Virus record (IMG/VR): IMGVR_UViG_3300022602_003048
Coordinates: 1-64,000 of that record
Reading direction: 5' to 3' (one strand)
DNA: 64,000 nt
From: a virus
Below the pieces are notes generated by a model. That model worked only from the letters and a program-made list of their open reading frames with translations. It did not search any database and had not been told where the DNA came from. Position numbers and translations under genes: made by a program. How positions within the stretch are numbered: the stretch's first letter is position 1; each line of letters starts with the position of its first letter. Below are positions 1 through 64,000 of this stretch, one piece after another.

Positions 1-228
1 GATTTAAACACATTTATAGAAGATTACAATAATAGATACAGTACAGACGTATCGGAAAGATTTACCCACATTTTATACGAACTTTCTAAACCTCATAATC
101 CGAATGCAGCTAAGAAATTTTTACAAGTTAGCCATGATATAGATAAAATTAGAGAAGAATCTATATTTGATGTTATACCGGAATTGGAAATAATTAGGGA
201 TATGTACCCAGAAAGTCTTAGAGATTAG
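1..228 (+). CDS. 3' end of a CDS running in from the window edge; probably a Twitch/SPASM radical SAM protein C-terminus
   Basis: Frame 1 is open to TAG at 226-228; ends DKIREESIFDVIPEL, resembling the C-terminus LDKTRNQRHISHFVPEF of the rSAM at 6616-7884. Confidence 0.55.
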   Translation, partial: DLNTFIEDYNNRYSTDVSERFTHILYELSKPHNPNAAKKFLQVSHDIDKIREESIFDVIPELEIIRDMYPESLRD

Positions 229-230
229 GA

Positions 231-1169
231 ATGACAGATATCATTAAGATAGATCAGCTTAGTCCTTCGTTGTATCTAACATGGGTAGTAAATAATATTT
301 GCACAAATTCGTGTTCGTATTGTCCGCCTGATTTGCACAACGGAAAGAATACTCATTACGAATGGGAAGATGCTGAGCGATTTTCTAAATATCTGATTAG
401 TAAATATTCAAAAATACAACTAGCATTATCGGGAGGTGAACCTACAATAAGTCCTTGGTTTAAAGATCTTGTAAAGCTTTACAGTGACTCAGGAAACCCA
501 ACCGGAATGACTACTAATGGTGCTAGAACAATTAGATATTATGATGAGATATCTAAGTATATGAGTTACATAGTTATGAGTTACCATCCTAGTTTTGAAG
601 ATCCAGAATTATTAGATAAAGCTTTAGCTTGTAGCAAGAATACATTGACCACTATATCTGTTATGTTCGATTCTAGATATTTTAATAAAAGTTTGGAATT
701 TTATGAAAAAGCTAAAATCTATAGTAGTATATCATTACAACCAATAATGATACAGTATTGGCCTGGAGTAGAAACTACTGCTGGAAGAGATTATACAGAA
801 GATCAATTATCTATATTAAAAAACCTAACAACAATCGAAGCCTCAGAAATTACGATGCCTAAAAATTTAGGAGAAATGGGAGGAATAGCAACTTATGACA
901 ACGGAACTATTTCTAGATTTGATGCTCAAATTTTAATTAATAATAAAAAAACTAATTTCTTTGGTTGGGAATGTGATATAGGCATGGAAAGTTTATTTGT
1001 TAGATATGACGGTACTATAAAAACAGCAAATTGCAATAGTGCTAAGATTATAGGAAATCTAAATAAATTTGAAGAGATAGAATGGCCAGATAAAACATTT
1101 ATTTGTCCTCAAACTTTCTGTCATTGTACTACTGATGTATATGTTAGTAAGAGACTAAAAAATGTATGA
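231..1169 (+). CDS. Radical SAM protein with C-terminal SPASM/Twitch-like Cys cluster
   Basis: CTNSCSYC (CxxxCxxC), GGEPT, TTNG; C-terminal C..G..DG....C and CxxxxCxC; paralogue of 5724-6623. Confidence 0.92.
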   Translation: MTDIIKIDQLSPSLYLTWVVNNICTNSCSYCPPDLHNGKNTHYEWEDAERFSKYLISKYSKIQLALSGGEPTISPWFKDLVKLYSDSGNPTGMTTNGARTIRYYDEISKYMSYIVMSYHPSFEDPELLDKALACSKNTLTTISVMFDSRYFNKSLEFYEKAKIYSSISLQPIMIQYWPGVETTAGRDYTEDQLSILKNLTTIEASEITMPKNLGEMGGIATYDNGTISRFDAQILINNKKTNFFGWECDIGMESLFVRYDGTIKTANCNSAKIIGNLNKFEEIEWPDKTFICPQTFCHCTTDVYVSKRLKNV

Positions 1170-2478
1170 TATATTTTTCTTGGTAGATCATCGGTTATCT
1201 GATTCTATAAAAAAGCGATTTCCTTTAGCAAAAAAAGCATCTTCGATCGTTGATGCTAAGAATAAATCTATGACTAAGTTTTTTTGGGTCGTAGATCGTG
1301 ATTATAGTCTCTTAGAAGATTTTAAATTTGATTATAAAATACCTGATTGGGATCAGATGTATGTACATGTTTGGAAGACGGTATCTAATGATCATTCTGG
1401 AGTATATTTGATTCCAAAAAAGTATGAAATAACTAATAGAGAAGCTGAATATAGTTTTTTTATTAAAAGAAAAGAAATTGATGTAATCGCAAGTAAGAAA
1501 CAACCTTATGATATTTTTTATATATCAAAACCTAATGATTATATCAACGCACAAACAGAATCTACAACTAAAATGTTTTATGCCATTCTCGATGATGTTG
1601 TAGTTGATCCAAAATTTGATTTTACATATAATGTTCCTAACTGGGATCAAGAATATGTAAATGTATTTTCACAATCGGGAGAAGATACGCACGGTGGTGT
1701 CTATCTTATACCTAAGAATTATAATATTACGAAGAGAGAGGCCGAATATAATTTTTTTATAAACAAAAAAGATATTGACATTATAGCTTCTAAGCCAGGA
1801 TTTGAGATAGTCTTTATCAGCTACGACGAATCAAATGCTGAAGAAAATTGGAATAATTTAAGATACAGGTTTCCATATGCCAAACGTATAGATAAAGTTG
1901 ACGGCATACATAATGCCCATAAAGAAGCTGCCAAGATAACTGATACTAGTATGATATGGGTAGTAGACGGAGATGCGATTGTATTAGATGATTTTAATTT
2001 TGATATAGCTATACCTAAATGGGATAGAAACATTACACATGTTTGTAAAAGTAAAAATCCAATAAATGATTTAGAATATGGATATGGCGGTGTCAAACTA
2101 TTACCTAGAAAATTATTATTAGAGATGAGAACTGACACGGTTGATATGACCACTTCTATATCGAGAGATTTTAAAACTTTAGATATTGTTAGTAATATAA
2201 CAGCATTCAATACAGATACTTTTAATACTTGGAAAAGCGCATTCCGTGAATGTGTTAAATTATCTAGCAAAGTGATAGACGGACAAATAGATGCTGAAAC
2301 ACAAGATAGATTAGAAATCTGGTGTACTAAAGGACAGAATCAAGACTACGGTCATTGGGCATTGCTCGGAGCACAAGCAGGCAGGAAATATGGTTCACAA
2401 AATAAAGATAATAAAGAAATGTTGTTGAAGATAAATGATTGGAAATGGTTACAGGATGAATTCAACAGAAATAACTAA
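1162..2478 (+). CDS. Glycosyltransferase-like protein (GT-A-like) with three tandem homologous segments
   Basis: WVVDGD (DxD) in the third repeat; FISYDE..AEENW and GIHNAHKEAA motifs; internal repeats. Confidence 0.6.
   Translation: MYDIFFLVDHRLSDSIKKRFPLAKKASSIVDAKNKSMTKFFWVVDRDYSLLEDFKFDYKIPDWDQMYVHVWKTVSNDHSGVYLIPKKYEITNREAEYSFFIKRKEIDVIASKKQPYDIFYISKPNDYINAQTESTTKMFYAILDDVVVDPKFDFTYNVPNWDQEYVNVFSQSGEDTHGGVYLIPKNYNITKREAEYNFFINKKDIDIIASKPGFEIVFISYDESNAEENWNNLRYRFPYAKRIDKVDGIHNAHKEAAKITDTSMIWVVDGDAIVLDDFNFDIAIPKWDRNITHVCKSKNPINDLEYGYGGVKLLPRKLLLEMRTDTVDMTTSISRDFKTLDIVSNITAFNTDTFNTWKSAFRECVKLSSKVIDGQIDAETQDRLEIWCTKGQNQDYGHWALLGAQAGRKYGSQNKDNKEMLLKINDWKWLQDEFNRNN
1270..2112 (+). repeat. Three degenerate ~75-aa protein repeats (F.FD/TY..P.WD..Y.HV...GVYLIPK)
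   Basis: FKFDYKIPDWDQMYVHVW..GVYLIPKKYEITNREAEY vs FDFTYNVPNWDQEYVNVF..GVYLIPKNYNITKREAEY vs FNFDIAIPKWDRNITHV..GVKLLPRK; boundaries approximate. Confidence 0.85.
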
Positions 2479-3085
2479 CATTAGACTTGATATAGATCAT
2501 ATTCTTTTCTGGATGGATGCTATCAGAAATAGTGCAGATAAAGATCGATCGTTAGAAAGTTTTTGGAAAGGCCAGATCAAGAGCAAAATATGGTTGATCG
2601 ATAACCTTATAAATTATATATCTCCTATAAACAATAATATTGTTATCCATGGGGGGTGGAATGGTGTATTAGCTAGCTTATTATTCCAGTCATCGATTAA
2701 ATTAGAAAAAATAATTTCAATAGATATAAATCCGGCTTGTAAAGAAATTGCCGAAACAATGAATAAGATAGAAGAGATAACTGGAAGGTTTCGAGCAGTT
2801 ACATCTGATATGGCAGAATACACCTATGATTTTAATCCCGATATAGTGATAAACACTAGTTGTGAACATATCACTCAGGAAACATATGAAATTTGGTTAT
2901 CAAAGGTTCCATTTAATTCTATAATAGTCCTACAAAGCAATGATTATTTTGATCTAGAGGAGCACATACGCTGTGCTAAAAATTTAGAAGAATTTATAGA
3001 TCAGAGTAAAATCAAAATTATTAGATCAGATATTTTACAACTGCCTAAATATAGTAGGTTTATGTTGATAGGATATAAGCAATGA
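2456..3085 (+). CDS. Class I SAM-dependent methyltransferase-like protein
   Basis: IHGGWNG motif I, acidic SIDIN, DIVINTSCEH; paralogue at 42555-43121; start chosen at ATG 2456. Confidence 0.75.
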   Translation: MNSTEITNIRLDIDHILFWMDAIRNSADKDRSLESFWKGQIKSKIWLIDNLINYISPINNNIVIHGGWNGVLASLLFQSSIKLEKIISIDINPACKEIAETMNKIEEITGRFRAVTSDMAEYTYDFNPDIVINTSCEHITQETYEIWLSKVPFNSIIVLQSNDYFDLEEHIRCAKNLEEFIDQSKIKIIRSDILQLPKYSRFMLIGYKQ

Positions 3086-4617
3086 ATCATTCTATAATAT
3101 TTTCACCTAGAGGTAAAAGGTGGCAACGAGGTATGGGTGCTCACCGTATTGCTTCATTCTTACGATTGCAAGATTGGGACGTTGAAGTTATTGATTATGT
3201 AATATTCTGGGAATTAGAACAATTAAAAGAACTGGTCAAAAGTAGGGTAAATTCATCTACTGTATTTTTTGGATTTAGTACATTTTTTAATGTATGGTCT
3301 GGAACTATGAATGAGTTTACTAAGTGGTTAAAAGAGGAATATCCTCACATACCAATAGTTATAGGCGGCCAGAGTGTATTATTGACTGATGCAGAAAATA
3401 TAGATTATTGGGTAGACAGTTACGGTGAGAATGCGATAATAGCACTAACTAGAAAACTGATAGGAACTGATACTAGTCCTATAACATATGATGAAAATTA
3501 TAGTGATAAGAAAGTTATACGAGGACTAACGGCATATCCGTCAGCACCGCTATCGTCTTATTATATAGAATTTGAAAAACGAGATTTTATGCGTTCTACA
3601 GAAATGCCTACAATAGAAATTAGCAGAGGTTGTAAGTTTGCATGTGAATATTGTAATTTTCCTATATTAGGCGTAAAGGGTGATCAATCTAGCAGTCAAG
3701 ACAGTTTCCGTAGGCAGATAGAACATGCTTACGATAATTGGGGTATTAAAAATTGGATGATAGCAGACGAAACTTTTAACGATCGCACTGATAAGATTAG
3801 GAAATTTGCTGATGTTGTAGAAAAATTATCTTTCAAACCTTGGTTCTCGGCCTTTATTAGGGGAGATCTATTAGTAAGTCAGCGTAATCAATGGGATGAA
3901 TTGATACGCATGCAAGTACTCGGCCATTCAATGGGCATAGAAACTTTTAATCAGGAAAGCGGGAAGATCATCGGTAAAGGTATGGATCCTGACAGGATAA
4001 AAGAGGGATTGATTGAGTTTGAAAAATATACAGATATTCATGCACCTAGGAGATACAGGGCAAATATAAATCTTATTTGTGGCCTACCAAAAGAAACCGA
4101 ATCGTCATGGAATGATACAATTGATTGGTTGAATAAACATTGGATAAGACAAAGTGCTAGTGCTTGGATATTAGAGATAAGTGATTTTAATAATGATCTA
4201 ACTAATATGAGCAAATTTACTAGGAATTTAAAAAAACACGGCCTCAGGTCTATTGGAGCACAAGAAGCAAATGGTCAGGTACTAACTAGAGATGAAAACG
4301 GAAATCTACAATTTAAATCTACAGTGCAGTATGCTGGAGGTGTTGGCACTACCAGAGAAAAAATATGCATATGGGCCCACGATAATATGGATTGGTATCA
4401 AGCAGGAAATCTAGTTAGGAAATTTTATAGCAATGATGGATTTATCGGACGTTCTGGAAATAATCCTATTTTAACTGATAGACTTTTTGATTTCTATAAT
4501 ACTACTGAATATGAAGATATATGGGATAAAGACATGCGTGATGTAAACGACACTGCGCCTGTTTTTTTAAATATAATAAGAGATTATATTGATAATAAAA
4601 TAAATTGGAGATCTTGA
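3082..4617 (+). CDS. Cobalamin-binding (class B) radical SAM enzyme
   Basis: N-terminal GAHRIASFLR..DVEVID / IVIGG B12-binding-like domain; SRGCKFACEYC; DETF; GIETF; ICGLP.ET. Confidence 0.88.
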   Translation: MNHSIIFSPRGKRWQRGMGAHRIASFLRLQDWDVEVIDYVIFWELEQLKELVKSRVNSSTVFFGFSTFFNVWSGTMNEFTKWLKEEYPHIPIVIGGQSVLLTDAENIDYWVDSYGENAIIALTRKLIGTDTSPITYDENYSDKKVIRGLTAYPSAPLSSYYIEFEKRDFMRSTEMPTIEISRGCKFACEYCNFPILGVKGDQSSSQDSFRRQIEHAYDNWGIKNWMIADETFNDRTDKIRKFADVVEKLSFKPWFSAFIRGDLLVSQRNQWDELIRMQVLGHSMGIETFNQESGKIIGKGMDPDRIKEGLIEFEKYTDIHAPRRYRANINLICGLPKETESSWNDTIDWLNKHWIRQSASAWILEISDFNNDLTNMSKFTRNLKKHGLRSIGAQEANGQVLTRDENGNLQFKSTVQYAGGVGTTREKICIWAHDNMDWYQAGNLVRKFYSNDGFIGRSGNNPILTDRLFDFYNTTEYEDIWDKDMRDVNDTAPVFLNIIRDYIDNKINWRS

Positions 4618-5733
4618 TTGTTTAGATTTGATGAGCTAAGGACAGTAGAATTAGAGATAACAAATCGATGCCAAGCTTCTTGTCCTATGTGTCCTAGAAA
4701 CATTCATAGTGGAATCGATAATCCATTTTTAAAAATCAATGATTGGACATATGAGGATTTCGTTACTATATTCGACGAAGAAGTTGTAAAACAAGTAAAG
4801 ACATTTCTATTTTGTGGTAGTTTTGGAGAACCTGTATTAAACAATGATATATTAAAGATGTGCAAATATATAAAAATTAAAAATCCAGAAGCACATGTTA
4901 TGATACACACAAATGGAAGTCTAAGAAAACCAGATTGGTGGGCAGAATTAGTAAGTGTCTTACCTAATAGTCATCAGGTATTTTTTGCTATTGACGGCAT
5001 TGATTCAAAAACACACGCTCTCCATCGAGTAGGTACCGATCTAAATAAAGTAATGGAAAACGCTAAAAGCTTTATTTCTGCAGGAGGGTATGCTGTATGG
5101 AACTTCATAAGATTTAAACATAATCAAGAACAAGTGATTGCTGCTAGATCTCTCTCACAGCAGCTAGGATTTAGTGAGTTTTCCATTAAAGATACTAGGA
5201 GATTTACTGGGCCGAATTTTAAAGTTTTAGATAGTAGTGGAGCTGTTACACATTATCTAGAATCTAATACAGACAATCTTATACATTATGTTGACAAAGG
5301 TGTAATAGAAAGTACGTATAATACCTGGTCAAAGAGTAATAATATCTATTGTTATGCAAAGGATGACAATTCTAGTATTTACATAGATGCACATCTAACT
5401 ATGTTACCTTGTTGCATATTATCATCTTTTTTATATACTAGTTACGATGAATCTATATTGCGCAAATATGGGTTATATAACGAGAAAACATCAGTTAATT
5501 CTCTCGGAATAAAATTAAAGAAACAAGTATATGAAATAATAAGTGAGATGGGCGGAATTGATAATCTAAATGCTCGAGATGTAGGAATTAAAGAAATAAT
5601 GAACTCTCTATCATGGCAAACTATATGGCAGGAAAAATGGAATAACCACGGATCTTTAGTCTGTATGTTGATGTGTAGTAAAGCAAGTCCTTTTATCTCT
5701 ATTGAAGGTCAGTTTTCAAATAATCAAGAATAA
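4618..5733 (+). CDS. Radical SAM protein with Twitch-like C-terminus
   Basis: CQASCPMC, GEP, HTNGS, FAIDG; LPCC and CxxxC at C-terminus; TTG start. Confidence 0.9.
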   Translation: MFRFDELRTVELEITNRCQASCPMCPRNIHSGIDNPFLKINDWTYEDFVTIFDEEVVKQVKTFLFCGSFGEPVLNNDILKMCKYIKIKNPEAHVMIHTNGSLRKPDWWAELVSVLPNSHQVFFAIDGIDSKTHALHRVGTDLNKVMENAKSFISAGGYAVWNFIRFKHNQEQVIAARSLSQQLGFSEFSIKDTRRFTGPNFKVLDSSGAVTHYLESNTDNLIHYVDKGVIESTYNTWSKSNNIYCYAKDDNSSIYIDAHLTMLPCCILSSFLYTSYDESILRKYGLYNEKTSVNSLGIKLKKQVYEIISEMGGIDNLNARDVGIKEIMNSLSWQTIWQEKWNNHGSLVCMLMCSKASPFISIEGQFSNNQE

Positions 5734-6623
5734 CTTGTTTTAGTTAAAGGTATATCTGCCGAACAAGTACACCAATTGCGTGTGCATACTATTGGATCCA
5801 CAGGTTTTTGGAAAGTACCATCATATATATTTCCTAAACTACCTCCTACTCTGCAAGTAGCGCGATGTACTTCGCCATCCCAGTTTATCATCAGGCTTTC
5901 CAATCCTGCATTACAGGTCCATCCTTTAAATTGATTCATATGCAATTTAATGATATCGTTAGCGTGCATTTCTTCAATGTCATCTATTGTGCAGTTTGGC
6001 CATATCGTAGCAGTTGAATTTTTGATCCATTCTAGATCATCGGGATGATATCGCATATCGTCAAATAAATCGTGGTTGCCTTCGGTCCAGCGTATCCTCC
6101 TCACAGCATAGGGTATCTTTAAAATTTCTAGATCTCGTTTTGCTGTCCTAACGTGATCCATGTGCTTATGGTGAGCCATTATGTGTACTAGCACCCTGTT
6201 AGTCCTCAGCATTTCAAATTCCATTATATTGTTTAGGCATCTTTCCCAGTCTTTTTCAAAATGGAGGCTAAAGACATATTGATCAACAATGTGCTGCTGT
6301 GATTCATACCATTTTGCGAGCCTAGTAGCATTGGTAGTCATGCTTACCCAAGTAATATTCTCAGCAGCGTGTATAGCAGCTAGAAGCTCTTCTATGCGAG
6401 GGTGTACGCTAGGTTCGCCTCCTGTTATGCTCAGACGCACAGGAGCTTCTAATTTGTTTAAAACCACCACTGTATTTTTAAGATTTTCTATGTCTGTGTG
6501 GGGACTATGATTATCGTGTATGTATTCTGGACAATAGGCACAATCTAGATTGCAGCGTTTTCCTAAATTCCATTCTATTTTTATCTTATCTTGATGAGGC
6601 CAGCGGCTGGTTATCTTATACAT
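5724..6623 (-). CDS. Radical SAM/SPASM protein
   Basis: CNLDCAYC, TGGEP, TTNA; CNAG..DG.V..C and CTRNWCTC. Confidence 0.92.
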   Translation of the reverse strand: MYKITSRWPHQDKIKIEWNLGKRCNLDCAYCPEYIHDNHSPHTDIENLKNTVVVLNKLEAPVRLSITGGEPSVHPRIEELLAAIHAAENITWVSMTTNATRLAKWYESQQHIVDQYVFSLHFEKDWERCLNNIMEFEMLRTNRVLVHIMAHHKHMDHVRTAKRDLEILKIPYAVRRIRWTEGNHDLFDDMRYHPDDLEWIKNSTATIWPNCTIDDIEEMHANDIIKLHMNQFKGWTCNAGLESLMINWDGEVHRATCRVGGSLGNIYDGTFQKPVDPIVCTRNWCTCSADIPLTKTSYS

Positions 6624-7884
6624 AGTCTAAAAATTCCGGTACAAAATGACTAATATGACGTTGATTTCTAGTCTTATCTAGTCGTTGATTAAACTCTAAA
6701 TACTTAGACCACAAATGGCTTTGATCTTTTCCGTTTAGATAATTTATATTATCTTGTATAAGTCCTAGCGTGATGTCTAATAATATTGGATGTTCTTTTA
6801 CTAACCGAAAATTTTTAATACGAGGTTTGATGTCTTCTAATTTTGCAATAGCTACTTTTTTTAAATCATTAGGTAGCACCTGTGCTGAAAGTAAGTTTGG
6901 ATGTTCGACTCTGTTTGAATAAAATACTATCCCTATATCGTCTAGAAAATATTCTATTATTTTATCTAAGGACATTATATTGCTTGCTTGTACACACACA
7001 GATCCAACTATTCTAGAAATATTAGGAATTTTTTGTATGATTTTTATGTTTTCAACTATAGTATTCCAATTAGAATTTCCTCTAATATGCTCATATACAT
7101 CGTCTAATCCATCAATGCTTACGTTGACTGCTACACTTTTAAATTTAGGCCAATAATCCCAAATATTTCTTCCTCCCTTTATACCTAATGTAGTTAGATT
7201 AGTAGCGTACTTGATTTCTATCTGATCTCCATATGGTGCAAGCTTATCTAATATACGATAATGTTGTGGATCCATAAGTGGTTCACCACCTGCAAATTCG
7301 GCTCTGCGGAAATAAGGTATAATCTTTTCAAAGCTTTCCCACCAGTTAGGATTGTCTTCAAACTTATCTAAATATGGTTTCTTTTTTAATCCTAATTTGT
7401 TTATAGCATCTACCATGTAGTTGCCTTCTTCTTTATAAAATTCTTCAACCTCGCTCCAGTCATCCCAGCTAGTACTATCAGTAGGTTGACACATGCGACA
7501 TTTTAGATTACAAAGGTTGTTTAACTTTATCTCCATAGTTGGTATCTCAAAAGGCATTGTGTAATCTTTTCTAAGCTGATTCAACGCATTAGGATATCTA
7601 TTGATCCTTGCTTCTGGGATTACTCCTTTAATATGCCGTTGTCTTAGTGATTCAACTCCTTGATCTTCTAATACAAAACATGGACTACATTCCTGGGGGC
7701 GTTCGTTATTTAGAACTTGATGTCGTATACGCCGCATGTTTTCATTGTTCCAGATCTCTTCTAGATTATTTTCTGTAATATTTCCAATAGGATGACTTCG
7801 GCAACAGACCTTAATAGACCCGTCTTCTCTAGTAGCTAGCCCAGTAAATGGATGCATACAAAATGTATTACTTTGATTGATCAA
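6616..7884 (-). CDS. Radical SAM protein with N-terminal Twitch domain
   Basis: N-terminal CMHPF..DG..VCC..CSPC; CNLKCRMC; GGEP; YATN; SIDG; likely TTG start at 7884. Confidence 0.9.
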   Translation of the reverse strand: MINQSNTFCMHPFTGLATREDGSIKVCCRSHPIGNITENNLEEIWNNENMRRIRHQVLNNERPQECSPCFVLEDQGVESLRQRHIKGVIPEARINRYPNALNQLRKDYTMPFEIPTMEIKLNNLCNLKCRMCQPTDSTSWDDWSEVEEFYKEEGNYMVDAINKLGLKKKPYLDKFEDNPNWWESFEKIIPYFRRAEFAGGEPLMDPQHYRILDKLAPYGDQIEIKYATNLTTLGIKGGRNIWDYWPKFKSVAVNVSIDGLDDVYEHIRGNSNWNTIVENIKIIQKIPNISRIVGSVCVQASNIMSLDKIIEYFLDDIGIVFYSNRVEHPNLLSAQVLPNDLKKVAIAKLEDIKPRIKNFRLVKEHPILLDITLGLIQDNINYLNGKDQSHLWSKYLEFNQRLDKTRNQRHISHFVPEFLDYV

Positions 7885-8605
7885 CTGCCCACGCTCTTTC
7901 CTTACACCAAAAACACTCACCACATGTTGGAACTATTTGACCATATTTGTATGATTGGTAATCTAACCCCTCAAATTCTCCTTCACAACTGCGGGTAATA
8001 TCAAAGAGTTCCATAAGATTTAATTTCCTATATTGACTTAATATCCAAGATTTCTCAGTAAATCTAAAAGGATGAGATGCTATTTTACCCATGTGTGTCA
8101 TCAACATGAGATGCTGATTATCCTCGTTTGGGTCAACATCTCTTTTATCCATTCCTTTAAAGTCAACATTTTTTGGGTTTCTAGTTACAGCATTATAATA
8201 AGCATCTATATTATTATAGAAACAGATATATTCAGCATATGATTGTAATTCTATGATGTCTCCGGCAGTCATTTTACCATATTCGTCTTTTATAATATAT
8301 GCTGTATTATACCACTCCATCGCCGGGGGTATGAAATTTTCGTGTCTTATAAACTTTATATTTGTAAATTTTTTAGATAACCAATCAAATATGCGTTTGC
8401 TATCATGTCCTTGCCACGGCCTTGTTTTCCACATTCTAACATGTGATATAATGTGTACTTGTATGTTTAGATTTTCTTCTGTTATAATATTACATAGTAT
8501 ATACGCTAATAAGGTGCTATCAGCACCCCCGCTTAGACTTATTGCAATAGCATTCCAGCTTTTATCAAAAGGTATTTCTACCCCGTCAAAATTATAAATT
8601 ATCAT
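7868..8605 (-). CDS. QueC-like PP-loop ATPase (adenine nucleotide alpha-hydrolase)
   Basis: SLSGGADS PP-loop; TRSC...CGECFWC Zn-binding pattern; ATG 8605 follows an ATAAATA box. Confidence 0.75.
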   Translation of the reverse strand: MIIYNFDGVEIPFDKSWNAIAISLSGGADSTLLAYILCNIITEENLNIQVHIISHVRMWKTRPWQGHDSKRIFDWLSKKFTNIKFIRHENFIPPAMEWYNTAYIIKDEYGKMTAGDIIELQSYAEYICFYNNIDAYYNAVTRNPKNVDFKGMDKRDVDPNEDNQHLMLMTHMGKIASHPFRFTEKSWILSQYRKLNLMELFDITRSCEGEFEGLDYQSYKYGQIVPTCGECFWCKERAWAVDQSK

Positions 8606-8649
8606 TGAAATATTTATAGGGTTCTTCAGTGCAAATAAATATTTCAATG
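8603..8649. promoter_or_regulatory. Back-to-back late promoters forming a perfect 15-bp inverted repeat (ATAAATATTTCAATG), each arm ending in a start codon
   Basis: 8603-8617 is the reverse complement of 8635-8649; 17-nt spacer. Confidence 0.8.
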
Positions 8650-9318
8650 TTGCAAAAGCTAGACTTGAAAGTATCTAAAAATTTAATAGATCTTGCACTA
8701 AAATCCTTACCAAGTGAGGATTTTAGATATACAATAAACCAACCAATGAATAGATATTTTTACGATCCTTGGGAAATCAAACCAGAGTTTAAAGGCACAG
8801 TGTGGGAAGATGTTCTAGCTACATTACCGTTTGCTATTGGAGAAGCTAGAATAGCTATATTAAAGTATGGTTCTGCATATCAAATTCATGCAGATATAGA
8901 TGATAGATATCATTTAAATTTACAAGAAGAAAGCAGTTATCTTATTGATTTAGAAAATGAAAAAATGCATAAGTTAATGACAGATGGATTTTGGTATCTA
9001 ATGGATGCTGGAAGATTACATACTGCTACAAATTTTGGTCGCTGTGCTAGAGTACAAATAGTGGTTAGAAAACTATTAGATGAGAGGTTATTACATGACC
9101 CAGTAAGCATTATATTATCATCATCTGGATATAGCAAAGACGATGCTAGATTCTTATTTGATAATACACTTAGTACTTGGTTGAACCGAGCAAATAAGAG
9201 AGGTTTGATAGATGATTTTAAATTTTCTACAAATAAAGTAACATTTAGGTTAGAAAAGTCAGCTATTGATGATTTAAAATCTAGACTCATCAGCGGATTT
9301 ACAATGGAGATATTATGA
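8647..9318 (+). CDS. Fe(II)/2OG oxygenase (AspH-like cupin)
   Basis: GEARI, HAD (HxD), distal LHTA, RVQIV. Confidence 0.75.
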   Translation: MLQKLDLKVSKNLIDLALKSLPSEDFRYTINQPMNRYFYDPWEIKPEFKGTVWEDVLATLPFAIGEARIAILKYGSAYQIHADIDDRYHLNLQEESSYLIDLENEKMHKLMTDGFWYLMDAGRLHTATNFGRCARVQIVVRKLLDERLLHDPVSIILSSSGYSKDDARFLFDNTLSTWLNRANKRGLIDDFKFSTNKVTFRLEKSAIDDLKSRLISGFTMEIL

Positions 9319-10001
9319 TCGATATTAGTAGTTGGGAATATTATTATAAGATAGATCCGATATACAAATCATTAGGTGCATCTAATATGTTATATACTCC
9401 CTTTGTAAGTCCAAATAAAGACATGATGTGCATGAGTTGGGACATAAACAGTCCCTATCAAAAAAACGGTGACGAGCGTCTAACGATTGAATTGATGGAA
9501 TTTTTCTTTGAGAGAGAAGTAAAGCATCTCGATATATTTAAAGATTATCCATGGGCTCCTAAGATATACGATATAGATATTAGCAATATGAAGATAGTTA
9601 TAGAATGGAATAACGGTACAGTAAACGATATACTCTACGGCAATGGTAGAGATTTAGACAATGATTATCCAGGTTGGCAAGAACAGATGTTTTGTATTCT
9701 AAAAGATATAGTAGATGCTGGATATTATAAAATGGCATTGTACCCTCATTGCTTTTTCTTTGATCAAGATAATAGGATGAAAACTTTTGATTTTTATTCT
9801 TGTTTAAGCCGTGAAGAACGTTATTTGGAAAAGAAGAAGATAGCAGGAATGTTAGGAAAACAGTCTGCACCTAGATTCGATGAAGCCACTACAGACGGTA
9901 TAGTAGATTTTGAGATATTTTTTAAAAGGACGCTATCGACCCATCTAAAATGGCCAGGTGATCCGTTGCCTGCATTTTATAAGAGGATATTTAATGACTA
10001 G
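9315..10001 (+). CDS. Protein-kinase-like fold protein (atypical)
   Basis: FEREVKHL (helix C-like), APKIYDID, IVIEW, KTFDFY (DFG-like); paralogue of 14028-14720. Confidence 0.55.
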   Translation: MIDISSWEYYYKIDPIYKSLGASNMLYTPFVSPNKDMMCMSWDINSPYQKNGDERLTIELMEFFFEREVKHLDIFKDYPWAPKIYDIDISNMKIVIEWNNGTVNDILYGNGRDLDNDYPGWQEQMFCILKDIVDAGYYKMALYPHCFFFDQDNRMKTFDFYSCLSREERYLEKKKIAGMLGKQSAPRFDEATTDGIVDFEIFFKRTLSTHLKWPGDPLPAFYKRIFND

Positions 10002-10545
10002 TTTCAATCGTCTAGGTACCTATAATAAAATTAGTTGGGTTGATGTGACTAGCAATCTATTACATCAAACAGGAATATCAATAACAACAGATCCGTCGAG
10101 GTGGGAACTTGCTACACCCGGATATTTAGAAATATATAAAATTTGGCAAGAAGCATGCTTCAATCCTAATGCTATCAGATGGACTAATTATTACCCAGGC
10201 AAACATTTCCCAAACGATATAATTGATCAGATATGCTCTCATTTGAAAATTGATCATATTAGGTCTTGGATCAGCAGGCTTGATCCTGGATACTTTGCAC
10301 CATGGCATTGGGACGTTGATGATAATGAACAAGAATATCTATCGAAAGGTGAGATACATAGATTTAGCATCTTTGTAGAACCTCCTACATTTGGACATAT
10401 TTTTATATTAGGTAATGATTATCTAATAAACGAACCTGAAGGTTCTATAGTCGGTTGGAAAAATCATAGAGAATGGCATAGCGGAATCAATGCAGGATTG
10501 AAACCAAAATTTATGTTGCATCTATTAGGATATCAGTTGCCATAA
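9994..10545 (+). CDS. Fe(II)/2OG oxygenase / cupin
   Basis: PGYFAPWHWD (HxD), WHSG.N.G. Confidence 0.78.
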   Translation: MTSFNRLGTYNKISWVDVTSNLLHQTGISITTDPSRWELATPGYLEIYKIWQEACFNPNAIRWTNYYPGKHFPNDIIDQICSHLKIDHIRSWISRLDPGYFAPWHWDVDDNEQEYLSKGEIHRFSIFVEPPTFGHIFILGNDYLINEPEGSIVGWKNHREWHSGINAGLKPKFMLHLLGYQLP

Positions 10546-11057
10546 GTTGTTATTTGGAAAGTGTAACGTGTTTTATAACCTATGTTTACACATCCGTGGT
10601 AGCACATAGGGTCTGACCATCTATACAGGTCACCTGCTTTATAGTCTGATATCATCTTGTTATCCCATACAAATATATGTCCAGGTTGGAAATCCTGCAT
10701 AAAGACGGTATAACGCTGTGGATTTGGGGTTTCTATTAGATGTGGATCAAAATGCATAGCTTGCATTTGTCCGGGCAATAATTTGACAAACCACCAAAGT
10801 TTTTCGCGATCGTCTCCAGGGATATCTGGTAGAGAAAATTTAAAATCCTGCATGTCTCTTGATTTAGAATTAAATTGCTGGAAATCGTGATTGCGATGTG
10901 CATAACCAGGTCTAGCCTTCTCTCGAGCTTCTTCCCATTCGGGACGACCGGTCCATCGTTCTGGTTGCCAGACTGGGGTAGTATCTCCGTCACTTTTTTC
11001 TAGGTGTTCCATCATCTCAGCTGTAATCCATTCTCTTATGTTTCCTAGATAAATCAT
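10533..11057 (-). CDS. Fe(II)/2OG oxygenase / cupin
   Basis: PGQMQAMHFD, YHGCVNIG..RYTFQIT; similar to 9994-10545. Confidence 0.78.
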   Translation of the reverse strand: MIYLGNIREWITAEMMEHLEKSDGDTTPVWQPERWTGRPEWEEAREKARPGYAHRNHDFQQFNSKSRDMQDFKFSLPDIPGDDREKLWWFVKLLPGQMQAMHFDPHLIETPNPQRYTVFMQDFQPGHIFVWDNKMISDYKAGDLYRWSDPMCYHGCVNIGYKTRYTFQITTYGN

Positions 11058-11872
11058 TAGTATGACTCCAAATGAGATATTCCTAATTTTTTACGGAAAG
11101 ATTCTGTGAATTTACCGTCTATCCTAAGGCTATAGCTCTGTTCTATGATCTTCTCACCGCCGTGGAAGTCTTGGTCGTTCCACCATGCTGCCCTAGTATT
11201 TAGGTATATCTTGTTTTTATCATCGGGGTCCCATACATAAAATGCTTTTTTAGTATTTGGCCGTATGTGTATGAATTCATTCCGGTGAGGTGTATAGTAG
11301 TCTTTGCTAAAAACACCATTCTTGGCATCTAGATCCCTGTGTTCAAAGGGAATCCCATCTGCTTCGCAATGGAAGAAGATCACGCGACCGATGTGTTCAA
11401 ATATATCATCTGTGATCATTTTCTCAACCCATCTAACTACAGTTGGAAAATAAGCAGCTTCCTCGGTCAGCCTACGAGCCGCTGTGCGATCATCCCAGCT
11501 GCCCTCCTCCCATAAGAAATAATAGATATACGGATCATAAGCACCTAGCGCCATCTTTATGTAGCGAGTAAATTTATTCCTCTGCTTATAATTTTTGATA
11601 TCCTTGAAAAGATCAATACCTCCCTTTTTGATAGGATCGTCGTCGGGTAGTGCTATAAACTCTTCCATAGCCTGGTAAACAGGTTTCCAATTATGCCTAT
11701 AGCTCATATCCTTTAGTTCAAATCCTGGTTTCATCCATGTGCCTTCTTTAGCATATTCTCTCGCCTCAGCGAATCCACGGATGATTTCGGGCTGCATCGC
11801 ATCAAACGCATCCATATCTAAATATTTCTCCATATCAATGTATGGAATATTACCTATTCCTCGTATTGCCAT
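11057..11872 (-). CDS. Fe(II)/2OG oxygenase-like protein
   Basis: GRVIF, EHRD (HxD), DFHGG, SLRIDG. Confidence 0.65.
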   Translation of the reverse strand: MAIRGIGNIPYIDMEKYLDMDAFDAMQPEIIRGFAEAREYAKEGTWMKPGFELKDMSYRHNWKPVYQAMEEFIALPDDDPIKKGGIDLFKDIKNYKQRNKFTRYIKMALGAYDPYIYYFLWEEGSWDDRTAARRLTEEAAYFPTVVRWVEKMITDDIFEHIGRVIFFHCEADGIPFEHRDLDAKNGVFSKDYYTPHRNEFIHIRPNTKKAFYVWDPDDKNKIYLNTRAAWWNDQDFHGGEKIIEQSYSLRIDGKFTESFRKKLGISHLESY

Positions 11873-12917
11873 AGTTGTTTATATACTCCTCTGGTATAGT
11901 GTCTAGTAGTGGTAACCCTTTATTTACAGCACCGTCTCGTAAGATCACCTGATGCACTAACGGTGACAATGGCTTTCCTAATAATATGTCTGACCAAGAT
12001 TCTGTCTGTACCTCAGATAAATCTAAAGTCCTAACATCGGGCCACTGTATGATTTTGACCCACAACCCATTTATGTAGGCTGAAAAATGTGACCTGTTTG
12101 ATTGGGTATATTCTTGTTCAAAACTCCAGTCGTATTTTTTACAGAATGATTTAACTTCTTTGACTAAATCTGATAAGAATATCTTTGGCCCACCCGGTGT
12201 CCTGCCTATGTCAGCACCGCAGCGTATCCTATATTGTTGGCATTTTTCTTTGCCAAATTCCTGTATTTCTAGCAGACAATATTCTAGCTGTGACATATCA
12301 TATAGCGTGTAACTGATATTTTTTATAAACATATTTAGATCTTCGCAATTTTTCATCCCTTGTAGTTGCTTTTTACGCACAGCGGCTCCCTGATAGTCTG
12401 GATGATTTAATCCTACCGTCCACCATAGCTGATCTATGTCTCGGAAGCTTTTCGCATATTCGTAATCAGATAAATTTACACCGTTGGTTAGTATGCTTAG
12501 CCTCCTAAATTTCCTAGGCATGTTCCTGATAGCTACGATTAGTTCCGGCAGATCCTTCCTAACGGTAGGCTCTGCTCCGCAGAGAGACATCGAAAATCCG
12601 TCATCGGGCCATCTATCTATCAGCTTGATCAGACTCTCTATAGAAGGATCTCTTGATCTATTATTGGGCATCTGGTAACAGTGTGGACAGGCTAGGTTGC
12701 ATTTGTTGGTGACTTCTAGCAGATAGTGTTCCAAAGGTCGTCTAACGTAATCATAGTTCAGATAAAATTCAGCGTCTGGTTCTACCAGATGCTCGCTATA
12801 TCCGTGTTCGGGGCATTCTTTGCCGAGCCAGATGCTGTCGTCTCTTACAAATCTCTTAGCCGGAACGTGCCTGTAGCAGTGTTCGCATAAGCCTACAGTA
12901 TCTTTGACACTATCCAT
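11850..12917 (-). CDS. Radical SAM protein with N-terminal CxxC...CxxH domain
   Basis: CEHC..CPEHG; CNLACPHC; GAEPT; LTNG. Confidence 0.9.
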   Translation of the reverse strand: MDSVKDTVGLCEHCYRHVPAKRFVRDDSIWLGKECPEHGYSEHLVEPDAEFYLNYDYVRRPLEHYLLEVTNKCNLACPHCYQMPNNRSRDPSIESLIKLIDRWPDDGFSMSLCGAEPTVRKDLPELIVAIRNMPRKFRRLSILTNGVNLSDYEYAKSFRDIDQLWWTVGLNHPDYQGAAVRKKQLQGMKNCEDLNMFIKNISYTLYDMSQLEYCLLEIQEFGKEKCQQYRIRCGADIGRTPGGPKIFLSDLVKEVKSFCKKYDWSFEQEYTQSNRSHFSAYINGLWVKIIQWPDVRTLDLSEVQTESWSDILLGKPLSPLVHQVILRDGAVNKGLPLLDTIPEEYINNYGNTRNR

Positions 12918-13974
12918 TGTAGCTCCTCTGGTATTTCTCAGGTATAGTATCTAACAATGGCAGATTATTGTTGATAGCACGATCTCTTAGGATTACCTGA
13001 TGGAGCAGTGTTGACATTGGCTTGTTTGAGAGAAGGTCTGCCCACGATTCTGACTGTACTTCCTCTAGATCGATAGTCCTTACATCACACCATTTGATCA
13101 GTTTATGCCTTACGCCATTTATTTTCACAGCATAATGTGTGCGATTCCCCTCAACATTTGATGCTTCGTAAGTCCAATTTTTAGTTATACACAGATCTTT
13201 AGCTGCCTGCACGAGCTCAGAAAGATAGTATTCTCTGTGCTTCTCCAAAGGTGTTCTTCCTATATCTACACCAACCTGTATCCTTGCATTGTCGCAGATA
13301 CCTTTTTTATTAAAATCTTGCATCTCTTCTAGAACATAATCTAACTGTTCAAGGTTAGCTAGCGTATATGTGAAGTTTTTTATTTTTAATCCCAATTTGA
13401 TGCAGTTTTCTACACCCTGCATCTGTCTTTCTCTTATAACTCCGCCGTTGTATTCTGGATGATTTAGTCCTATAGTCCAATGTAGTTTTCCTATATCCTT
13501 AAATCTCTGTGCATATGCTAGCTTCCCTAGATTTATACCATTAGTTACTATAACGATATCTCTTCCTTTGATGGGCAACTGCTGTATAGCCAGTATGAGA
13601 TCAGCAAGATCTCTCCTCACAGTTGGTTCGGCCCCCACGAGAGATACCGGTAATCCATCATCCGGCCATGACAGTATCTTCTCTAATAGAGAATCTATAG
13701 ATGGGTCCCGTGAACTATTCACTGGAATTTGATAGCAATGCGGACAATCTAAGTTGCATCTATTAGTGATATCGAGCCAGTATGAGCTAGGTTTCCTCTT
13801 TTCGTATGCCTGATTTTTATAAAAATCGGAATCTATCTCTATCAGTGTCTCGTGATATCCGTGCTCGCTGCATGTTTTACCTAACCACATCTTGTTATCT
13901 CTCTCAAAACGTGTTGCAGGAACATGTCTATAGCAATGCTCACATAGTGACACAGTATCTTGGATGATGGACAT
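12910..13974 (-). CDS. Radical SAM protein, tandem paralogue of 11850-12917
   Basis: CEHC..CSEHG; CNLDCPHC; GAEPT; colinear with neighbour along full length. Confidence 0.9.
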   Translation of the reverse strand: MSIIQDTVSLCEHCYRHVPATRFERDNKMWLGKTCSEHGYHETLIEIDSDFYKNQAYEKRKPSSYWLDITNRCNLDCPHCYQIPVNSSRDPSIDSLLEKILSWPDDGLPVSLVGAEPTVRRDLADLILAIQQLPIKGRDIVIVTNGINLGKLAYAQRFKDIGKLHWTIGLNHPEYNGGVIRERQMQGVENCIKLGLKIKNFTYTLANLEQLDYVLEEMQDFNKKGICDNARIQVGVDIGRTPLEKHREYYLSELVQAAKDLCITKNWTYEASNVEGNRTHYAVKINGVRHKLIKWCDVRTIDLEEVQSESWADLLSNKPMSTLLHQVILRDRAINNNLPLLDTIPEKYQRSYNG

Positions 13975-14030
13975 TGATTACTTATAAAGAATTTAATTGC
14001 TGCAATTTTTCTTGGATAATTATGTGTATG
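13972..14030. promoter_or_regulatory. Divergent late-type promoters (ATAAGTA-N4-ATG on minus, ATAATTA-N5-ATG on plus)
   Basis: Boxes at 13979-13985 (-) and 14016-14022 (+). Confidence 0.6.
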
Positions 14031-14720
14031 GATTATGAATACTACTACAATGATGTTCCTGGGAAAGGATTATGTCGCAATAATCTAATCTATACTAGCC
14101 TGATAAGCCACGATAAGAAAACTTTTGTGCAGTGGTACTTCAACGACGGAGTATATCATAAAGGTCAAAATCAGGTAGTTGATCCAGAAAAAATGGATGA
14201 AAAATGGCAGAGAGAGGTAAAATTTCTCTCCCTCATGCAAAAAAATTATCCTGATTTAGTGCCTGAGATACTTGATATAGATTACAAGGAAAGGAAAATA
14301 TATCTAAGGATTGATGGATCAGATTTTTGGCAACGCAGTTTGGACAGAAAATGTAATTTTGATGGTGTATTAGCTGATTGGCAAGAGCAGATGATAGTTA
14401 TAATAAACGCCCATAGTAGCTTAGGATTGCGTAAGTATTCTATGCACCCCAGCAGTTATTTCCTCATCAACGGAAGATTGAAAAGCATCAATTACTTTTT
14501 CACGTATTATAAAAACGAAAAAAATATCAGCATAAAAGAAGTTGAGAGTCATATACACACTACACGACAAGATGAGATAAGGAAAAATTTGAAGACATTA
14601 GGTATTGAATGGGATAAACCACAGCCTTGGAAAACGATGAATAGATTGTGTTGGGAAAGTTTTAGAAATAATTATCCAAATGATTTCATAGATAAGGTAT
14701 TAAATCTAGACAATGTATAA
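14028..14720 (+). CDS. Protein-kinase-like fold protein (atypical), paralogue of 9315-10001
   Basis: NLIYTSLIS, WQREVKFL, VPEILDID, WQEQM shared with 9315 ORF. Confidence 0.55.
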   Translation: MDYEYYYNDVPGKGLCRNNLIYTSLISHDKKTFVQWYFNDGVYHKGQNQVVDPEKMDEKWQREVKFLSLMQKNYPDLVPEILDIDYKERKIYLRIDGSDFWQRSLDRKCNFDGVLADWQEQMIVIINAHSSLGLRKYSMHPSSYFLINGRLKSINYFFTYYKNEKNISIKEVESHIHTTRQDEIRKNLKTLGIEWDKPQPWKTMNRLCWESFRNNYPNDFIDKVLNLDNV

Positions 14721-15300
14721 AATAATAACTTGGACAGAAGATCTAGATTTGTCAAGATTTTATGCGATTGCAGCTGCAAAAGGGTTCGTAAACAATGCCA
14801 GCCAGAAGATGTTGATTGACAGTTTTAAGAACGAAAGAGAAAAGCAAGTTTGGATATTATACTATAATGATAATGCAGTAGGCAGTGTAGCAGCGCATTC
14901 ATTTGATGAGATGGGTGAAAATTGTTACAGGATAGCTGCTAGGACCTGTGTGTTTTCAGATCTGTTACCTAGGAGTGCAGATAGGATAGAAGATGCTGTC
15001 GGTATCGGTGGGCTTAGGACAGTAAAGGGCATTGTGACACACCAGAATGTAACATCGCAGTTTTTAATACCTGCGTGTTTGGAATGGGTACCAAAAGGCA
15101 GCAGTTTATACATAACTTCTAACGAAAACGAAAGCGGAACACAGCGTCTTGTACATCGCATATTTGGACCAGAAATGGAAAAAACCGGACAGATGCGACG
15201 AATAAAAGACATGCAATACAGGGGAACACAGCAAACAGTCTGGCAATTTTTCCCAGATGCATTTTGGGAAACCATAAACAAGTATCCAAGGTGGAAGTAA
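14713..15300 (+). CDS. GNAT-like acyltransferase
   Basis: Beta-strand pattern VWILYY..AVGSVAAH..YRIAARTCV and LYITSN; fold inferred only. Confidence 0.45.
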   Translation: MYKIITWTEDLDLSRFYAIAAAKGFVNNASQKMLIDSFKNEREKQVWILYYNDNAVGSVAAHSFDEMGENCYRIAARTCVFSDLLPRSADRIEDAVGIGGLRTVKGIVTHQNVTSQFLIPACLEWVPKGSSLYITSNENESGTQRLVHRIFGPEMEKTGQMRRIKDMQYRGTQQTVWQFFPDAFWETINKYPRWK

Positions 15301-15301
15301 T

Positions 15302-16708
15302 ATGGTTGATAAATTCATAAAAAAGAACCAAAAAGATATATTATTTTGCATAGTCGATAATCATGATTCCTGTCAAGATGGTTGGTCTAGAGAAATATCA
15401 AAGAATCTATCAGATTTTATGATTTTTAAGATCAATCAACATAGTTATGATATTTTTATAGGAAGCGACGAAGACGATCTTTTAAGATCAGCAGAGGATT
15501 ATAGATATGCAGTAGTAATCGCCTCAGGAACTTCTTTTAAAAGATCTGATCGAATATTCCAAGCAATTGAAGACAAATGCAAAGAAGACTTTTTCCTAGC
15601 TGGACATATATTAGATAGAGAAGAATACTATTATGAATTACATCATCAGTTTTATATAGTCAATTTATTAGAATACAGATCCTTAGGTTGTCCCGATATA
15701 GGTAAAGCAACAGAAGATAAACATACACAGTTCCTTCCAGAAAAAAGTGTTGATTTTTTATATGGTGAGAAAAAAATACCAACATATATAAAACCCGGAA
15801 ACATACTAAAAGAATATACAGGAAAATCACACGGGTGGAATATCTTAGCCGAGGCTCTGCACAATGGAAAAACATTGGTTGATCTAGGAGAAAAAATACG
15901 CAATAATAAGCGGTATTTTTATTATGAATATAATCATGTTTTTATAAAGCATATTCCAGAAGTATTTTATGATCAATTCTTTTGTAATAATTTTTTTGCA
16001 GGATGGAATTCTGATAGAGTGTTAGATAGGATAGATTTTGACGGACCTGTTGAGCAGTATATAACAGTCGGTATTGGGTTTAATTGGATTAAAAATCTTA
16101 TATTATTAGATTACAATTTAGATACTAGAGTAGTTTTTACTGATATAAATTTAAGTTGTTTAACTTTTATGGAAAAAATGATTAGGAATTGGGATGGTAA
16201 AGATTATACAGATTTTTATAAGAAAAATATTCCTAGATTACCAAATGGATTTAGAGAATTAAATGAAGATTATATTAGAGAAGTTGACAGTCAATGGAAT
16301 CAATTTGTTTCAAAATTTACTTCCTGGCATGAAATTTGGAATAAAATACGCCAGCTAAAATATGATTTTGAATTGATAGATTATACTTCAAATTATGATA
16401 TCGATTGGATAGAACCTAACAAAAAAACTTTAATAAATCTAAGTAATCTTTTTAATTATGTTTCTGGATCTCAATCTCAAAGTGTAAAATATCGTATAGC
16501 ATGTGAGAATAGATTAATAAGAAAATTGAAAGATAAAAATCCAGAAATTATATTGATGTTGACTACTAGGGCAGCTGATGGTTTTTCTTCTGATAGAGAC
16601 AGGATTTTGTTAGGTAAAGTATCGGAATATAATTTAACTGATATTAACTTTTTAAAATCGCCAGCATGGCATCTCAACGAATGGTATTCTAATAAAATAT
16701 TAGATTAG
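15302..16708 (+). CDS. Hypothetical two-domain protein (possible transferase N-terminus, Rossmann/SAM-binding-like C-terminus)
   Basis: 468-aa ORF; VGIGFN..VVFTDIN and LINLSNLF resemble Rossmann strands; function uncertain. Confidence 0.4.
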   Translation: MVDKFIKKNQKDILFCIVDNHDSCQDGWSREISKNLSDFMIFKINQHSYDIFIGSDEDDLLRSAEDYRYAVVIASGTSFKRSDRIFQAIEDKCKEDFFLAGHILDREEYYYELHHQFYIVNLLEYRSLGCPDIGKATEDKHTQFLPEKSVDFLYGEKKIPTYIKPGNILKEYTGKSHGWNILAEALHNGKTLVDLGEKIRNNKRYFYYEYNHVFIKHIPEVFYDQFFCNNFFAGWNSDRVLDRIDFDGPVEQYITVGIGFNWIKNLILLDYNLDTRVVFTDINLSCLTFMEKMIRNWDGKDYTDFYKKNIPRLPNGFRELNEDYIREVDSQWNQFVSKFTSWHEIWNKIRQLKYDFELIDYTSNYDIDWIEPNKKTLINLSNLFNYVSGSQSQSVKYRIACENRLIRKLKDKNPEIILMLTTRAADGFSSDRDRILLGKVSEYNLTDINFLKSPAWHLNEWYSNKILD

Positions 16709-16731
16709 ATAGAACATTAGTATATCGTTAT

Positions 16732-17376
16732 TTACGGTAAATCGTTTAGTGTAATGTATCTTCCGTGTATGTTAGCTTTTTTAGCAGCATCGTCTATAAT
16801 TTTCCTCCATTCTTCAGTAGAATCATATCTTGACACTATGATATGATATCTATCTTGGTTGCTTGTATTGACAAGACGATGATGATAACTTACATTTATA
16901 GTAAATGCATCACCGTCGTTCATTTCTAGATTAGGATGATCGTCTCCCCAATACCATGTACACCCTTCAGGATTATTTAATACCAGGTTTATGTTTTCTA
17001 ATAATCGTGTATTACCGTCACTGTGTAATCCGATGTAACCACCGGCTTCTAATAGCATAAATCTAACCCTACCATAATGTTTAGAGGGAAATCTATTTAA
17101 GAAAAAATCATGTGTAGTTGGACATTCGTATGCTGCTTTTGTCCAGTGCATATCTTTGTCCGCATCTTGTCCACTGCTGTATCCGTATGTTTTCCAACCG
17201 CCGGTTTTGTCTTCTCCTAACCCGTATAATGTTAGAGATTTCCAGCCCTTTGAATCGTCACTTCTGTGATATACAAATCTGTCTTTTAATTTATTTGCTT
17301 CTTTTAGCATTTCTTTATGAGGGAAATCGATATCTAATTTTAAAAATCGAGCTTCTGATTCAAAAAAATGTTTCAC
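16732..17376 (-). CDS. Aspartyl/asparaginyl beta-hydroxylase-like Fe(II)/2OG oxygenase
   Basis: GWKSLTLYG, GRVRFMLLEAGGYIGLHSD, HRLVN.S..DRYHII. Confidence 0.85.
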   Translation of the reverse strand: MKHFFESEARFLKLDIDFPHKEMLKEANKLKDRFVYHRSDDSKGWKSLTLYGLGEDKTGGWKTYGYSSGQDADKDMHWTKAAYECPTTHDFFLNRFPSKHYGRVRFMLLEAGGYIGLHSDGNTRLLENINLVLNNPEGCTWYWGDDHPNLEMNDGDAFTINVSYHHRLVNTSNQDRYHIIVSRYDSTEEWRKIIDDAAKKANIHGRYITLNDLP

Positions 17377-17900
17377 GACAGTATTTTACCTTCAGCGTGT
17401 AATTTTAAAATATCTCCCCAAGGTGCTAATAGGGAAATTTGTAAAGCATCTCTGGTGTTTAAATCATTTCTAACACCATGCAGTATTTGTGCATTGACTA
17501 TAGTAGGACATCTATAATAGTGTTCATATAATATTTTTGTTGGATTTTGATAAGTCCCCTCAGCATAATAGATAGGAGCAAATATTTCCGGCTGTATCGG
17601 AAATATAATAACAGCTTGTCTAACTGCATCTAGGTGTGCATCTAATCCACCATCGGGTGGCATTCTGAGTATCTCAGCTCTTACAATTTTTAAAGCAGGT
17701 GAAAAGATTGAAATTAGTTCTTTGATATAATCATTTTCCATGATTATATCGCCAGAAAGCACGTAATACATAGTATCTTTCTTATCAACAGATACTGATT
17801 TTGTATCCCAATTATCTGCCGAATCGCATATTTCTTTTAGTTTTAATTTATCATATTTGACTTCCGGCAATTCTATCACATATTCGTTTGCGACTACCAA
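17373..17900 (-). CDS. Fe(II)/2OG oxygenase
   Basis: AHLD (HxD), LHGVRN..RDALQIS; AGGAG RBS before TTG. Confidence 0.75.
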   Translation of the reverse strand: MVVANEYVIELPEVKYDKLKLKEICDSADNWDTKSVSVDKKDTMYYVLSGDIIMENDYIKELISIFSPALKIVRAEILRMPPDGGLDAHLDAVRQAVIIFPIQPEIFAPIYYAEGTYQNPTKILYEHYYRCPTIVNAQILHGVRNDLNTRDALQISLLAPWGDILKLHAEGKILS

Positions 17901-17918
17901 ATGTTGCTCCTTTTGAAA

Positions 17919-17949
17919 TATTTATCAGCTTGTTTTCCGTCAATAAATA
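17919..17949. promoter_or_regulatory. Divergent ATAAATA late-promoter boxes
   Basis: tatttat at 17919-17925 (-) and ATAAATA at 17943-17949 (+); both downstream genes have SD sequences. Confidence 0.65.
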
Positions 17950-17973
17950 TCTTTAGATAGCGAGGGAAAGCAC

Positions 17974-18807
17974 ATGCAATACCATTTACATGACAATGGA
18001 TGGACGGTTATTTTAGATAATTTTGATTTTAAAACAGCGACGCAAGAAGATATAAATCAAATAGCTAAGCTGATAGCAAATAATACTTGCGTAGTAGCTA
18101 AAAATCAATCACTAACAATAGATGATGAATTGCGTATTGCTAATATGTTTAAAAATCCACAGCCTTTTATAAGAGAACACGATCCAAATAATCATCATTT
18201 TTGGGTAGAAGGCACTGGGGGAACTATACAGAGAGTTACTGGCGAGCTAAACGAACATGGATTTCCGGGCATAGCAGGTTATGTTGACGAAATGTTATGG
18301 CATTGTAATGAACCACAGAAGGAGACTCGATCTCCCATCATATGGTTATACGGTGTAAAGGGCACAAAAGGATCTAGGACATCTTGGAATAATAATATAA
18401 TGTCTTATAATGATCTAAGTCAGGAAATGAAAGATAAATTATCTACATTGCAAATAATATGTATGACAGGACTTTCATTGAAGGATGAAAGAGATGGTAT
18501 TCCTGTTGATACATATACACCAAATATAGTACATACAAACAATGCAGGGAAGACAGGATTGTTTTTCCCATTTTTACAAATGAGTCATTTTAAGAGAATG
18601 TCTGTTGAAGAAAGCAGAAAAATAATGGATCCATTAGCTGAACATACTATACAAGAGAAATATTGTTATCATCATGATTGGGATGACGGCGATGTTGTTA
18701 TTGCAGAACAATGGTTAGGTATCCATAAGCGTTGGCCATTTGAAGGAATCGCTACTAGATTGTTACATAGAATAGCATTTGATTTTCCAGATCAGGATTA
18801 TGTATGA
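17974..18807 (+). CDS. TauD/TfdA-family dioxygenase
   Basis: WHCN, YHHDWDDGDVVI, IHKR, RLLHR. Confidence 0.85.
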   Translation: MQYHLHDNGWTVILDNFDFKTATQEDINQIAKLIANNTCVVAKNQSLTIDDELRIANMFKNPQPFIREHDPNNHHFWVEGTGGTIQRVTGELNEHGFPGIAGYVDEMLWHCNEPQKETRSPIIWLYGVKGTKGSRTSWNNNIMSYNDLSQEMKDKLSTLQIICMTGLSLKDERDGIPVDTYTPNIVHTNNAGKTGLFFPFLQMSHFKRMSVEESRKIMDPLAEHTIQEKYCYHHDWDDGDVVIAEQWLGIHKRWPFEGIATRLLHRIAFDFPDQDYV

Positions 18808-19517
18808 TAAAAAATATTTTAGAATCACCGATGATAACAGATCCATGGAAACATCAAATTATAGATAAATTTTTTGATGAGAGTGATTTTAAAAAAATAT
18901 GGGATGCTTCTAAAAAATTACAAGAAACATATAGAGATAAAACTATTACATCTAACGATTGTTTAACGTTGGCGGAGGTGTTAGATATAATTGGTGATGA
19001 CGTTTTTGATATTATACTAAAAAGTAATACAGAAATATTAGATCATATAACAGATATAACAAATCTATATCCTAATCATTATAAACATAATGAATATGTT
19101 TCTTTTCCAACATTTCATATATTACCTCCTAATACTGGTTACCAAAAAATACATGATGAATCTAGTGATAAGACAATAAGTATTGTAGTTTACCTCTATC
19201 CGGAAAACAGTACCGGGACTTTTTTATACAAATCAAAAGATCGAGATTCTCTAGTTAAAGAAATAAGTTGGAAACCAAATAGTGCTATGTTATTTTGTGG
19301 AGAAAGTGATATTACTTGGCATGATTTTTGCTCTAGAGAATATCCTAGAGTAACACTTAATTATTTTGTTCGTTCTATATCATCTAGAGATTTAAAAGAA
19401 AAAGATGACAGATATTATTGGGAATTTGGTAATGGAATGAACGCATATATACCAAAGAATGTACCATCGGAGAAATTAAATTTACTCAAAAGCGGTATAT
19501 TATTTAGAAATTTATAG
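18804..19517 (+). CDS. Fe(II)/2OG oxygenase (prolyl-hydroxylase-like)
   Basis: IHDE, VVYLYP..GT.LY, WKPN, TWH, RVTLN. Confidence 0.82.
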   Translation: MIKNILESPMITDPWKHQIIDKFFDESDFKKIWDASKKLQETYRDKTITSNDCLTLAEVLDIIGDDVFDIILKSNTEILDHITDITNLYPNHYKHNEYVSFPTFHILPPNTGYQKIHDESSDKTISIVVYLYPENSTGTFLYKSKDRDSLVKEISWKPNSAMLFCGESDITWHDFCSREYPRVTLNYFVRSISSRDLKEKDDRYYWEFGNGMNAYIPKNVPSEKLNLLKSGILFRNL

Positions 19518-20120
19518 TAATTTTTGCGTTAGATAGTTTATATTATTAGAGTTACTATCTTTTAAATAGAATATAAAACACATTGCTTTATTTTTTTCAT
19601 CATTATTTCGCAGAGAATGATATTTTTCGACATTAAATGCATAAACATCTCCAGGCGATACAAGAAAACTATCTAAAACTATAGTTTCTATAGACGAATC
19701 TAAAGATCCGAACTCTCTAATATTAAACAACTCGTCGTCTTTTAGTCTAAGATTTTCATCTTTTATGTCGTAAAATTCAACATATGACGGATCACTAGTT
19801 TCTCTTATTATACATATATTCCAACGAGCATTCTTAGAATGTATATGTCTATGTTTTTCAAAATTGCTAGCGTATGTTATTCCTATAAATGGTTCTAATC
19901 CTGCATCTAATAAAAGTTCTTCTAATTCTGGAAAAATATTACATATATTGCTCCATTTTAAATCTATTTTACGGTCTACATTTAGTTGTTCATCTAGTAA
20001 TAAAAATTGATGATCTGTTGGGTAATCTTTACATATTGCCCAATAACTTGGAATTATTGGTGATATAATAACATTTATGTAGTCTTTGATATTATTTGAG
20101 ATAGAAATTATTTTCTTAAT
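19512..20120 (-). CDS. Cupin/2OG-oxygenase-like protein lacking a canonical start (candidate ATT start); extends the 72-aa ORF call
   Basis: Frame open from 20144 to 19512; HRHIH...WNICI...AFNVEKYHSLRN; ATAAATA box at 20142-20148. Confidence 0.65.
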   Translation of the reverse strand: MKKIISISNNIKDYINVIISPIIPSYWAICKDYPTDHQFLLLDEQLNVDRKIDLKWSNICNIFPELEELLLDAGLEPFIGITYASNFEKHRHIHSKNARWNICIIRETSDPSYVEFYDIKDENLRLKDDELFNIREFGSLDSSIETIVLDSFLVSPGDVYAFNVEKYHSLRNNDEKNKAMCFIFYLKDSNSNNINYLTQKLL

Positions 20121-20237
20121 CTGATCGTTATCTTGGTTGAGTATTTATGTTTGACAACATTTTGTATTCCTGTGCGACGGTTAGCTTTTAAGATATTTTC
20201 TAAAAGTTATTTATTGACTGTAATAAATATTCCTGAC

Positions 20238-20828
20238 ATGGATTATAAGAGAATAATAGCAGCATCACTAAATCTCGATATTGATTATGCACAGATGTCT
20301 AAAGAATTAGTTAGATCTATGTCTAGTAATGCGTGTGTTCCTTTTTCCTATGACGGATATACGGCATATTCTTTATTCCTAAGAGAAAGTACAGAACCAA
20401 CTACTTATAGTTATAGGGGTGCCAAATCTGCCGATATAGCATCGTGGTCTTGGAATGAGTTATTAGATATTCCCTACACAATAAAGGCTATTGAAGAATT
20501 ACCATTTAATAAATTAGGTACAGTGAGGGTAGTTTATTTTCCAAATATTCCCTGTAAGATACACACTGATTGGGATGATCCAACTGATTATGAACATACA
20601 CTTGGATTGAGTTTAATACCACAAACAGCTGATACAGTCTGTAGAGTATATATTGATAAAGAAGATCGATGGGTAGAAATACCAGGTAATGCTATGTTAC
20701 TCAACGATTCTGTACCACATGCAGTTCCTGAAGCAAAAGGAATTAGAATTACGATGAGATTATTTGGCGAAATCGATTACGATTGGTTTAAAGATAAAAT
20801 ATCTCTCAAAGATTCTTATTTTTTTTAA
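20238..20828 (+). CDS. Fe(II)/2OG oxygenase (AspH-like)
   Basis: GTVRV, IHTD, PHAV, RITMR; ATAAATA-N8-ATG start. Confidence 0.78.
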   Translation: MDYKRIIAASLNLDIDYAQMSKELVRSMSSNACVPFSYDGYTAYSLFLRESTEPTTYSYRGAKSADIASWSWNELLDIPYTIKAIEELPFNKLGTVRVVYFPNIPCKIHTDWDDPTDYEHTLGLSLIPQTADTVCRVYIDKEDRWVEIPGNAMLLNDSVPHAVPEAKGIRITMRLFGEIDYDWFKDKISLKDSYFF

Positions 20829-22294
20829 TTTTGTCGGCAAAGTATCCTGATAGCTTCAGGATCAAATTTAATTCCGGCAAAGAAATTAGATCTCGGCGAT
20901 ATTATTTTTTTTGATATATTATATACATCGCTTGCTAACATTTTTTGTATATTATGATTGATATAATCTAAATCTTTGTTTTCATTTAACCTTATATAGA
21001 TACTATCTTGTTCACTGTCTATTATAATATCAAAATCTATATCTTTTTTTAAATTTATTGTCTTTTCTATAACTTCATTTAATAAATCTATATAGATAGT
21101 CTTATTTTTTATTCTATAGACATTATCTCTTCCTAAGAAATAATAATTTCCATCTATTATTTTAAACTTGTCTCCGGTCTTTATTCTAGACCCATCCGGC
21201 ATTTCGATAATGATATAATTTTCATTATCTATGTGTACTTTATAAAAGTTATCTAAAGTTTTTCCCATAAATGAAGGATTATAACTCTTATAATTATCTT
21301 TAGTTATTTCTGGTAAAAAAACAAATCCTTTTATCTCATTTGCTCCAAAGATCGATACTATTTTATAACCAAAATTCCCCACTAGATTGTTTATTTCTTC
21401 TTGTTTAATTTTTGATAAAGCATAGATAATTAAATCGTCGTGTTGCTTATCTTCGATCTTTAAAAAATTGTTCAAAATTTCTAATTGATCAGAAAACATC
21501 AAACATCTGTTTATTTTTTCTTTTTGGAATAATTCTATCCATTTACAGATCATGGGACCTTCTGCATCCATGAATTTACTTGAGTCATATTGCATGAATT
21601 TAAAAGGAGCATGATAATGATGCGCACAATATTTCATGACAGGTAAGAAATATATTGTACATACGCTTCCATGATGTAATCCTTTAGAATGGAAGCATCT
21701 ATCTTCAGATTTTAATTGATAAACTTTTTTTTCTCTTTCTATTGTATCATAAAACCAACTGTGTGTGTTTTCTATTATTTTAGGAGTACCCGTTGTTCCT
21801 GAACTTGTTGCTAATAATATAATATCATCTTCCTTAGCCCATGTAGGCGTAGGATTTCCAGAATAATTGTATTCATATGCATCTTTTATATTTAAGATTT
21901 TGTCTGGATAAAACTTCTCAAATAACGGAACGCTACCATCTTGTATAATATAATCAATCTCTCCATAGATAGATAGCTTTTTAATAGTTATATCTGATTG
22001 AGGATAATCGGAAACAACAAATGTTAGGCCTAATTCAGCACATGCATAAAACCATGTTATATAATCTGGCCAGAACCAAATACAAAATATTACTTTTTGA
22101 CCGGGCCTGCATTTTTTTACATTAATTAGATATTCTTTAGCATGATCGATTGATTTTATGATATCATCATAGTGTGTTACTGTTTTCTTGATATTTCCTA
22201 TATTATCGTCTATGACAGATAATTTTTTATCCGTCATAGACAATGCTGTCACTATTAGATCTTTATGTAAACAATTCCGATCGATTATTTTCAT
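20825..22294 (-). CDS. AMP-binding (ANL superfamily) adenylate-forming enzyme
   Basis: TSSGTTGTPK P-loop, FGANE, TGD, GR; ATAAATA-N4-ATG. Confidence 0.85.
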   Translation of the reverse strand: MKIIDRNCLHKDLIVTALSMTDKKLSVIDDNIGNIKKTVTHYDDIIKSIDHAKEYLINVKKCRPGQKVIFCIWFWPDYITWFYACAELGLTFVVSDYPQSDITIKKLSIYGEIDYIIQDGSVPLFEKFYPDKILNIKDAYEYNYSGNPTPTWAKEDDIILLATSSGTTGTPKIIENTHSWFYDTIEREKKVYQLKSEDRCFHSKGLHHGSVCTIYFLPVMKYCAHHYHAPFKFMQYDSSKFMDAEGPMICKWIELFQKEKINRCLMFSDQLEILNNFLKIEDKQHDDLIIYALSKIKQEEINNLVGNFGYKIVSIFGANEIKGFVFLPEITKDNYKSYNPSFMGKTLDNFYKVHIDNENYIIIEMPDGSRIKTGDKFKIIDGNYYFLGRDNVYRIKNKTIYIDLLNEVIEKTINLKKDIDFDIIIDSEQDSIYIRLNENKDLDYINHNIQKMLASDVYNISKKIISPRSNFFAGIKFDPEAIRILCRQN

Positions 22295-22326
22295 TCGGTA
22301 TTTATTGACTATATTATGTTTGGCTT

Positions 22327-23094
22327 TTAATTATCTAACTGTTTCCAAGCACTGCCATTGTACCCATAAAAATGAGTGTTTGAACTATCAAATATAATCA
22401 TTCCAGCAGATGGAGATGCCGGATATCCTGCAGAACCAGCATATGATCCCGTTTGCATCACAGGAGCAGAAAACACTCCGTTATAATTAAAAATAAACGT
22501 ATTATATCCGCCTGCGTTATTTCCTGTAAAGACTCTTAGTTGAGAACCTGGTGCACTATTAGTTAGGGTTGAAGTATCTGACCAACCACCGACAATGGAT
22601 GCAACATTGGTATATTGACTGCCAGTGTATCCTCTAAACGCGATACCAGATATAATATCTCCTTGATTGGTAGTAGTTGGTGCTGATATAGTCCCCCTTG
22701 ATGCTGCTACTGTTATGTAAGGCACACCAGAAGGAGAACCAGAAGTAATACCTGTAAATGTTGAAATAGTAAGTCCGGGAGACTGTACATTGAGTGAAGA
22801 ATGCCCGTCAGTAATGCTAATTGTGTTGTTGCTTAAAGATAAATTAGTAGTTAAAACAGCTCCAGTGGCCCCATTTATACTTAAAGAACTTCCATTAGTG
22901 ATTGAGAAAGTAGATGTGTTCAGGTTTGAGCTAAGCGTACCACCTGCAAAAGTTCCTGTTATTTGATTACCACCTAGCGTAGTGCCATCTCCTACGAATA
23001 CGTTTTTGGTATCGGTGGTATATATTATCTCACCCTGGGCTGGTGTAATCGTCAATCTCTGACTATCAGTACCGCGTCTTACTAAAAATGGCAT
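22327..23094 (-). CDS. Virion fibre/appendage protein with Mtd-N-like N-terminus
   Basis: RRGT...GEIIYTTDT..VFVGDG.T.GG; S/T/G-rich beta repeats; C-terminal GMIIFD....FYGYNG..W. Confidence 0.75.
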   Translation of the reverse strand: MPFLVRRGTDSQRLTITPAQGEIIYTTDTKNVFVGDGTTLGGNQITGTFAGGTLSSNLNTSTFSITNGSSLSINGATGAVLTTNLSLSNNTISITDGHSSLNVQSPGLTISTFTGITSGSPSGVPYITVAASRGTISAPTTTNQGDIISGIAFRGYTGSQYTNVASIVGGWSDTSTLTNSAPGSQLRVFTGNNAGGYNTFIFNYNGVFSAPVMQTGSYAGSAGYPASPSAGMIIFDSSNTHFYGYNGSAWKQLDN

Positions 23095-23101
23095 TTTTAA
23101 C

Positions 23102-23130
23102 TCCTGGATATATCTTTTATTTATCCAGGA
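23102..23130 (-). promoter_or_regulatory. 9-bp hairpin containing a late promoter and sequestering the SD
   Basis: TCCTGGATA-aataaaagata-TATCCAGGA(G); ATAAATA spans the 5' arm and loop, AGGAG in the 3' arm. Confidence 0.75.
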
Positions 23131-23133
23131 TTG

Positions 23134-24009
23134 TTATATGCCTAGCCACTTCTGTTTGAAGTCATCTAGTTCGCGCTTGCTTAGATCAAATTTCGTAGCG
23201 ATACCTGCTTCGTTACGGAAATCTTCAAGGAGATTTTCCCATTTTTCTTTATCGATGAGACGCTTGAGTAGCGGTATCTCTAGAGCACTGACCTTGGCAG
23301 CATTGACTGAGTAGTCCTCGAAAGCTTCACAGGCTAGAGGAAAAAATGGTTTAGCAAGCAGGTACATAGCACGGGCAAACTCCTGTATCTCCCACTGTGC
23401 ATGGCTATCCATGCGCAGACGTGCCATATGCAGGAAATTCTTTAGGTTAGCTTTCCAATAGCACTCTGTATAACCACCTACCGGGAGGATCGATCTAGCA
23501 GTTTCTCTAGCCAACCCAATACCGTCGATATGTTGTTGGTAGATACTGTAAGCACTATCCCAGAGCTCGATCTGATCCGCGATAATGTGTGCTCTCTGTT
23601 CGTCTGTGAGGTCACCTTCTCGACCCTGTTTATTGGTTGTACTCTGTGGCTTGAGGCTGTCCGGTTCGGGTATATAGAACTCGTCCGTAACGACCGAGTA
23701 ACGTGCTGAATACTCATTTAGGCTGGCTGTCCTATGTCTAACAAGCTGGCGCATCACGAAGATCGGCAGCTTTAGGTGGAATTTAACTTCACACATCTCA
23801 AACGGAGTGGTGTGTTCGTGGCGCATCAAATAGCGTATCAGGCCGCGATCTCCCTGCACTTTCTTGGTGCCTTCTCCGTAGCTAACACGGGCAGCTCTGA
23901 CTATAGCATCATCACTGCCCATGTGATCTACTAGGCCAACAAATCCATGATCTAATACAGGGACATAGCTCTTATCTTTTTCAAAATCTATGTCGGAACG
24001 TAATGTCAT
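23134..24009 (-). CDS. thyX: Flavin-dependent thymidylate synthase
   Basis: RHRTASLNEYSARY signature, AARVSY, HTTPFE, HAQWEI. Confidence 0.97.
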   Translation of the reverse strand: MTLRSDIDFEKDKSYVPVLDHGFVGLVDHMGSDDAIVRAARVSYGEGTKKVQGDRGLIRYLMRHEHTTPFEMCEVKFHLKLPIFVMRQLVRHRTASLNEYSARYSVVTDEFYIPEPDSLKPQSTTNKQGREGDLTDEQRAHIIADQIELWDSAYSIYQQHIDGIGLARETARSILPVGGYTECYWKANLKNFLHMARLRMDSHAQWEIQEFARAMYLLAKPFFPLACEAFEDYSVNAAKVSALEIPLLKRLIDKEKWENLLEDFRNEAGIATKFDLSKRELDDFKQKWLGI

Positions 24010-24326
24010 TTTTTCCCCCTCAAAAACTTTCTTGTGCTCTTGGTGATGTCTTTCCGCAGTTTCTCAACGTCGAGGCGGAAATCAACATGCTGTATCTTAT
24101 CTCTATAGTTGCGAAACATCTCGCTCATGGTTTCGGAAAACCAATCGGTTTCGTTTTCGCGATCTTCTTTCCTAAGAACAATCTCCCAAGAATCACCATC
24201 ATTAAAAGTCACAACTATGCTGTGTAGGTAGTTTACAGGAATAGCTGAAAGATCTATATCTTCAAGGATTTCTGGCCATTGATCTATTAGATTCTGATCA
24301 ATTGGTTTCCTTGTTTTTCGCGGCAC
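24006..24326 (-). CDS. Hypothetical phage protein
   Basis: Coupled ORF in operon. Confidence 0.7.
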   Translation of the reverse strand: MPRKTRKPIDQNLIDQWPEILEDIDLSAIPVNYLHSIVVTFNDGDSWEIVLRKEDRENETDWFSETMSEMFRNYRDKIQHVDFRLDVEKLRKDITKSTRKFLRGKK

Positions 24327-24933
24327 TAGTAACCTTCTTCTTAGGCGGATCCATTTCGTCCGCTATTTTTTTTAGTTTTGCTGCTTCTTTATAGAGTCTA
24401 TCTGCTTCGCTCCTGTAGAACTTAGCATCCTTGTTCTCTGTTATAATGTTAGTGCTATCAGTGATAGTTACTTCGGACTTTTCAGATGCTTTAGATAGAT
24501 CTTTGATCTCAACATCTGTTGTCTTGGTCTTGTGCTTTACGTGAGGCATGTCGTCTTTGATAGACAGATCATCTAGGGTCACACCTTTCTGTTCAGCTAT
24601 GATAACATTGAGCTCATCTAGGCTAACTTCTGCACCTGCTGCCGGTATCATGCTCACATCAGATGTACTGACCTTTATCAGCTTACCTGTGCGATGCAGC
24701 TGTTCCAACATGTTGGTTCCATCCTGGAAGTAACGGTTGCTTAGGTGATCGCCTAGCTCATTTGCCTGCTGTCCAAGAGGAGACTCTAGTTCGCTCATAA
24801 GTGTGTTGTGGTAAACATCACTGAGGCTAGAAGTTCCTACGACCAATGCGCTAAAAGCATCTCCGGGGAGTGTGCGATAGACTACGCACACCTTAGCCCC
24901 ATTATGCTTCATCTTTCCGATGTGTTTAAGCAT
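24298..24933 (-). CDS. Hypothetical phage protein
   Basis: 211-aa coupled ORF. Confidence 0.75.
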   Translation of the reverse strand: MLKHIGKMKHNGAKVCVVYRTLPGDAFSALVVGTSSLSDVYHNTLMSELESPLGQQANELGDHLSNRYFQDGTNMLEQLHRTGKLIKVSTSDVSMIPAAGAEVSLDELNVIIAEQKGVTLDDLSIKDDMPHVKHKTKTTDVEIKDLSKASEKSEVTITDSTNIITENKDAKFYRSEADRLYKEAAKLKKIADEMDPPKKKVTSAAKNKETN

Positions 24934-25150
24934 TGGTCTGCTGCGCCTGCTGTGCTGCTGCTAGGAACTTTTCTAGCTTGTTATAGATAGTGCCTACAGG
25001 AACCATTTCATTTGGTTTGAAAGCGCCACGTGCGCTAGCTACGTCGATGATGCTCTTGATAGCAGAAAGATCATTTACAGTGAAATCTGCTGAATCATCG
25101 GCAGGAGCCTCTGGGGCAGTATTCGTGTTTGCTGTAGTATCGTCGGTCAT
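24926..25150 (-). CDS. Hypothetical small protein
   Basis: AAGGA SD before ATG 25150. Confidence 0.7.
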   Translation of the reverse strand: MTDDTTANTNTAPEAPADDSADFTVNDLSAIKSIIDVASARGAFKPNEMVPVGTIYNKLEKFLAAAQQAQQTNA

Positions 25151-25208
25151 GTAATTTCCTTTCGTTGACATTACTATACTATATAATCAAGATCTTTAAA
25201 ACATCGAG

Positions 25209-25475
25209 TTATTTTTGGCCAACGTTGTTTAAGATAAAAAATGTGGCTTCTTTTGGATCTTCAAAAGCGATAACATAGCATTCTATGATCTGATTGTTAT
25301 TATCCAGTTTGGTTGTCTTGCCTCGAAAATAACGACCTCTCAAGTTCGTCATGATCCAATTATCGACTTCAGGAGTCACAAAGTTTGATATCTCAATTGA
25401 TTTAAAGTGTGGTGGGAGGAAATCCAATCTCCTCCCACCCAGTAGGTTTAGTGCGTTTACTTTAAACTCTCTCAT
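25209..25475 (-). CDS. Hypothetical protein
   Basis: Coupled to upstream stop (ATGA overlap). Confidence 0.7.
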   Translation of the reverse strand: MREFKVNALNLLGGRRLDFLPPHFKSIEISNFVTPEVDNWIMTNLRGRYFRGKTTKLDNNNQIIECYVIAFEDPKEATFFILNNVGQK

Positions 25476-26695
25476 CGTTCTTTAAACTCGTAATGGCTAT
25501 ATGTACCAAACGGTGGAATGATATTTTCTGGGCTATGGATGATGAATACCGTGTCGCAGTAGTCTGGATCACCCCAGCTGCTCCAAGGATAACCGTCTGT
25601 AAACATGATGAACTTTTTAGGAACAAAGTTCTCTTCTTTCATGAATTTCCAGTTAGCATCAAAGTCTGTACCACCGCCTCCTCTGAGTTCATATGTTTCG
25701 AAATCTTGGATGTTGTCTGCTGTGATATCAACTACATCGTAAACATTAGTGTCAAAGCACCAAAGTTTGATATGGAAGTCTTTAAACTGGTCCATGATCC
25801 CCTTGATCTCGCTGAGGAAATCTCTGCCCTGTTTGTTACTGATAGAACCACTCATATCAATAGCAACCGCTACATCGATAGTCTGGTCGTAGTTCATGCC
25901 AGGCAACACAGCACCGGTGTGCCAGCCTTTGCGTGAAGGACGCATCCATGTGTAATCATTTCGGATAGTACTCTGGATCTGTTGTTTTAGTAGCTCGCGC
26001 CAATCGATCTTAGGCTCAGTAAGCTCGCTGATCATGCGACGCACACCTGCTGGGATATTGCCAGCACCGGCACTCTGTGCAGCACTGATCATAGCTTCTT
26101 TCATCTCATCACGGATCTTGCGCAGTTCTTCTTTTGAATATTTCTTGCGTTTGCTCTTACCGTCACCTTCGCCGTTGTCCTTATCAGGATCGAGATGTTG
26201 ATCGAGCAGTTCGCCGAGAGCCTGCAACTGTTTGAGATCATATTTTTCAAAGATGATATCGTAGATCTCTTCGGCGCTCTTGCCTCGATATTTGTTATCC
26301 TGGAAGATTTTTATCTGCGTGATCTTGTCACCGATCTTATCATCTACGAGGATCTGGTTGATAGCATAGTCTGCTGCGATGTTCCAGATATCAGGATTGC
26401 GTGAACCACGCCGTCCCATGTGATCGAATACGTTATGGAGTACTTCGTGGCAGAACAAGAATTCTGTTTGCTTCGGGCTCAGTTTATCAACGAAGGTAGT
26501 ATCGAAATAGAAATGACGACCGTCTGTTGCAGCAGTATTGATGTACGGATCGTCTGTACAATCTACCATGCGCAAGCGTGTAGCGAGATTGCCAAAGAAA
26601 CTATGACGAAGCAATAGTCCAACTCGGGCAGTGATGAGTTTGTCCTCGATCTTTTTGCTTGCGATACGCGGCGGTGTAGCAACATCTGTAGTCAT
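25472..26695 (-). CDS. HExxH metallopeptidase-VWA domain protein (MoxR partner)
   Basis: TAATDG, HEVLH; MIDAS DMSGS, GGGGTDF, TDG. Confidence 0.9.
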   Translation of the reverse strand: MTTDVATPPRIASKKIEDKLITARVGLLLRHSFFGNLATRLRMVDCTDDPYINTAATDGRHFYFDTTFVDKLSPKQTEFLFCHEVLHNVFDHMGRRGSRNPDIWNIAADYAINQILVDDKIGDKITQIKIFQDNKYRGKSAEEIYDIIFEKYDLKQLQALGELLDQHLDPDKDNGEGDGKSKRKKYSKEELRKIRDEMKEAMISAAQSAGAGNIPAGVRRMISELTEPKIDWRELLKQQIQSTIRNDYTWMRPSRKGWHTGAVLPGMNYDQTIDVAVAIDMSGSISNKQGRDFLSEIKGIMDQFKDFHIKLWCFDTNVYDVVDITADNIQDFETYELRGGGGTDFDANWKFMKEENFVPKKFIMFTDGYPWSSWGDPDYCDTVFIIHSPENIIPPFGTYSHYEFKER

Positions 26696-26720
26696 TTCTA
26701 TCTCCTTTGTTTATACACTT

Positions 26721-26748
26721 ATAATAGCATCTATTACGATGCTGTCAA
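26721..26748 (-). promoter_or_regulatory. sigma70-type promoter
   Basis: TTGACA-N16-TATTAT. Confidence 0.6.
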
Positions 26749-26750
26749 GC

Positions 26751-27251
26751 TTACTTGCGAGAGTCTTTTGGGAAAGTGAGGACGATAACACGAGGTTCGA
26801 TGTATTGTGGCGCGATCTTATCAGATCCTGGAACTTTACACATCACCCAAGTACCTTCTGTTGAAGCTGGACTAAACAACCCATTTGGATCAGCTTGTGG
26901 AAGGATCGCATATCCGCTTTGATAACGATCGGCGATCTTCTGTGGATTGGTATACTGTGTAGCAGCACTAATACCATATCCGAGGCTGTCACAGACCTTT
27001 TCTCCGATCACTCCTTGCTGTTCTCCCGCCAAGTATGTGTAAGTAGGTTGCATCTTATCACGTAGCTCGATGATATCCTTAAGCATACGCTTCTCAGCAA
27101 AGTTAGTGATAGCTGGCATTCCAACCTGTGTAACAGACTGTAAGCTCAGTTCTTCTTGCTTCTTGCGTTCGATTTGTGTGCTAGAATCTTGAGCATCGCA
27201 ACCTGCAACAGCCAACGCTAAAGCAATAGGTAGTAAGATTCTTTTGTTCAT
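26751..27251 (-). CDS. Lipoprotein
   Basis: MNKR + hydrophobic stretch + LAVAGC lipobox. Confidence 0.8.
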   Translation of the reverse strand: MNKRILLPIALALAVAGCDAQDSSTQIERKKQEELSLQSVTQVGMPAITNFAEKRMLKDIIELRDKMQPTYTYLAGEQQGVIGEKVCDSLGYGISAATQYTNPQKIADRYQSGYAILPQADPNGLFSPASTEGTWVMCKVPGSDKIAPQYIEPRVIVLTFPKDSRK

Positions 27252-27571
27252 TGTCCATTCCTCAATTGGTCATAAAAGTTACGCAGATTGGCTGGCAGTT
27301 TTTCTTCAGGATAGACACTAAAGCGATGCAAGATGATCGCCTTCATTGCGCCCTTCTGTTCATCGTTTGCTTTCACATATTCCATCTGCAGGTTTTCTAG
27401 ATCGCGAACCATACCGTCGTTGTACTGTTCACTCTGTTTGAACACTTGGTTATCTACTGCGCGATAGCGAGGCGCAAAGAACGCATACATCTGATAGCCA
27501 CCGTAGCTGATACCAAAGATTATCAAAGCAGCAAATACGATCATTCCGATCGTTCCAAAAAATTCTTTCAT
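27248..27571 (-). CDS. Single-pass membrane protein
   Basis: N-terminal hydrophobic helix; GAGG SD. Confidence 0.75.
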   Translation of the reverse strand: MKEFFGTIGMIVFAALIIFGISYGGYQMYAFFAPRYRAVDNQVFKQSEQYNDGMVRDLENLQMEYVKANDEQKGAMKAIILHRFSVYPEEKLPANLRNFYDQLRNGQ

Positions 27572-27593
27572 GGTTTACCTCTATATGTGGAAT

Positions 27594-27621
27594 AGCTGCG
27601 GAGCACTATTACCCCGCAGCT
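27594..27621. terminator. GC-rich hairpin (terminator or processing site)
   Basis: AGCTGCGG..CCGCAGCT 8-bp stem; T-run follows on the plus strand. Confidence 0.55.
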
Positions 27622-27627
27622 GGTTTT

Positions 27628-28713
27628 TTACTGATTAGCAGCGACAACATATTTGCCGAAGCGATCGTGGAATTCATCGAAGTTCTTGAGTTTGCTGGGA
27701 TCTAACGGCAAGTCATAGTTAGTAAGTGCGACCTTAGCACCCATAACAACTAGCTCAGTTTCGAAGTTATCCATCATAAAGCGGAAGAAGTTATCTGCCT
27801 GTTCGTCCCAGTTCTTTACCTTCTTCTCTGCGCCATCCTTGAGCTCATAGCACAAGCTAACAGTGAGCGAATACATCGCACTGATCTCCTTGACCTTGAG
27901 CTCTTTTACCTTACCGCTAAGAATGTCGGAAGGGTTAGGCATGCGTCCAGCAACCTTGCGATGTGCCATGAACTTCACGCCCGTACCCTCACCGACTGCC
28001 CCCGACACAAGATCTGCGAGCGTTGCTTCGCTGATATCATCATCGAGCAACTCACTCACGAAACTCCAGGAGCGCGGAGTCGCAAATGAACGGCTCGCAG
28101 TCTTGGGGTCGAAGTCATACAAGTCTTGTTTAGCAAAGCTGATATAACCAACAACATCGCGATGCACTTTGTTTTCAACAGCCCAGTTGAACCAATCTTC
28201 GAAATCAACACGCAGTTCCATGTGTACGAAACGATTGGCTAACGGAGCAGGCATGCGATAAGTAACGCCTTTATCTGCTTCGCGGTTACCAGCGGCAACG
28301 ATGATCACATTGTCTGGGAGGTTGTAAGTACCAACCTTACGATTGAGGATCAGCTGATAAGCAGCAGCCTGCACACTTGGCGGCGCTGAGTTCATCTCGT
28401 CGAGGAAAAGGATGATGGTTTTGTAGTTGCTGGCAAGTTCCGCATTAGGAAGCTCAACAGGAGGAGCCCAGCTCATCGTGTTGTCGTTAGCATTGAAATA
28501 TGGAATGCCCTTGATGTCAGTGGGTTCCCAAAGAGAAAGCCGGACGTCGATAACGTGGCAATTCTCCATCTCGTCTCCCAGCTGATGGACTAGGTCTGAT
28601 TTACCAATACCTGGAGGTCCCCACAGGAACAATGGACGCTGCTTTTTAAATGCATGGCGCAAAGCAGCTTTGGCGCCGGAAATGCTTACAGTGCGAGTGC
28701 TCAAGTCTGACAT
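27628..28713 (-). CDS. MoxR-like AAA+ ATPase
   Basis: GPPGIGKS Walker A, LFLDE Walker B, AAGNR, LANRF, TPRSW. Confidence 0.93.
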   Translation of the reverse strand: MSDLSTRTVSISGAKAALRHAFKKQRPLFLWGPPGIGKSDLVHQLGDEMENCHVIDVRLSLWEPTDIKGIPYFNANDNTMSWAPPVELPNAELASNYKTIILFLDEMNSAPPSVQAAAYQLILNRKVGTYNLPDNVIIVAAGNREADKGVTYRMPAPLANRFVHMELRVDFEDWFNWAVENKVHRDVVGYISFAKQDLYDFDPKTASRSFATPRSWSFVSELLDDDISEATLADLVSGAVGEGTGVKFMAHRKVAGRMPNPSDILSGKVKELKVKEISAMYSLTVSLCYELKDGAEKKVKNWDEQADNFFRFMMDNFETELVVMGAKVALTNYDLPLDPSKLKNFDEFHDRFGKYVVAANQ

Positions 28714-28746
28714 TATTTTGCTCCTTCTTGCTAATGTCTATAATAC

Positions 28747-28774
28747 ATAATAGCACCTTGTGCATATGCGTCAA
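28747..28774 (-). promoter_or_regulatory. sigma70-type promoter
   Basis: TTGACG-N16-TATTAT, same TGCTATTAT context as the promoter at 26721. Confidence 0.6.
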
Positions 28775-28790
28775 GCACTTTTAAAGTTTT

Positions 28791-29186
28791 CTAAGGATTT
28801 AATTCGCGCTGTCGAGCCAATGCTTTAGCTAATCCATATTTCCTAACATCACCGGAGAAGAGAAGCAGTTCTACTGCTTTCGCCTCTTTGAATACAGAGA
28901 TAGATTTCTTAGTATAAAAATGTGGACAGTCGATAAATTGGTCCATGAATAACACTACCTGTGTGGTAAAAACGAAATCATCCGGAAAAGGTATCTTGTA
29001 CGATTTCAGCCCTAGGGTATTAGAGAGGAAATCGAAGCCTTCTTCAGTGAGGGTCAGACCTCCTTCTTTCTTCTGTCGCGGGTTCTTCCACCATGCTATT
29101 GTTGATTTCTTTACAGTATCTTTATCTGTGGGGAGATTTGCCTGCTGCAGGAATAGTAGTGTGAGGTTTTCTTTTAGGCTTGCCAT
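28791..29186 (-). CDS. Hypothetical phage protein
   Basis: 131-aa ORF with SD. Confidence 0.7.
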   Translation of the reverse strand: MASLKENLTLLFLQQANLPTDKDTVKKSTIAWWKNPRQKKEGGLTLTEEGFDFLSNTLGLKSYKIPFPDDFVFTTQVVLFMDQFIDCPHFYTKKSISVFKEAKAVELLLFSGDVRKYGLAKALARQRELNP

Positions 29187-29467
29187 TTGATGATCTCCCC
29201 AGCAGTCAGTTTGACCACCTGGAAATCATCTGTCTTGAACAGCTTGTTTAGCTTTTTAGCTAGATTTATGGCATGACCTGGATTGCTAAAGCTGGTCTTC
29301 TTATATTTAGGACCAGGATAGTTGCTTACTAGACTACCGCTCTTTAGATTGAAAGGTTTACCTTTATGGAACACTGCCCAGATGGCTTCGGCATCAAGAA
29401 CTTGATCAACTTTAAAATTCTTCTTATTGGTATATTCCAATATGATAGTTGGTTTAGGGCGGCTCAT
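29174..29467 (-). CDS. Hypothetical basic phage protein (MSRPKP...)
   Basis: ATAAATA-N7-ATG at 29467. Confidence 0.7.
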   Translation of the reverse strand: MSRPKPTIILEYTNKKNFKVDQVLDAEAIWAVFHKGKPFNLKSGSLVSNYPGPKYKKTSFSNPGHAINLAKKLNKLFKTDDFQVVKLTAGEIIKWQA

Positions 29468-29477
29468 TACATAATAT

Positions 29478-29717
29478 TTATCGCTTTTCATTGAAATTAC
29501 CACCATCCATCTCAACTACTATAACGTCCTGCTGATCTCTCACTGCTTCTTTCTGCATCTTATCCAGCAGTCGGAGCAATAACAGATTCATATTATGGGA
29601 CAGCTCTTCGGCTTCGTTTATGGGTAATGTTATGACCTTGCTGTTGCTACGCTTGGCCATCTTGACCTTGTTTATGAAATCTTCTAGTATCAGAGTAGAT
29701 ATGTTATTTGTTGACAT
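29478..29717 (-). CDS. Hypothetical protein
   Basis: Coupled ORF. Confidence 0.65.
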   Translation of the reverse strand: MSTNNISTLILEDFINKVKMAKRSNSKVITLPINEAEELSHNMNLLLLRLLDKMQKEAVRDQQDVIVVEMDGGNFNEKR

Positions 29718-30171
29718 TGCTAAGCACCTGTTTAAGCTCTAGCTCCGTCTTGAATGGACCTTTATACTCATATCTCTGTACCGTGATTAGCTTTGGACAG
29801 AAACTACGTACCCATCCTTTTTCAAAACGGATGGCATAGTATCCTGCACAGTAAACGCTCTTGCTAGCATCGCTTTTGGTAAACAGCGGCAGCTTCTTTT
29901 TAACATCATACATAGGGTTATGCGGTTCACAGTTAGTACCAAAACCGTAGATCTCGTTATTGATCTTTATGTCTTCTTTCTTAGAAACAGTGAAGAAGTT
30001 CTTACCAAACTGTTTCTCCAAGGTCTTTAGATCCTTGAATATCGACTTATTGTTCTTGGCTACTAGGACGAACTTGTTAGTTTCGTCTTTCTGTAGAGTT
30101 CCGATGCGTGTTCCTGCGTCTTCGACGATCCAGAACTTGCCATCTATGATTGGTTTAGCTTTTATTTCCAT
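29704..30171 (-). CDS. Hypothetical phage protein
   Basis: GGAG SD before ATG 30171. Confidence 0.7.
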   Translation of the reverse strand: MEIKAKPIIDGKFWIVEDAGTRIGTLQKDETNKFVLVAKNNKSIFKDLKTLEKQFGKNFFTVSKKEDIKINNEIYGFGTNCEPHNPMYDVKKKLPLFTKSDASKSVYCAGYYAIRFEKGWVRSFCPKLITVQRYEYKGPFKTELELKQVLSNVNK

Positions 30172-30175
30172 TTTA

Positions 30176-31141
30176 TCACTCCGGATATTTTGCATTCAGC
30201 GGTTCGGCATATGATTGTGCCTGTTCGCTGATCTTTACTAGATCAAACAATCCACAGAATTTAAGCAGCCTCATGCCTACCTGGTCTACATTTTTAGCTA
30301 CTGATTTCTCAGAAATAGTCTGCTTGATGATGTATTTGATGTCATCTGGCTGATGTTTAAGATCGATCAATCTACGATTGCGCTCATAATCATCGAGCAC
30401 ACGATGTTCTTCACCATTGTGGTCTACCCAACGCTGCAACATCATATTGTTCCAAGCGAATCCTCTATTTTTGCGATCTTCAAATGCTTCTTCGAGTTTG
30501 TTCTTCCTCACCTTGGGATACGCACTAAAAACATTGTCAGTAGGATCACCCCGCATGCATTTTTCAAACAGCAACCATTCGGGGTTAGGGATTACTTTTG
30601 GTTCCTTTGTCTTGTTATCGATGACTATCTTGCCCTTCTTATCGAACACACCTTCGTGTGTAGTCGTCGTCTCTAGCACGCCGTTATACTGCTTGACGTT
30701 CGGAGCAATGAGCTGCACGAAATCGCTGTCTGTAGAGATGATAATATGATTGTCGTTAGGATGATTTTCAATCCAACCTGCGATGAGATCATCTGCTTCA
30801 AGTCTTGGATTCTGCAGGACTGTGCAATTAGTCTTGTCTGTGATGAATTCTTTAAACTTATCAAAGGTCTCCCAAAACAGCCTATCTTCTTCTGCTTCTT
30901 TTTCTGTGAGAGCTGCTCGTGCTTCTGTGCGATTACGCTTATAGGGCGCATAATAGTCTTTGCGCCAGCTGCGTCCTTCTAAGCAGAACACGACATGATC
31001 GCCTTTGAAATCCTGCCAAGCCTTCTTGATGCTAGCCAGTGTAACATGTAGTGCCATGCCAATCTTTATGTCAGCGTCACCTCGCACGACATGTCTAGCG
31101 CGGAAGAAAGTATTAGCTGTATCTACTATGATGTAGTTCAT
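30176..31141 (-). CDS. rnh: T4 RNase H-like 5'-3' exonuclease (FEN family)
   Basis: IIVD..N, SWRK.YY..YK.NR, EADD, STDSD..QL, GD..DN. Confidence 0.93.
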   Translation of the reverse strand: MNYIIVDTANTFFRARHVVRGDADIKIGMALHVTLASIKKAWQDFKGDHVVFCLEGRSWRKDYYAPYKRNRTEARAALTEKEAEEDRLFWETFDKFKEFITDKTNCTVLQNPRLEADDLIAGWIENHPNDNHIIISTDSDFVQLIAPNVKQYNGVLETTTTHEGVFDKKGKIVIDNKTKEPKVIPNPEWLLFEKCMRGDPTDNVFSAYPKVRKNKLEEAFEDRKNRGFAWNNMMLQRWVDHNGEEHRVLDDYERNRRLIDLKHQPDDIKYIIKQTISEKSVAKNVDQVGMRLLKFCGLFDLVKISEQAQSYAEPLNAKYPE

Positions 31142-31455
31142 ATGATCCTGATTTCTCTGTTTGCTTCACCTTCGTTGACAACAGTTTGGCACAATGCACG
31201 GAACCATTTGTCAACGATCTCTTCTTCTGTAACCCCAGTATAACCTGCTTTGCGCAAATCGTCAATGAAAAAGCTGTTCCAATCTAGCTCAAAATAACCA
31301 TCTGCTGGATTAGCTCTATCTACTTTGGTATCTAGGACCCTTATATAAGGTTCTTTACGTGCAGTAGCCATATCTTTTTCTGATATGAGATCTTGGTTTT
31401 CTTTTTTTGGACTTACACTTTGACCAAACATCTTTAAAAACTTATCTAACATCAT
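31138..31455 (-). CDS. Hypothetical phage protein
   Basis: GGAG SD; coupled to rnh. Confidence 0.7.
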   Translation of the reverse strand: MMLDKFLKMFGQSVSPKKENQDLISEKDMATARKEPYIRVLDTKVDRANPADGYFELDWNSFFIDDLRKAGYTGVTEEEIVDKWFRALCQTVVNEGEANREIRII

Positions 31456-31461
31456 GTCTCC

Positions 31462-32316
31462 TCAGGCCAAGCTAGCATATAAATGTATCTGTAGATTCAG
31501 GGTGAATCCATTTTGCGCACAATACTGTGCTGTGTATTCGTGATTTCTTTGATTTGCCTTCATATCGAGCAGACCTTCTTCCCAAAAACTGATGACTTCA
31601 TCTACGGCGCTGCGTTCCTCGATGGTGATATCGTTCTTTGTGCTACGCATCTGCTTGCTCTTCTGTGGCTCACGATTGTAGATGTTCATGGGACTGATAA
31701 ACACCTGCTTGCCACTGCCCACGCTAGCATATTCATGTGCCCAATCTGGGATGCTGCTGTAAGGACTATCTGGATCTGCACTCATGACAAACTTGAGACA
31801 ATCGGCTCGTTCCATAACATCTGCATTGGGACGCAGATACTTGACAGGTTTGCCATCTTTTTCTAGGCATTTAGGACTGCATACCAACGTAGTCGAACTG
31901 GGAATATCCTGCCATACTGTGCCATTGCTTTCAATCTGTGTCCATGCAAAATGATCTTTTATATGATATAGGAAAGCACCTAGGTTTTTTTGCAACATTG
32001 GCTCGCCACCAGTTACTACTAATCCGACTTTTTGGCTAAACCAGTTTGGAATGATATCATCGTGATCATCGAAATAATTGTTTACGACATTCCATATCCT
32101 AGCTTCTAGCTCATCAAAAGATAACCAATCGCCGCCATCAAAATAAGTATCGCAGAAAGAGCAAGCCAAGTTGCACTTGGCAAGTCTAACGAAAACTGCT
32201 GGCTCGCCTCGGTATGGACCTTCGCCTTGGAGTGTGTAAAAAATACTGGTGACAAAGAGCTTATCACCAGCATCATTGAAATATTTTTGTCCGACAATCT
32301 CATTTTTTCCAAACAT
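31462..32316 (-). CDS. queE: 7-carboxy-7-deazaguanine synthase (radical SAM)
   Basis: FYTLQGEG...AVFVRL.KCNLACSFCDT, TGGEP.LQ, IESNG, SPK, LQIH. Confidence 0.92.
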   Translation of the reverse strand: MFGKNEIVGQKYFNDAGDKLFVTSIFYTLQGEGPYRGEPAVFVRLAKCNLACSFCDTYFDGGDWLSFDELEARIWNVVNNYFDDHDDIIPNWFSQKVGLVVTGGEPMLQKNLGAFLYHIKDHFAWTQIESNGTVWQDIPSSTTLVCSPKCLEKDGKPVKYLRPNADVMERADCLKFVMSADPDSPYSSIPDWAHEYASVGSGKQVFISPMNIYNREPQKSKQMRSTKNDITIEERSAVDEVISFWEEGLLDMKANQRNHEYTAQYCAQNGFTLNLQIHLYASLA

Positions 32317-32331
32317 TATCTATGATTCCTG

Positions 32332-32871
32332 TTAGTCTTTAATATAGTGTATTTGTGCAGATCTGTCAAGTCCTCGTTTCCACCACTCCTCCCATGGAAA
32401 CACGATCCAGCAGTCGTCTTCGGCTTTGTTCACTTCGATAGCATAGAAGTCAACGTTTTCCTTGCTGGCTAAATTGTTTACTAGCACTGCTATCTTCACA
32501 CGCTCGTGCCACCACATGTTGCGGTCTGGATCCATCCCAGCTACGCTGCTAAACCAATCATTGCGTATCCAGGCCAATGTATCTCCTGTGTCGTTGATGT
32601 CGTCAACGATGAGGACATTTGTGGCATTAGCGACATCTTCAGGCATCCAACAGTTATGATCGCAATCTATCTCTTCACCGTCACGTAGCTGTACTTTTAA
32701 AGTCTGCATCGGAATACCTAGATAATGGCTTAGCATGACAGCAGGATTGAGACCACCTCGTGTAAGTCCAACAAGATAATCAGGTTTCCAATCGCTCATA
32801 TAAATTTGGCTAGCAATAGAGTTTACAGCCTTTTCTATATCTTTCCAATTATAGTATATCTTGTTGGTCAT
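32332..32871 (-). CDS. Type I phosphoribosyltransferase (Gpt-like)
   Basis: RGGL.PA, VLIVDDINDTGDT PRPP loop, WIVFPWE. Confidence 0.92.
   Translation of the reverse strand: MTNKIYYNWKDIEKAVNSIASQIYMSDWKPDYLVGLTRGGLNPAVMLSHYLGIPMQTLKVQLRDGEEIDCDHNCWMPEDVANATNVLIVDDINDTGDTLAWIRNDWFSSVAGMDPDRNMWWHERVKIAVLVNNLASKENVDFYAIEVNKAEDDCWIVFPWEEWWKRGLDRSAQIHYIKD
32341..32369 (-). promoter_or_regulatory. sigma70-type promoter for queE
   Basis: TTGACA-N17-TATATT. Confidence 0.65.
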
Positions 32872-33341
32872 TTCTTTTCTCCTACGACCATGGATTCTAA
32901 CAGTTTATAATGTTCGTATGCCTTTTTAAGAGCAGCATATTTCTCATGCTTTTCAAAATCCGGAATGATGATCAAGAAACGCTCGCGCAAGATACACATC
33001 GTTTCTGCTAGTTCGTCTAGATCTATTTCATTTTTATCTGTTGATAATTTTGGTTTATCACCACTAATTATTATGTTGGCATTATTATAATTAGTCCAAA
33101 CAGGGCCACTACTGGTTGAAGTGATGAATGCTCCGGTTCCCGACGACAAACCTATAGCAGAACCTACAGCACCGATAGTAACTGTCTGTGGATTTGCTGT
33201 TAGGGGATAACTAGTCCCTCCGCTGGTGACAGATACGGTGCCAATGGGCGGAACAGCCCCATACGAGGTGTTAAAAGTACCAGTTCCGCCTCCTCCTCCT
33301 CCGCCTGCTCCAGTTGCCATTGTGATATTTGTAAATGTCAT
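32868..33341 (-). CDS. Hypothetical protein, Gly/Ser/Thr-rich N-terminus and helical C-terminus
   Basis: Poly-Gly run; coupled on both sides. Confidence 0.65.
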   Translation of the reverse strand: MTFTNITMATGAGGGGGGGTGTFNTSYGAVPPIGTVSVTSGGTSYPLTANPQTVTIGAVGSAIGLSSGTGAFITSTSSGPVWTNYNNANIIISGDKPKLSTDKNEIDLDELAETMCILRERFLIIIPDFEKHEKYAALKKAYEHYKLLESMVVGEKK

Positions 33342-34024
33342 CGTGGTAGATATCCTTGCTGTAGCTTTATGTTCTCAAAGAACTCATTCTTGGTAGCAGG
33401 ATCGCTATAAAAAGCACCGCGCAATACTGTGGTCTGTGTTAGCGAGCTATGTGCCATAATGCCTCGATTCTCACAGCAACCATGCGTGGCTTGTATGTAT
33501 ACAGCAACATCGCTGCTATCTGTTGCCTTCATGATCTCTCTCGCAATATCATTACAAAGCTCTTCCTGGAGTGTTCCACGACGAGCACACCATTGTGCGA
33601 TGCGAGTGTACTTACTAAGTCCGATAAGCTTCTTAGCAGCAATAATGCCGATATAAGATACACCATTTACTGGTTGATGATGATGGCTACACATGCTCTT
33701 AAGCTCGCTGCGCACCACTAGCATACCTTCATAAGGTTCGTTGCTGTTATTTGGAAAGCTAGTAGCATCGGGAGCAGGGTCATATCGACCGCTCATGATC
33801 TCCCTGACATACATTTTGGCCAATCGACGCCCTGTGCCCGTGCTGTTTGGATCATTCTCACGATCGATAACCAAGCTATCTAACACAGCATCAAACCGAG
33901 CATGTAACTCATCAATAAGTGGATCAATTTCTTCTGGTTTTATGTATTTTGAAATATTATCTCCGGCCCAGTAACGGCCCCCGTCTTCTTTTATGCGATT
34001 GCGTATAGTTTCTGAAATGCTCAA
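33338..34024 (-). CDS. folE: GTP cyclohydrolase I
   Basis: SMCSHH, GLSK..R, LQE, H.C..RG, TT..RG.F; TTG start with GGAG. Confidence 0.95.
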   Translation of the reverse strand: MSISETIRNRIKEDGGRYWAGDNISKYIKPEEIDPLIDELHARFDAVLDSLVIDRENDPNSTGTGRRLAKMYVREIMSGRYDPAPDATSFPNNSNEPYEGMLVVRSELKSMCSHHHQPVNGVSYIGIIAAKKLIGLSKYTRIAQWCARRGTLQEELCNDIAREIMKATDSSDVAVYIQATHGCCENRGIMAHSSLTQTTVLRGAFYSDPATKNEFFENIKLQQGYLPR

Positions 34025-34066
34025 TTTTTTTCTCCGATGTTAAAGCAGTGGATTGCTTAAAATATT

Positions 34067-34095
34067 ATTATAGGTTATTTAGGTTCTAGAGTCAA
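34067..34095 (-). promoter_or_regulatory. Composite promoter: sigma70 with TAAATA late box in the spacer
   Basis: TTGACT-ctagaaccTAAATAacc-TATAAT (17-nt spacer). Confidence 0.7.
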
Positions 34096-35188
34096 GAATT
34101 GCTTTATATAAAGCATTACCTTCGAAAAATTCCATACCAGTCCATTTAGCGTGTAGTCTAGCATTTACGTCGGTTGGTTGATTCGTTTCCATCAACCCCT
34201 TGATCTTTTCCATCAGATTGTTCTTGTTCTTTTGATAACTGTCCCAATCTTTAGTCCATTCGCTAGGATATTTCACCCCCGCACCATCCCACATTTCGCT
34301 GTAGCTCAGCCTATCGGGCATCAACGGCAGCGTACCTACCAATGCTCCTTCATAGACGCTTATTCCCAACGTCTCTTGTAGATTAGCACTGAATACCAGC
34401 TTGCTTTCTGCTAGATGCTGATGATATTCGTCTTTGGTTAGGGTGTTTTCCTGTGCTACGAACCATTCATATTCTGGCATAGCTTTAGCTAAGTCCTTGA
34501 ATATTTCCAGCTGCTTCTCTGGTGCCAAGCGATGCGGGAAGATGATTTTTTGCTTTTTATCAACAAACATGTAAGGTTTCAGGATGTCTTTTAGGTATTC
34601 CATAGGCCATCCTACTATCATAATCTTAGGTCCGTTTAGATTTGTCTGTGTGTTCCATTCGTCGAGTTCATCATCACCAAACAACACATCAACCCCAAAA
34701 AGATTACGGAGGAACATGTTAGCATGGAATTGCGTGGCGAAGAAATTATGGTTATAGCAATAGAACATGCTCGATTCAGCATTGCGTACCCAAGGAACGT
34801 CTCCGATTAAACGTCCGAGAAAATCTTGAGGATCATAGCTGCCGGCATGCCACAGCCCTCCGATCTTGATCTCGATTCCTAGCAGCTCGGCCATGTACTT
34901 TAGCTGTATAACAGTAGGATTCCAAGCATCAGTATAGAGGAAATAGTCTCCATTTTTAACAGATCCATTAGCAAATAATTCTGCTATCTTCAGCATCTGT
35001 TGGCTCTTGTAGCTGTTAGTGCCTGCGAAGTTGAGGAACGCACCTGGCGTAGTTGCCTGCGGTACATCTCCGCCTGAGATAATGTAAACATCCAGTCCAG
35101 CATCTCGCATCTGTTGCGGAAGATGATCCTTCCATTGTTTTGTGTAACGTGTGTCAACAGCTTCGAGATCAACTAGATATACTGTCAT
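34079..35188 (-). CDS. GT-B fold (GT4-like) glycosyltransferase
   Basis: HRLAPEK, QETLGISVYEG (ExFG..xE-like), P.RLSYSE. Confidence 0.85.
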   Translation of the reverse strand: MTVYLVDLEAVDTRYTKQWKDHLPQQMRDAGLDVYIISGGDVPQATTPGAFLNFAGTNSYKSQQMLKIAELFANGSVKNGDYFLYTDAWNPTVIQLKYMAELLGIEIKIGGLWHAGSYDPQDFLGRLIGDVPWVRNAESSMFYCYNHNFFATQFHANMFLRNLFGVDVLFGDDELDEWNTQTNLNGPKIMIVGWPMEYLKDILKPYMFVDKKQKIIFPHRLAPEKQLEIFKDLAKAMPEYEWFVAQENTLTKDEYHQHLAESKLVFSANLQETLGISVYEGALVGTLPLMPDRLSYSEMWDGAGVKYPSEWTKDWDSYQKNKNNLMEKIKGLMETNQPTDVNARLHAKWTGMEFFEGNALYKAILDSRT

Positions 35189-35369
35189 CTTTTTCCTTCT
35201 TCTCTCTTATTATGACTTGACCGTTATCCTGCACATCCCACCATAGTTCTGTACCTTCGGTCCACCCCATCTGGCTCAATAGGTCAGGAGGAAAGGGGAG
35301 CAGGAGCTCCCCAGTTTTTGGATCTTCTTCTATTTCTACTATCCAATTAGTGGTGGCGTTGGTTGGCAA
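35169..35369 (-). CDS. AbrB/MazE-like small DNA-binding protein
   Basis: GELLLPFP..LL.QMGW.EG.EL.W pattern. Confidence 0.6.
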   Translation of the reverse strand: MPTNATTNWIVEIEEDPKTGELLLPFPPDLLSQMGWTEGTELWWDVQDNGQVIIREKKEKDDSISS

Positions 35370-35562
35370 GCCAAGTCCTCCGGTCTTCTTTCCAGTTATT
35401 GGTTACACGCTGTCCTCGGCGATAGCGTTCAAAGTGACCATAAGCAGTCCTCGGATCATATAGGTGTGCTTCATTGAACACATGTCCGAATTCTCTACAG
35501 AAATCTCTATAAACGTCGAGCTCGTCAAATATCTTCTTGATATCAGGGTATCTAGCAGCCAC
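35347..35562 (-). CDS. Hypothetical protein
   Basis: AAGGAG SD before GTG 35562. Confidence 0.65.
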   Translation of the reverse strand: MAARYPDIKKIFDELDVYRDFCREFGHVFNEAHLYDPRTAYGHFERYRRGQRVTNNWKEDRRTWLANQRHH

Positions 35563-35572
35563 TATCTTCTCC

Positions 35573-35956
35573 TTAGTTCTTGCTGTACTTGTTGAGGCAA
35601 CCATTTTCGCCATCTTCGCTGACTTCGATCCAGACTTCTCTATCTGGATATCTTGCGATGATTTGATCGTATAGATCATCTGCGATCATCTCGCAGCTCT
35701 TGTAGTTTAGTTGCAGCACTCCTTCTACAGTATAGAGCCTCTGCAACCAACGCTTAAACTGTATGAATTCAACATCTCGATCGTCGTGAAATACCTCAAG
35801 GTATACCTTGAAATGGAAGATATGTCTATGTGGAACACCTAAAAAAGCGACGTCATCCCAGTCACCTGTTGCTAGCTTGGGATCCGTTACTGCTGCCGGG
35901 TAACAATGCACACCTTCTTGTGTGAACGTGACCCAGATCATTGAACTACTTTTCAT
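35573..35956 (-). CDS. QueD-paralogue T-fold protein (DpdL-like, predicted CDG decarboxylase)
   Basis: LGVPHRHIF (LxxxHRHxF) in place of QueD CxxxHGH; SCEMIA; VSEDGENG. Confidence 0.75.
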   Translation of the reverse strand: MKSSSMIWVTFTQEGVHCYPAAVTDPKLATGDWDDVAFLGVPHRHIFHFKVYLEVFHDDRDVEFIQFKRWLQRLYTVEGVLQLNYKSCEMIADDLYDQIIARYPDREVWIEVSEDGENGCLNKYSKN

Positions 35957-36260
35957 TCTTTTTCATTTCCTCAAAATATGTATCGTATGCTATTTTATAA
36001 TCAGACAGCATCTTTTGCAAGACATCAACGTCCTTGCGTTTTATGATAGCATCGTGCCACTTTACACCATCGTACCCAACCGCATATTTTATCGCAGCCC
36101 ATACTCGCTTGTACCAAGGGAGATAGTGGCATGCTTGTACTTCTACGAAAAACTCAGGCATATCATCTGTACCCCAATCGTAGAAACTATAACGTACGAT
36201 GTGTTCCGGAGAGTGACATTCACAATCTAGATGTATTACACATGATTTATCTTCTTTCAT
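35946..36260 (-). CDS. Hypothetical protein
   Basis: CECH..EH possible metal site. Confidence 0.6.
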   Translation of the reverse strand: MKEDKSCVIHLDCECHSPEHIVRYSFYDWGTDDMPEFFVEVQACHYLPWYKRVWAAIKYAVGYDGVKWHDAIIKRKDVDVLQKMLSDYKIAYDTYFEEMKKNEK

Positions 36261-36276
36261 TGCCTTTTCCTTTGCC

Positions 36277-36801
36277 TTATTTGATTATCTTATCTTGACC
36301 ATATACTGACCAATCGTTGAACTTTGATCTATCCATGAGATCGTGTAGTTGATGTACCCAAACTCCAGGATTAGTAGCATCAAAATCCTTATCATCGATT
36401 TTGACACAGGTATTGTAATTCATATTGCTTATATAAGGAAGTTTCACTGATACCTGCAATATGAATTTGTTGTATTCGCAGAGATATGCTATTAGATCGA
36501 GGCTAGCGTTATAATAAGAAACATCCATGTCTAAGGTAACCCATAGTCCAGAATCTAACAAGTCTTTAGCCATACTCTCCCAGATGGTCAATGATTCATA
36601 ATTTGTAGCACTATAACTATGGTTAGCACCTAAATATATGTGATAGCAATCGTGTTCCTTGGCAAGATCTACTAACATTTTAGCATCATGTACACCTACT
36701 ACGAATAGTGTAGGCATACCATGCGCTGGAGTCTTTTCGACTTCTATGCCCGTGAAGAGCACCACATTGCTTTTAGAACCGTCCTGGTATTCTCTCTGCA
36801 T
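36277..36801 (-). CDS. Hypothetical protein within the deazaguanine cluster
   Basis: 174-aa alpha/beta ORF (GIEVE.TP..G..TLFV, HIYLGAN). Confidence 0.7.
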   Translation of the reverse strand: MQREYQDGSKSNVVLFTGIEVEKTPAHGMPTLFVVGVHDAKMLVDLAKEHDCYHIYLGANHSYSATNYESLTIWESMAKDLLDSGLWVTLDMDVSYYNASLDLIAYLCEYNKFILQVSVKLPYISNMNYNTCVKIDDKDFDATNPGVWVHQLHDLMDRSKFNDWSVYGQDKIIK

Positions 36802-36988
36802 CTTTTTTGTTTAAATCCTGAGTAATATTAAACATCTGTTCTTTGAGAAGTAGCTTTTCCTGCTTCATCTTATGAACGGTCTCGTCGTTAGTATAATGAT
36901 TATAAGCTTCTGTTATCTGTTTGTCAAGCAAATCGTGTTTCTCTTGGATCTTCTTGTAGTGTGAAATCAATTTTTCTCTATCACTCAT
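36773..36988 (-). CDS. DUF465/YdcH-like coiled-coil protein
   Basis: H..LD..I......KQEKL.LKEQ pattern. Confidence 0.6.
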   Translation of the reverse strand: MSDREKLISHYKKIQEKHDLLDKQITEAYNHYTNDETVHKMKQEKLLLKEQMFNITQDLNKKDAERIPGRF

Positions 36989-38534
36989 CTACTAACTCCT
37001 CTAGGTTGGTGAGCTTGCCATCATCTAACCCGCTATCATCGCGATGATATTCTGCAGGTTCTTCTATCTCAAAGTTCTTGTTGAACATGGTAGAAGAATT
37101 CACTGTCTTCTTTCCAGTAGCACCGCGTGTTCCAATGACACTGATCCAGAACTTGTTGTATTCTTCAACTAGTTCTAGTGCTTTGTTGCGATCATCAGTT
37201 TCAAATATGCGATCCACTACGTCTCGGAAATACTTCCTATCATATACGGTATTGAATACCATCATGTTAGGGATCACTCCTTGATCATATTGGCGGTTAG
37301 CTTCTTGGACAGAATTGATGTGCATCCACACGTTATGCCCCATCTGTATCGCATAGCTAAAACTATCCCAGCTGGTACGACCTTCCTTGCCGTTCTTGTT
37401 TAGGTCTCCGGGCTTATAGATACATACATCCTTTACTAGAGTGAGATCGGTGATAGGACTATCATTAAACATACTACTCTTTTTGAAGATACCGTCGCCG
37501 TTCACAGCAGTACTGAACTTTCGCTGATCGATGGAATATTTCTTGTCGTCAACGCTGGCTTCCATGCGATAGGTCCACTTTTTCATGTGTTCTATTTCAG
37601 TCTGCGTATATATCTGTCCATTAGCAGTTGCGAGGAACGGACTAGCACAGTCAAAGCTAATGGTTAGCGTGGGATTATGATATTTTCGCACAGCCCGCTG
37701 GATGTCTGTAAGTAGGCATGCCCATTCTAGCTTAGAAGTACCTAGGAAGTGTATCCAATCTTGCTTACCTGATTCTAACAGACCGTCAAAACGAAGGTCT
37801 ACTAACCTCTTTAGCGTTAGATGGACGTCACACATGTTCTGGCCTCCCATAGACCATCCGTTAAAATGTTCATTTGGATAGAGCTTTGGGTCGCTGTATT
37901 TCTTGACCTGTTGATACCAGTCTTCTGCTTCTGTATGATTTTCTCCCTGTAAAACATTTAAAAACTTACAGTTACCGTTGCGATTGCGTATGAAATAATC
38001 ATTATTGATATGGGTAGCATCTACTGCTTCTTGGTATGTGCTGATACCAGTCGCTTTAGCACCTGCAGGACTACGTGCGACCCAGGCCGGTATATCTAAT
38101 ATCATTCCCCAATCCATGAGACCGTCCATCCAAGCAAGAACCTGTTGCCTTTTCTTGCTGGCTTTTGGACAGTTGGGATCTTTCCAGTCGCCTTCCCATA
38201 CGCCCTTACCAATCTGGAATCCACCACTATCGCCAACGACGATGCTTTCACCGTTGCGAGGTCGGCTGCGGAACATATCATCTTTCTCGCTAGCACGGGT
38301 CATGTCTAGATCAGCATGACCTGCTGAATACAGCCCCCATTTATAATAGAAGTAGCCTTTCTCTGGATCAAAGAAATTTAATCCTTCTACTCCGCTAGTA
38401 AAACCTGCGGGCAAGCGGGCTGGATCGACATAATTGCCAAACCGCTGTTTGCCGATAAATGTTGAATAAAACGAACTTACTGCTGGTAAGAATGTTGCAT
38501 AATCATTCTGCGCTGTTGTTAAATTTTTGTTCAT
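36981..38534 (-). CDS. dpdA: TGT-fold DNA 7-deazaguanine transglycosylase (DpdA-like)
   Basis: GDSGGFQ, ILD.P, VLQG, HFLG, SFDC (catalytic Asp); clustered with folE and queE. Confidence 0.82.
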   Translation of the reverse strand: MNKNLTTAQNDYATFLPAVSSFYSTFIGKQRFGNYVDPARLPAGFTSGVEGLNFFDPEKGYFYYKWGLYSAGHADLDMTRASEKDDMFRSRPRNGESIVVGDSGGFQIGKGVWEGDWKDPNCPKASKKRQQVLAWMDGLMDWGMILDIPAWVARSPAGAKATGISTYQEAVDATHINNDYFIRNRNGNCKFLNVLQGENHTEAEDWYQQVKKYSDPKLYPNEHFNGWSMGGQNMCDVHLTLKRLVDLRFDGLLESGKQDWIHFLGTSKLEWACLLTDIQRAVRKYHNPTLTISFDCASPFLATANGQIYTQTEIEHMKKWTYRMEASVDDKKYSIDQRKFSTAVNGDGIFKKSSMFNDSPITDLTLVKDVCIYKPGDLNKNGKEGRTSWDSFSYAIQMGHNVWMHINSVQEANRQYDQGVIPNMMVFNTVYDRKYFRDVVDRIFETDDRNKALELVEEYNKFWISVIGTRGATGKKTVNSSTMFNKNFEIEEPAEYHRDDSGLDDGKLTNLEELVDE

Positions 38535-38707
38535 TCCTTACCCCAATCAATTTTTAACCATATTCTTTCATGTATATAATGAACTGTTGTTAGGATAATA
38601 TGAATAATAATAGCATCACTTATTCCAGTCCACAACGCCGTTATTAAAAGAGCTAAAATTCTATAAGTTATAGCTCTAATAATGGTTCTTTTATGTGTTT
38701 CTATCAT
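38531..38707 (-). CDS. DUF2061-like small membrane protein (58 aa, not in ORF track)
   Basis: MIETHKRTIIRAITYR...YIHERIWLKIDWGKE; ATGA-coupled at both ends. Confidence 0.75.
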   Translation of the reverse strand: MIETHKRTIIRAITYRILALLITALWTGISDAIIIHIILTTVHYIHERIWLKIDWGKE

Positions 38708-39435
38708 TTGGTTTGTGCTGGAATGTAATAATTGTATTTTGCGATACCGCTATCTACAGTAACCAATGCTACACCGTCGTCGCTAAATTTGACAGTCTTG
38801 TCTCCGTCTAGGTTCAGTATACTGATGAACTGTGATACCGGATAGCTCCAGTTCTGCCTAAGTTTTCCCGTGATTCCTGTTTGGAACACGAAGCTGCCTT
38901 CGTGCGTGTTTGCATCACCGAAGAATATTTTCAAGGAATCGTTATCAGTCTTGACCATAAACACAGTTTCTTCAGAATGTGCCGCTGCCTGTAACTTGAG
39001 CCTATTGATACTAGCAACTGCTGGCCCAAACTCAACCTGCCAAGATGCTCCTTTGAATTTCACAGTCTTTAGTTTTTCGTTGATAAGTTCAGTGCCCATG
39101 AGCTTGTAATCGTTCTTGAAATCGCCAGCAGCATTTTCAAAATGTATCATGACTGGACGATTTTCACCGTTGCGCACTTCCCAAACAACTTGGATGTCTG
39201 CGCCGTCTTTGTATTCTGGATTCTTTAGATGCAGATCTAGCTTGTTTAGATCTGGTAATCCAAACGTCCCCTTGAATTCCTTTACTGCGTTGTTTGTTTC
39301 TGCTTGCACGATGACCGAACGATTCTCAGCCAATGCTTCGATATTGGTCTTGTCATCGTCACCTAATATTTTTACTAAATCGATGAAGCCTAATGCGTGT
39401 GTATGTGCTACTAAATCTTTAAGAATGTCTTTCAT
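38704..39435 (-). CDS. DNA polymerase sliding clamp (gp45-like)
   Basis: Size, beta-rich pattern and position next to PolB; GGAG before ATG 39435. Confidence 0.7.
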   Translation of the reverse strand: MKDILKDLVAHTHALGFIDLVKILGDDDKTNIEALAENRSVIVQAETNNAVKEFKGTFGLPDLNKLDLHLKNPEYKDGADIQVVWEVRNGENRPVMIHFENAAGDFKNDYKLMGTELINEKLKTVKFKGASWQVEFGPAVASINRLKLQAAAHSEETVFMVKTDNDSLKIFFGDANTHEGSFVFQTGITGKLRQNWSYPVSQFISILNLDGDKTVKFSDDGVALVTVDSGIAKYNYYIPAQTK

Positions 39436-39455
39436 ATGAATCTCCATGTGTTATG

Positions 39456-39484
39456 ATTATATTTAGGTTTTGTCTAAGAGTCAA
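39456..39484 (-). promoter_or_regulatory. Composite promoter: sigma70 with overlapping TAAATA box
   Basis: TTGACT-N17-TATAAT with CCTAAATA overlapping the -10. Confidence 0.7.
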
Positions 39485-39491
39485 GATAATT

Positions 39492-42158
39492 TTAGAACTC
39501 AAATAGCTTGTTGAAAGTGTTAGTTTGTTCAGTGCTGACCACGTCCCATTCCAAAACTCCGATGAGATTGTCTAGTTTAGCGTCAATGATGGTAGCTTCC
39601 ATCTCAGCATCATCAAAAGGTAGATCCTTAAACCATTGGGGTAAGCGCAATTCATCTACAGGATACGCTACGCTGTTGAACCCCATTGGATTGTTTTTCA
39701 GCTTACAGACGATGACTTTAGCACCATCGCTGATGCTCATGGCATAATTATCGCTGTACATCTTCTTGAGCGTGTTCCAATTGATGCTTGCCCGAACGTG
39801 ACCAGGCATATTTGCTTTTCCTGCCTTAGCTTCTTTCTTGCTATAGTCAGTAATATTGTTGGCACGTTTAGGGCTTCCCTTCTCCCAACCAGGTCGTCCC
39901 TTAAAGGCAGTGCGGAAGTCAGTGATCATCTCCAGTATCTCTTCTTCCTTATGACCAGTCAGCACGCTTTCTAATACTTCACTAAGGAAGTTCTGTATAA
40001 ATTCTGGAGTATCCGAACGCTTGAGATCCAATCCCATGGCTTTAATCTTACCAGGTTTATCATTATTATCGTAACGCTTGCCTTCTTTATCGTAATAGAG
40101 GACGGCATAGCGTTTCTTAGTGATGAACAGTCCCTTGATAGCCACGATCTCTCGCCCAGCCTTGATCACATCACCTCTGCTCTTTGGGCAATGGAACGCA
40201 TCTAGCATGAACTTAGGGAATGTTCCGTTTACTTCTTCAGCTATCTGATCATAGAGCTGTATGACATTATCCTTAGACCAAGGTATCACACCTTTATCTA
40301 TGTCTTTCTTTAGGGTAGTGTATGCTGAGAAATACACAGAGTCAGTATCGCCATATATGATGCTCTTGCCTATGTGATCATTTACGCCTGTTATCACTTC
40401 GTTCACTTTTCCGGCCATGTGCTTGGCTATGCTCCTACCAGTCAGTGTAGTTGACTGTCCGATGCGTTTATCAAAGAATCGGCATCCTGGATTTAGGATA
40501 GCACCATATAAGCTGTTGAGATTGATCTTCTTTACTAACTGTCGCTTATCCCAGAATTCAGTTTCTATCTTGTTACCGGCGTTTAGTGATTCGCGCATCT
40601 TGGCCTGTAGTTCCTTGCGCTCAGCATACCAACGCTTTAGCAGTCCAGGTATAACCCCCTCAAACTCATAGGTAAAGATAGTACCGTTGGCACTGAGCAT
40701 CCAGGGTTGGTTGCTGTCATAGATCATCTTATAGATCTCTGCACCACTCATCACTACGCTTTCGCCGTTTTCCCAGTCAACAGTTATATCAGTAGCCTTG
40801 TCTTGAGACATGACTATATCGTATTCCAAACAGGCAAACTTACCCTCCCATGCGCTTGCGAAACTCTTTTTATGCACGGTTATCTGTTCGTCTATGTATG
40901 CATCTGTGTAGGTCTGGCGCAGTTGTCCAACAATGGTTTCTGGAGCCATGTTTAGCGCACGGATGGCTGATGGATATAGGCTGTTTAGATCCATTGATCC
41001 AATCCAGTCATGCAATCCTTTTTTTGGATATGCGACATAGGCGCCTGCTGCCTGTGTGTTCTCGCTGTCATCACGTTTTGGACGATTGGGCACTATCAAG
41101 CCACGGCGATGTGCTTCATTGATGATAGCCTGTTCAGTAACAGCGACAGCACCCATGGTAGTCTGTAGCAGAACCGTGTTAGCATGGGCTAGTTCGTTGC
41201 TGAGATCGATGAATTTGAGTTTTTTATCTAATTTATCTAGCAATGCTACGTCTTGCCTGTTGTATTCGATGAACTTTCGGAAGTCGTTATTATATAGGCT
41301 GTCTAGCGTGCCTTCGTATACGGTTTTCTTTTCCCCTATCTCCATTTCGCCGATAGCATCGAGTCGATAGGTGTGTCTTTCTTCATAGGTATATTTGCGA
41401 TACAGTTCTAAGCTATCTAGGTGTACTCTACCTACTAGGTCGTAGGTAATAAGCTGCCGACCATATTTCTCAAATTCACGCTTTTTTGGAAACTCGTTCC
41501 AGAGGCAGAAACGGCGTGTATCTTCTTTGCTCAACACTCGTGCTACGCGATTCACAGTGTAGGGAATATCGTAACCTTCGCTGTTCCAACCACTTAGTAT
41601 GTCTGCATCCTCGATGAGATCTAAGAATGTTTCTAGCATATCTGCTTCGCTGTCAAATATGAAACAGTCGTTGAATTCCTCACACTGTTTCTTTGCTTCT
41701 TCTACAGACAGTCTCTTTGGGGGTACTGCTAGAGTGACTAACCTCTCTAACCACTGCAGATGCACTGTTATGGCAGTGATGCCCATGAACGGATCGCTAG
41801 GATCTGCGAAGCCACGTTCTGGATCAAAGTCTGTCTCGATGTCAAAGAACGCTACGTTCAGCTTCGGAGCATCTAGGTTTAGATAGTTTTCTTCGAGGCA
41901 GCGGAAAGCTGGATTGATATCACTTTCATAAAGGCGTTTGGTTCCGTGTATCTTTAATTCTTTATGGAAATCTTTGAGATTTCGGGCAGTTACTCTACCC
42001 AACTTCTCACCGTAAACACTTTCGTGCTTGCCCTTAGGGTCGGGATAATAAAATATATAACGAGCAGGATATTCTTTATATAATCGTTTGCCGTTTACAC
42101 GTTCAACTACTTTAACAGATTCATCATCTCTCTTATAGAGAGCATCTACATAACTCAT
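39492..42158 (-). CDS. Family B DNA polymerase (gp43-like)
   Basis: FDIET exo I, YN..D exo III, DLNSLYPS, K...NSLYG, YGDTDS, KKRY. Confidence 0.98.
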   Translation of the reverse strand: MSYVDALYKRDDESVKVVERVNGKRLYKEYPARYIFYYPDPKGKHESVYGEKLGRVTARNLKDFHKELKIHGTKRLYESDINPAFRCLEENYLNLDAPKLNVAFFDIETDFDPERGFADPSDPFMGITAITVHLQWLERLVTLAVPPKRLSVEEAKKQCEEFNDCFIFDSEADMLETFLDLIEDADILSGWNSEGYDIPYTVNRVARVLSKEDTRRFCLWNEFPKKREFEKYGRQLITYDLVGRVHLDSLELYRKYTYEERHTYRLDAIGEMEIGEKKTVYEGTLDSLYNNDFRKFIEYNRQDVALLDKLDKKLKFIDLSNELAHANTVLLQTTMGAVAVTEQAIINEAHRRGLIVPNRPKRDDSENTQAAGAYVAYPKKGLHDWIGSMDLNSLYPSAIRALNMAPETIVGQLRQTYTDAYIDEQITVHKKSFASAWEGKFACLEYDIVMSQDKATDITVDWENGESVVMSGAEIYKMIYDSNQPWMLSANGTIFTYEFEGVIPGLLKRWYAERKELQAKMRESLNAGNKIETEFWDKRQLVKKINLNSLYGAILNPGCRFFDKRIGQSTTLTGRSIAKHMAGKVNEVITGVNDHIGKSIIYGDTDSVYFSAYTTLKKDIDKGVIPWSKDNVIQLYDQIAEEVNGTFPKFMLDAFHCPKSRGDVIKAGREIVAIKGLFITKKRYAVLYYDKEGKRYDNNDKPGKIKAMGLDLKRSDTPEFIQNFLSEVLESVLTGHKEEEILEMITDFRTAFKGRPGWEKGSPKRANNITDYSKKEAKAGKANMPGHVRASINWNTLKKMYSDNYAMSISDGAKVIVCKLKNNPMGFNSVAYPVDELRLPQWFKDLPFDDAEMEATIIDAKLDNLIGVLEWDVVSTEQTNTFNKLFEF

Positions 42159-42172
42159 TCATTTGTCTCCTA

Positions 42173-42244
42173 TTGCGATTTGTGGCTCGCAAAATACCAA
42201 TAGCGTGGTTTATGGCCCAACCTACCTTGCTCACAGTTACTTAT
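42173..42244 (-). promoter_or_regulatory. polB leader: ATAAGTA box plus two hairpins with GCCAYAAA loops abutting the SD
   Basis: TTGCGA-GCCACAAA-TCGCAA then TAGGAG; upstream TAG..TGG-GCCATAAA-CCA..CTA. Confidence 0.6.
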
Positions 42245-42501
42245 CAGACGTCCTTGCCTGTGGTAACTAAAATACTCTCTAGTTCTGCGAATTCTTCGTT
42301 TACTGCACCCCAGTTACGCTTATACGCGACCGAGATAGCCTTGTTTAGCAGTGCTGGTTTGATATCTAGTTCTTCTGCTACTGCTTTGACGGTGTCTTTC
42401 ATACCGCCCTTGAGGTCATCAACTTCCTGCAATACCTGCACACATTGATCGATAACGCTCAACAATTTTGCTTTTTCTTCAGATCCGTAAGTGCGACTCA
42501 T
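42244..42501 (-). CDS. Small dsDNA-binding protein (T4 DsbA/GapR-like)
   Basis: 85-aa helical; D.K..KD.....E.DIKP..LNK pattern. Confidence 0.55.
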   Translation of the reverse strand: MSRTYGSEEKAKLLSVIDQCVQVLQEVDDLKGGMKDTVKAVAEELDIKPALLNKAISVAYKRNWGAVNEEFAELESILVTTGKDV

Positions 42502-42522
42502 CTATCTCTCCTTATTTTCTAT

Positions 42523-42551
42523 AGTATACAGGAACGATGGACTAAGGTCAA
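42523..42551 (-). promoter_or_regulatory. sigma70-type promoter
   Basis: TTGACC-N17-TATACT with TG just upstream of the -10. Confidence 0.7.
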
Positions 42552-42554
42552 TGT

Positions 42555-43121
42555 TTATGTTAGTCCTATGATCATGTAGCGATCGTATTCTGTTTCTGGA
42601 TCTTCTAGAGTTATAGTCCCCTCAAACATCAATTCACGCAGTGGATAATCTCTCCGGAATTGTTCTAGGCTATCATACTGATTGACCGCACCGAGATCGT
42701 TGTTCCTACCCTGAAGAGCTACTAACGTGTTTTTCGGAATCGCATCAAACCATCCATCGTTTTTCATGTTAGTTGTGCTTGTGTTTATTATCAAGCTCTT
42801 TTTAGTCACTTGCCTGTAGTCTAGGTCGTTCGCATCTTTGAGCATGTCTACGATGCGATCGTGCAGACCTAATTTCTTGGCGAATCGCTTTCCGTCTCTT
42901 AATACTCTAGGATCTGTCTCTACGTTTATTATCTTGTTAAAATCCCAGTGCTTAGATATCAGCATGATGCTGAGATTGCCGTACCAGCTACCCAATATAT
43001 AAATAACATCAAATCTATCACTTATCTTAGTGATTTCTTTTATCAACCAGAGTTTGCTAAACACTAGATCTCGTGTAAAACTACCTTCTAAAGTGTTTGG
43101 ACTGACTTCATTTATCTTCAT
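42555..43121 (-). CDS. Class I methyltransferase-like protein with MKINEV N-tag
   Basis: SKLWL, LGSWYG, INTS, LQG.N, RYMIIG; paralogue of 2456-3085. Confidence 0.75.
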   Translation of the reverse strand: MKINEVSPNTLEGSFTRDLVFSKLWLIKEITKISDRFDVIYILGSWYGNLSIMLISKHWDFNKIINVETDPRVLRDGKRFAKKLGLHDRIVDMLKDANDLDYRQVTKKSLIINTSTTNMKNDGWFDAIPKNTLVALQGRNNDLGAVNQYDSLEQFRRDYPLRELMFEGTITLEDPETEYDRYMIIGLT

Positions 43122-43296
43122 CGTCCCACCGAGTTTCTATATCTTTTACTATGTCTATGTAGCGCCTGAGAGGATTATTTGATTTCAGTCTCTTATCCTT
43201 GGCCAGTGTTTCGAGACCCCGCGCACCCGGACTGACTGGGTCCTTTATCTGTTTCTTGATATCTTCGACTCCTGGAGATCCCTTGATCTTCTTCAT
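43108..43296 (-). CDS. Hypothetical small basic protein
   Basis: ORF fills gap in operon. Confidence 0.5.
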   Translation of the reverse strand: MKKIKGSPGVEDIKKQIKDPVSPGARGLETLAKDKRLKSNNPLRRYIDIVKDIETRWDDEDK

Positions 43297-43297
43297 A

Positions 43298-44056
43298 TTA
43301 GATTCCGTAGGTGCTCTTGACAGCATTGTAGTTGGCTGTAACCTGTGTTTGATTCAATGCTATATTATAGACACGCATCTGATAATAGGTTCCGACGCAC
43401 GCATCCATTGGAGTGCTTGAGGTTCCTGCGTTTGGATGCCTAGATCCAAAATTTAGGCCGGTAGAGGTGCTTCCTGGATTAGCATATAGCGTTTGGCTAG
43501 CAGTCTGCAAACTACCGTTGATGTATAGCTTCAAGCTAGGGGTAGCATCGACGGTAACTATTATCTGTCTTATGTTTCCAGTATTTGCCGAAATGCTGTA
43601 AGAATTTGCAGCAGCTGAACCACCTATGCTAAGCAATGAAGAGCCGCTCCAATATGCGAGATATCCCTTAGAGGCAGTGTAGCTCTCATTGCCCCACAGC
43701 GACGACCAATAGGCTGATGGATTTAAATTTACGATAACTTCTACAGTAAAAGGTACTACTAAATTGTATGTGGTGGCTATCATGGCCATATTAGTAATCT
43801 GAGAAGGACCTAGTATCAATCCGCCGTTATGCGCAGAAGTATATGTAGCAGATCCTGTACCTGTTTTTATTATAGTACCATTATTGCCATAACCGCTAAC
43901 ATCAGTCCAAGAAATTCCTGAACTAGGAGCGTTCAAAAGATTCATGACCAGCCCAGTACTAGTACCGGTCCAGGTATTACCTACCGGTCCTTTGCTAGCT
44001 GAAACAACAGTTGCAATCTTGCTGATAGCAGTAGTTCGGCCTGGCTTACGGAACAT
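43298..44056 (-). CDS. LamG/concanavalin-like domain virion protein
   Basis: WTDVSG.GNNGT, LYING, RVYN.AL...V..NY. Confidence 0.82.
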   Translation of the reverse strand: MFRKPGRTTAISKIATVVSASKGPVGNTWTGTSTGLVMNLLNAPSSGISWTDVSGYGNNGTIIKTGTGSATYTSAHNGGLILGPSQITNMAMIATTYNLVVPFTVEVIVNLNPSAYWSSLWGNESYTASKGYLAYWSGSSLLSIGGSAAANSYSISANTGNIRQIIVTVDATPSLKLYINGSLQTASQTLYANPGSTSTGLNFGSRHPNAGTSSTPMDACVGTYYQMRVYNIALNQTQVTANYNAVKSTYGI

Positions 44057-44057
44057 A

Positions 44058-44351
44058 TCAAGCCAATTCTGTTATGCTGATATAACCACTAGTGGTAACC
44101 TGCAGGAAAGCAATGTAAGTAAAGCCTGTTCCTGTGCCTACGGCTATGAATTCTATCTGACCAGCTGGAATGATCATGCTGCTATTTGTAGCAGTAACAC
44201 TAGATCCGCCTAGGGCTATATAAGTATCTGCTTGCACAGCTACCCTTATGACGCTAGTTGATGTGCCAAATGCAGCTGAAACTTGGCTGCTGCCTGAAGT
44301 AGCAAAGTTCTGCGTAGTGCCTGGTGCGTAGGCGCCTTTTCTTAGTAACAT
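44058..44351 (-). CDS. Small beta-rich structural protein
   Basis: 97 aa, S/T/G/A-rich; GAGG SD. Confidence 0.6.
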   Translation of the reverse strand: MLLRKGAYAPGTTQNFATSGSSQVSAAFGTSTSVIRVAVQADTYIALGGSSVTATNSSMIIPAGQIEFIAVGTGTGFTYIAFLQVTTSGYISITELA

Positions 44352-44361
44352 ATTAGTTTCC

Positions 44362-44583
44362 TCATTTCTTTATGGGACGACAGTCATTGACCATCTTGCC
44401 GCCTTTTTTCTTCAATCCTGCTTTACGATATCCAGACCAGCAGTGCGTGTTTCCGTTATCATCGGCTTTCTCGTTGATACCTTCAGATTTGATAGAGAGA
44501 GAAGATAACCTTCCGGATAGATTCTCTCCGAGACCGTGCTTATGGTTTAGTTCTATCGCTTTTTCAAGCTCAGTTATTTTCAT
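44362..44583 (-). CDS. Small tagged protein (MKITEL) with CWxGY..KGG..VNDC module
   Basis: ATAAATA-N5-ATG; module shared with 44883-46109. Confidence 0.7.
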   Translation of the reverse strand: MKITELEKAIELNHKHGLGENLSGRLSSLSIKSEGINEKADDNGNTHCWSGYRKAGLKKKGGKMVNDCRPIKK

Positions 44584-44878
44584 GCAGATATTTATCTGTT
44601 CGCCTGTGATAGGCTAGATACCATCTGACATATCTGAGTAGTTCGCCGCCATTTGATCTGATCTGTTTTTCGTTATGCTTCTTGATCTTTTTGGCTTTAG
44701 AGCTTATCTCTTTTAGGAATCTAGGATCAGAGCTACTGCGCCACTGGCTAAGGTCCATATATTGTGCTGCTTGGGATTTTAGGTTTGAATATCTAGGCCT
44801 ATTCTCAACGTCTTCCAACAGATAATCCCAGTCGGACCAATCTATCTCAGTCCAACTACTTAAAGTATCGTAGCGCAT
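44570..44878 (-). CDS. Hypothetical protein
   Basis: AGGAG SD. Confidence 0.6.
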   Translation of the reverse strand: MRYDTLSSWTEIDWSDWDYLLEDVENRPRYSNLKSQAAQYMDLSQWRSSSDPRFLKEISSKAKKIKKHNEKQIRSNGGELLRYVRWYLAYHRRTDKYLHENN

Positions 44879-44882
44879 TTGC

Positions 44883-46109
44883 TTACTCCTTATGGTGTTT
44901 TTTCTGTCCAGAGCGCATGTTAGCCATCCAACGGGCTAGTTGTCCTTTGCGACCCTTAGCGTGGCTTGCTTTCTCTAGCTCTGACTTGGTGGCGTGCTTT
45001 GGGATACCGTGCCTAGCACTATCTCCTGCTCGTCCTGGACCTTTGCCATCGGCAAAGTTCTCGTTAGTTGGAGCAGAAACTTTTTTCTTGTATACGTATA
45101 GTTTGTAACCTGAAGCATCATCGCTAAAAATCTTTTTCTGTTGGACTGGATCAGTTACAGCCTTAAAACCCATCTGCTCAAAGAATTTTGCTGCCCTATC
45201 ATATAACTTGATTCTGCTTGGTTCGTTTGATTTTGCACCCATGACAATTACTTCGGTTTTAGGATGTCTTGCAATAAAGTGGTTCAAGCAATAGGCAACA
45301 CCATTGAATATTTTAAAAACAGTATCTCTTTCAGTACCAGTTGCAGCATGGGTATCAGGTCTACTCTGCGTTTTATTTTCAAATGCCAATATATAATAAT
45401 TTTCATTATATTCTTTAAATGTGACTTCGATTTTGGTTTTACCAACGGTGAAATCATAATCAGAACCGTAACTATCTTCATACACATCAAAGTTCTCTGG
45501 CGCTTTGTTTACGTCGATAAATTCTCCGATCACTTCTTTTTTAGCTATCGCTATAGCTGCTTGCTGTGCGGCATTAGCTGCTTCATCTATGTCTTCATTT
45601 GGTACACAGTTGTTGACACGGATACCGCCCTTGATCTTAGTGCCTTCCTTGTGCTTGCCAGTCCAGCATTTTGGATCTAAACGCTGTTTCGTCTCAGCGA
45701 TATAAGCCTCAGCATATACTATGAGATCGCGCATCTCTTCGATGCTCTCGCAGTGCCACTTGCGCAGGCTCTTGTTGATCCTTGAGTTTGGATCATGTGC
45801 AGTCTTGGCGCCAGTGCGATGTTTCTTCATGCCACGCATGCGAGCACAGAAGCTCTTGCGACGCTTGCTAGCCTTGCTGCCCTTCTTGAGCTTGCTAGGC
45901 TTTGTAGTGACTGCTGTCTGTAAATGGCTACCTGGATGGCTGCGGCGATAGCTAGCAACGCCCTTCTTGTTGAGGCCGCCGTTCTTGTTCTTGCCTTTCT
46001 TGGTCTGCCAAGCTTCTGCTTCGTCTATCGGATCGTTGCAGCCGCAATCACATTCGGCATTACCTATGCATTCTCTGAGATTTTCTGATAAGATTTCTCT
46101 GAATTTCAT
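44883..46109 (-). CDS. Modular tagged protein (MKFREI), putative internal head polyprotein
   Basis: Basic and other modules separated by IDE/IAE/IGE/TNE sites. Confidence 0.75.
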   Translation of the reverse strand: MKFREILSENLRECIGNAECDCGCNDPIDEAEAWQTKKGKNKNGGLNKKGVASYRRSHPGSHLQTAVTTKPSKLKKGSKASKRRKSFCARMRGMKKHRTGAKTAHDPNSRINKSLRKWHCESIEEMRDLIVYAEAYIAETKQRLDPKCWTGKHKEGTKIKGGIRVNNCVPNEDIDEAANAAQQAAIAIAKKEVIGEFIDVNKAPENFDVYEDSYGSDYDFTVGKTKIEVTFKEYNENYYILAFENKTQSRPDTHAATGTERDTVFKIFNGVAYCLNHFIARHPKTEVIVMGAKSNEPSRIKLYDRAAKFFEQMGFKAVTDPVQQKKIFSDDASGYKLYVYKKKVSAPTNENFADGKGPGRAGDSARHGIPKHATKSELEKASHAKGRKGQLARWMANMRSGQKKHHKE

Positions 46110-46112
46110 AGC

Positions 46113-46592
46113 TTACCTCTTGACATTCTTCCACATCGCTGCGGCAGCTACTTTTTCGCCTTTTTCTTTAGAGCCATACTTCTTGGCAGCTTTGTCTGCT
46201 ATTGCTTTGAATCCTTTACCCTTCTTGCCAATATCTTTACCTGCATGGGCTTTCTTAGCTACTGCTGATTTCTTCTTCTTGCTGAGACCCGCAGACGGCT
46301 TAGATTCTATCAGTTGATTCTCAAGATTACGATGTAGTGCTTCCATGTATTCCTCGCCTACTGGTTCGTTCGTACCGTATTGTTTTTCATACATCATGTA
46401 ATCATGCACTGTGTTTAGATAATCTGCTGCTTTAGTGATCTTGGCAGCTACCCAGCCCTCTAGATTTTCGCCTGGTTCTATCATCTTGAATAGTTCCATA
46501 GCGTTCTTTATAGCATTGTAAAGCTCACCTCTCGCCATGCTAGCTTCATGATCGTGTGTTCCGTAATCAGTTGGTTCGTGCATATCGTGCAT
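46113..46592 (-). CDS. Modular protein with helical domain and Lys-rich C-terminal module
   Basis: WVAAKITKAADYL domain; LIE site then basic module. Confidence 0.7.
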   Translation of the reverse strand: MHDMHEPTDYGTHDHEASMARGELYNAIKNAMELFKMIEPGENLEGWVAAKITKAADYLNTVHDYMMYEKQYGTNEPVGEEYMEALHRNLENQLIESKPSAGLSKKKKSAVAKKAHAGKDIGKKGKGFKAIADKAAKKYGSKEKGEKVAAAAMWKNVKR

Positions 46593-46601
46593 GGCAATAT
46601 C

Positions 46602-46859
46602 CTATCTCTTTATGGATGGGCCGCCGAATAGGCTAGTGCCCTTCATATCTAATGCGTTTACAGCAGTACCCATCTTGGTCTTTGGTTGTACTGCTTTTGG
46701 GGGTTTCGGTGCTTTGGTTCCGCTCTTGCCAGGGGATCCTGTATAGCTCTTGTTTCCTCGGGCTTTTCCTATAGCTACGTTTGGATTGACGACAGTAGCT
46801 ATGCTGCCTGCTGAAGTAGCACCTGCTGAAGCATACTCAAATAACTCTTTTATCTTCAT
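46602..46859 (-). CDS. Small tagged protein (MKIKELFE)
   Basis: ATAAATA-N5-ATG. Confidence 0.7.
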   Translation of the reverse strand: MKIKELFEYASAGATSAGSIATVVNPNVAIGKARGNKSYTGSPGKSGTKAPKPPKAVQPKTKMGTAVNALDMKGTSLFGGPSIKR

Positions 46860-46890
46860 AGAAATATTTATCTCTGAATCAGATAAGAAG

Positions 46891-46915
46891 GTGCGGGAGA
46901 TTGGATCTCCCGCAC
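46891..46915 (-). terminator. Intrinsic terminator of the nuclease gene
   Basis: Perfect 11-bp stem GTGCGGGAGAT/ATCTCCCGCAC, 3-nt loop, CTTCTT tail on minus strand. Confidence 0.7.
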
Positions 46916-46938
46916 TGATATATTATTAAAGATCGATA

Positions 46939-47775
46939 TTAGTCTTCGGTGCCTGGTGCGCCCTTGCAAGCTGCCTTCTTAGCATCGGCAGTCTTCTTTA
47001 GATCCACTGGCCAAACTGCTGCGGCTGGCTTGGTCTTGTCAGTGCCTGGGGGGACAGGGAAACTGATACCTGTAGCCTGTTCGATGCTAGCGATGCTAAC
47101 CAAATGTGCTGGTAGATCGATAGGTTGTGAAGCTACCTGTGGGAAAGTGAAAGCCAGCACCTGTTTGGTATTGTCGTCGATCACGATCTTGTAGAGGAAG
47201 TCTGGAACTACGACATTGTCTGCACCGATAGTCTTGCTCTTGCCCACTGTGTAGATGTTACCTGCATATACTGTGTAGTTATGACCATTTCCATAAGTCC
47301 ATGCACGCACGTTGCTTTCTAGAGCTTTCCAGATACCGCGGTTTAGGTTTGGTAACTGTGGACTCATGTTTGACATTAGGAATGATTCGTATTCAACCTG
47401 TGTATCCCAGCTCATGTCACCGTCTGGAGCAAGATGTCCTTGGTCATATCCTGAACCAGCGTAATCAGATGGTTTAGAACCGTTAGCACCAAGGATAGTA
47501 TCAGCTACGAATGCATTTGTGCGAGGAACACATCCGATAGCGTGTTGCGGGGTGAGCGTATATGCTACCCAAGCTGGTATCTTAGCTGCATTGTCGTGCT
47601 GTAGGGCATACCCAGTGTGGCATTCCACAACAGTGTTTGCTTTATTTAGAACCGGCGCACCATATGGTACCTGTGCTGCGCAAGCTGTGATCGGTTGGTT
47701 GGGTTTTTGATCCCAAGCAAATACTGCACCTGTGAATCCTAGGAACAATAATGCTGATATTACTATTTTCTTCAT
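46939..47775 (-). CDS. Secreted DNA/RNA non-specific endonuclease (NucA/EndoG family)
   Basis: Signal peptide ending AVFA; DQGHL, SNMSPQ..LNRGIW..LE. Confidence 0.92.
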   Translation of the reverse strand: MKKIVISALLFLGFTGAVFAWDQKPNQPITACAAQVPYGAPVLNKANTVVECHTGYALQHDNAAKIPAWVAYTLTPQHAIGCVPRTNAFVADTILGANGSKPSDYAGSGYDQGHLAPDGDMSWDTQVEYESFLMSNMSPQLPNLNRGIWKALESNVRAWTYGNGHNYTVYAGNIYTVGKSKTIGADNVVVPDFLYKIVIDDNTKQVLAFTFPQVASQPIDLPAHLVSIASIEQATGISFPVPPGTDKTKPAAAVWPVDLKKTADAKKAACKGAPGTED

Positions 47776-47789
47776 GCTATCTCCTTTTG

Positions 47790-47805
47790 CATAAGTATAC
47801 TTATG
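47790..47805. promoter_or_regulatory. Perfect 16-bp palindrome with two divergent ATAAGTA boxes
   Basis: CATAAGTATACTTATG; last 3 nt are the ATG of 47803. Confidence 0.7.
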
Positions 47806-48273
47806 ACTATTAAAGTAACAGATATTTATTCCAGAATCAAGAATAATCTATCTCTGGAAAATGCAAAAAAAGCACTATGGTTTTCAGCTGGTATCATATT
47901 CCTAGGTATAGCTTATCTAGGGACGTTTGTTCCTGGATTACCTTGGTCAACTCCGAGCCTGTTAGCTGCATGGTGCTTTAGCAAAAGCAGCAAGCGTTTT
48001 CACGACTACATGCTCAACCATAGACTTTTTGGACCGTTCATAAAGAACTGGAGCAGTGGGAGGGTATTTCCTAAGATCGCTAAGTGGCTCATGTTCTTGA
48101 GCATGGATGGTAGTTTAGTGATCATGTGGTTTACAACACATAATGTGAAACTAGTTGTAGGTATGGCAGTGTTTTTTGCTTTGATATTGATTTGGGCAAG
48201 TCGTTATCCAGGATCTAAGGAAGAAGCTGATCGCAGGATAGCAGCCGGCGAAAAATTAGGTTGGTTTAAGTAG
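47803..48273 (+). CDS. YbaN/DUF454-family membrane protein
   Basis: G..G.F.PGLP.TP..LLAA.CF.KSS.RFH..L.H..FGP.I..W. Confidence 0.85.
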   Translation: MTIKVTDIYSRIKNNLSLENAKKALWFSAGIIFLGIAYLGTFVPGLPWSTPSLLAAWCFSKSSKRFHDYMLNHRLFGPFIKNWSSGRVFPKIAKWLMFLSMDGSLVIMWFTTHNVKLVVGMAVFFALILIWASRYPGSKEEADRRIAAGEKLGWFK

Positions 48274-48792
48274 ACTCTTCTTTAATGCCTGTATAGCATC
48301 GCCTACGTGGCTGTCTTCGTATTTTATTCCTATACCACCAGCAGCTTCCCAAGCACGTATGTTCTTACCAAAATCGTCAATCAGTATGTTAGGAGTGCCA
48401 TCTGCTTGGGTGGCATGTGCTGCCTTGTTATGTGTGATAATCACTTCTTTTGGAGGGAACGCATGCAGATGCTTCTTGACCCACTCTCTCTTCTGTGGCT
48501 CGCTGTTTGGATCGCCTGCTAAGGGTGTGCTGCATATGTTGTAAGCACCTGCGAATTTCTTCACTGCTCCCAATAGCTTTCCTGCTCCTTGCAAGACCGG
48601 TAAGTCGATCCAAAATGTGGGATGATCTCTCACTAGCTGTAGCTTTGCTTCTGGATTCTCTATGTCCTTGTAGTGAGATTTACCGTCTAGCGCAGCCCAT
48701 GCTCCAAAGAAATCAGCTAATACTCCATCCATGTCTACGTAGACTTCTGGTTTCTTTTCTCTGCCTTCGCTGTCTACTTCGAATATCTTCAT
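48256..48792 (-). CDS. HAD-family 5'(3')-deoxyribonucleotidase with MKIFEV tag
   Basis: DMDGVLADF, K..W, LIDD...N..W..AGG.GI. Confidence 0.88.
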   Translation of the reverse strand: MKIFEVDSEGREKKPEVYVDMDGVLADFFGAWAALDGKSHYKDIENPEAKLQLVRDHPTFWIDLPVLQGAGKLLGAVKKFAGAYNICSTPLAGDPNSEPQKREWVKKHLHAFPPKEVIITHNKAAHATQADGTPNILIDDFGKNIRAWEAAGGIGIKYEDSHVGDAIQALKKSLLKPT

Positions 48793-49614
48793 CTATCCTA
48801 CCTCTTGGTATTCGATCCACTCGTCTGGAGTGACTCCTTGTTTCTTTTTAAATGCATCATGCAGCTGCTTTGGTGTTATATCGTTATCTTTGCTTATCTT
48901 TTTCATCATGCTATCGATCTCAAAATAGGTATGATCGCGCTTGTTAGTAGCCAGCAGGTCATCTTCTAGCCTGCTGACTGCTGTGTCTAGAGATTTCTCT
49001 AGCTTCTTCTTGGCCTTCTTATCAGCTTCAAAGATATTGCACCATCCTTTTGGATCTATGTTTCCTATGACAGCTGTGCATTGATTTGGTTTCTTCCACA
49101 TAGTGCATAGTTCGCAGTAGTTGTCCTTCTTAGGATGATCTTGGTACTTTACAGCACCCTTTGTCTTCCGAGGTTTGGCTACTTCAAACAGTTTTTTGTT
49201 GAGTTCTAAACCTTCTCTCAGCGGTTTGATATCAAACGCTTCGGGATGTGCTGCATCAAACTTGCGCATGATGATACCTGCGACCGCATGTGCTTCGTTT
49301 TCTTGTGGACTTCCATCCTCGCCGCTACGATGATTGATCTCGCCCTTGAGATTCTGTTTATAATGTACTAGCTCATGGGCTAGTGTGCGCATGATGTCTA
49401 GTATGTGTCTGTTTCCTATCTCTACTAATACTTCATTTGTGTTGTTAGTAAAACTACCAAAGCTGTGGTGCTTTCGGTGATGTTCACCGTCTATCGCCCA
49501 TTTGATAGGAGGTAAGTGATCTAGTTCTAGCATTTCCTTACACAGTATAAGGAAATCTCTGAATAAGTCAATCAGCTGATTTGGATTTGGGCTGTTTACT
49601 TCATTTATCTTCAT
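48793..49614 (-). CDS. Tagged (MKINEV) HExxH metallopeptidase fused to a HiPIP-like Cys4 module
   Basis: RTLAHELVH..Q...E.EA; YQD.P....CELC......C..V.G.I...GWC. Confidence 0.75.
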   Translation of the reverse strand: MKINEVNSPNPNQLIDLFRDFLILCKEMLELDHLPPIKWAIDGEHHRKHHSFGSFTNNTNEVLVEIGNRHILDIMRTLAHELVHYKQNLKGEINHRSGEDGSPQENEAHAVAGIIMRKFDAAHPEAFDIKPLREGLELNKKLFEVAKPRKTKGAVKYQDHPKKDNYCELCTMWKKPNQCTAVIGNIDPKGWCNIFEADKKAKKKLEKSLDTAVSRLEDDLLATNKRDHTYFEIDSMMKKISKDNDITPKQLHDAFKKKQGVTPDEWIEYQEVG

Positions 49615-49829
49615 TTCGTGCGCCCCCTAAACCCAACCGGGCGTTCCTGTGTTAGATAAGGCCTGCTAAACCACAGCTGGAACCATTCTGGAGTTCCTGG
49701 ACGTATGTTATTAGTCTTCATCAGATTGGCTTTTTCCATGCCAGTGACAGAGATATTGCTACCTTCATATGGTGTCATGCCCTTGTATTCTTGTATCCCT
49801 GCCAGTTTCCTAAGTTCATCTAGATTCAT
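49611..49829 (-). CDS. Small protein (MNLDELRKLAGI)
   Basis: Coupled ORF. Confidence 0.7.
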   Translation of the reverse strand: MNLDELRKLAGIQEYKGMTPYEGSNISVTGMEKANLMKTNNIRPGTPEWFQLWFSRPYLTQERPVGFRGRTK

Positions 49830-51322
49830 AATTTGAACGCCTTTAGATTTTTTTTGATAGTCCTTGGACCTACGTCTGCTGTGCTGTTTTGCTTTGTTAC
49901 AATTCCAACTCCTGCAGCTTCTTCGTCGACATTATAATCTGTTAGATTAATTGGTCTTATTCTAAAATGAGGTTGAAAATAATATCCTATATTTTTATTC
50001 AGATTTTTTAATACTTCTTGTTTTGCTAAGTTATATGCTTTATCTTTATCTTTAAGTTTTTTATAAAAAGTATAAAAGCTACTATTTTCTTTTATTTGCC
50101 TTTCAATAAACTTTTCGAACATAGGAAGAGTTAATCCAAATTCTTCAATATTATGTTTTTTGTAAATTGCTTCAATTGATAGTAATTGACTATCCTCAGC
50201 AACCGCAACATTTGGGAATTCATAAGAAGCATATTTCTTGTGATAATCAGGATTACTGCTACCACCGAAACGCTTTGCTATAGCGTTATATGCCCTAAGT
50301 CGACCTAAATCTTTCTTAGCAGCTTGGAATGAGATATTCTTGATCTCAGGATGGCGTTTCATATGATAGATGACGATGGCCTTTACTGTTCCTAGGATTT
50401 TTGCTGCGTCAAAAGGATGCTCACCAGTCATCTCTTCAGAATCATCGCTGGCCCTGTAAAATGTCACATGGCCTGTGCCTGTTCTTTCCTCATAAAATAT
50501 AGAGACATTGATTTTAGATCCCTTACTAGGGGTAAAACTATAGATGGAGACATTATCGCCATCATAACCTTTATACTTGAACTTATATGCAGAATCTAAT
50601 GTTTCATCTATGTCTTCTGCTGTGCCTCTGGAAGCTCTGAATATATCCTGTGTCGAAGCATAGTTACCCCATACATCGGCAGCATTGCTGCCTTTCTTTC
50701 CAGCAGCACTTAGTGGGCTCTGGTTATCACCTGCTTCTTTGACTTTCTTGCCCTTCTTGGCAGCAGCATCTGCATAAGGAAGGAGATATTCTGCTACTAG
50801 ATCAAAGAATGGCTTGCCTGCTATCTTGGTTTCGCTTGAAACTCCGGCAGCATCGCTAAATGCTTTGCGATCACCCTTTATCACAGCGTCACGCAGGGCT
50901 GTAGCACTGCTCAAACGAGGAGTAGGTGTCTGTTCTATGTGTGGGAAATCGTAATATCCGTGTGGACCTTCTTTGCCGTTATACTGCATAATGGTCTTAG
51001 TGACCCAATCTTCATCAGTTAGGCACTTGAGATTTACTTTTCCGTGCTTTTCGTAAACCATGCTAGCCAAGGTAAGCCAACTGATTTCAGCTATTATATG
51101 TTTGGCTACGTCGGGCCATATAGCTTCCATGGCCTGTACTTTTACTTCATAAGGTAATGGATCCTTTGGGCCAACTGTGCTCTTGTTGGTACCTACGTAC
51201 CAAACGGGGCTCTTAGCAGCCAATTCCCAAGCGGCCCTATGTCCCTTGTGTGGTGGATTGAATCTGCCGAAGATTATAGCGACTTCGTTTCCAGTTGACT
51301 CAAAAAATTCTCTCAATAACAT
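49826..51322 (-). CDS. Tagged (MLLREFFE) HIGH-motif nucleotidyltransferase with extra modules
   Basis: FGRFNPPHKGH, SAT.LR; further modules after VKE/IDE/VAE/VDE sites. Confidence 0.8.
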   Translation of the reverse strand: MLLREFFESTGNEVAIIFGRFNPPHKGHRAAWELAAKSPVWYVGTNKSTVGPKDPLPYEVKVQAMEAIWPDVAKHIIAEISWLTLASMVYEKHGKVNLKCLTDEDWVTKTIMQYNGKEGPHGYYDFPHIEQTPTPRLSSATALRDAVIKGDRKAFSDAAGVSSETKIAGKPFFDLVAEYLLPYADAAAKKGKKVKEAGDNQSPLSAAGKKGSNAADVWGNYASTQDIFRASRGTAEDIDETLDSAYKFKYKGYDGDNVSIYSFTPSKGSKINVSIFYEERTGTGHVTFYRASDDSEEMTGEHPFDAAKILGTVKAIVIYHMKRHPEIKNISFQAAKKDLGRLRAYNAIAKRFGGSSNPDYHKKYASYEFPNVAVAEDSQLLSIEAIYKKHNIEEFGLTLPMFEKFIERQIKENSSFYTFYKKLKDKDKAYNLAKQEVLKNLNKNIGYYFQPHFRIRPINLTDYNVDEEAAGVGIVTKQNSTADVGPRTIKKNLKAFKL

Positions 51323-51330
51323 ATCTATTC

Positions 51331-52488
51331 CTAGGTTGGCGTCCAACGCTTTCGCGGCACGAATTTCACGTTGCCAAACTGCTTGTTCTGGTCAGCATAA
51401 CGCACACGCCCTTCGCCCTTAGTATCCCATATATCTCCCTGTGGTCCGTCCACTTGGTCGATGATATCGTCCTTCATCTTCTGTATCTCTTTGACCAGAG
51501 TGAACATGGCTTCCAGTGCTTGAGGATGCGCCACTGCTATCTCTTTTATCTTGGCCTGCTTTGGTCCGCTTACCTTGCTCTTAGAAAGCCACTCGTTGAA
51601 ACTTTTTGCTCCTAGATTGTCTAGCTGTTTGGCCTTAGCAGTCTGGTTTACATAGGTATAGATTATATTCTTGAGATCACTCATTCCTGCACGGTCTTCT
51701 AGGAAACCGTTTATCTGTGCGCCGTGCTTCCTGACATATGCTTCTACTTGGTCTATCGACTGTGTGTTGATCTTTACTGGTTTAGTGTTGTATACTGGTC
51801 CTAGCACTATGAGATTTTGATTGCTGTTGAACTTGCTGAAATCGCTGATTGGTTTCTGATCGCTATCTGCCATACCAAATTCTGGAAAGAACGCATGCCC
51901 TACGACCATCACCTGTGCATTAGCTATCCTCTTACCTAGCTCGCTGTTAGCACGGACATGGTAACCTGTACCACTCTTGGGGTTAGGAAAGAAGTTATAG
52001 ACTCCTTGTGCGTCTAACTGCGGACGCTTTAAGAACAGTCCGTCTGCGTAGACGAACCCAACAAAATCCTTAGGTGTTCCCTTGTTGAATATAGGATATA
52101 GGCTAGCGAATTCATCAGCAAACTGATCCCTAGCTTCTTTCTCTTCTGGAGTCTTTGGTGATCCGCTCTTGTTAGCGATGAAATCTTTTAGATCTTCCGG
52201 ATTGTCTGTCTTAGCACCTCGGCTCCAACCGTTGTGTCCTGCCAGTATCAGAGGACCGTTTTTAACCTCACGTCCCCAATATATCTGCGGATTACCGTCC
52301 CACTTCATGCGCAGGCTACCAGCACCTTCTTGGGTGCTCATCTCTTTTATGTGTGCTAGTGCTTCGCCAGCACCTTCGGTACCATGGAAGAAGACTAAGT
52401 CTTCGAGATGATTGAACGCACGACCTAGCTTCTTAGCAGGTGCAGCTTCCTCAGCTTCTCTGATACCAAACAGTTCATTCAACAACAT
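51331..52488 (-). CDS. Tagged (MLLNELF) protein with ligase-like KWDG motif
   Basis: HLEDL, KWDG.P, GEG.V, KFV.R resemble covalent nucleotidyltransferase motifs I, IV, V. Confidence 0.6.
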   Translation of the reverse strand: MLLNELFGIREAEEAAPAKKLGRAFNHLEDLVFFHGTEGAGEALAHIKEMSTQEGAGSLRMKWDGNPQIYWGREVKNGPLILAGHNGWSRGAKTDNPEDLKDFIANKSGSPKTPEEKEARDQFADEFASLYPIFNKGTPKDFVGFVYADGLFLKRPQLDAQGVYNFFPNPKSGTGYHVRANSELGKRIANAQVMVVGHAFFPEFGMADSDQKPISDFSKFNSNQNLIVLGPVYNTKPVKINTQSIDQVEAYVRKHGAQINGFLEDRAGMSDLKNIIYTYVNQTAKAKQLDNLGAKSFNEWLSKSKVSGPKQAKIKEIAVAHPQALEAMFTLVKEIQKMKDDIIDQVDGPQGDIWDTKGEGRVRYADQNKQFGNVKFVPRKRWTPT

Positions 52489-52491
52489 TAC

Positions 52492-52521
52492 TGATAAACT
52501 TCCTTATTGGAATATTTATCA
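52492..52521 (-). promoter_or_regulatory. Hairpin overlapping a late promoter and the SD
   Basis: TGATAAAtaTTCC-aataa-GGAAgTTTATCA; ATAAATA in the 5' arm, AAGGA at the loop/3' arm. Confidence 0.65.
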
Positions 52522-52734
52522 ATCCAAGTGTACTGTAAAGTACTGTCCATTATGTGCCCCTCGATAGGGGATGGTCTCGTCAGCACGTACCATGAAGATC
52601 TCGATCTTGGTGCCCTGTGGACGCACAGTCATCTTGGTTTTGTCCTTGCTCAATATATCAGCAGAGATCTTTTGACCAGTTTCTGGATGTACAAGCGTGC
52701 ATTTAGTCTTGTTTGGAACCTTGGTTGACTTCAT
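52519..52734 (-). CDS. Hypothetical small protein
   Basis: GGAG SD and own sigma70 promoter. Confidence 0.7.
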   Translation of the reverse strand: MKSTKVPNKTKCTLVHPETGQKISADILSKDKTKMTVRPQGTKIEIFMVRADETIPYRGAHNGQYFTVHLD

Positions 52735-52755
52735 GATACTCTCCAATTTTGTTTA

Positions 52756-52784
52756 AGTATAACACAAAATCAGAGGATCGTCAA
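52756..52784 (-). promoter_or_regulatory. sigma70-type promoter
   Basis: TTGACG-N17-TATACT with extended -10 TG. Confidence 0.72.
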
Positions 52785-52787
52785 CCT

Positions 52788-55700
52788 TTATGCCCAGGTA
52801 CCTACACTGGTATTGGCACCACTTGCGCCGATCGGCCATATCTCTATAGTAGCACCTGCCTGCACGTATGAGCTAGACCCTGGGGTTTGGCTGTTAGAGA
52901 ATCCAAGTTGTGGTATCACTGTACCACCTGTGGTTACATCTATACTGCCATCTATGATAAGGTTGTAGTAAGCAGTACCGCTTATGCTATTTGACACAGT
53001 GACTAGGGTAGTGAATCCTGTGGTGATGTGGTTGCTCATCTGATAGACCTGGGTCGGAGTTGTTTGACCGCTGCTGCATGCTGGATTTACGATGTAGGTA
53101 TGCTGTGCCAATGTTGCGGTCCCTGCCAGTGCATACTGTATGCCGCTCGAAGTCCTTACTCCGCTTGACGCATATATTGTGCAGAGTATGCGATACTGAT
53201 AACGTGTTCCGCTGCTCAAAGTCACACCAACACCTAGCAGGCTCTGTGTGCTAGATTGGTTAGCTAGAGAATAGTTAGCGTTTAACACATAGTATTGCAA
53301 GGACGGTAATATACCACGCTGTGCTCCTTGTGGTGTGAAATATAACGCCTTGCCATCATATTCTGTAGCACCAGCTGAGGCACTGGTTAGGTTAGAACCA
53401 GCCACGAATGTCAGCGGATCGACGCTGTTGGTTCCTGCTGACAGTGTGACCGGACCTGGGAAAGTAACTGCGCTAGGCAAGCTGATCGTTACTGAACCCG
53501 TGCTAGCTGAAACTGATATCTGGTTAGCTGTCCCTGCTAAGCTGGTTACTGCTGTCTGCAGAGGAGTGAATCCTAATGCTGTAGTGACTTGGCTGGATGA
53601 GAGTGAACCGCTATAGGTTCCTGTTATGCTAGCTGCTGTACCGCTAACGTTACCGGTAACGTTACCGGTCAAGTTACCAGTGAAGGTCGTAGCACTCACG
53701 CTGGTCAGCCCGCCTAGAATGGTTGATGTAGCACCTAGTGAGATGCTGGTAGAACCTATAGTAACTGAGCTGTTAGTGAGCTTGCTGTTGGCGATGCTGC
53801 CTGCTAACATGGCGTTTGTTACAGTGCCAGTGTCATTGGATGTTATTATGCCAGTCACTGAACCGGTGTATCCGTTGACAGCGAGGACGCCATTGTTGGT
53901 TATAGTAACATTGCCTGTGCCTGAGCTAACTCCTATACCTAGTCCTGCTACAGCAGAAGTAACACCTGCGTTCGTCAGTGTACCGCCACCAGTGACTGCT
54001 AGTCCTGTGCTGACTATCACACTACCGAGCGTTGAAGTAGTCGCTGCTATGTTTGGACCAACCGATCCAGTATAACCTATGTTGCCCTGCGATCCCGCAT
54101 AGCCGACTGTTCCCTGCGATCCAGTGTAACCGAACGATCCCCAATAGCCCTGCGAGCCTGTGTAACCATAGGAACCAGTAAATCCGAATGATCCAACAAA
54201 ACCTAGATTGCCCTGAGAGCCTACATATCCGACTGCGCCTAGTGATCCTGTATAACCTATGGTTCCTTGCGATCCCGCGTATCCACTACCAGTATAACCT
54301 GTGGGTCCTACGATAGCACCAACATCGGTCCATGCAGCACCACTCCATACATATAAGTGGCCGCTAGCAATGACTATGTATCCGTCGCCGACAGTGTTGC
54401 CGCTGGCTGGGAGAGCACCTACGGTAGCTACAGATCCCTTGAGTGTAGTGTTTGTTCCCTGTGCGCCCTGTGGACCTTGTGATCCTGCATAGCCTACAGA
54501 ACCCGCATAACCTGTGAATCCTATAGAACCAGTATAACCTGCGACACCAAATGATCCAGTGTACCCGCTGATTCCCTGTATGCCCTGTGATCCAGTAAAG
54601 CCAACGCCTTGCATGCCCTGTGGACCCTGTGAACCAGTATATCCGATAGATCCAAATGACCCGGTGTATCCTACAGCACCAGCTGCGCCAGCTGATCCTA
54701 GATAGCCTCTAGAACCAGTATAACCTATTGGAACAGTGCTGCTGACCGTGATAGTGCTTCCTGCTGTGGTCATAGACACACCGCTACCTGCAGTGAATGT
54801 TAGGGTATCGTTGTTAGAGATAGCAGTGATAGTGCCCTGTCCGGTCACGAATACGTTTTTGAATATGTTCTGCTGCGAACCTCCGTCTGCGTTGGTCAAT
54901 ATTATAGATCCACCGAGCGACACAGTGCCACCGCCCGATAGGCCAGAGCCAGCAGTTACAGTCACTGAGCTGTTGGTTAGCTTGCCGTTGGTAATGCTGC
55001 CGGCTAGCATTAGGTTAGTGACCGTACCTGTATCAGTGGTATAGACACCGTGTGTCACTGTTCCGGCATTGCCAGAGACGTTGCCTGTCACGTTTCCGGT
55101 CACGTTACCTATGACATTACCATATACAGATCCAGTGAATCCAGTTGCCGTGACAGAACCTGCCACGTTTAAACCTGTATCGCTGATAATAGCACGTATG
55201 TTAGTGCTTAGTGTCCCCCCGGTGTGGAACTTTATTACAGCACCTGCTGTGCTAGTACCTATCGTTAGGTTACCGTTAGCATTGTATAGATAAGCGTCAT
55301 TAGCTCCACTGACTGTCCAACCCACACTGGTGCCATTATAAGTACTGGAATTGATACCCATGTCTATGAAATAGCTGCTATCGTCGCCTAGGTCGTTGCT
55401 AGCTACGAAATCTGTGCTTGCGTTGGTACCATTGCTGTGGTTCTGCTGTACCAGCTGCACGTAAGAATTAGCATTTTCATCTATCTGTAGGAAAGCGTTC
55501 GGGTAAGCAGATCCAACGTAAGCAGTACCGAACCTAGCAGTATTAGAAACGCTGATAGTGTTAGCAGATAAGCTGCCTGTGTCTACTTCGCTGGCTACTT
55601 TTATGCCAGCAGTTCCTAGATCCCAGTAGTTGTTGGTCAGATTGTAGAGTATCTGTTGCGCGAACGGACTGGCGCCTAATATGATACCACCGCCGTCTAT

Positions 55701-57710
55701 CTGGCTCGCACCTGTTGATCCTGTAGCTAGATATAGTATCTTACCGGCTATTGTTGAGCTGGTGTTTACTGTGCTGGTCCCATTGACAGTGAGATTGTTC
55801 ACTGTTAGGTTGTTGAATGTTGGATTGGCAGTAGAATCTATGTTCTGTGGCAAGCTAAGCGTTAGGTTCTTGTTACCGGCGTCCGTGACATAGATTTGTG
55901 CCTGCGTACCGTACACATTCTGAACGCCCGTAGCGTTCATCGTGATGTTACCTGTAGTTCCGCTTTGGTACAGGCCGGTGCCCGCAGTGATGCTGGTTAC
56001 TACATTTCCTGTGATCTGGTTGGCGCTTACGGAACCAGTCCACGCAGTAGTTTGCCTAGTGCCATCTGACCAAGTGATACCTCCGCTGCCTCCCTGTAGA
56101 AGGGTGATGCCTGTGGTGTCTATGGTTAGGGTGTTGTCCTGTATGGTATTCGTGCCTACTGGTGTAAGGTTTATGGCAATCTTGCTGCCTTTGGCTGAAT
56201 CTGTGTAATTTTCAGCAGCAACAACGCTGATGTTTCCGACACCCAGACTATTAAAACCAGTCGCACCATAACCATTTCCGGCTATCCTCATCAGCGTGTC
56301 GCCTATCTGCGTAGCTGATGGAGCACTAACAGTACCTCGGGCCATGCGCCCTGCTATGACATTATATGTTCCTGCGCCATAGGCGTCAACGATTAGCCTA
56401 GCAGACTGTCCTGTTTGGTTGATCCAATGTGTGAGCGTTCCAGCATTGCTCAATGGAGTACCGCTTTGGCCGCTTCCATAGATCTTTAGAGGGCTGTCAT
56501 TTGCCCCAAATGCTGTTGAGATGACAGTGAAATTACCGCTGTTGACCGTAGTGCTTCGGTTGATGATGAAACTGCCAGTGGCTTCGATACTGCCTAACAA
56601 TATGTCCTGCGATGTATCTACTAATCCAATCTTGTTGCCGTTGAAGAGGAAATTACCGACCTGGAGTCCATCGCCACCTTGTACATATAGGTTACCATCG
56701 CGGGCTCCTATGGCTATATCTGTTCCTAGCGTCTCGTCTAACACGTAGATCGTGCCAGCACCTAACCATATTTCCCTGAATCTCCTGGCGGGACTACCTA
56801 GCCTCCATTGGTCTGTGGTATAGGGTAGGATATCGTTGTGAGGCACGATATTACCACCAGGTCCCGCATTTAGCGTGATATCTGTGTTGGCCTGTGTCTG
56901 TATACTCAATCCAGCGTTGACGATTGACCGTGCGGTGGTTACTGTAGTGCCTGCAGCAGGCGCGGTCGCTGTACCAAAATCAGTGTTAACTATCACATAG
57001 GTAGCATATGAATTGCTACCTACATAGACTACTGTGCTGTTCGTAGGGATACCGGCACCTGCTATTATATCTCCGACCTGTAGTATGGGTGAGGGAGTAG
57101 TAGTGAAAGAATAGACAGTCCAAGGAGCTATTATACCGTTGGGTATCCCATACTGTCCCACGGTCAATGCTGTAGTAGAACTGTGGTCTATCACTGCTGC
57201 TAATGTTAGGTTGGCTATGTTGGCTACTATCTGGCTGGTGTCGCTGATCAGCGTACCCGCCGGTATCTTGACGCCATTGGTTGATAGATATCCCGAGCCG
57301 TTGGGATTTATCACTATGTCGCCGTTGACATCATTGCCTGTTATGGTTTGGTCTACGATGGTTAGATTGCCTAGATTGTTGAAGTTGCTGGTAGTGAGAT
57401 AGCCAGCATCATTGAAGAAAGCACTCACATTGGTAGGGATCGCTGCTACAGATATAACACCATTGCTGTCGATGTTGATGTTAGAACCTATCTTCACGCC
57501 GCCTAGTGTTGAACTGGTAGCCTGTGGCAGCGTGTAAGCCATAGCGATGCGATTGGTATTGTCTGTGAGCTGGCTAACATCGGTAGGTATGTTCGAAGTA
57601 GCAGCGTAAACCTCACCAAAGTTCTGGTTGATCTTATCAAAGGCAGAGTATAAACCTTCTCCATCTCCTGCTAGCGGTCCTGAACCTATGTTGATTATCT
57701 GTTTTGTCAT
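52788..57710 (-). CDS. Long tail fibre/whisker protein with collagen-like region
   Basis: N-terminal INIGS....GEGL..AF.KIN.NF.E.Y; S/T/G-rich; Gly-X-Y repeats. Confidence 0.85.
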   Translation of the reverse strand: MTKQIINIGSGPLAGDGEGLYSAFDKINQNFGEVYAATSNIPTDVSQLTDNTNRIAMAYTLPQATSSTLGGVKIGSNINIDSNGVISVAAIPTNVSAFFNDAGYLTTSNFNNLGNLTIVDQTITGNDVNGDIVINPNGSGYLSTNGVKIPAGTLISDTSQIVANIANLTLAAVIDHSSTTALTVGQYGIPNGIIAPWTVYSFTTTPSPILQVGDIIAGAGIPTNSTVVYVGSNSYATYVIVNTDFGTATAPAAGTTVTTARSIVNAGLSIQTQANTDITLNAGPGGNIVPHNDILPYTTDQWRLGSPARRFREIWLGAGTIYVLDETLGTDIAIGARDGNLYVQGGDGLQVGNFLFNGNKIGLVDTSQDILLGSIEATGSFIINRSTTVNSGNFTVISTAFGANDSPLKIYGSGQSGTPLSNAGTLTHWINQTGQSARLIVDAYGAGTYNVIAGRMARGTVSAPSATQIGDTLMRIAGNGYGATGFNSLGVGNISVVAAENYTDSAKGSKIAINLTPVGTNTIQDNTLTIDTTGITLLQGGSGGITWSDGTRQTTAWTGSVSANQITGNVVTSITAGTGLYQSGTTGNITMNATGVQNVYGTQAQIYVTDAGNKNLTLSLPQNIDSTANPTFNNLTVNNLTVNGTSTVNTSSTIAGKILYLATGSTGASQIDGGGIILGASPFAQQILYNLTNNYWDLGTAGIKVASEVDTGSLSANTISVSNTARFGTAYVGSAYPNAFLQIDENANSYVQLVQQNHSNGTNASTDFVASNDLGDDSSYFIDMGINSSTYNGTSVGWTVSGANDAYLYNANGNLTIGTSTAGAVIKFHTGGTLSTNIRAIISDTGLNVAGSVTATGFTGSVYGNVIGNVTGNVTGNVSGNAGTVTHGVYTTDTGTVTNLMLAGSITNGKLTNSSVTVTAGSGLSGGGTVSLGGSIILTNADGGSQQNIFKNVFVTGQGTITAISNNDTLTFTAGSGVSMTTAGSTITVSSTVPIGYTGSRGYLGSAGAAGAVGYTGSFGSIGYTGSQGPQGMQGVGFTGSQGIQGISGYTGSFGVAGYTGSIGFTGYAGSVGYAGSQGPQGAQGTNTTLKGSVATVGALPASGNTVGDGYIVIASGHLYVWSGAAWTDVGAIVGPTGYTGSGYAGSQGTIGYTGSLGAVGYVGSQGNLGFVGSFGFTGSYGYTGSQGYWGSFGYTGSQGTVGYAGSQGNIGYTGSVGPNIAATTSTLGSVIVSTGLAVTGGGTLTNAGVTSAVAGLGIGVSSGTGNVTITNNGVLAVNGYTGSVTGIITSNDTGTVTNAMLAGSIANSKLTNSSVTIGSTSISLGATSTILGGLTSVSATTFTGNLTGNVTGNVSGTAASITGTYSGSLSSSQVTTALGFTPLQTAVTSLAGTANQISVSASTGSVTISLPSAVTFPGPVTLSAGTNSVDPLTFVAGSNLTSASAGATEYDGKALYFTPQGAQRGILPSLQYYVLNANYSLANQSSTQSLLGVGVTLSSGTRYQYRILCTIYASSGVRTSSGIQYALAGTATLAQHTYIVNPACSSGQTTPTQVYQMSNHITTGFTTLVTVSNSISGTAYYNLIIDGSIDVTTGGTVIPQLGFSNSQTPGSSSYVQAGATIEIWPIGASGANTSVGTWA
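54056..54725 (-). repeat. Collagen-like G(Y/F)(T/A/V)GS(Q/F/I)G repeats interrupted by one small globular insert
   Basis: Repeated GYTGSQG-type units in translation; boundaries approximate. Confidence 0.9.
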
Positions 57711-57720
57711 TTATGGCACC

Positions 57721-58137
57721 TTAGTGATTGAGCAATATCTGTGTTATGGTACCCTGGGTCCAATTAGTAACATTGGCGCGGATCCATATGAAATTACCTA
57801 CGAAATTGTAAGAAGTTACTGAAGTAGTCGCTGAAACGTATGTTAGCAGGCTAGCGGGGCTGAGCCTCAGCACTAGTCCTGTCGTGTCAACTGAGAATCT
57901 ATCTTGCGAAGATAATGGGATGTTTACCCAATCTCCCGCACCGGGCGAAGCAGCTAGTGTGCCCTGTATGTTTATGCTGCCTATGAAATTGGCTAACTCT
58001 ATCTGTACGGTATGGGTACCATCGCCCCATCCGTAGTAACCATCTCCCTTGAAAGGATCTCCTACGAGCGTGGTAGGACCTGTACCCATCGTAGGGTAGC
58101 TGGTGCTGGGAACTATAACATCGCTGATTGCTGGCAT
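57721..58137 (-). CDS. Probable virion structural protein
   Basis: Beta-rich; late promoter upstream; precedes the fibre gene. Confidence 0.6.
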   Translation of the reverse strand: MPAISDVIVPSTSYPTMGTGPTTLVGDPFKGDGYYGWGDGTHTVQIELANFIGSINIQGTLAASPGAGDWVNIPLSSQDRFSVDTTGLVLRLSPASLLTYVSATTSVTSYNFVGNFIWIRANVTNWTQGTITQILLNH

Positions 58138-58147
58138 TTCTGATCTT

Positions 58148-58174
58148 CCTGTCGTGTATATTTACCACGACAGG
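58148..58174 (-). promoter_or_regulatory. 9-bp hairpin with late promoter in the loop and SD in the 3' arm
   Basis: CCTGTCGTG-GTAAATATA-CACGACAGG(AAG). Confidence 0.75.
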
Positions 58175-58198
58175 GCTTATGCAGACCAGCGCCTCAGA

Positions 58199-58486
58199 TC
58201 ATTTGTATTTTTTAGCGGGTTTTATGCGATAGGCCTGTGCGAAGCGAGGAACGTCCATGCCCTCGATAGTCATGATGTCTTCAAAATCCGCATGCCTCTG
58301 CTTGCCTCCCTCGAAAATAGCCGTGATACCAGTAGGATCTATGCTGTGTATCGTGCCAAACTTTTCGCGTGTGACAGGTATGTGACCGAACGCATTGACT
58401 GGAACCCTTGCGCTCACAGTCATACCTACGTTCAAGAAACGCTTATCTGCCAGCAGTTTAGCTAGATTTATCATGTTATTAGACAT
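58199..58486 (-). CDS. Hypothetical protein
   Basis: Coupled ORF. Confidence 0.65.
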   Translation of the reverse strand: MSNNMINLAKLLADKRFLNVGMTVSARVPVNAFGHIPVTREKFGTIHSIDPTGITAIFEGGKQRHADFEDIMTIEGMDVPRFAQAYRIKPAKKYK

Positions 58487-59189
58487 TTGCTTCTTCCTGT
58501 TGTTTGAGTTCTTCTTCTGTTATCATCCTTATCACTTCTTTAATAATGGGATCTGCTACTAATCTCATCATCAAGAGGTACTGTTCGTCCTTGATGTATA
58601 GATAATTCTGATAGAACCAACGCTTATCCGGTTCTCTCAGGTACTGCCTAAACCCATGAGTTACGTGTTTGAACTTATCTGGATGCCTCTCTAATAGATT
58701 GTATATGGACTGTTTGTTGGTGTATGGCAGACTAGTCTTTGGGTTGGTCAGCATGAGCTTGTAGCGGCAATCGTGTGTCAGCTGTTTCTTTATCATAGTC
58801 CTTTCGTTGGACAATAGATAATCTAGAGCCTGATTATCAACTGGTTCATAGAATTCTTGGAAACAGTCCTCGGGGAGGACAGCTAGTGCCCGGTCTAAGA
58901 AACTGCGATCCTTGAAGAACAGGCTGAATCTGTATCCTTCTATCCTAGTGCGCAGCTCATTACGATCATATCCTGATAACAGATCAAAGAGATTGGACAC
59001 AGCAGCTTGGTTCCTCCAAGCTGCTTCTCTAACTCGTCCGGCCGGTGGTTTCTTGTGCTTCTTTACCTGCTCAAATTCATGAGCAGACAACAGCTTTGCG
59101 CACATAGCCCATGTTGATCCTATGACCAATTTGTAGGGGAAGATCCTATAATATAGGCTCTCAGACTTGTGATAAGACAGCATCAGCAT
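58479..59189 (-). CDS. Hypothetical protein
   Basis: 236-aa coupled ORF. Confidence 0.7.
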   Translation of the reverse strand: MLMLSYHKSESLYYRIFPYKLVIGSTWAMCAKLLSAHEFEQVKKHKKPPAGRVREAAWRNQAAVSNLFDLLSGYDRNELRTRIEGYRFSLFFKDRSFLDRALAVLPEDCFQEFYEPVDNQALDYLLSNERTMIKKQLTHDCRYKLMLTNPKTSLPYTNKQSIYNLLERHPDKFKHVTHGFRQYLREPDKRWFYQNYLYIKDEQYLLMMRLVADPIIKEVIRMITEEELKQQEEANV

Positions 59190-61410
59190 CAGTTATTGCT
59201 CCAATTTCAAGTATAACATCATCGTTGCTAGCGTCAACCGTCACAGTTCCGCCACTCTTCAGCTTACCAAACAGCAGTTCACGGCTCATTGGTTTCTTGA
59301 TCTCTTGATCGATGATGCGTGATAGCGGTCTAGCACCCATCTTTGGATCAAATCCTCTCTTGATCAGCAGATCGATCCCATCTAAGGTCAGCACTACCTT
59401 GACGTTTTTCTCTCTCACTAGGTCATTCAGTTCTTTCACGAACTTGTAGACGATCATAGTCATGCTTGATTTGCTTAGCTTATTGAATTTGATGATACCA
59501 TCGAGCCTGTTGCGGAATTCTGGAGCAAAGAAAGATTTCATAGCATCGTCGCTGTCGTTATAACGATCCTCTGACGAGAATCCGATAGTCGCACGTTCTG
59601 CGTCCTTAGCACCTAGATTGCTGGTCATTATCAGTATCAAATTCCTGCAATCTGCTACCTTACCATTGGACCCTGTCACTTGTCCGTTATCCATGATCTG
59701 CAACAGTACGTTGCTCACGTCTGGATGTGCTTTTTCTATCTCATCCAGCAGCAGCACACAGTTGGGGCTTTCCTGTATCTTGGTGATCAGCTGTCCTGCA
59801 TTGTCATCAAACCCCACATAACCCGGAGGTGAACCTATCAGCTTGGCTACACTGTGCTTTTCTTGGTACTCACTCATATCAAAACGAATCAATTTTACTG
59901 CTAGATTGTCCGCCAGCTGCTTAGCTGTCTCAGTCTTGCCACAGCCAGTGGGTCCAACGAACAAGAAGCTACCGATAGGCTTAGTAGGACTCTTTAATCC
60001 TGCGCGGGCGATAAAGATCTTGTCCAGCACATCGTTGATGGCGGTATCTTGTCCAAACACTTTAGACTTCATGTTGCTTTCTAACATTGACAACCCTTCG
60101 CTTTCGGTCTCAGCTACAGCTTCGACCGGTAGCTTGACCATCTTGCTCAGTTCAAACTCGATATTTGACTTGCGTACCACACGCTCTGAATTAGGATCTA
60201 GCTTGAAACGGCTGCAGGCTAGATCGATGAGATCGATGGCCTTATCGGGCAGCTTCTTGTCAGTGAGATATTTCACAGACAGTTTTACTGAGTTTTCCAA
60301 CGCTTCATCTGTGATTTCAGCGGCATGAAATTTCTCATAGTACTTGCGTATGCCCTTTAAGATATCGATAGTGACTTCCGTGCTGGGTTCGTCGACTGTG
60401 ACACGCTGGAACCGACGCATCAGCGCACGATCCTTCTCAAAGTGCTTGCGGTATTCCTCCCACGTAGTGCTAGCGATGACCTTGATAGCACCCTTGCTGA
60501 GCGCAGGCTTTAGCATGTTGGCCATATCGTTGGGATTATTGCTGCTTGATCCTGCTCCGTTCATCATGTGTGCTTCGTCAATGAACACGACAGCCTTGCC
60601 TTTTTTCTCGATGGCTTTGATGACAGCTTTGAGTCGCTCTTCAAACTCACCACGATACTTAGATCCAGCCAGCAGTGATCCAATATCTAGATTGTAAAGC
60701 GTATGTTCATGCAAAAACTCCGGTATGTCACCGTTGACGATCTTATAGGCGAGACCCTCTGCGATAGCGGTCTTACCGACGCCTGGGTCACCGACCATGA
60801 TCACGTTGGCCTTGTTGCGGCGTCCTAGCGCAAGCACTATGCTTTCGATCTCAATATCTCTACCGATCACCGGATCGATCTTGTTCTTCTCTACCTGCTG
60901 GTTTAGGTTAGTAGTATACTGTGCCAGCATCTTGTCTATCTGGTTGCCGGAGAAATTCTCTTCGTCTACGCTGATAGTTTCTGTATCAACATATTCAGCG
61001 AACTGCGCTTTAGTGAAGCCTGCTTTGTTTAGATAGAAAACAGCGTGGCTTTTCTTCTCGCTCAGTATGCTGAGCAGTAGGTCGTTCACTTCGATCTTCT
61101 GCCTGCCATTGAACAGCACTTGTGTGAAAGCACGATTCAAGCAGCGTTCTACACTAGCGGTCTTCTGCGGTTTAATTTTCTTGCTGCTCCCAACGATAGA
61201 TACAAGGTTGTTCCTGATGAAATGATCTAGATTGGCACGCACATAATTTAGATCACTGGGATAGTCCTTGATGAATTCTACAAATTTTTCATCAGTGAGT
61301 ATAGCTAGAGTTAGATGTTCTATAGTGAGATATTCGTGCATAAATGATGCAGCTATCTCTAATGCTTTCTCGAAAACGTTCTGTAGCTCTTCGCTTGGTT
61401 CTAGCATCAT
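59161..61410 (-). CDS. clpA: ClpA-like Hsp100 AAA+ unfoldase
   Basis: Clp N-domain, DPVIGR, GDPGVGKT, YRGEFEERLK, GPTGCGKT, RFDMSEYQE, IGF ClpP-binding loop, GARPL. Confidence 0.93.
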   Translation of the reverse strand: MMLEPSEELQNVFEKALEIAASFMHEYLTIEHLTLAILTDEKFVEFIKDYPSDLNYVRANLDHFIRNNLVSIVGSSKKIKPQKTASVERCLNRAFTQVLFNGRQKIEVNDLLLSILSEKKSHAVFYLNKAGFTKAQFAEYVDTETISVDEENFSGNQIDKMLAQYTTNLNQQVEKNKIDPVIGRDIEIESIVLALGRRNKANVIMVGDPGVGKTAIAEGLAYKIVNGDIPEFLHEHTLYNLDIGSLLAGSKYRGEFEERLKAVIKAIEKKGKAVVFIDEAHMMNGAGSSSNNPNDMANMLKPALSKGAIKVIASTTWEEYRKHFEKDRALMRRFQRVTVDEPSTEVTIDILKGIRKYYEKFHAAEITDEALENSVKLSVKYLTDKKLPDKAIDLIDLACSRFKLDPNSERVVRKSNIEFELSKMVKLPVEAVAETESEGLSMLESNMKSKVFGQDTAINDVLDKIFIARAGLKSPTKPIGSFLFVGPTGCGKTETAKQLADNLAVKLIRFDMSEYQEKHSVAKLIGSPPGYVGFDDNAGQLITKIQESPNCVLLLDEIEKAHPDVSNVLLQIMDNGQVTGSNGKVADCRNLILIMTSNLGAKDAERATIGFSSEDRYNDSDDAMKSFFAPEFRNRLDGIIKFNKLSKSSMTMIVYKFVKELNDLVREKNVKVVLTLDGIDLLIKRGFDPKMGARPLSRIIDQEIKKPMSRELLFGKLKSGGTVTVDASNDDVILEIGAITDADAVLSQV

Positions 61411-61414
61411 AACA

Positions 61415-61915
61415 TTATCTCCAATTCTTCTTCATCTTTTTGAGGGCCATTTCTATCTTCAGCTTGCTTACCCTATTAGTAAAGCATATGCCATCTAGGT
61501 GGTCTATCTCGTGCTGCACTACTTTTGCAACATAACCATCTACCCTTACATCGTTCCATAAACCTCTGCTATCTTGATAGGTCATCTCAACCCATATAGG
61601 TCGGCTTACCTTTAACCATAGTCCAGGGAAGCTGAGACAGCCTTCTCTATCTAGAGAAGTTTCTCGACTGGTACCAGTAATCATTGGATTGAAGAACGCC
61701 TGAGGTTTTGGAAATCCATCTATACCGTTAGATCCTATGACGAAGACTCTGCTCTGTATATCGACTTGGTTGGCAGCAAGCCCTATACCTCTGTTTTCAT
61801 GCATGACAGCGAGCATGTCGTGCTCTAACTGTTCAGGGTCTAGGTCTCCGTCAAATGTGAATTCCGTGAGTCTCTGGTGGAGGAGTGCGTGTGGTTCATA
61901 TTTTAATTCTAGCAT
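61415..61915 (-). CDS. def: Peptide deformylase
   Basis: GIGLAANQ, EGCLS, QHEIDHL. Confidence 0.96.
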   Translation of the reverse strand: MLELKYEPHALLHQRLTEFTFDGDLDPEQLEHDMLAVMHENRGIGLAANQVDIQSRVFVIGSNGIDGFPKPQAFFNPMITGTSRETSLDREGCLSFPGLWLKVSRPIWVEMTYQDSRGLWNDVRVDGYVAKVVQHEIDHLDGICFTNRVSKLKIEMALKKMKKNWR

Positions 61916-61921
61916 AACATT

Positions 61922-61950
61922 ATTATATAACAGAACCCAAGTTTAATCAA
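61922..61950 (-). promoter_or_regulatory. sigma70-type promoter, probably leaderless def mRNA
   Basis: TTGATT-N17-TATAAT-N6-ATG, no SD. Confidence 0.65.
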
Positions 61951-61953
61951 CAG

Positions 61954-62823
61954 TTATCTGTTAGACCCGCGGACTTTGTTTGCCAAATCGTTTACCATAG
62001 ATATCAGCTGCGGATCTTTTATCACAGGAGTCTTCACGTTCACCGTCACGATCATGTGTCCTCTGAGATTGGTAAACTTTACACTAGGAAAACCTATGTC
62101 ATGGCAGCTGTATTTCCTACCGTGCTGTGTTCCTGGTTGTATGACGATCTCTATGTTAGTTCCGTCTATGTTCTTGATCGTTTTCTTGCAGCCCAGCATA
62201 GCTTCAAAGATGTCAATCTCTGTAGCAGTGACTAGATTTAGATCTTCTCTATGGAAGTAAGGATCTTTTTCTACTTCTATAATGACTGTTAGATCGCCGC
62301 GCCTCAGGGTAGGTATGCTATCGTCACCGTACTCTGATACCTTTAGCGTCATACCATTTTCAACACCTGGCGGTATGTGCAGGGTAACTTTTTCATCGCG
62401 TCCGCTCGGGAGCCTATAGGTTATGTCAATGTTTTTACCTAGATATGTGTCTTTTAAACTAACACGGCATTTTAAGTTTAGATCTCTGTTCCTCTGCGGC
62501 ATGTTATTGGTGCGGAAGGTGAATCCAAAATTGCCCATGATGTCTTGGAACTCTGGCGGCATATTTCCGAAAGGATTGAAGCCAAAATCATGGAAATTGC
62601 CACCAGTGTGTGCATGGAAATGCTGCTGGTTATGGCCACCGTGATCGTACATCATCTTCTTCTCAGGGTCGCTGAGTGTGTTATATGCTTCGTTTAATTC
62701 CTTGAATTTAGCTTCATCACCTCCGCGATCGGGGTGGTGCTTCATAGCCATCTTCTTAAATGCTGATTTAATCTCTTCTGGACTTGCGTTCCGTCCAACA
62801 CCTAACGTATCATAATAGCTCAT
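61954..62823 (-). CDS. dnaJ: DnaJ-class (type II, CbpA-like) co-chaperone
   Basis: J domain with HPD, G/F region, C-terminal domain, no Zn finger; ATAAGTA-N5-ATG. Confidence 0.92.
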   Translation of the reverse strand: MSYYDTLGVGRNASPEEIKSAFKKMAMKHHPDRGGDEAKFKELNEAYNTLSDPEKKMMYDHGGHNQQHFHAHTGGNFHDFGFNPFGNMPPEFQDIMGNFGFTFRTNNMPQRNRDLNLKCRVSLKDTYLGKNIDITYRLPSGRDEKVTLHIPPGVENGMTLKVSEYGDDSIPTLRRGDLTVIIEVEKDPYFHREDLNLVTATEIDIFEAMLGCKKTIKNIDGTNIEIVIQPGTQHGRKYSCHDIGFPSVKFTNLRGHMIVTVNVKTPVIKDPQLISMVNDLANKVRGSNR

Positions 62824-62855
62824 GACAATACTTATTCCACTGTTTTTTGCTCTAA

Positions 62856-63587
62856 TTATTTCTTGAGTTCAAAAACCATCACAGTGTTATCATTTTCAAA
62901 CACGAAATGGTCTCCGTATTTGGTAATATTATAGTCACCGAAGTATTTTGTCAACCATGTAGTTTCAGCAGTCGCAGATTCATCTACACGTATGTTGCCT
63001 GCTAGTTTGTTTAGTATATCAGTTCTCGTACCGTGTTCGATCATTTTCATCTTGATAGGACTGTTGAAAGATCTCTTAAATATCAGATCACCGTTTTCTA
63101 TCAGCAGATAGTCTAGTGGGCTCTGGCGGAAGAAAAACCTAAGCTCGTTCTCAAATATGTCTCCCATCTTGGCCTTGTATTCGTCCGGAGATTTAGGTAT
63201 AACATCTCGCAGGTCTCTGAGAGGTTTGCTTTGATAATCTCTATAGTAACGGAATCGCCAATCATCTATGCCTGAAAGCTCAGATAGCCCATACAATATT
63301 TCGTCTATCTGTTCAGCTACTTTCCTGTCTCTTTCGAGTTCTACGAACACTCTATACGTGTTTCTAGAAACTTCACCTTCGCTAGAATCTGCATCTATCA
63401 CAGCTTCGTAACTTTTCTCTATAAAGTTTTCTAGATCTTTGGCAGGCTGACGTCCTGTGACTTCGAAGCTGAGCACTGCTATATCTTCGTCGTTGCCCAT
63501 CTTGCTTTTGTATGCATCTACTTCAAAAGTTGGATCGATGAGATCTGTTAGGTCTCCGGAACTAAGCCCTTCACGCAGTTGGTTCAT
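62856..63587 (-). CDS. Hypothetical phage protein
   Basis: 243-aa ORF; N-terminal MNQLRE resembles the tag. Confidence 0.7.
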   Translation of the reverse strand: MNQLREGLSSGDLTDLIDPTFEVDAYKSKMGNDEDIAVLSFEVTGRQPAKDLENFIEKSYEAVIDADSSEGEVSRNTYRVFVELERDRKVAEQIDEILYGLSELSGIDDWRFRYYRDYQSKPLRDLRDVIPKSPDEYKAKMGDIFENELRFFFRQSPLDYLLIENGDLIFKRSFNSPIKMKMIEHGTRTDILNKLAGNIRVDESATAETTWLTKYFGDYNITKYGDHFVFENDNTVMVFELKK

Positions 63588-64000
63588 TGGTTATATCCTG
63601 GACTGGTTGATCTAGAGCTGCACTAGCGCCGCCTTTGCCTGGCATGGTATCTAGTTCCTGGTAGATGCTTTCGAGGTCGACTTCGCTGTCTTGAGAACCT
63701 CGTATAGAACCCTTGAACACTTCAAACATCAGTTCCTTTGGCATCTTTATGGTTACTATCCATATAGGGTGTTTGTCGAGTATACCCTTCTTGCTCTTTG
63801 GACGGAAGTCGCTTGGCTGTTTGATCTTACGAGGCTGTTCTAAGAAATCTTTGAGATATGATATTTTGCAGTTGTAATCTAGCAGCATCTTTCCGCCCAT
63901 TGGATCCGGCATCTTTTCTTTGGGCCACATGAAGCTGCATTCGACCCAGTGCCTCGATATTTTTGGACCTCTAACTAGCTCACCATCTTCCCAGTTCTTG
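63571..64000 (-). CDS. Hypothetical phage protein, 5'-truncated by the window edge
   Basis: Frame stays open beyond 63930 to the window end (KNWEDGELVRGPK...). Confidence 0.7.
   Translation of the reverse strand, partial: KNWEDGELVRGPKISRHWVECSFMWPKEKMPDPMGGKMLLDYNCKISYLKDFLEQPRKIKQPSDFRPKSKKGILDKHPIWIVTIKMPKELMFEVFKGSIRGSQDSEVDLESIYQELDTMPGKGGASAALDQPVQDITNEPTA

Follow-up and report, generated by a model that had tools for sequence, protein, structure and literature searches.

A conserved island of radical SAM enzymes and cupin oxygenases next to a tail-fibre gene of an uncultured lake giant phage, and its possible role in decorating virion proteins

What can a giant phage be making with a long run of modifying enzymes encoded beside one of its tail-fibre genes? 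This question was raised by the left part of the window, a stretch of 64,000 nucleotides from an uncultured lake giant phage which, by its PolB, is related to the jumbo phages Atu_ph07 and Rak2. Positions 1-22294 hold 26 tightly packed ORFs, their ends abutting or overlapping, with a GC content of 0.29-0.41 vs 0.40-0.50 in the remainder of the window. The window begins at base 1 of the contig, so that the island is truncated on the left and spans at least 22 kb. On the right, the island adjoins a gene for a tail-fibre protein with an Mtd_N domain (22327-23094, minus strand; PF18454, 2.5e-10), which is where a preliminary description of this DNA had placed its limit.

That description had counted at least 26 contiguous genes, nearly all for modifying enzymes, and had seen neither a scaffold synthase nor an obvious precursor. 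Both points were confirmed; the enzyme set is real and of pathway size, and its co-occurrence is conserved in relatives (see below). No precursor or scaffold synthase gene was found within 1-22294, where intergenic room is lacking and the sole gap, 19517-20133, is occupied by a start-less cupin-like ORF. Membrane segments were predicted in 0 of the 26 products, among which Pfam and PHROG profile searches recognised no transporter, protease or immunity gene. Within the island we detected no RiPP recognition element (RRE) or leader-like sequence, no starter enzymes for sugar nucleotides, and no member of the TET/JBP or DNA-binding families.

Enzymes encoded by the island

Seven complete radical SAM genes matched PF04055 over cut-off (starts at 231, 3082, 4618, 5724, 6616, 11850 and 12910). 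The eight radical SAM enzymes announced previously are reached if the ORF at 1-228 (plus strand) is counted, a conditional figure because this ORF is partial, cut by the contig end; it aligned to positions 333-395 of NF033640, the C-terminal end of the model (E 1.6e-5), as the C-terminal stub of an N-twitch-type enzyme. The core gene 6616-7923 (minus strand) encodes an N-terminal-twitch radical SAM protein matching NF033640 over the whole model (1.5e-95; 320.6 bits vs a cut-off of 170), with SPASM/twitch at residues 22-82, N-terminal to the radical SAM domain, and orthologues at 65-73% in 13 of 13 related loci.

Most radical SAM subfamily assignments were far below the curated NCBIfam cut-offs, and are given here as resemblances. 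The product of 231-1169 (plus; PF04055 4.2e-11) is small and STM4011/viperin/MoaA-like, with CxxxCxxC at residue 24 and every NCBIfam match below cut-off; it is a paralogue, at 24% identity, of the STM4011-like protein of 5724-6623 (minus; 2.5e-13), which has orthologues at 52-80% in 10 loci. Gene 3082-4617 (plus; 1.6e-13) would encode a class B type enzyme with a B12-binding domain (PF02310 at 1.2e-4, below cut-off); its closest NCBIfam families, rSAM_ladder_B12 and PhpK, were both far below cut-off, and orthologues at 51-54% were found in 10 loci. The neighbouring 4618-5733 (plus; 9.6e-11) appears SPASM/twitch-related, again with NCBIfam matches below cut-off. Two Zn-ribbon proteins complete the set: 11850-12917 (minus; PF23545 4.8e-14, PF04055 1e-13), with an HMPTM/Tes/TrsS-like N-terminus and TrsS and Tes matches below the NCBIfam cut-offs, and its 54% paralogue 12910-13974 (minus; PF23545 8.6e-16, PF04055 3.9e-15), which heads its unit and has 508 homologous clusters. 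The remaining radical SAM gene in the window (31462-32316) is not part of the island.

About ten Fe/2OG oxygenases had been proposed; four have profile support and about six rely on motifs or weaker leads. An Asp/Asn beta-hydroxylase family cupin is encoded by 16732-17376 (minus; PF05118, Asp_Arg_Hydrox, 5e-14, 52.9 bits vs a cut-off of 22.6), and a TauD/TfdA-family Fe(II)/2OG dioxygenase by 17974-18807 (plus; PF02668 6e-21), with 1-3 paralogues in related loci. Iterative HMM searches joined two Asp/Asn-hydroxylase-type cupins to the 16732 family: 8647-9318 (plus, start corrected to ATG 8647; PF05118 0.0034, initial E 6.3e-13; orthologues at 48-52% in 13 loci) and 20238-20828 (plus, start corrected to ATG 20238; initial E 5.5e-5, 1.4e-51 at convergence). 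The best-conserved core protein (11057-11872, minus; 69-78% identity) is a probable Asp/Asn-hydroxylase-like cupin; its Atlas feature score of 0.95 to a PF05118 cluster serves as a lead, and Pfam and PDB sequence searches gave no match.

Two cupin-like H-x-D...H proteins, from 9958-10545 (plus) and the core gene 10533-11057 (minus; orthologues at 53-58% in 13 loci), are paralogues (hhalign 94.2%) in whose family alignment H, D and H are invariant, with sub-significant cupin matches in PDB (0.03-0.1). Motifs point to two further candidates, a cupin heading its unit (17373-17900, minus; H-x-D...H, no family) and an oxygenase (18804-19517, plus) not conserved in the 13 related loci. The frame filling the gap (19512-20144, minus) runs for 210 codons stop-to-stop with a Cupin_2 match of E 0.27; ATG, GTG and TTG are absent until its last third, and an ATAAATA box at 20148 overlaps its first codons. 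It is possibly a pseudogene, or a frame with an unusual start.

The kinase folds of the preliminary description were borne out by structure prediction. Paralogue B (14028-14720, plus, start corrected to ATG 14028) gave an AlphaFold pLDDT of 90.5, a Foldseek probability of 1.0 to kinases and VIA Z scores of 10.4-12.0 over about 185 residues, the top 50 being all kinases or pseudokinases; neither the HRD nor the DFG Asp is present in it, and its family counts 2639 homologous clusters. Paralogue A (9315-10001, plus; hhalign 99.5% to this family) keeps a DFG-like Asp and lacks the HRD Asp.

The core gene 15302-16708 (plus; pLDDT 93.5) encodes a GT-A-like Rossmann domain (residues 8-221) followed by a class I SAM methyltransferase domain (221-442). 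VIA matched the latter to NNMT, PNMT and EgtD (Z 9-10.8), and the former to the LH3 accessory domain, PBCV-1 A64R and STIV A197 (Z 9.4-10). The glycosyltransferase announced earlier thus exists as a GT-A-like domain seen by structure, and sugar transfer by it is uncertain because no DxD motif is invariant in alignments of the family. This family comprises 492 representative clusters; of its 10 long members 7 carry an Asp_Arg_Hydrox fusion and one a TPR fusion, and the repeated fusion to Asp_Arg_Hydrox therefore links it functionally to the cupins.

An ANL-superfamily adenylating enzyme (20825-22294, minus) was found as described (PF00501 5.4e-11; TIGR01733 amino-acid adenylation domain 1.6e-11, below cut-off). 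For the PP-loop ATPase (7868-8605, minus, start corrected to ATG 8605) the SGGxDS motif is present and the profile match is weak (PP-loop 0.0046); a PHROG QueC-like match (1.1e-5) covers the C-terminus only, with its Cys cluster, and NCBIfam gave no full QueC match. The methyltransferase and GNAT claims are likewise kept as weak candidates: 2435-3085 (plus), perhaps a class I SAM methyltransferase (Pfam E 0.04-0.19), with orthologues in G001 (51%) and L032 (35%), and the core gene 14713-15300 (plus), perhaps a GNAT/FeeM-like acyltransferase (PF21926 E 0.015; no PDB match), with orthologues at 46-64% in 13 loci. Finally, 1162-2478 (plus) encodes a 438-aa protein in which three tandem modules of ~130 aa were discerned by eye; no Pfam or PHROG family was over cut-off, and it lies outside the conserved core, with an orthologue in 0 of the 13 related loci.

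Promoter boxes and conservation in relatives

An ATAA(A/G/T)TA box, counted when at most 40 nt upstream of a start (chance about 0.017 per head), precedes all 8 unit heads with a defined start as well as the fibre gene, and none of 15 internal starts. Box-N4-8-ATG arrangements numbered 15 in the window vs 7.06 +/- 2.98 in shuffles, 15 being reached in 0 of 100. Three divergent pairs were found. At 8603-8649, TATAAATA/AATAAATA each stand 5 nt before the ATG of 7868-8605 and 8647-9318. At 13972-14030, between the radical SAM and kinase-fold units, lie TATAAGTA, 4 nt before the ATG of 12910-13974, and GATAATTA; the orthologous junction has the exact box in 9 of 13 loci and the one-base variant TATAAATT in the remaining four (L012, L015-L017). 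The third is an ATAAATA pair at 17919-17949, with a Shine-Dalgarno site after each box, one of them 18 nt before the start of 17373-17900. Boxes also occur 8 nt before the ATG of 20238-20828, 4 nt before that of 20825-22294 and 23 nt before the start of the fibre gene.

In the same genome, the box is found 22-30 nt upstream of baseplate-wedge/tail-fibre genes (G000 70125-73751, 73793-74542), and the clamp loader, PolB and neighbouring genes are without it. Sigma-70-like sites scoring at least 11/12 were absent from the island (94 sites vs 101 +/- 11 in shuffles), against five in the replication block, all on the coding strand and, by their coordinates in the ORF list, just upstream of gene starts. 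The contrast drawn in the preliminary description between these boxes and the sigma70 sites of the replication block is thereby upheld. Its proposal of expression during morphogenesis stands as far as the box is common to baseplate and fibre genes, the timing being read from the motif; the box distribution fits co-expression of the island with morphogenesis genes. The box also precedes a DnaJ gene and several unknown genes, and for this reason the label "late" is unproven.

Thirteen other IMG/VR contigs share the core of the island (about 5.7-18.8 kb) in synteny, with identities of 40-78%, and more distant mini-islands were found besides. The objection that homologues might be scattered without co-occurring therefore fails. 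Each relative has 10-15 radical SAM genes, including 2-3 NF033640 members over cut-off, and relatives vary in accessory cassettes of extra TauD, B12-radical SAM, SGNH, MTase and ANL genes. In L009/L010, L011, L014, L015-L017 and G001 the island likewise adjoins a homologue of the Mtd_N fibre gene, an adjacency that may be plain synteny.

What the island may act on

From the gene content, folds, co-occurrence, box pattern, solubility and fibre boundary observed here, we tentatively infer a timing, a set of reactions and a target: the island may be a late, cytoplasmic and virus-specific tailoring system decorating the receptor-binding (tail-fibre or baseplate) proteins of the virion. It would be transcribed from a T4-late-like promoter class common to baseplate and fibre genes, and its substrate would be a phage-made macromolecule, probably those proteins. 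The Asp/Asn-hydroxylase-type cupins and the TauD enzyme would hydroxylate side chains; the radical SAM enzymes would act on unactivated C-H bonds, with C-methylation by the B12 type and other radical reactions by the N-twitch and Zn-ribbon types. Sugar or methyl transfer would fall to the GT-A-like/methyltransferase protein and ATP-dependent activation to the PP-loop and ANL enzymes, and the kinase-fold pair, without catalytic Asp, might be atypical transferases or substrate-holding scaffolds. With paralogue cassettes gained and lost between related phages, decoration would vary, as one would expect of a host-recognition region.

This decoration of virion proteins is favoured by the core synteny, the fibre boundary, the shared box class, the solubility of the products and the fold likeness to A64R and LH3. 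It is also favoured because PF05118 enzymes hydroxylate protein Asp/Asn, because kinase folds act mostly on proteins, and because sugar-starter and DNA families were missing; the published precedents given below point the same way. It is weakened because alignment of the fibre proteins gave no obvious repeated target motif, because no RRE or leader was detected, because PF05118 also covers the lipid hydroxylases LpxO and OlsC, and because the GT-A-like domain has no invariant DxD.

Alternatively, an unusual sugar or short glycan might be built and edited in the cytoplasm, with radical SAM enzymes and oxygenases working on a nucleotide-sugar; the GT-A-like/MTase protein would then attach it, either to the virion or to a surface polymer of the host, and methylate it. 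Radical SAM enzymes, B12 type included, do tailor sugars, the GT-A-like plus MTase architecture parallels A64R, the accessory genes of relatives include an SGNH hydrolase and additional methyltransferases, and glycosyltransferase-rich host recognition clusters are on record (PMC7029224). We nevertheless hold this unlikely: the island has no nucleotidyltransferase, SDR dehydratase/epimerase or sugar aminotransferase, its GT-A-like domain has no invariant DxD, and many AspH-type cupins with kinase folds are untypical of sugar pathways. Remodelling of lipids or lipopolysaccharide in the host envelope, by LpxO/OlsC-like hydroxylation and acyl activation, as a barrier to superinfection is very unlikely. 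Acyl chemistry would suit the ANL enzyme and the FeeM-like candidate, several radical SAMs are nearest to lipid enzymes in NCBIfam (ladderane B12-rSAM, Tes, HpnJ/R, all below cut-off), and surface alteration has been proposed for host recognition clusters (PMC7029224), but LpxO and the enzymes that modify O-antigen are membrane proteins, unlike any of the 26 products, neither an acyl carrier protein nor a desaturase was found, and the promoter class is that of structural genes.

Proteusin (polytheonamide) pathways combine B12 and other radical SAM enzymes with Fe/2OG hydroxylases and methyltransferases, and the same classes, SPASM/twitch types and an ANL enzyme included, co-occur here. A free small molecule or a heavily modified RiPP-like peptide acting on host or competitors, in keeping with the secondary metabolism that Iyer et al. 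read into the Syn9 dioxygenase array (PMC2938197), is however quite improbable. A precursor gene does not fit anywhere within 1-22294, although one may lie farther upstream, in the part of the island that the contig lacks; RRE, leader protease, transporter and immunity gene were not recognised, and neither a carrier protein nor a condensation partner accompanies the ANL enzyme. Membership of the proteusin pathways proper is unsupported, a leader-bearing precursor, RRE and protease all being absent from the island. The slimmest chance goes to nucleic-acid hypermodification, of phage DNA bases (e.g. 7-deazaguanine derivatives) or tRNA. A QueC-like PP-loop ATPase is frequent in such islands, no QueC could be recognised in the deazaguanine cluster of the genome, small radical SAM cores resemble QueE, viperin and MoaA, and ThyX is two genes away. 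Yet the PP-loop proteins match QueC's C-terminal Zn site only, with no QueC equivalog match, the 7868 type is missing from most related islands, no DNA glycosyltransferase or DpdA was found in the island, and the promoter type is shared with structural genes and not with the replication block.

Relation to known systems

We take PBCV-1 A64R (A064R) to be a viral capsid-glycosylating enzyme, and LH3/PLOD3 to be the human collagen lysyl hydroxylase/glycosyltransferase. The domain order of A064R is GT-GT-MTase. By predicted fold, 15302-16708 resembles it through its GT-A-like (Z 9.7) and SAM methyltransferase domains; it resembles LH3 through the accessory domain (Z 10.0) and the dioxygenase domain added in relatives, as in LH3. 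It differs from both by the lack of detectable sequence similarity, the moderate Z and the absence of an invariant DxD. Gene 6616-7923 belongs over cut-off to NF033640 (N_Twi_rSAM, twitch domain-containing radical SAM protein), for which we found no assigned reaction and which names one gene, not a whole system.

The preliminary description knew of no characterised phage pathway of such composition; precedents have been described, though they are themselves uncharacterised. Synechococcus phage Syn9 has a tandem array of ten dioxygenases (Iyer et al. 2010, PMC2938197); the same work reports beta-hydroxylase operons with tail-collar and collagen-like proteins, these proteins or peptides being the predicted targets. 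Both phages encode many unrelated Fe/2OG dioxygenases, one of Syn9's being fused to TPR, but Syn9 has halogenases and no radical SAM enzymes, whereas the present island has no halogenase and adds 8 radical SAM genes (stub counted), kinase folds and the GT-A-like/MTase protein. In pelagimyophages, radical SAM cassettes lie within a fibre-linked host recognition cluster (HRC), and an aspartyl/asparaginyl beta-hydroxylase is a core protein (Zaragoza-Solas et al. 2020, PMC7029224). HRCs, rich in glycosyltransferase/LPS genes, lie between VrlC and gp14 in T4-like phages of 132-164 kb (PMC7029224). Like the HRCs of pelagimyophages and cyanomyophages, our island belongs to an aquatic myophage, is large, varies between strains and is linked to tail-fibre genes; it differs in being dominated by radical SAM enzymes and cupins and in its Atu_ph07/Rak2-related jumbo phage setting, and HRC function is itself a proposal. 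It also differs in that 4 of 5 core proteins tested had no match among GenBank phages (50,697 records), the fifth having three distant ones. The core families form hundreds to thousands of metagenomic clusters, and the island recurs in many related phages.

Genomic setting and coding content of the island

The parent record is linear and 93.5 kb long; from its CheckV completeness of 24%, the full genome should be about 390 kb. Outside the island (1-22294), the window codes for PolB, a 5′-3′ exonuclease, ThyX, ClpB, DnaJ, a MoxR-type ATPase with its VWA/metallopeptidase partner, and a 1640-aa collagen-repeat protein. By PolB identity, the closest cultured phages are Sinorhizobium phage Phosso (50.7%), Agrobacterium phage Atu_ph07 (46.5%) and Rak2-like phages (about 44%), which are jumbo myoviruses with replication genes of the T4 type. 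DNA searches of GenBank phages with the island, and with the 30-52 kb segment, gave no matches. Past the window, the same contig carries a 2631-aa ORF located after baseplate and fibre genes (G000:C1:74569-82464, minus strand).

ThyX and replication genes border the island on one side, and on the other the contig stops. The GC content of the island is 0.29-0.41, versus 0.40-0.50 in the rest of the window. A preliminary description had proposed at least 26 contiguous genes, with neither scaffold synthase nor precursor peptide. Indeed, 26 ORFs were found in 1-22294, on both strands and with abutting or overlapping ends, and this interval held no free coding space and no short conserved ORF. Pfam and PHROG family searches, together with the ORF survey, detected none of the RiPP cluster hallmarks (precursor gene, PqqD/RRE, leader protease, exporter) in 1-22294; the left end of the island lies beyond the contig end, where a precursor could still sit. 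Families of carrier proteins, condensation enzymes, proteases, transporters, sugar-nucleotide starter enzymes and DNA-binding proteins were likewise absent from the island in Pfam, PHROG and NCBIfam searches, and no membrane-spanning hydrophobic segment was found among its products.

The sole apparent gap, 19517-20133, proved to be a minus-strand open frame of 210 codons (19512-20144), start-less until its last third (no ATG, GTG or TTG before codon 139). It has cupin-like motifs, its first codons are overlapped by an ATAAATA box, and related loci contain no orthologue of it. We read it as a paralogue in decay or as a gene that uses a non-standard start codon. Another peculiar ORF, 1162-2478 (plus strand, 438 aa), appears by eye to consist of three tandem modules of ~130 aa, with a VDGD motif in the third; no family matches it, and the 13 related loci described below contain no orthologue. 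When the ten ORFs without a known family were compared with PHROGs, nine gave no match.

Enzyme families

Eight radical SAM enzymes had been announced in the preliminary description. Seven complete genes passed the Pfam cut-off for PF04055 (29.5 bits), all with a CxxxCxxC motif, while the eighth is present only as a truncated stub, 1-228, whose match is restricted to the C-terminal part of NF033640. The stub is the last part of an eighth radical SAM gene, and the island therefore continues beyond the contig. Gene 6616-7923 is a full-length member of NF033640 (N_Twi_rSAM; 320.6 bits versus a cut-off of 170, model positions 1-396 of 398), in which a SPASM/twitch domain (residues 22-82) precedes the radical SAM domain (residues 135-300). 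Gene 3082-4617 scored 51.6 bits with PF04055 and 22.4 bits with the B12-binding model PF02310, which is below the cut-off of 32.1; its top NCBIfam scores were 56 bits, versus cut-offs of 360-600. Genes 11850-12917 and 12910-13974 are paralogues (54% identity) that carry a zinc ribbon of the HMPTM/Tes/TrsS type, and this Zn-ribbon enzyme is represented by 508 metagenomic clusters at 90% identity.

The count of about ten Fe/2OG oxygenases is firm for four genes, which have profile support, the others being leads or motif matches; ten is thus a fair upper estimate. Gene 16732-17376 matches PF05118 (52.9 bits versus a cut-off of 22.6) and 17974-18807 matches TauD/TfdA PF02668 (76 bits versus 27), whereas 8647-9318 and 20238-20828 were linked to 16732-17376 solely through iterative HMMs. 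Protein 11057-11872, which shows the highest conservation in the island, is tied to PF05118 by a language-model (Atlas) lead only. The paralogues 9958-10545 and 10533-11057 share an invariant H-x-D...H motif and gave sub-significant cupin matches, and three further oxygenase candidates were retained on motifs alone. Comparison of the cupin candidates by hhalign revealed no link except that of 9958 with 10533, and iterative HMMs joined 11057, 17373, 18804 and 19512 to no other family. From their sequences, we regard six candidates as putative cupins.

Kinase folds, also listed in the preliminary description, were upheld as bilobal folds by structure prediction, Foldseek and VIA. Predicted structures cover the two largest families of unknown type, 14028-14720/9315-10001 and 15302-16708; PDB sequence-profile searches with four unannotated island families had yielded nothing significant. 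Genes 14028-14720 and 9315-10001 form one 230-aa family (hhalign 99.5%), whose model (pLDDT 90.5) has a protein-kinase-like domain matching hundreds of kinases in Foldseek with a probability of 1.0. An independent VIA search against 48,161 chains gave Z scores of 10.4-12.0 over about 185 residues, and the top 50 hits were all kinases, pseudokinases or RIO kinases. As read from the alignment, with no structural superposition, both branches have an invariant Pro at the presumed position of the HRD Asp, and a DFG-like Asp is retained only in the 9315 branch. This suggests atypical enzymes or scaffolds rather than ordinary kinases. The family comprises 2639 metagenomic clusters at 90% identity; a search for longer, fused versions found none.

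The 468-aa product of 15302-16708 (model pLDDT 93.5) is composed of two domains. Residues 8-221 form a GT-A-like Rossmann domain, closest to the accessory domain of the human lysyl hydroxylase LH3, the PBCV-1 capsid-glycan glycosyltransferase A64R and STIV A197 (Z 9.4-10.0), and residues 221-442 a class I SAM methyltransferase domain resembling NNMT, PNMT and EgtD (Z 9-10.8). Among 67 diverse members of this GT-A/MTase family, the motif I glycine and the acidic residue that follows strand 2 show almost no variation, and no invariant DxD was found. At 50% identity the family comprises 492 representative clusters, and Pfam has no model for it. Of ten long members, seven carry an Asp_Arg_Hydrox fusion and one is fused to TPR repeats; the Asp_Arg_Hydrox fusions argue for a functional tie between the GT-A/MTase protein and the cupins.

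For the minor classes, the proposed ANL adenylating enzyme was found by profile match, the methyltransferase and the GNAT were recovered as weak candidates only (one methyltransferase, one FeeM/GNAT-like protein), and the glycosyltransferase corresponds to the GT-A-like domain seen by predicted structure. Gene 7868-8605 (minus strand) encodes a PP-loop ATPase whose C-terminus is like the QueC zinc site. Its identification as QueC was rejected: it has a C-terminal match to a QueC-like PHROG only, and none to NCBIfam QueC. PF06508 had no match in the whole 93.5-kb contig, which carries a FolE/QueD/QueE/DpdA-type cluster. Island PP-loop proteins of two related contigs (G001 and G002) align with positions 153-208 only of the QueC model. 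Two unrelated types of PP-loop ATPases with such a zinc site recur across islands, other examples being L012:6648-7352 and G002:C1:33038-33208.

Conservation and promoters

IMG/VR was scanned with the Zn-ribbon enzyme 12910-13974, and 13 loci were returned. In these, the order of the genes from about 5724 to 18807 is kept, with 40-78% identity; the neighbourhood check proposed in the preliminary description therefore revealed conserved co-occurrence, not scattered homologues. The recurring set consists of the N-twitch radical SAM enzyme, an AspH-type cupin, both kinase-fold paralogues, two small cupins, 11057-11872, one or more Zn-ribbon radical SAM enzymes, and the GNAT-like, GT-A/MTase, PF05118 and TauD proteins. 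Most of the 13 loci also have the putative B12 radical SAM enzyme and 5724-6623. Outside this core the loci vary in their cassettes, which include as many as three TauD paralogues, second B12 enzymes, an SGNH hydrolase, an unambiguous class I methyltransferase, another type of QueC-like PP-loop enzyme and the ANL enzyme. Five related contigs have 10-15 radical SAM genes each; on one of 81.5 kb (G001), the island spans 44320-72011, includes 12 such genes and stops at its right end at a homologous fibre gene. The same boundary was found in L009/L010, L011, L014 and L015-L017, and the end of the island beside a fibre gene, first noticed in the window, is thus seen in several related loci.

Atlas clusters are 87-100% viral. 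Searches of GenBank phages (50,697 records) with five core proteins left four without a match; the N-twitch radical SAM enzyme had three distant jumbo-phage matches and no closer ones. Ralstonia phage RsoM2USA was discarded as an island carrier, having the N-twitch gene and no other part of the island. When 185,579 species were scanned for the GT-A/MTase protein with two peptide patterns, which is not proof of virus restriction, a single 11-kb contig was retrieved, from a Verrucomicrobiales MAG. This MAG contains four short low-GC contigs with distant versions of the island (25-45% identity), one of them carrying a phage ligase-like gene. Given these low-GC mini-islands and the ligase-like gene, the four contigs probably represent phage DNA placed in the wrong bin, not a cellular context. 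One of the four, L030 (G006:C227:1-18331; 18.3 kb, GC 0.38), has 11 CxxxCxxC genes on a single strand, seven of them above the N_Twi_rSAM cut-off. Collagen co-occurrence was uninformative on fragmentary contigs.

Four gene starts were corrected before transcription units were analysed, and the resulting units alternate in direction. An ATAA(A/G/T)TA box lies at most 40 nt upstream of all eight unit heads whose start is defined, as well as of the fibre gene (22327-23094, minus strand), versus none of 15 internal starts, the empirical chance of a box being about 0.017 per head. At six heads the box is 4-8 nt before the ATG and a Shine-Dalgarno site is absent; for heads 17900 and 17974 and the fibre gene, it is 18-24 nt upstream and followed by a Shine-Dalgarno site. 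The arrangement box-N4-8-ATG occurs 15 times in the window, versus 7.06 +/- 2.98 in shuffles, and 13 of its 16 occurrences in the whole contig start an ORF of at least 50 codons. At the orthologous radical SAM/kinase-fold junction, the exact box is found in 9 of the 13 loci, and L012 and L015-L017 have a near-variant, TATAAATT, one base off.

Boxes are also present 22-28 nt upstream of the genes for a 1208-aa baseplate-wedge/virion protein and a tail-fibre/connector protein, which indicates a promoter class common to the island and to structural genes. None was seen upstream of the clamp loader, PolB and other replication genes. In the replication block there are instead five sigma-70-like sites, which agree with the consensus at 11-12 of 12 positions and all lie on the coding strand (within 24000-43000, minus strand, ending at 36899, 39456, 34067, 32341 and 26721). 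By these coordinates, set against the ORF list, the sites fall immediately upstream of gene starts in the replication/deazaguanine block. Such near-consensus sites suggest that this block may be transcribed early or in the middle period by the host RNA polymerase. In the island, no sigma-70-like site exceeded 10/12, and there was no excess over shuffles. The contrast drawn in the preliminary description between the two regions consequently holds, with boxes at all defined heads and strong sigma-70 sites in the replication block only.

The T4 late promoter has a TATAAATA-like -10 element without a -35 and stands ahead of late, structural genes. The island box resembles it in being present at unit heads and at baseplate and fibre genes, and it is kept in orthologous loci. 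By analogy with T4 TATAAATA, we infer that the promoter class is late, and that the starts with a 4-8 nt spacer would be leaderless. This describes a genome-wide promoter class with its box 4-8 nt before the ATG, for which the leaderless mRNAs expected from the T4 late analogy are directly testable. The box-N5-ATG arrangement also heads the DnaJ gene 61954-62823 (minus strand) and the small genes 46602-46859, 47803-48273 and 44362-44583, within a cluster at 42.5-52.5 kb. Since DnaJ and several genes without an assigned function have the box, the promoter class is not confined to recognisable structural genes.

Possible targets and related systems

Our preferred reading, held tentatively, is that the island decorates a phage-made macromolecule, most plausibly the receptor-binding virion proteins. 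It is favoured by the soluble, cytoplasmic nature of the enzymes, a promoter class like that of baseplate and fibre genes, the conserved fibre-gene boundary and the variability of the cassettes. AspH-family hydroxylases and kinase folds, whose substrates are mostly proteins, point in the same direction, as does the GT-A/MTase protein, whose fold parallels a viral capsid-glycan enzyme and which is fused to AspH or TPR in relatives. The absence of precursor, exporter, sugar-nucleotide starter and DNA-acting families is a further argument. In a more specific and rather doubtful version, RiPP-like machinery (as many as a dozen radical SAM enzymes, or more, plus hydroxylase arrays) would modify the phage's own receptor-binding virion proteins in uncultured aquatic jumbo phages. 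It would install both C-H functionalisations (methylation, cross-links or epimerisation, hydroxylation) and a methylated sugar directly on these proteins, and fast exchange of cassettes would make the fibres more diverse or tougher.

Production of an unusual sugar or glycan is unlikely, as it fits poorly with the missing sugar-nucleotide starter. A free peptide or small molecule is less probable again: the left end of the island, missing from the contig, leaves room for it, and the lack of precursor and exporter families favours decoration instead. Remodelling of host lipid or LPS ranks lower, membrane proteins being absent among the island products. We give the smallest chance to nucleic-acid modification, which could be suspected from the QueC-like PP-loop enzymes of the islands and from the absence of QueC in the deazaguanine cluster of the genome. 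However, the match of the PP-loop proteins is confined to the final 55 positions of the QueC model, and TET/JBP, 5-hmdU kinase, DNA glycosyltransferase and DpdA were unmatched in the island with Pfam, PHROG and NCBIfam, ten ORFs being without a family.

The closest system described in the literature is the host recognition cluster (HRC) of pelagimyophages and cyanomyophages. This variable island of 34-45 kb contains tail fibres and many glycosyltransferases, with radical SAM cassettes in part of the genomes, and a role in host-surface alteration was proposed for it (PMC7029224). Both are variable enzyme islands beside fibre genes, with cassettes differing between loci; the HRC sits between VrlC and the neck protein gp14 of a T4-like structural module. 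On the 24% fragment studied here, the island lies by ThyX and replication genes. Cyanophage Syn9 has an array of ten dioxygenases, and beta-hydroxylase operons with tail-collar and collagen-like proteins were predicted to modify peptides or proteins (Iyer et al., PMC2938197). The island differs from the HRC and the Syn9 array by its lineage, the dominance of radical SAM enzymes, and a kinase-fold and GT-A/MTase core without a Pfam model. No characterised system of this composition was found in the literature; an amoC-phage preprint and an HS:19 capsule paper were set aside as having no bearing on the island.

If the virion is the target, no phage particle would be known with a post-translational decoration system richer in enzymes, and host-range determination in abundant lake phages would gain a further layer; if the RiPP-like version is true, it would represent a new class of post-translational modification of viral structural proteins. 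Whatever the target, the islands are a large viral reservoir of radical SAM, cupin, atypical kinase-fold and GT-A/MTase families that are uncharacterised and number hundreds to thousands of unannotated clusters in metagenomes. They also raise the question of how oxygen-sensitive enzymes are compatible with oxygen-dependent ones in a phage of oxic water.

Separately, the related contig G001 has a mini-cluster of three radical SAM genes (G001:C1:23485-28905), ~16 kb from its main island, encoding a 672-aa B12-type, a 369-aa and an N-twitch type enzyme.

Follow-up and report, generated by a model that had tools for sequence, protein, structure and literature searches.

Nine minus-strand genes between positions 42555 and 52488 of the window (the whole stretch of 64,000 nucleotides analysed here, from an uncultured giant lake phage) open with the same short peptide pattern, M-[K/L/N]-hydrophobic-x-E-hydrophobic. 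Judged from sequence comparison, the nine proteins are probably cargo of the virus particle, and the shared N-terminus is likely to be a T4-type capsid-targeting propeptide on late-made proteins that are cleaved and retained in the head. The mechanism is already known from T4; the cargo is new. The nine N-termini had been singled out in an earlier sequence-only reading, and all of them were found as described. The cluster adjoins a DNA polymerase gene and comprises the following features, given with its late-type boxes and neighbours:

52513–52519, minus strand: ATAAATA late-type box (GATAAATAT), heading the run lig385-NT-orf72b-pep273-HAD178
51331–52488, minus strand: lig385, DUF6267, KxDG ligase-like, start MLLNEL; tag MLLNELFGIRE, linker, invariant LGRAFNHLEDL
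49826–51322, minus strand: NT, HIGH-motif cytidylyl-/adenylyltransferase-like (residues ~9–180) with a C-terminal extension, start MLLREF
49611–49829, minus strand: orf72b, 72 aa, start MNLDEL, IQE at residues 12–14
48793–49614, minus strand: pep273, tag MKINEV, HExxH domain, HiPIP-like module, helical tail
48256–48792, minus strand: HAD178, NT5C-type 5'(3')-deoxyribonucleotidase, start MKIFEV; tag MKIFEVDSE and linker
47803–48273, plus strand: DUF454 membrane protein, not cargo, on the strand opposite to the cluster
46939–47775, minus strand: Endonuclease_NS, not cargo; signal peptide, no tag, own late-type box at 47823–47829
46865–46871, minus strand: ATAAATA late-type box, 4–5 nt 5' of the orf85 ATG
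46602–46859, minus strand: orf85, small basic protein, start MKIKEL; tag MKIKELFE followed by YASAGATSAGSIATV
46113–46592, minus strand: orf159, untagged, Lys-rich C-terminus, same run as orf85; cluster membership uncertain
44883–46109, minus strand: orf408, start MKFREI, tag MKFREILSE; DUF6321, CW..G..K.KGG..V..C module, DUF6934, basic tail
44589–44595, minus strand: ATAAATA late-type box, 5 nt 5' of the orf73 ATG
44362–44583, minus strand: orf73, start MKITEL; tag MKITELEKAIE and CWSGY...KKKGG...NDC module
42555–43121, minus strand: MTase188, class-I SAM methyltransferase fold, start MKINEV; flexible N-terminal tag MKINEVSPNT

The pattern is concentrated in this cluster. It occurs in 8 of the 14 called minus-strand cluster ORFs versus about 1/95 in the rest of the contig, which is 93.5 kb long (Fisher p 7e-8), and in 9/15 once orf73, which the greedy ORF caller had lost to an antisense ORF, is added. 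As a control, it stands behind 0.2–0.4% of internal Met residues. The upstream DNA of the tagged genes, when compared, had nothing in common, and synonymous codons differ among the tags (AAG/AAA, GAA/GAG, ATA/TTC/CTA), which together point to selection on the peptide. Among metagenome homologues, the strict pattern is found in 48/120 for the methyltransferase, 81/120 for pep273 and 74/120 for the HAD protein (40–68%), against a background of 3–4%; the relaxed pattern reaches 99/120 (82%) for pep273 and 80/120 for HAD. Tag-like starts predominate at the N-termini of the MTase188 family. Around 50 unrelated mature families carry the tag near this locus. Counting against the capsid-targeting reading, a tagged counterpart of MTase188, HAD178 or orf72b was not found in the 46 related loci examined. 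The paralogous methyltransferase at 2435–3085 (26% identity, E 1e-11) does lack the tag, as had been claimed; its N-terminus, of 41 residues, is different.

The tags are disordered add-ons, gained and lost on conserved enzyme cores. In the AlphaFold model of lig385, residues 1–23 have pLDDT <50, and in that of MTase188, residues 1–12 are coil, with residues 1–4 at pLDDT <50. An alignment of lig385 orthologues contains the tag in 17/18 sequences and one untagged form; the first ~20 columns vary and contain indels, and a tag-plus-linker of 11–21 residues is followed by near-invariant sequence. Taken together, the two models and the homologue alignments predict a disordered add-on placed before a conserved fold. 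In NT, the tag MLLREFFES precedes the GRFNPPHKGH core and begins at an ATG located 8 codons into an ORF with a TTG start; tagged homologues that have the mature region of NT begin at a tag of the same kind. The DMDGV catalytic motif of HAD178 lies at offset 19, behind tag and linker. In tagged homologues it is mostly at offset 15–20, and at offset 10 in the four homologues that make up the most frequent truly untagged form.

The enzyme labels given earlier to the mature portions stood to different degrees. The methyltransferase fold was confirmed, HAD178 matches NT5C and NT matches cytidyltransferase families. For lig385, the designation "ligase-like" draws on an invariant KWDG and on structural matches of Z 5–6, all of them ligases or capping enzymes, and for pep273 the HExxH motif is the sole basis of the label "peptidase". 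The HiPIP-like module of pep273 matches the PioC HiPIP (E 0.0011). The 120 homologues of this protein show many domain architectures, among them fusions of the HExxH domain with NT5C, cytidylyltransferase, deaminase and chitinase domains. Family searches with orf72b gave no match.

The description of the genes as late-box operons was correct in form: GATAAATAT boxes on the minus strand at 52519, 47829, 46871 and 44595 head four co-directional runs. Elsewhere in the contig, two large genes of fibre- or baseplate-like type (73779 and 74564) have the same box ahead of them, and ATAAATA late-type boxes also head the cyanophage operons that contain homologues.

The closest parallel is found in T4, whose gp24 (MAKINELLRE), Alt (MELITELFDE), IPII/III (MKTYQEFIAEA) and IPI (MKTFKEF) N-termini were compared. 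The window tags closely match those propeptides cut by the head protease (gp24, Alt MELITE, IPII/III MKTYQEFIAE). In Alt the cut is at ITE-6; propeptides of 10–20 residues, the capsid-targeting sequence or CTS, are removed from gp24 and the internal proteins (PMC5694885, PMC9026906). The CTS of IPI, IPII, IPIII, Alt and gp24 (Mullaney and Black 1996; PMC9026906, PMC5694885) likewise lies at the extreme N-terminus, spans 5–20 residues and follows the common pattern Met-basic-(x)-hydrophobic-x-Glu-hydrophobic...hydrophobic-x-Glu. Further points of likeness are the mixture of small basic proteins with an enzyme (Alt) in the cargo, the late-type promoters and a Peptidase_S77 in the lineage. Compared with the T4 IP tag, many window-type tags are short by one residue. 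Unlike that of T4, the predicted cargo here consists of a SAM methyltransferase, an NT5C-type HAD, a HIGH nucleotidyltransferase, a DUF6267 ligase-like protein, an HExxH/HiPIP protein and DUF6321 mosaics, encoded by nine tagged genes that lie within 10 kb next to the DNA polymerase.

Since the 93.5-kb contig (~24% of the genome) has no head genes, the protease was deduced from relatives with 60–72% identity in lig385. Peptidase_S77 was found in four relatives, of which one, a genome of 383 kb, is rated 100% complete. Relatives also have a tag, MKINELLTE, that agrees with the gp24 propeptide at 8/9 positions. The head modules of the four encode, in the gp67 slot, a 78–82-aa protein with the start M[IL]LRELFY. 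Their capsid protein has the junction ...YLSE/SATAGATSAGNVATL, also given as YLSE/SATAGATSAG. A copy of this maturation junction stands straight behind the tag of orf85 (MKIKELFE/YASAGATSAGSIATV), of which residues 1–23 are matched by phrog_17311, and the junction also recurs inside small basic proteins of the relatives.

A link to virions comes from cyanophages. Homologues of NT (cytidylyltransferase/NMNAT-like) were detected in CsCl-purified virions as S-SZBM1 ORF140, S-SCSM1 ORF91 and S-CREM2 ORF154, as were neighbours 89, 90, 92 and 93 of S-SCSM1 ORF91 (PMC9146016, PMC9602691, PMC10665884). The homology of S-SCSM1 ORF91 and S-SZBM1 ORF140 covers the NT N-terminal domain (E 5e-9 to 6e-9); the P-SSM2 homologue, which is outside the virion-proteomics set, gave E 6e-12. 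In the two cyanophages checked, the NT homologues bear T4-like tags (S-SZBM1 ORF140 MRFRQFIIEA, S-SCSM1 ORF91 MKSFLQFLKEA). Like NT, these homologues are tagged and located beside a DUF6267 ligase-like gene and behind ATAAATA boxes, whereas this neighbour is untagged in cyanophages and tagged in the window. Three points count against the capsid-targeting reading: the cyanophage homologues sit inside the replication module, as the window cluster adjoins the DNA polymerase gene; several of the virion-detected S-SCSM1 neighbours are without a canonical tag; and the strict-pattern ORF161 in the 77 kb of S-SZBM1 scanned is not a virion protein. In its favour, the untagged RaK2 homologue of NT is not named among the RaK2 virion proteins. 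Text searches of the same three cyanophage papers found no mention of an N-terminal signal or CTS. The CW..G..K.KGG..V..C module of orf408 is also common to the virion protein S-SZBM1_139.

The idea of a portable T4-type address label, ending in a hydrophobic-x-Glu site and shared by several unrelated enzymes, is thus well supported at its core by comparison, namely by the T4 propeptide pattern, the protease of relatives, the junction mimic in orf85, the disordered tags and the virion homologues of one cargo enzyme. Non-packaged T4 proteins also fit the bare pattern (lysozyme e, MNIFEMLRIDE; UvsY, gp30.3 and Cd.1), so the motif alone is no proof of packaging. Around 4% of the examined T4 ORFs fit the six residues, and in the complete relative G001 the strict pattern occurs in 13/440 (3%), which is background level. 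These figures favour a rather improbable alternative, namely that Met-basic-hydrophobic-x-acidic-hydrophobic is a common start of an amphipathic N-terminal helix with no sorting role, clustered here through shared ancestry or module shuffling in a mosaic gene pool; modules shuffled among the cluster proteins (DUF6321, the CW..G module, the HExxH domain) would fit. However, the folds behind the tag are unrelated, the tag lies disordered outside the fold in both models, unlike the T4 lysozyme helix, and the tag-plus-linker varies in length before an invariant core. The retention of the strict tag in three families, the capsid junction copied in orf85 and the tagged homologues in virions also argue against it.

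Selection of N-terminal codons for translation initiation (A/T-rich, unstructured, with Lys at codon 2, mainly in coupled or near-leaderless late genes) is very unlikely, even though A-rich codons make up MKINE, the boxes at 44595 and 46871 end 4–5 nt before the ATG, so that the mRNAs may be nearly leaderless, and several tagged genes have no clear Shine-Dalgarno sequence. What is conserved is the amino-acid class and not the bases: position 3 is ATA, TTC, CTA or TTG, position 6 is GTC, CTT, ATC, TTA, TTT or CTG, and homologues have Arg (AGA/CGT) at position 2; moreover, the contig's other ORFs, in which the motif is so rare, include large late structural genes. There is an equally slim chance that the phage's modifying enzymes (a 22-kb radical-SAM and 2OG-oxygenase island, 1–22294) recognise the tag or use it as a leader sequence, and that it does not serve the capsid. 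Several radical-SAM enzymes occur in G000 and all four relatives, but positional linkage is lacking (in G001 the radical-SAM genes are at 220–236 and 359–366 kb, with the tagged genes elsewhere), a leader of 5–12 residues would be short, it sits on enzymes of 180–500 aa, and in T4 a tag of this type has a proven capsid role. Hardly more credible is that the tags send proteins into the prohead core as transient assembly or scaffold factors, degraded or expelled at maturation like T4 gp22, gp67 and gp68. The internal junction copies in the relatives' small basic proteins are as expected of proteins cut to peptides, and orf408 has many hydrophobic-x-Glu sites between its modules; against this, mature cyanophage virions still contain the folded NT homologue, and T4 retains tagged globular proteins (Alt, IPs).

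According to the capsid-targeting reading, the tagged proteins would be made late, and the 5–12-residue tag, M-[K/R/L]-hydrophobic-x-E-hydrophobic and often a second hydrophobic-x-E, would bind the scaffolding core of the assembling prohead. A T4-type prohead protease (Peptidase_S77, gp21 homologue) would then cut after Glu, leaving the mature enzyme or small basic protein in the head with the DNA. By this analogy, the nine proteins of the window phage would be packaged and cleaved, then ejected with the DNA to act early. Their function could lie in the repair of nucleic-acid ends, in nucleotide or NAD-related chemistry, in methylation or in counter-defence.

Other delivery systems offer partial parallels. 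The ejection proteins of phiKZ-like giant phages (SPN3US, phiKZ, 201phi2-1) are head-internal and processed after Glu by a gp21-related protease, but their propeptides usually exceed 100 residues, with the cleavage motif S/A/G-x-E (PMC5694885), and their lineage differs from that of the window phage. The polyvalent proteins of phages and conjugative elements (Iyer, Burroughs, Anand, de Souza and Aravind 2017; cited in PMC7824862) combine shuffled enzymatic modules, including a zincin-like domain, and have been suggested to accompany the DNA into the host. They form one giant protein, whereas in the window most modules have a small gene to themselves and are individually tagged. Finally, orf159 shows a weak match to an HTVC008M neighbour gene and is a possible candidate for a further internal protein.

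Nine minus-strand genes at 42555-52488 share a short N-terminal peptide (the tag): MTase188, orf73, orf408, orf85, HAD178, pep273, orf72b, NT (a nucleotidyltransferase) and lig385 (a DUF6267 ligase-like protein). The shared tag is real, and the best reading of its sequence is a capsid-targeting propeptide of the T4 type, cleaved by protease and placed on new cargo. Every N-terminus claimed in the sequence-only reading of this DNA was recovered, both in the ORF listing and by an independent gene call. The strict pattern M[KNLRQ][ILFVM]x[ED][ILVFM] was found on 8 of the 14 called minus-strand ORFs of the cluster, or 9/15 when orf73 is counted, which has PHROG matches but lost out to an antisense ORF in the greedy gene call. 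Across the rest of the contig it marks 1 of 95 ORFs, solely at an alternative start (Fisher p 7e-8 versus the cluster), and it follows 0.2-0.4% of internal methionines, used as a control. The paralogous methyltransferase at 2435-3085 does lack the tag, as had been claimed; it shows 26% identity from residue 42 on and has an unrelated N-terminus. Genome-wide enrichment, which had been suggested as a check, was borne out within the contig but not in the complete related genome G001, where the strict pattern marks 13/440 ORFs, no better than the background of T4. In the 70 kb of T4 examined, the strict pattern occurs on ~4% of ORFs, including lysozyme e (MNIFEMLRIDE), UvsY, gp30.3 and Cd.1, and a looser pattern matches ~17% of T4 ORFs. 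The six-residue pattern is therefore not diagnostic and is unusable by itself as a classifier.

A DNA-level repeat or cassette was considered as the origin of the tag and rejected. The 70 bases 5' of the tagged starts are unrelated to one another and synonymous codons vary between tags; the conserved object is therefore the peptide. MTase188 (42555-43121) and pep273 (48793-49614), both on the minus strand, have identical first 17 nucleotides, ATGAAGATAAATGAAGT, which may be chance or the trace of a recent tag transfer.

The 93.5-kb IMG/VR contig, whose first 64 kb form the window, is rated ~24% complete. On the minus strand at 39492-42158 it encodes a family-B DNA polymerase with ~50% identity to the enzymes of two jumbo phages, Phosso and Atu_ph07, and ~44% to those of Rak2-like coliphages, which identifies the contig as part of the genome of an uncultured jumbo myovirus related to T4. 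The claim that the tagged genes lie in late-box operons holds at the level of sequence boxes: GATAAATAT boxes at 52519, 47829, 46871 and 44595 each head a co-directional gene run (four runs), and the same box stands 5' of large fibre- or baseplate-like genes farther along the contig. ATAAATA boxes also stand 5' of cyanophage operons, and these sit in the replication region. The GATAAATAT boxes at 44584-44596 and 46860-46872 (minus strand) stop just 4-5 nt 5' of the orf73 and orf85 ATGs; T4 late-promoter spacing would leave the two mRNAs with little or no leader. Two untagged genes lie inside the tagged cluster:

46939-47775, minus strand: Endonuclease_NS with a signal peptide (secreted) and its own late-type box
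47803-48273, plus strand: DUF454 membrane protein, divergent

The closest parallels to the tag are found in T4 itself. Read directly from NC_000866, the N-termini are MAKINELLRE for gp24, MELITELFDE for Alt, MKTYQEFIAEA for the internal proteins IPII and IPIII, and MKTFKEF for IPI. Six residues are removed from Alt by a cut at ITE-6, while gp24 and the internal proteins lose propeptides of 10-20 residues, termed capsid targeting sequences (CTS); all these cuts are made after Glu by the prohead protease gp21 (PMC5694885, PMC9026906). The same pattern is seen in MKINEV, MKITEL and MLLNELF of the window and in two kinds of tag on related contigs, MKINELLTE and MRxxEFLxEA; MKINELLTE equals the gp24 propeptide at 8/9 positions after dropping Ala-2. 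Hydrophobic-x-Glu sites lie at residues 3-5 of the nine tags (INE, ITE, FRE, IKE, IFE, INE, LDE, LRE and LNE), with second sites at LSE-9, LFE-8, FFE-8, IRE-11, AIE-11, TLE-12 and IQE-14. Every tag thus carries a putative site of the kind cut by gp21 (L/I-x-E), and in sequence the tags resemble proven CTS and propeptides.

In alignments and structural models the tag is a short N-terminal peptide (~5-20 residues) lying outside the folded domain. An alignment of 18 lig385 orthologues is variable in both residues and length over its first ~20 columns, where M-R-x-x-E-F is nonetheless kept, and near-invariance begins at LGRAFNHLEDL; one orthologue has no tag. The AlphaFold models of lig385 and MTase188 are confident overall (pLDDT 87 and 91, respectively), with pLDDT <50 for residues 1-23 of lig385 and coil for residues 1-12 of MTase188. 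Pfam domains begin downstream of the tag in HAD178 and lig385. In the HAD family, most tagged homologues have DMDGV at offset 15-20, the commonest truly untagged form has it at offset 10, and untagged homologues are shorter by the length of the tag. The strict pattern is present on 48/120 MTase188, 81/120 pep273 and 74/120 HAD homologues, rising to 99/120 for pep273 and 80/120 for HAD under a relaxed pattern; many of the non-matching homologues are tag variants or have miscalled starts. Across 46 related contigs, ~50 unrelated families, compared with their first 12 residues masked, are tagged near the lig385 locus.

Neither head genes nor a Peptidase_S77 (the family of gp21) were found in the 93.5-kb contig, at its ~24% completeness. 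Four related contigs with head genes were reached through lig385 at 60-72% identity, one of them a 383-kb genome rated complete, and all four encode Peptidase_S77, which in G001 lies at 167044-167670. Their head modules run in the order portal protein, 78-82-residue protein, acidic protein, protease, scaffold protein and capsid protein. The 78-82-residue protein occupies the gp67 slot and starts M[IL]LRELFY, and the scaffold protein starts MLDALKQLFE. The capsid protein reads ...RKYLSE/SATAGATSAGNVATLNRVILPVIRR (junction YLSE/SATAGATSAG, with the slash at the cut), which aligns with the T4 gp23 site ...FLTE/AEIGG, upstream of MGMVRR. In the window, orf85 begins with its tag and continues into a sequence that copies the start of the mature capsid protein, MKIKELFE/YASAGATSAGSIATV, and the junction E/TATAGATSAG recurs within small basic proteins of the relatives. 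Compared with the motif by itself, these copies are a more direct link between the tags and the substrate rule followed by the head protease. At three loci of the relatives (L004, L009 and L023), the capsid maturation junction is repeated inside small Lys-rich tagged proteins as E/TATAGATSAGN; by analogy with T4 gp67 and gp68, these proteins are probably cut into peptides.

Published virion proteomics of T4-like cyanophages bear on the nucleotidyltransferase. The N-terminal domain of NT is homologous to their 'cytitidyltransferase', a HIGH-motif nucleotidyltransferase (E 6e-9 against S-SZBM1_140, 5e-9 against S-SCSM1_91 and 6e-12 against P-SSM2). In CsCl-purified virions, S-SZBM1 ORF140 was detected as 'one enzyme' among 30 proteins (PMC9146016), S-SCSM1 ORF91 together with its neighbours 89, 90, 92 and 93 (PMC9602691), and S-CREM2 ORF154 together with 155, 156 and 160 (PMC10665884). 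The tag check on virion-detected homologues covers two of these three phages, S-SZBM1 (ORF140, MRFRQFIIEA) and S-SCSM1 (ORF91, MKSFLQFLKEA); P-SSM2 (MKSFSQFLTE) and S-SRM01 (MKNFHQFITEA) were read as well, and in sequence all four N-termini are plainly like those of the T4 internal proteins. The published cyanophage virion data contain no N-terminal peptides. In text searches, PMC9146016, PMC9602691 and PMC10665884 nowhere refer to an N-terminal signal or to CTS, and a search for literature linking capsid targeting with cyanophages returned nothing relevant. Some virion-detected S-SCSM1 neighbours have no canonical tag. A scan of 77 kb of S-SZBM1 with the strict pattern picks out the virion protein ORF140 as well as ORF161, which is not a virion protein. 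The looser pattern adds one small gene of the structural module, undetected in virions and a candidate internal protein by its N-terminus, MKSFKSFLSES:

L079 (an S-SZBM1 locus) 27312-27629, minus strand: ORF191, 105 residues, T4-IP-like tag, structural module, absent from the published virion list

In RaK2 the homologue of NT consists of the domain alone, 178 residues and untagged, and the RaK2 cytidyltransferase is unnamed among virion proteins, which reportedly map to two other gene clusters; as a negative control it is weak. The Atu_ph07 proteome, obtained on PEG-purified virions, lists 112 extra proteins, and this phage is absent among the matches to lig385, pep273 and MTase188. The RsoM2USA proteome comprises ten gel bands, and the MTase homologue ORF347 is not among them.

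The tag might be a generic helix start with no sorting role, a reading favoured by the non-packaged T4 proteins that fit the pattern (lysozyme e, UvsY, gp30.3 and Cd.1). It leaves unexplained why disordered add-on tags stand on unrelated folds, why 40-68% of homologues retain them, and why orf85 mimics the capsid junction. A bias in translation initiation does not account for a residue class kept across differing codons, nor for the scarcity of the motif among the other 95 ORFs of the contig (one match, at an alternative start). The tag could also be a leader for the radical-SAM island of the contig; the island has no positional linkage to the tagged genes, and co-occurrence cannot separate this alternative because all relatives encode such enzymes. 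The small basic proteins and the mosaics may have a transient role, entering the prohead core and then being degraded rather than retained.

The mechanism of a capsid-targeting propeptide is already known and the cargo set is new. The literature searched appears to contain no description of this set, of how widely it occurs in uncultured aquatic phages, or of its connection with the recurrent NMNAT-like enzyme of cyanophage virions. Tentatively, and with somewhat more doubt than belief, one sequence-readable label may extend across the T4 superfamily (coliphage T4, cyanomyoviruses and lake jumbo phages) and mark a large, fast-shuffling set of pre-made enzymes injected with the DNA, of which the nucleotidyl-transfer ones would act before phage gene expression. 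As part of this same reading, the injected set would comprise the NMNAT-like nucleotidyltransferase, the DUF6267 ligase-like enzyme, the HAD nucleotidase, the SAM methyltransferase, zincin/HiPIP mosaics and small basic proteins. The counter-defence role proposed earlier draws on T4 IPI* and Alt as analogues; the nucleotidyl-transfer enzymes could, for example, repair cut RNA or DNA or restore nucleotide cofactors after host defences strike.

Proteins carried into the cell are a class almost invisible for uncultured aquatic phages. Should the tag prove to be a genuine capsid address, it would provide a simple sequence rule to list the proteins that T4-related phages bring with them, and the injected proteome of uncultured phages would become predictable from metagenomes. 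The recurrence of cytidylyltransferase/NMNAT-like enzymes in cyanophage virion proteomes would be explained, and ligase-like, nucleotidyltransferase, nucleotidase and methyltransferase activities may then operate in the first seconds of infection. A further use of the tag could be as a compact packaging handle for phage engineering beyond the T4/E. coli system.

Among the individual cargo proteins, lig385 has a KxDG motif I (K62-W-D64-G65) that is invariant among the aligned orthologues. In VIA-align every top structural match of lig385 is a ligase or a capping enzyme, at modest scores (Z 5.2-6.2, rmsd 4.3-5.9 A); Foldseek against the PDB gave no identification (E at least 0.06), and a sequence search of the PDB gave no match.

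No peptidase family was assigned to pep273 in Pfam. Its homologues have many domain architectures, most still starting with the tag. The ~130-residue HExxH domain (window 48793-49200, minus strand) is fused in metagenome homologues (proteins P0139-P0237) to NT5C, CTP_transf_like, DUF6321, chitinase plus LysM, or dCMP-deaminase. In the window the same types of enzyme are encoded by individual tagged genes, a pattern that recalls polyvalent-protein shuffling. Residues 155-196 of pep273 (48793-49614, minus strand), between the HExxH domain and a helical tail, form a HiPIP-like module (PDB PioC 6xyv, E 0.0011; Pfam HIPIP, E 0.046); an iron-sulfur module is odd in a probable virion cargo protein.

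Finally, a CWxGxxKxGxKxKGGxxVxxC module is common to orf73 (44362-44583, minus strand), orf408 (44883-46109, minus strand) and S-SZBM1 ORF139 (10989-12362 of the S-SZBM1 locus L080), a virion-detected protein with 50% identity over 28 residues in this module.
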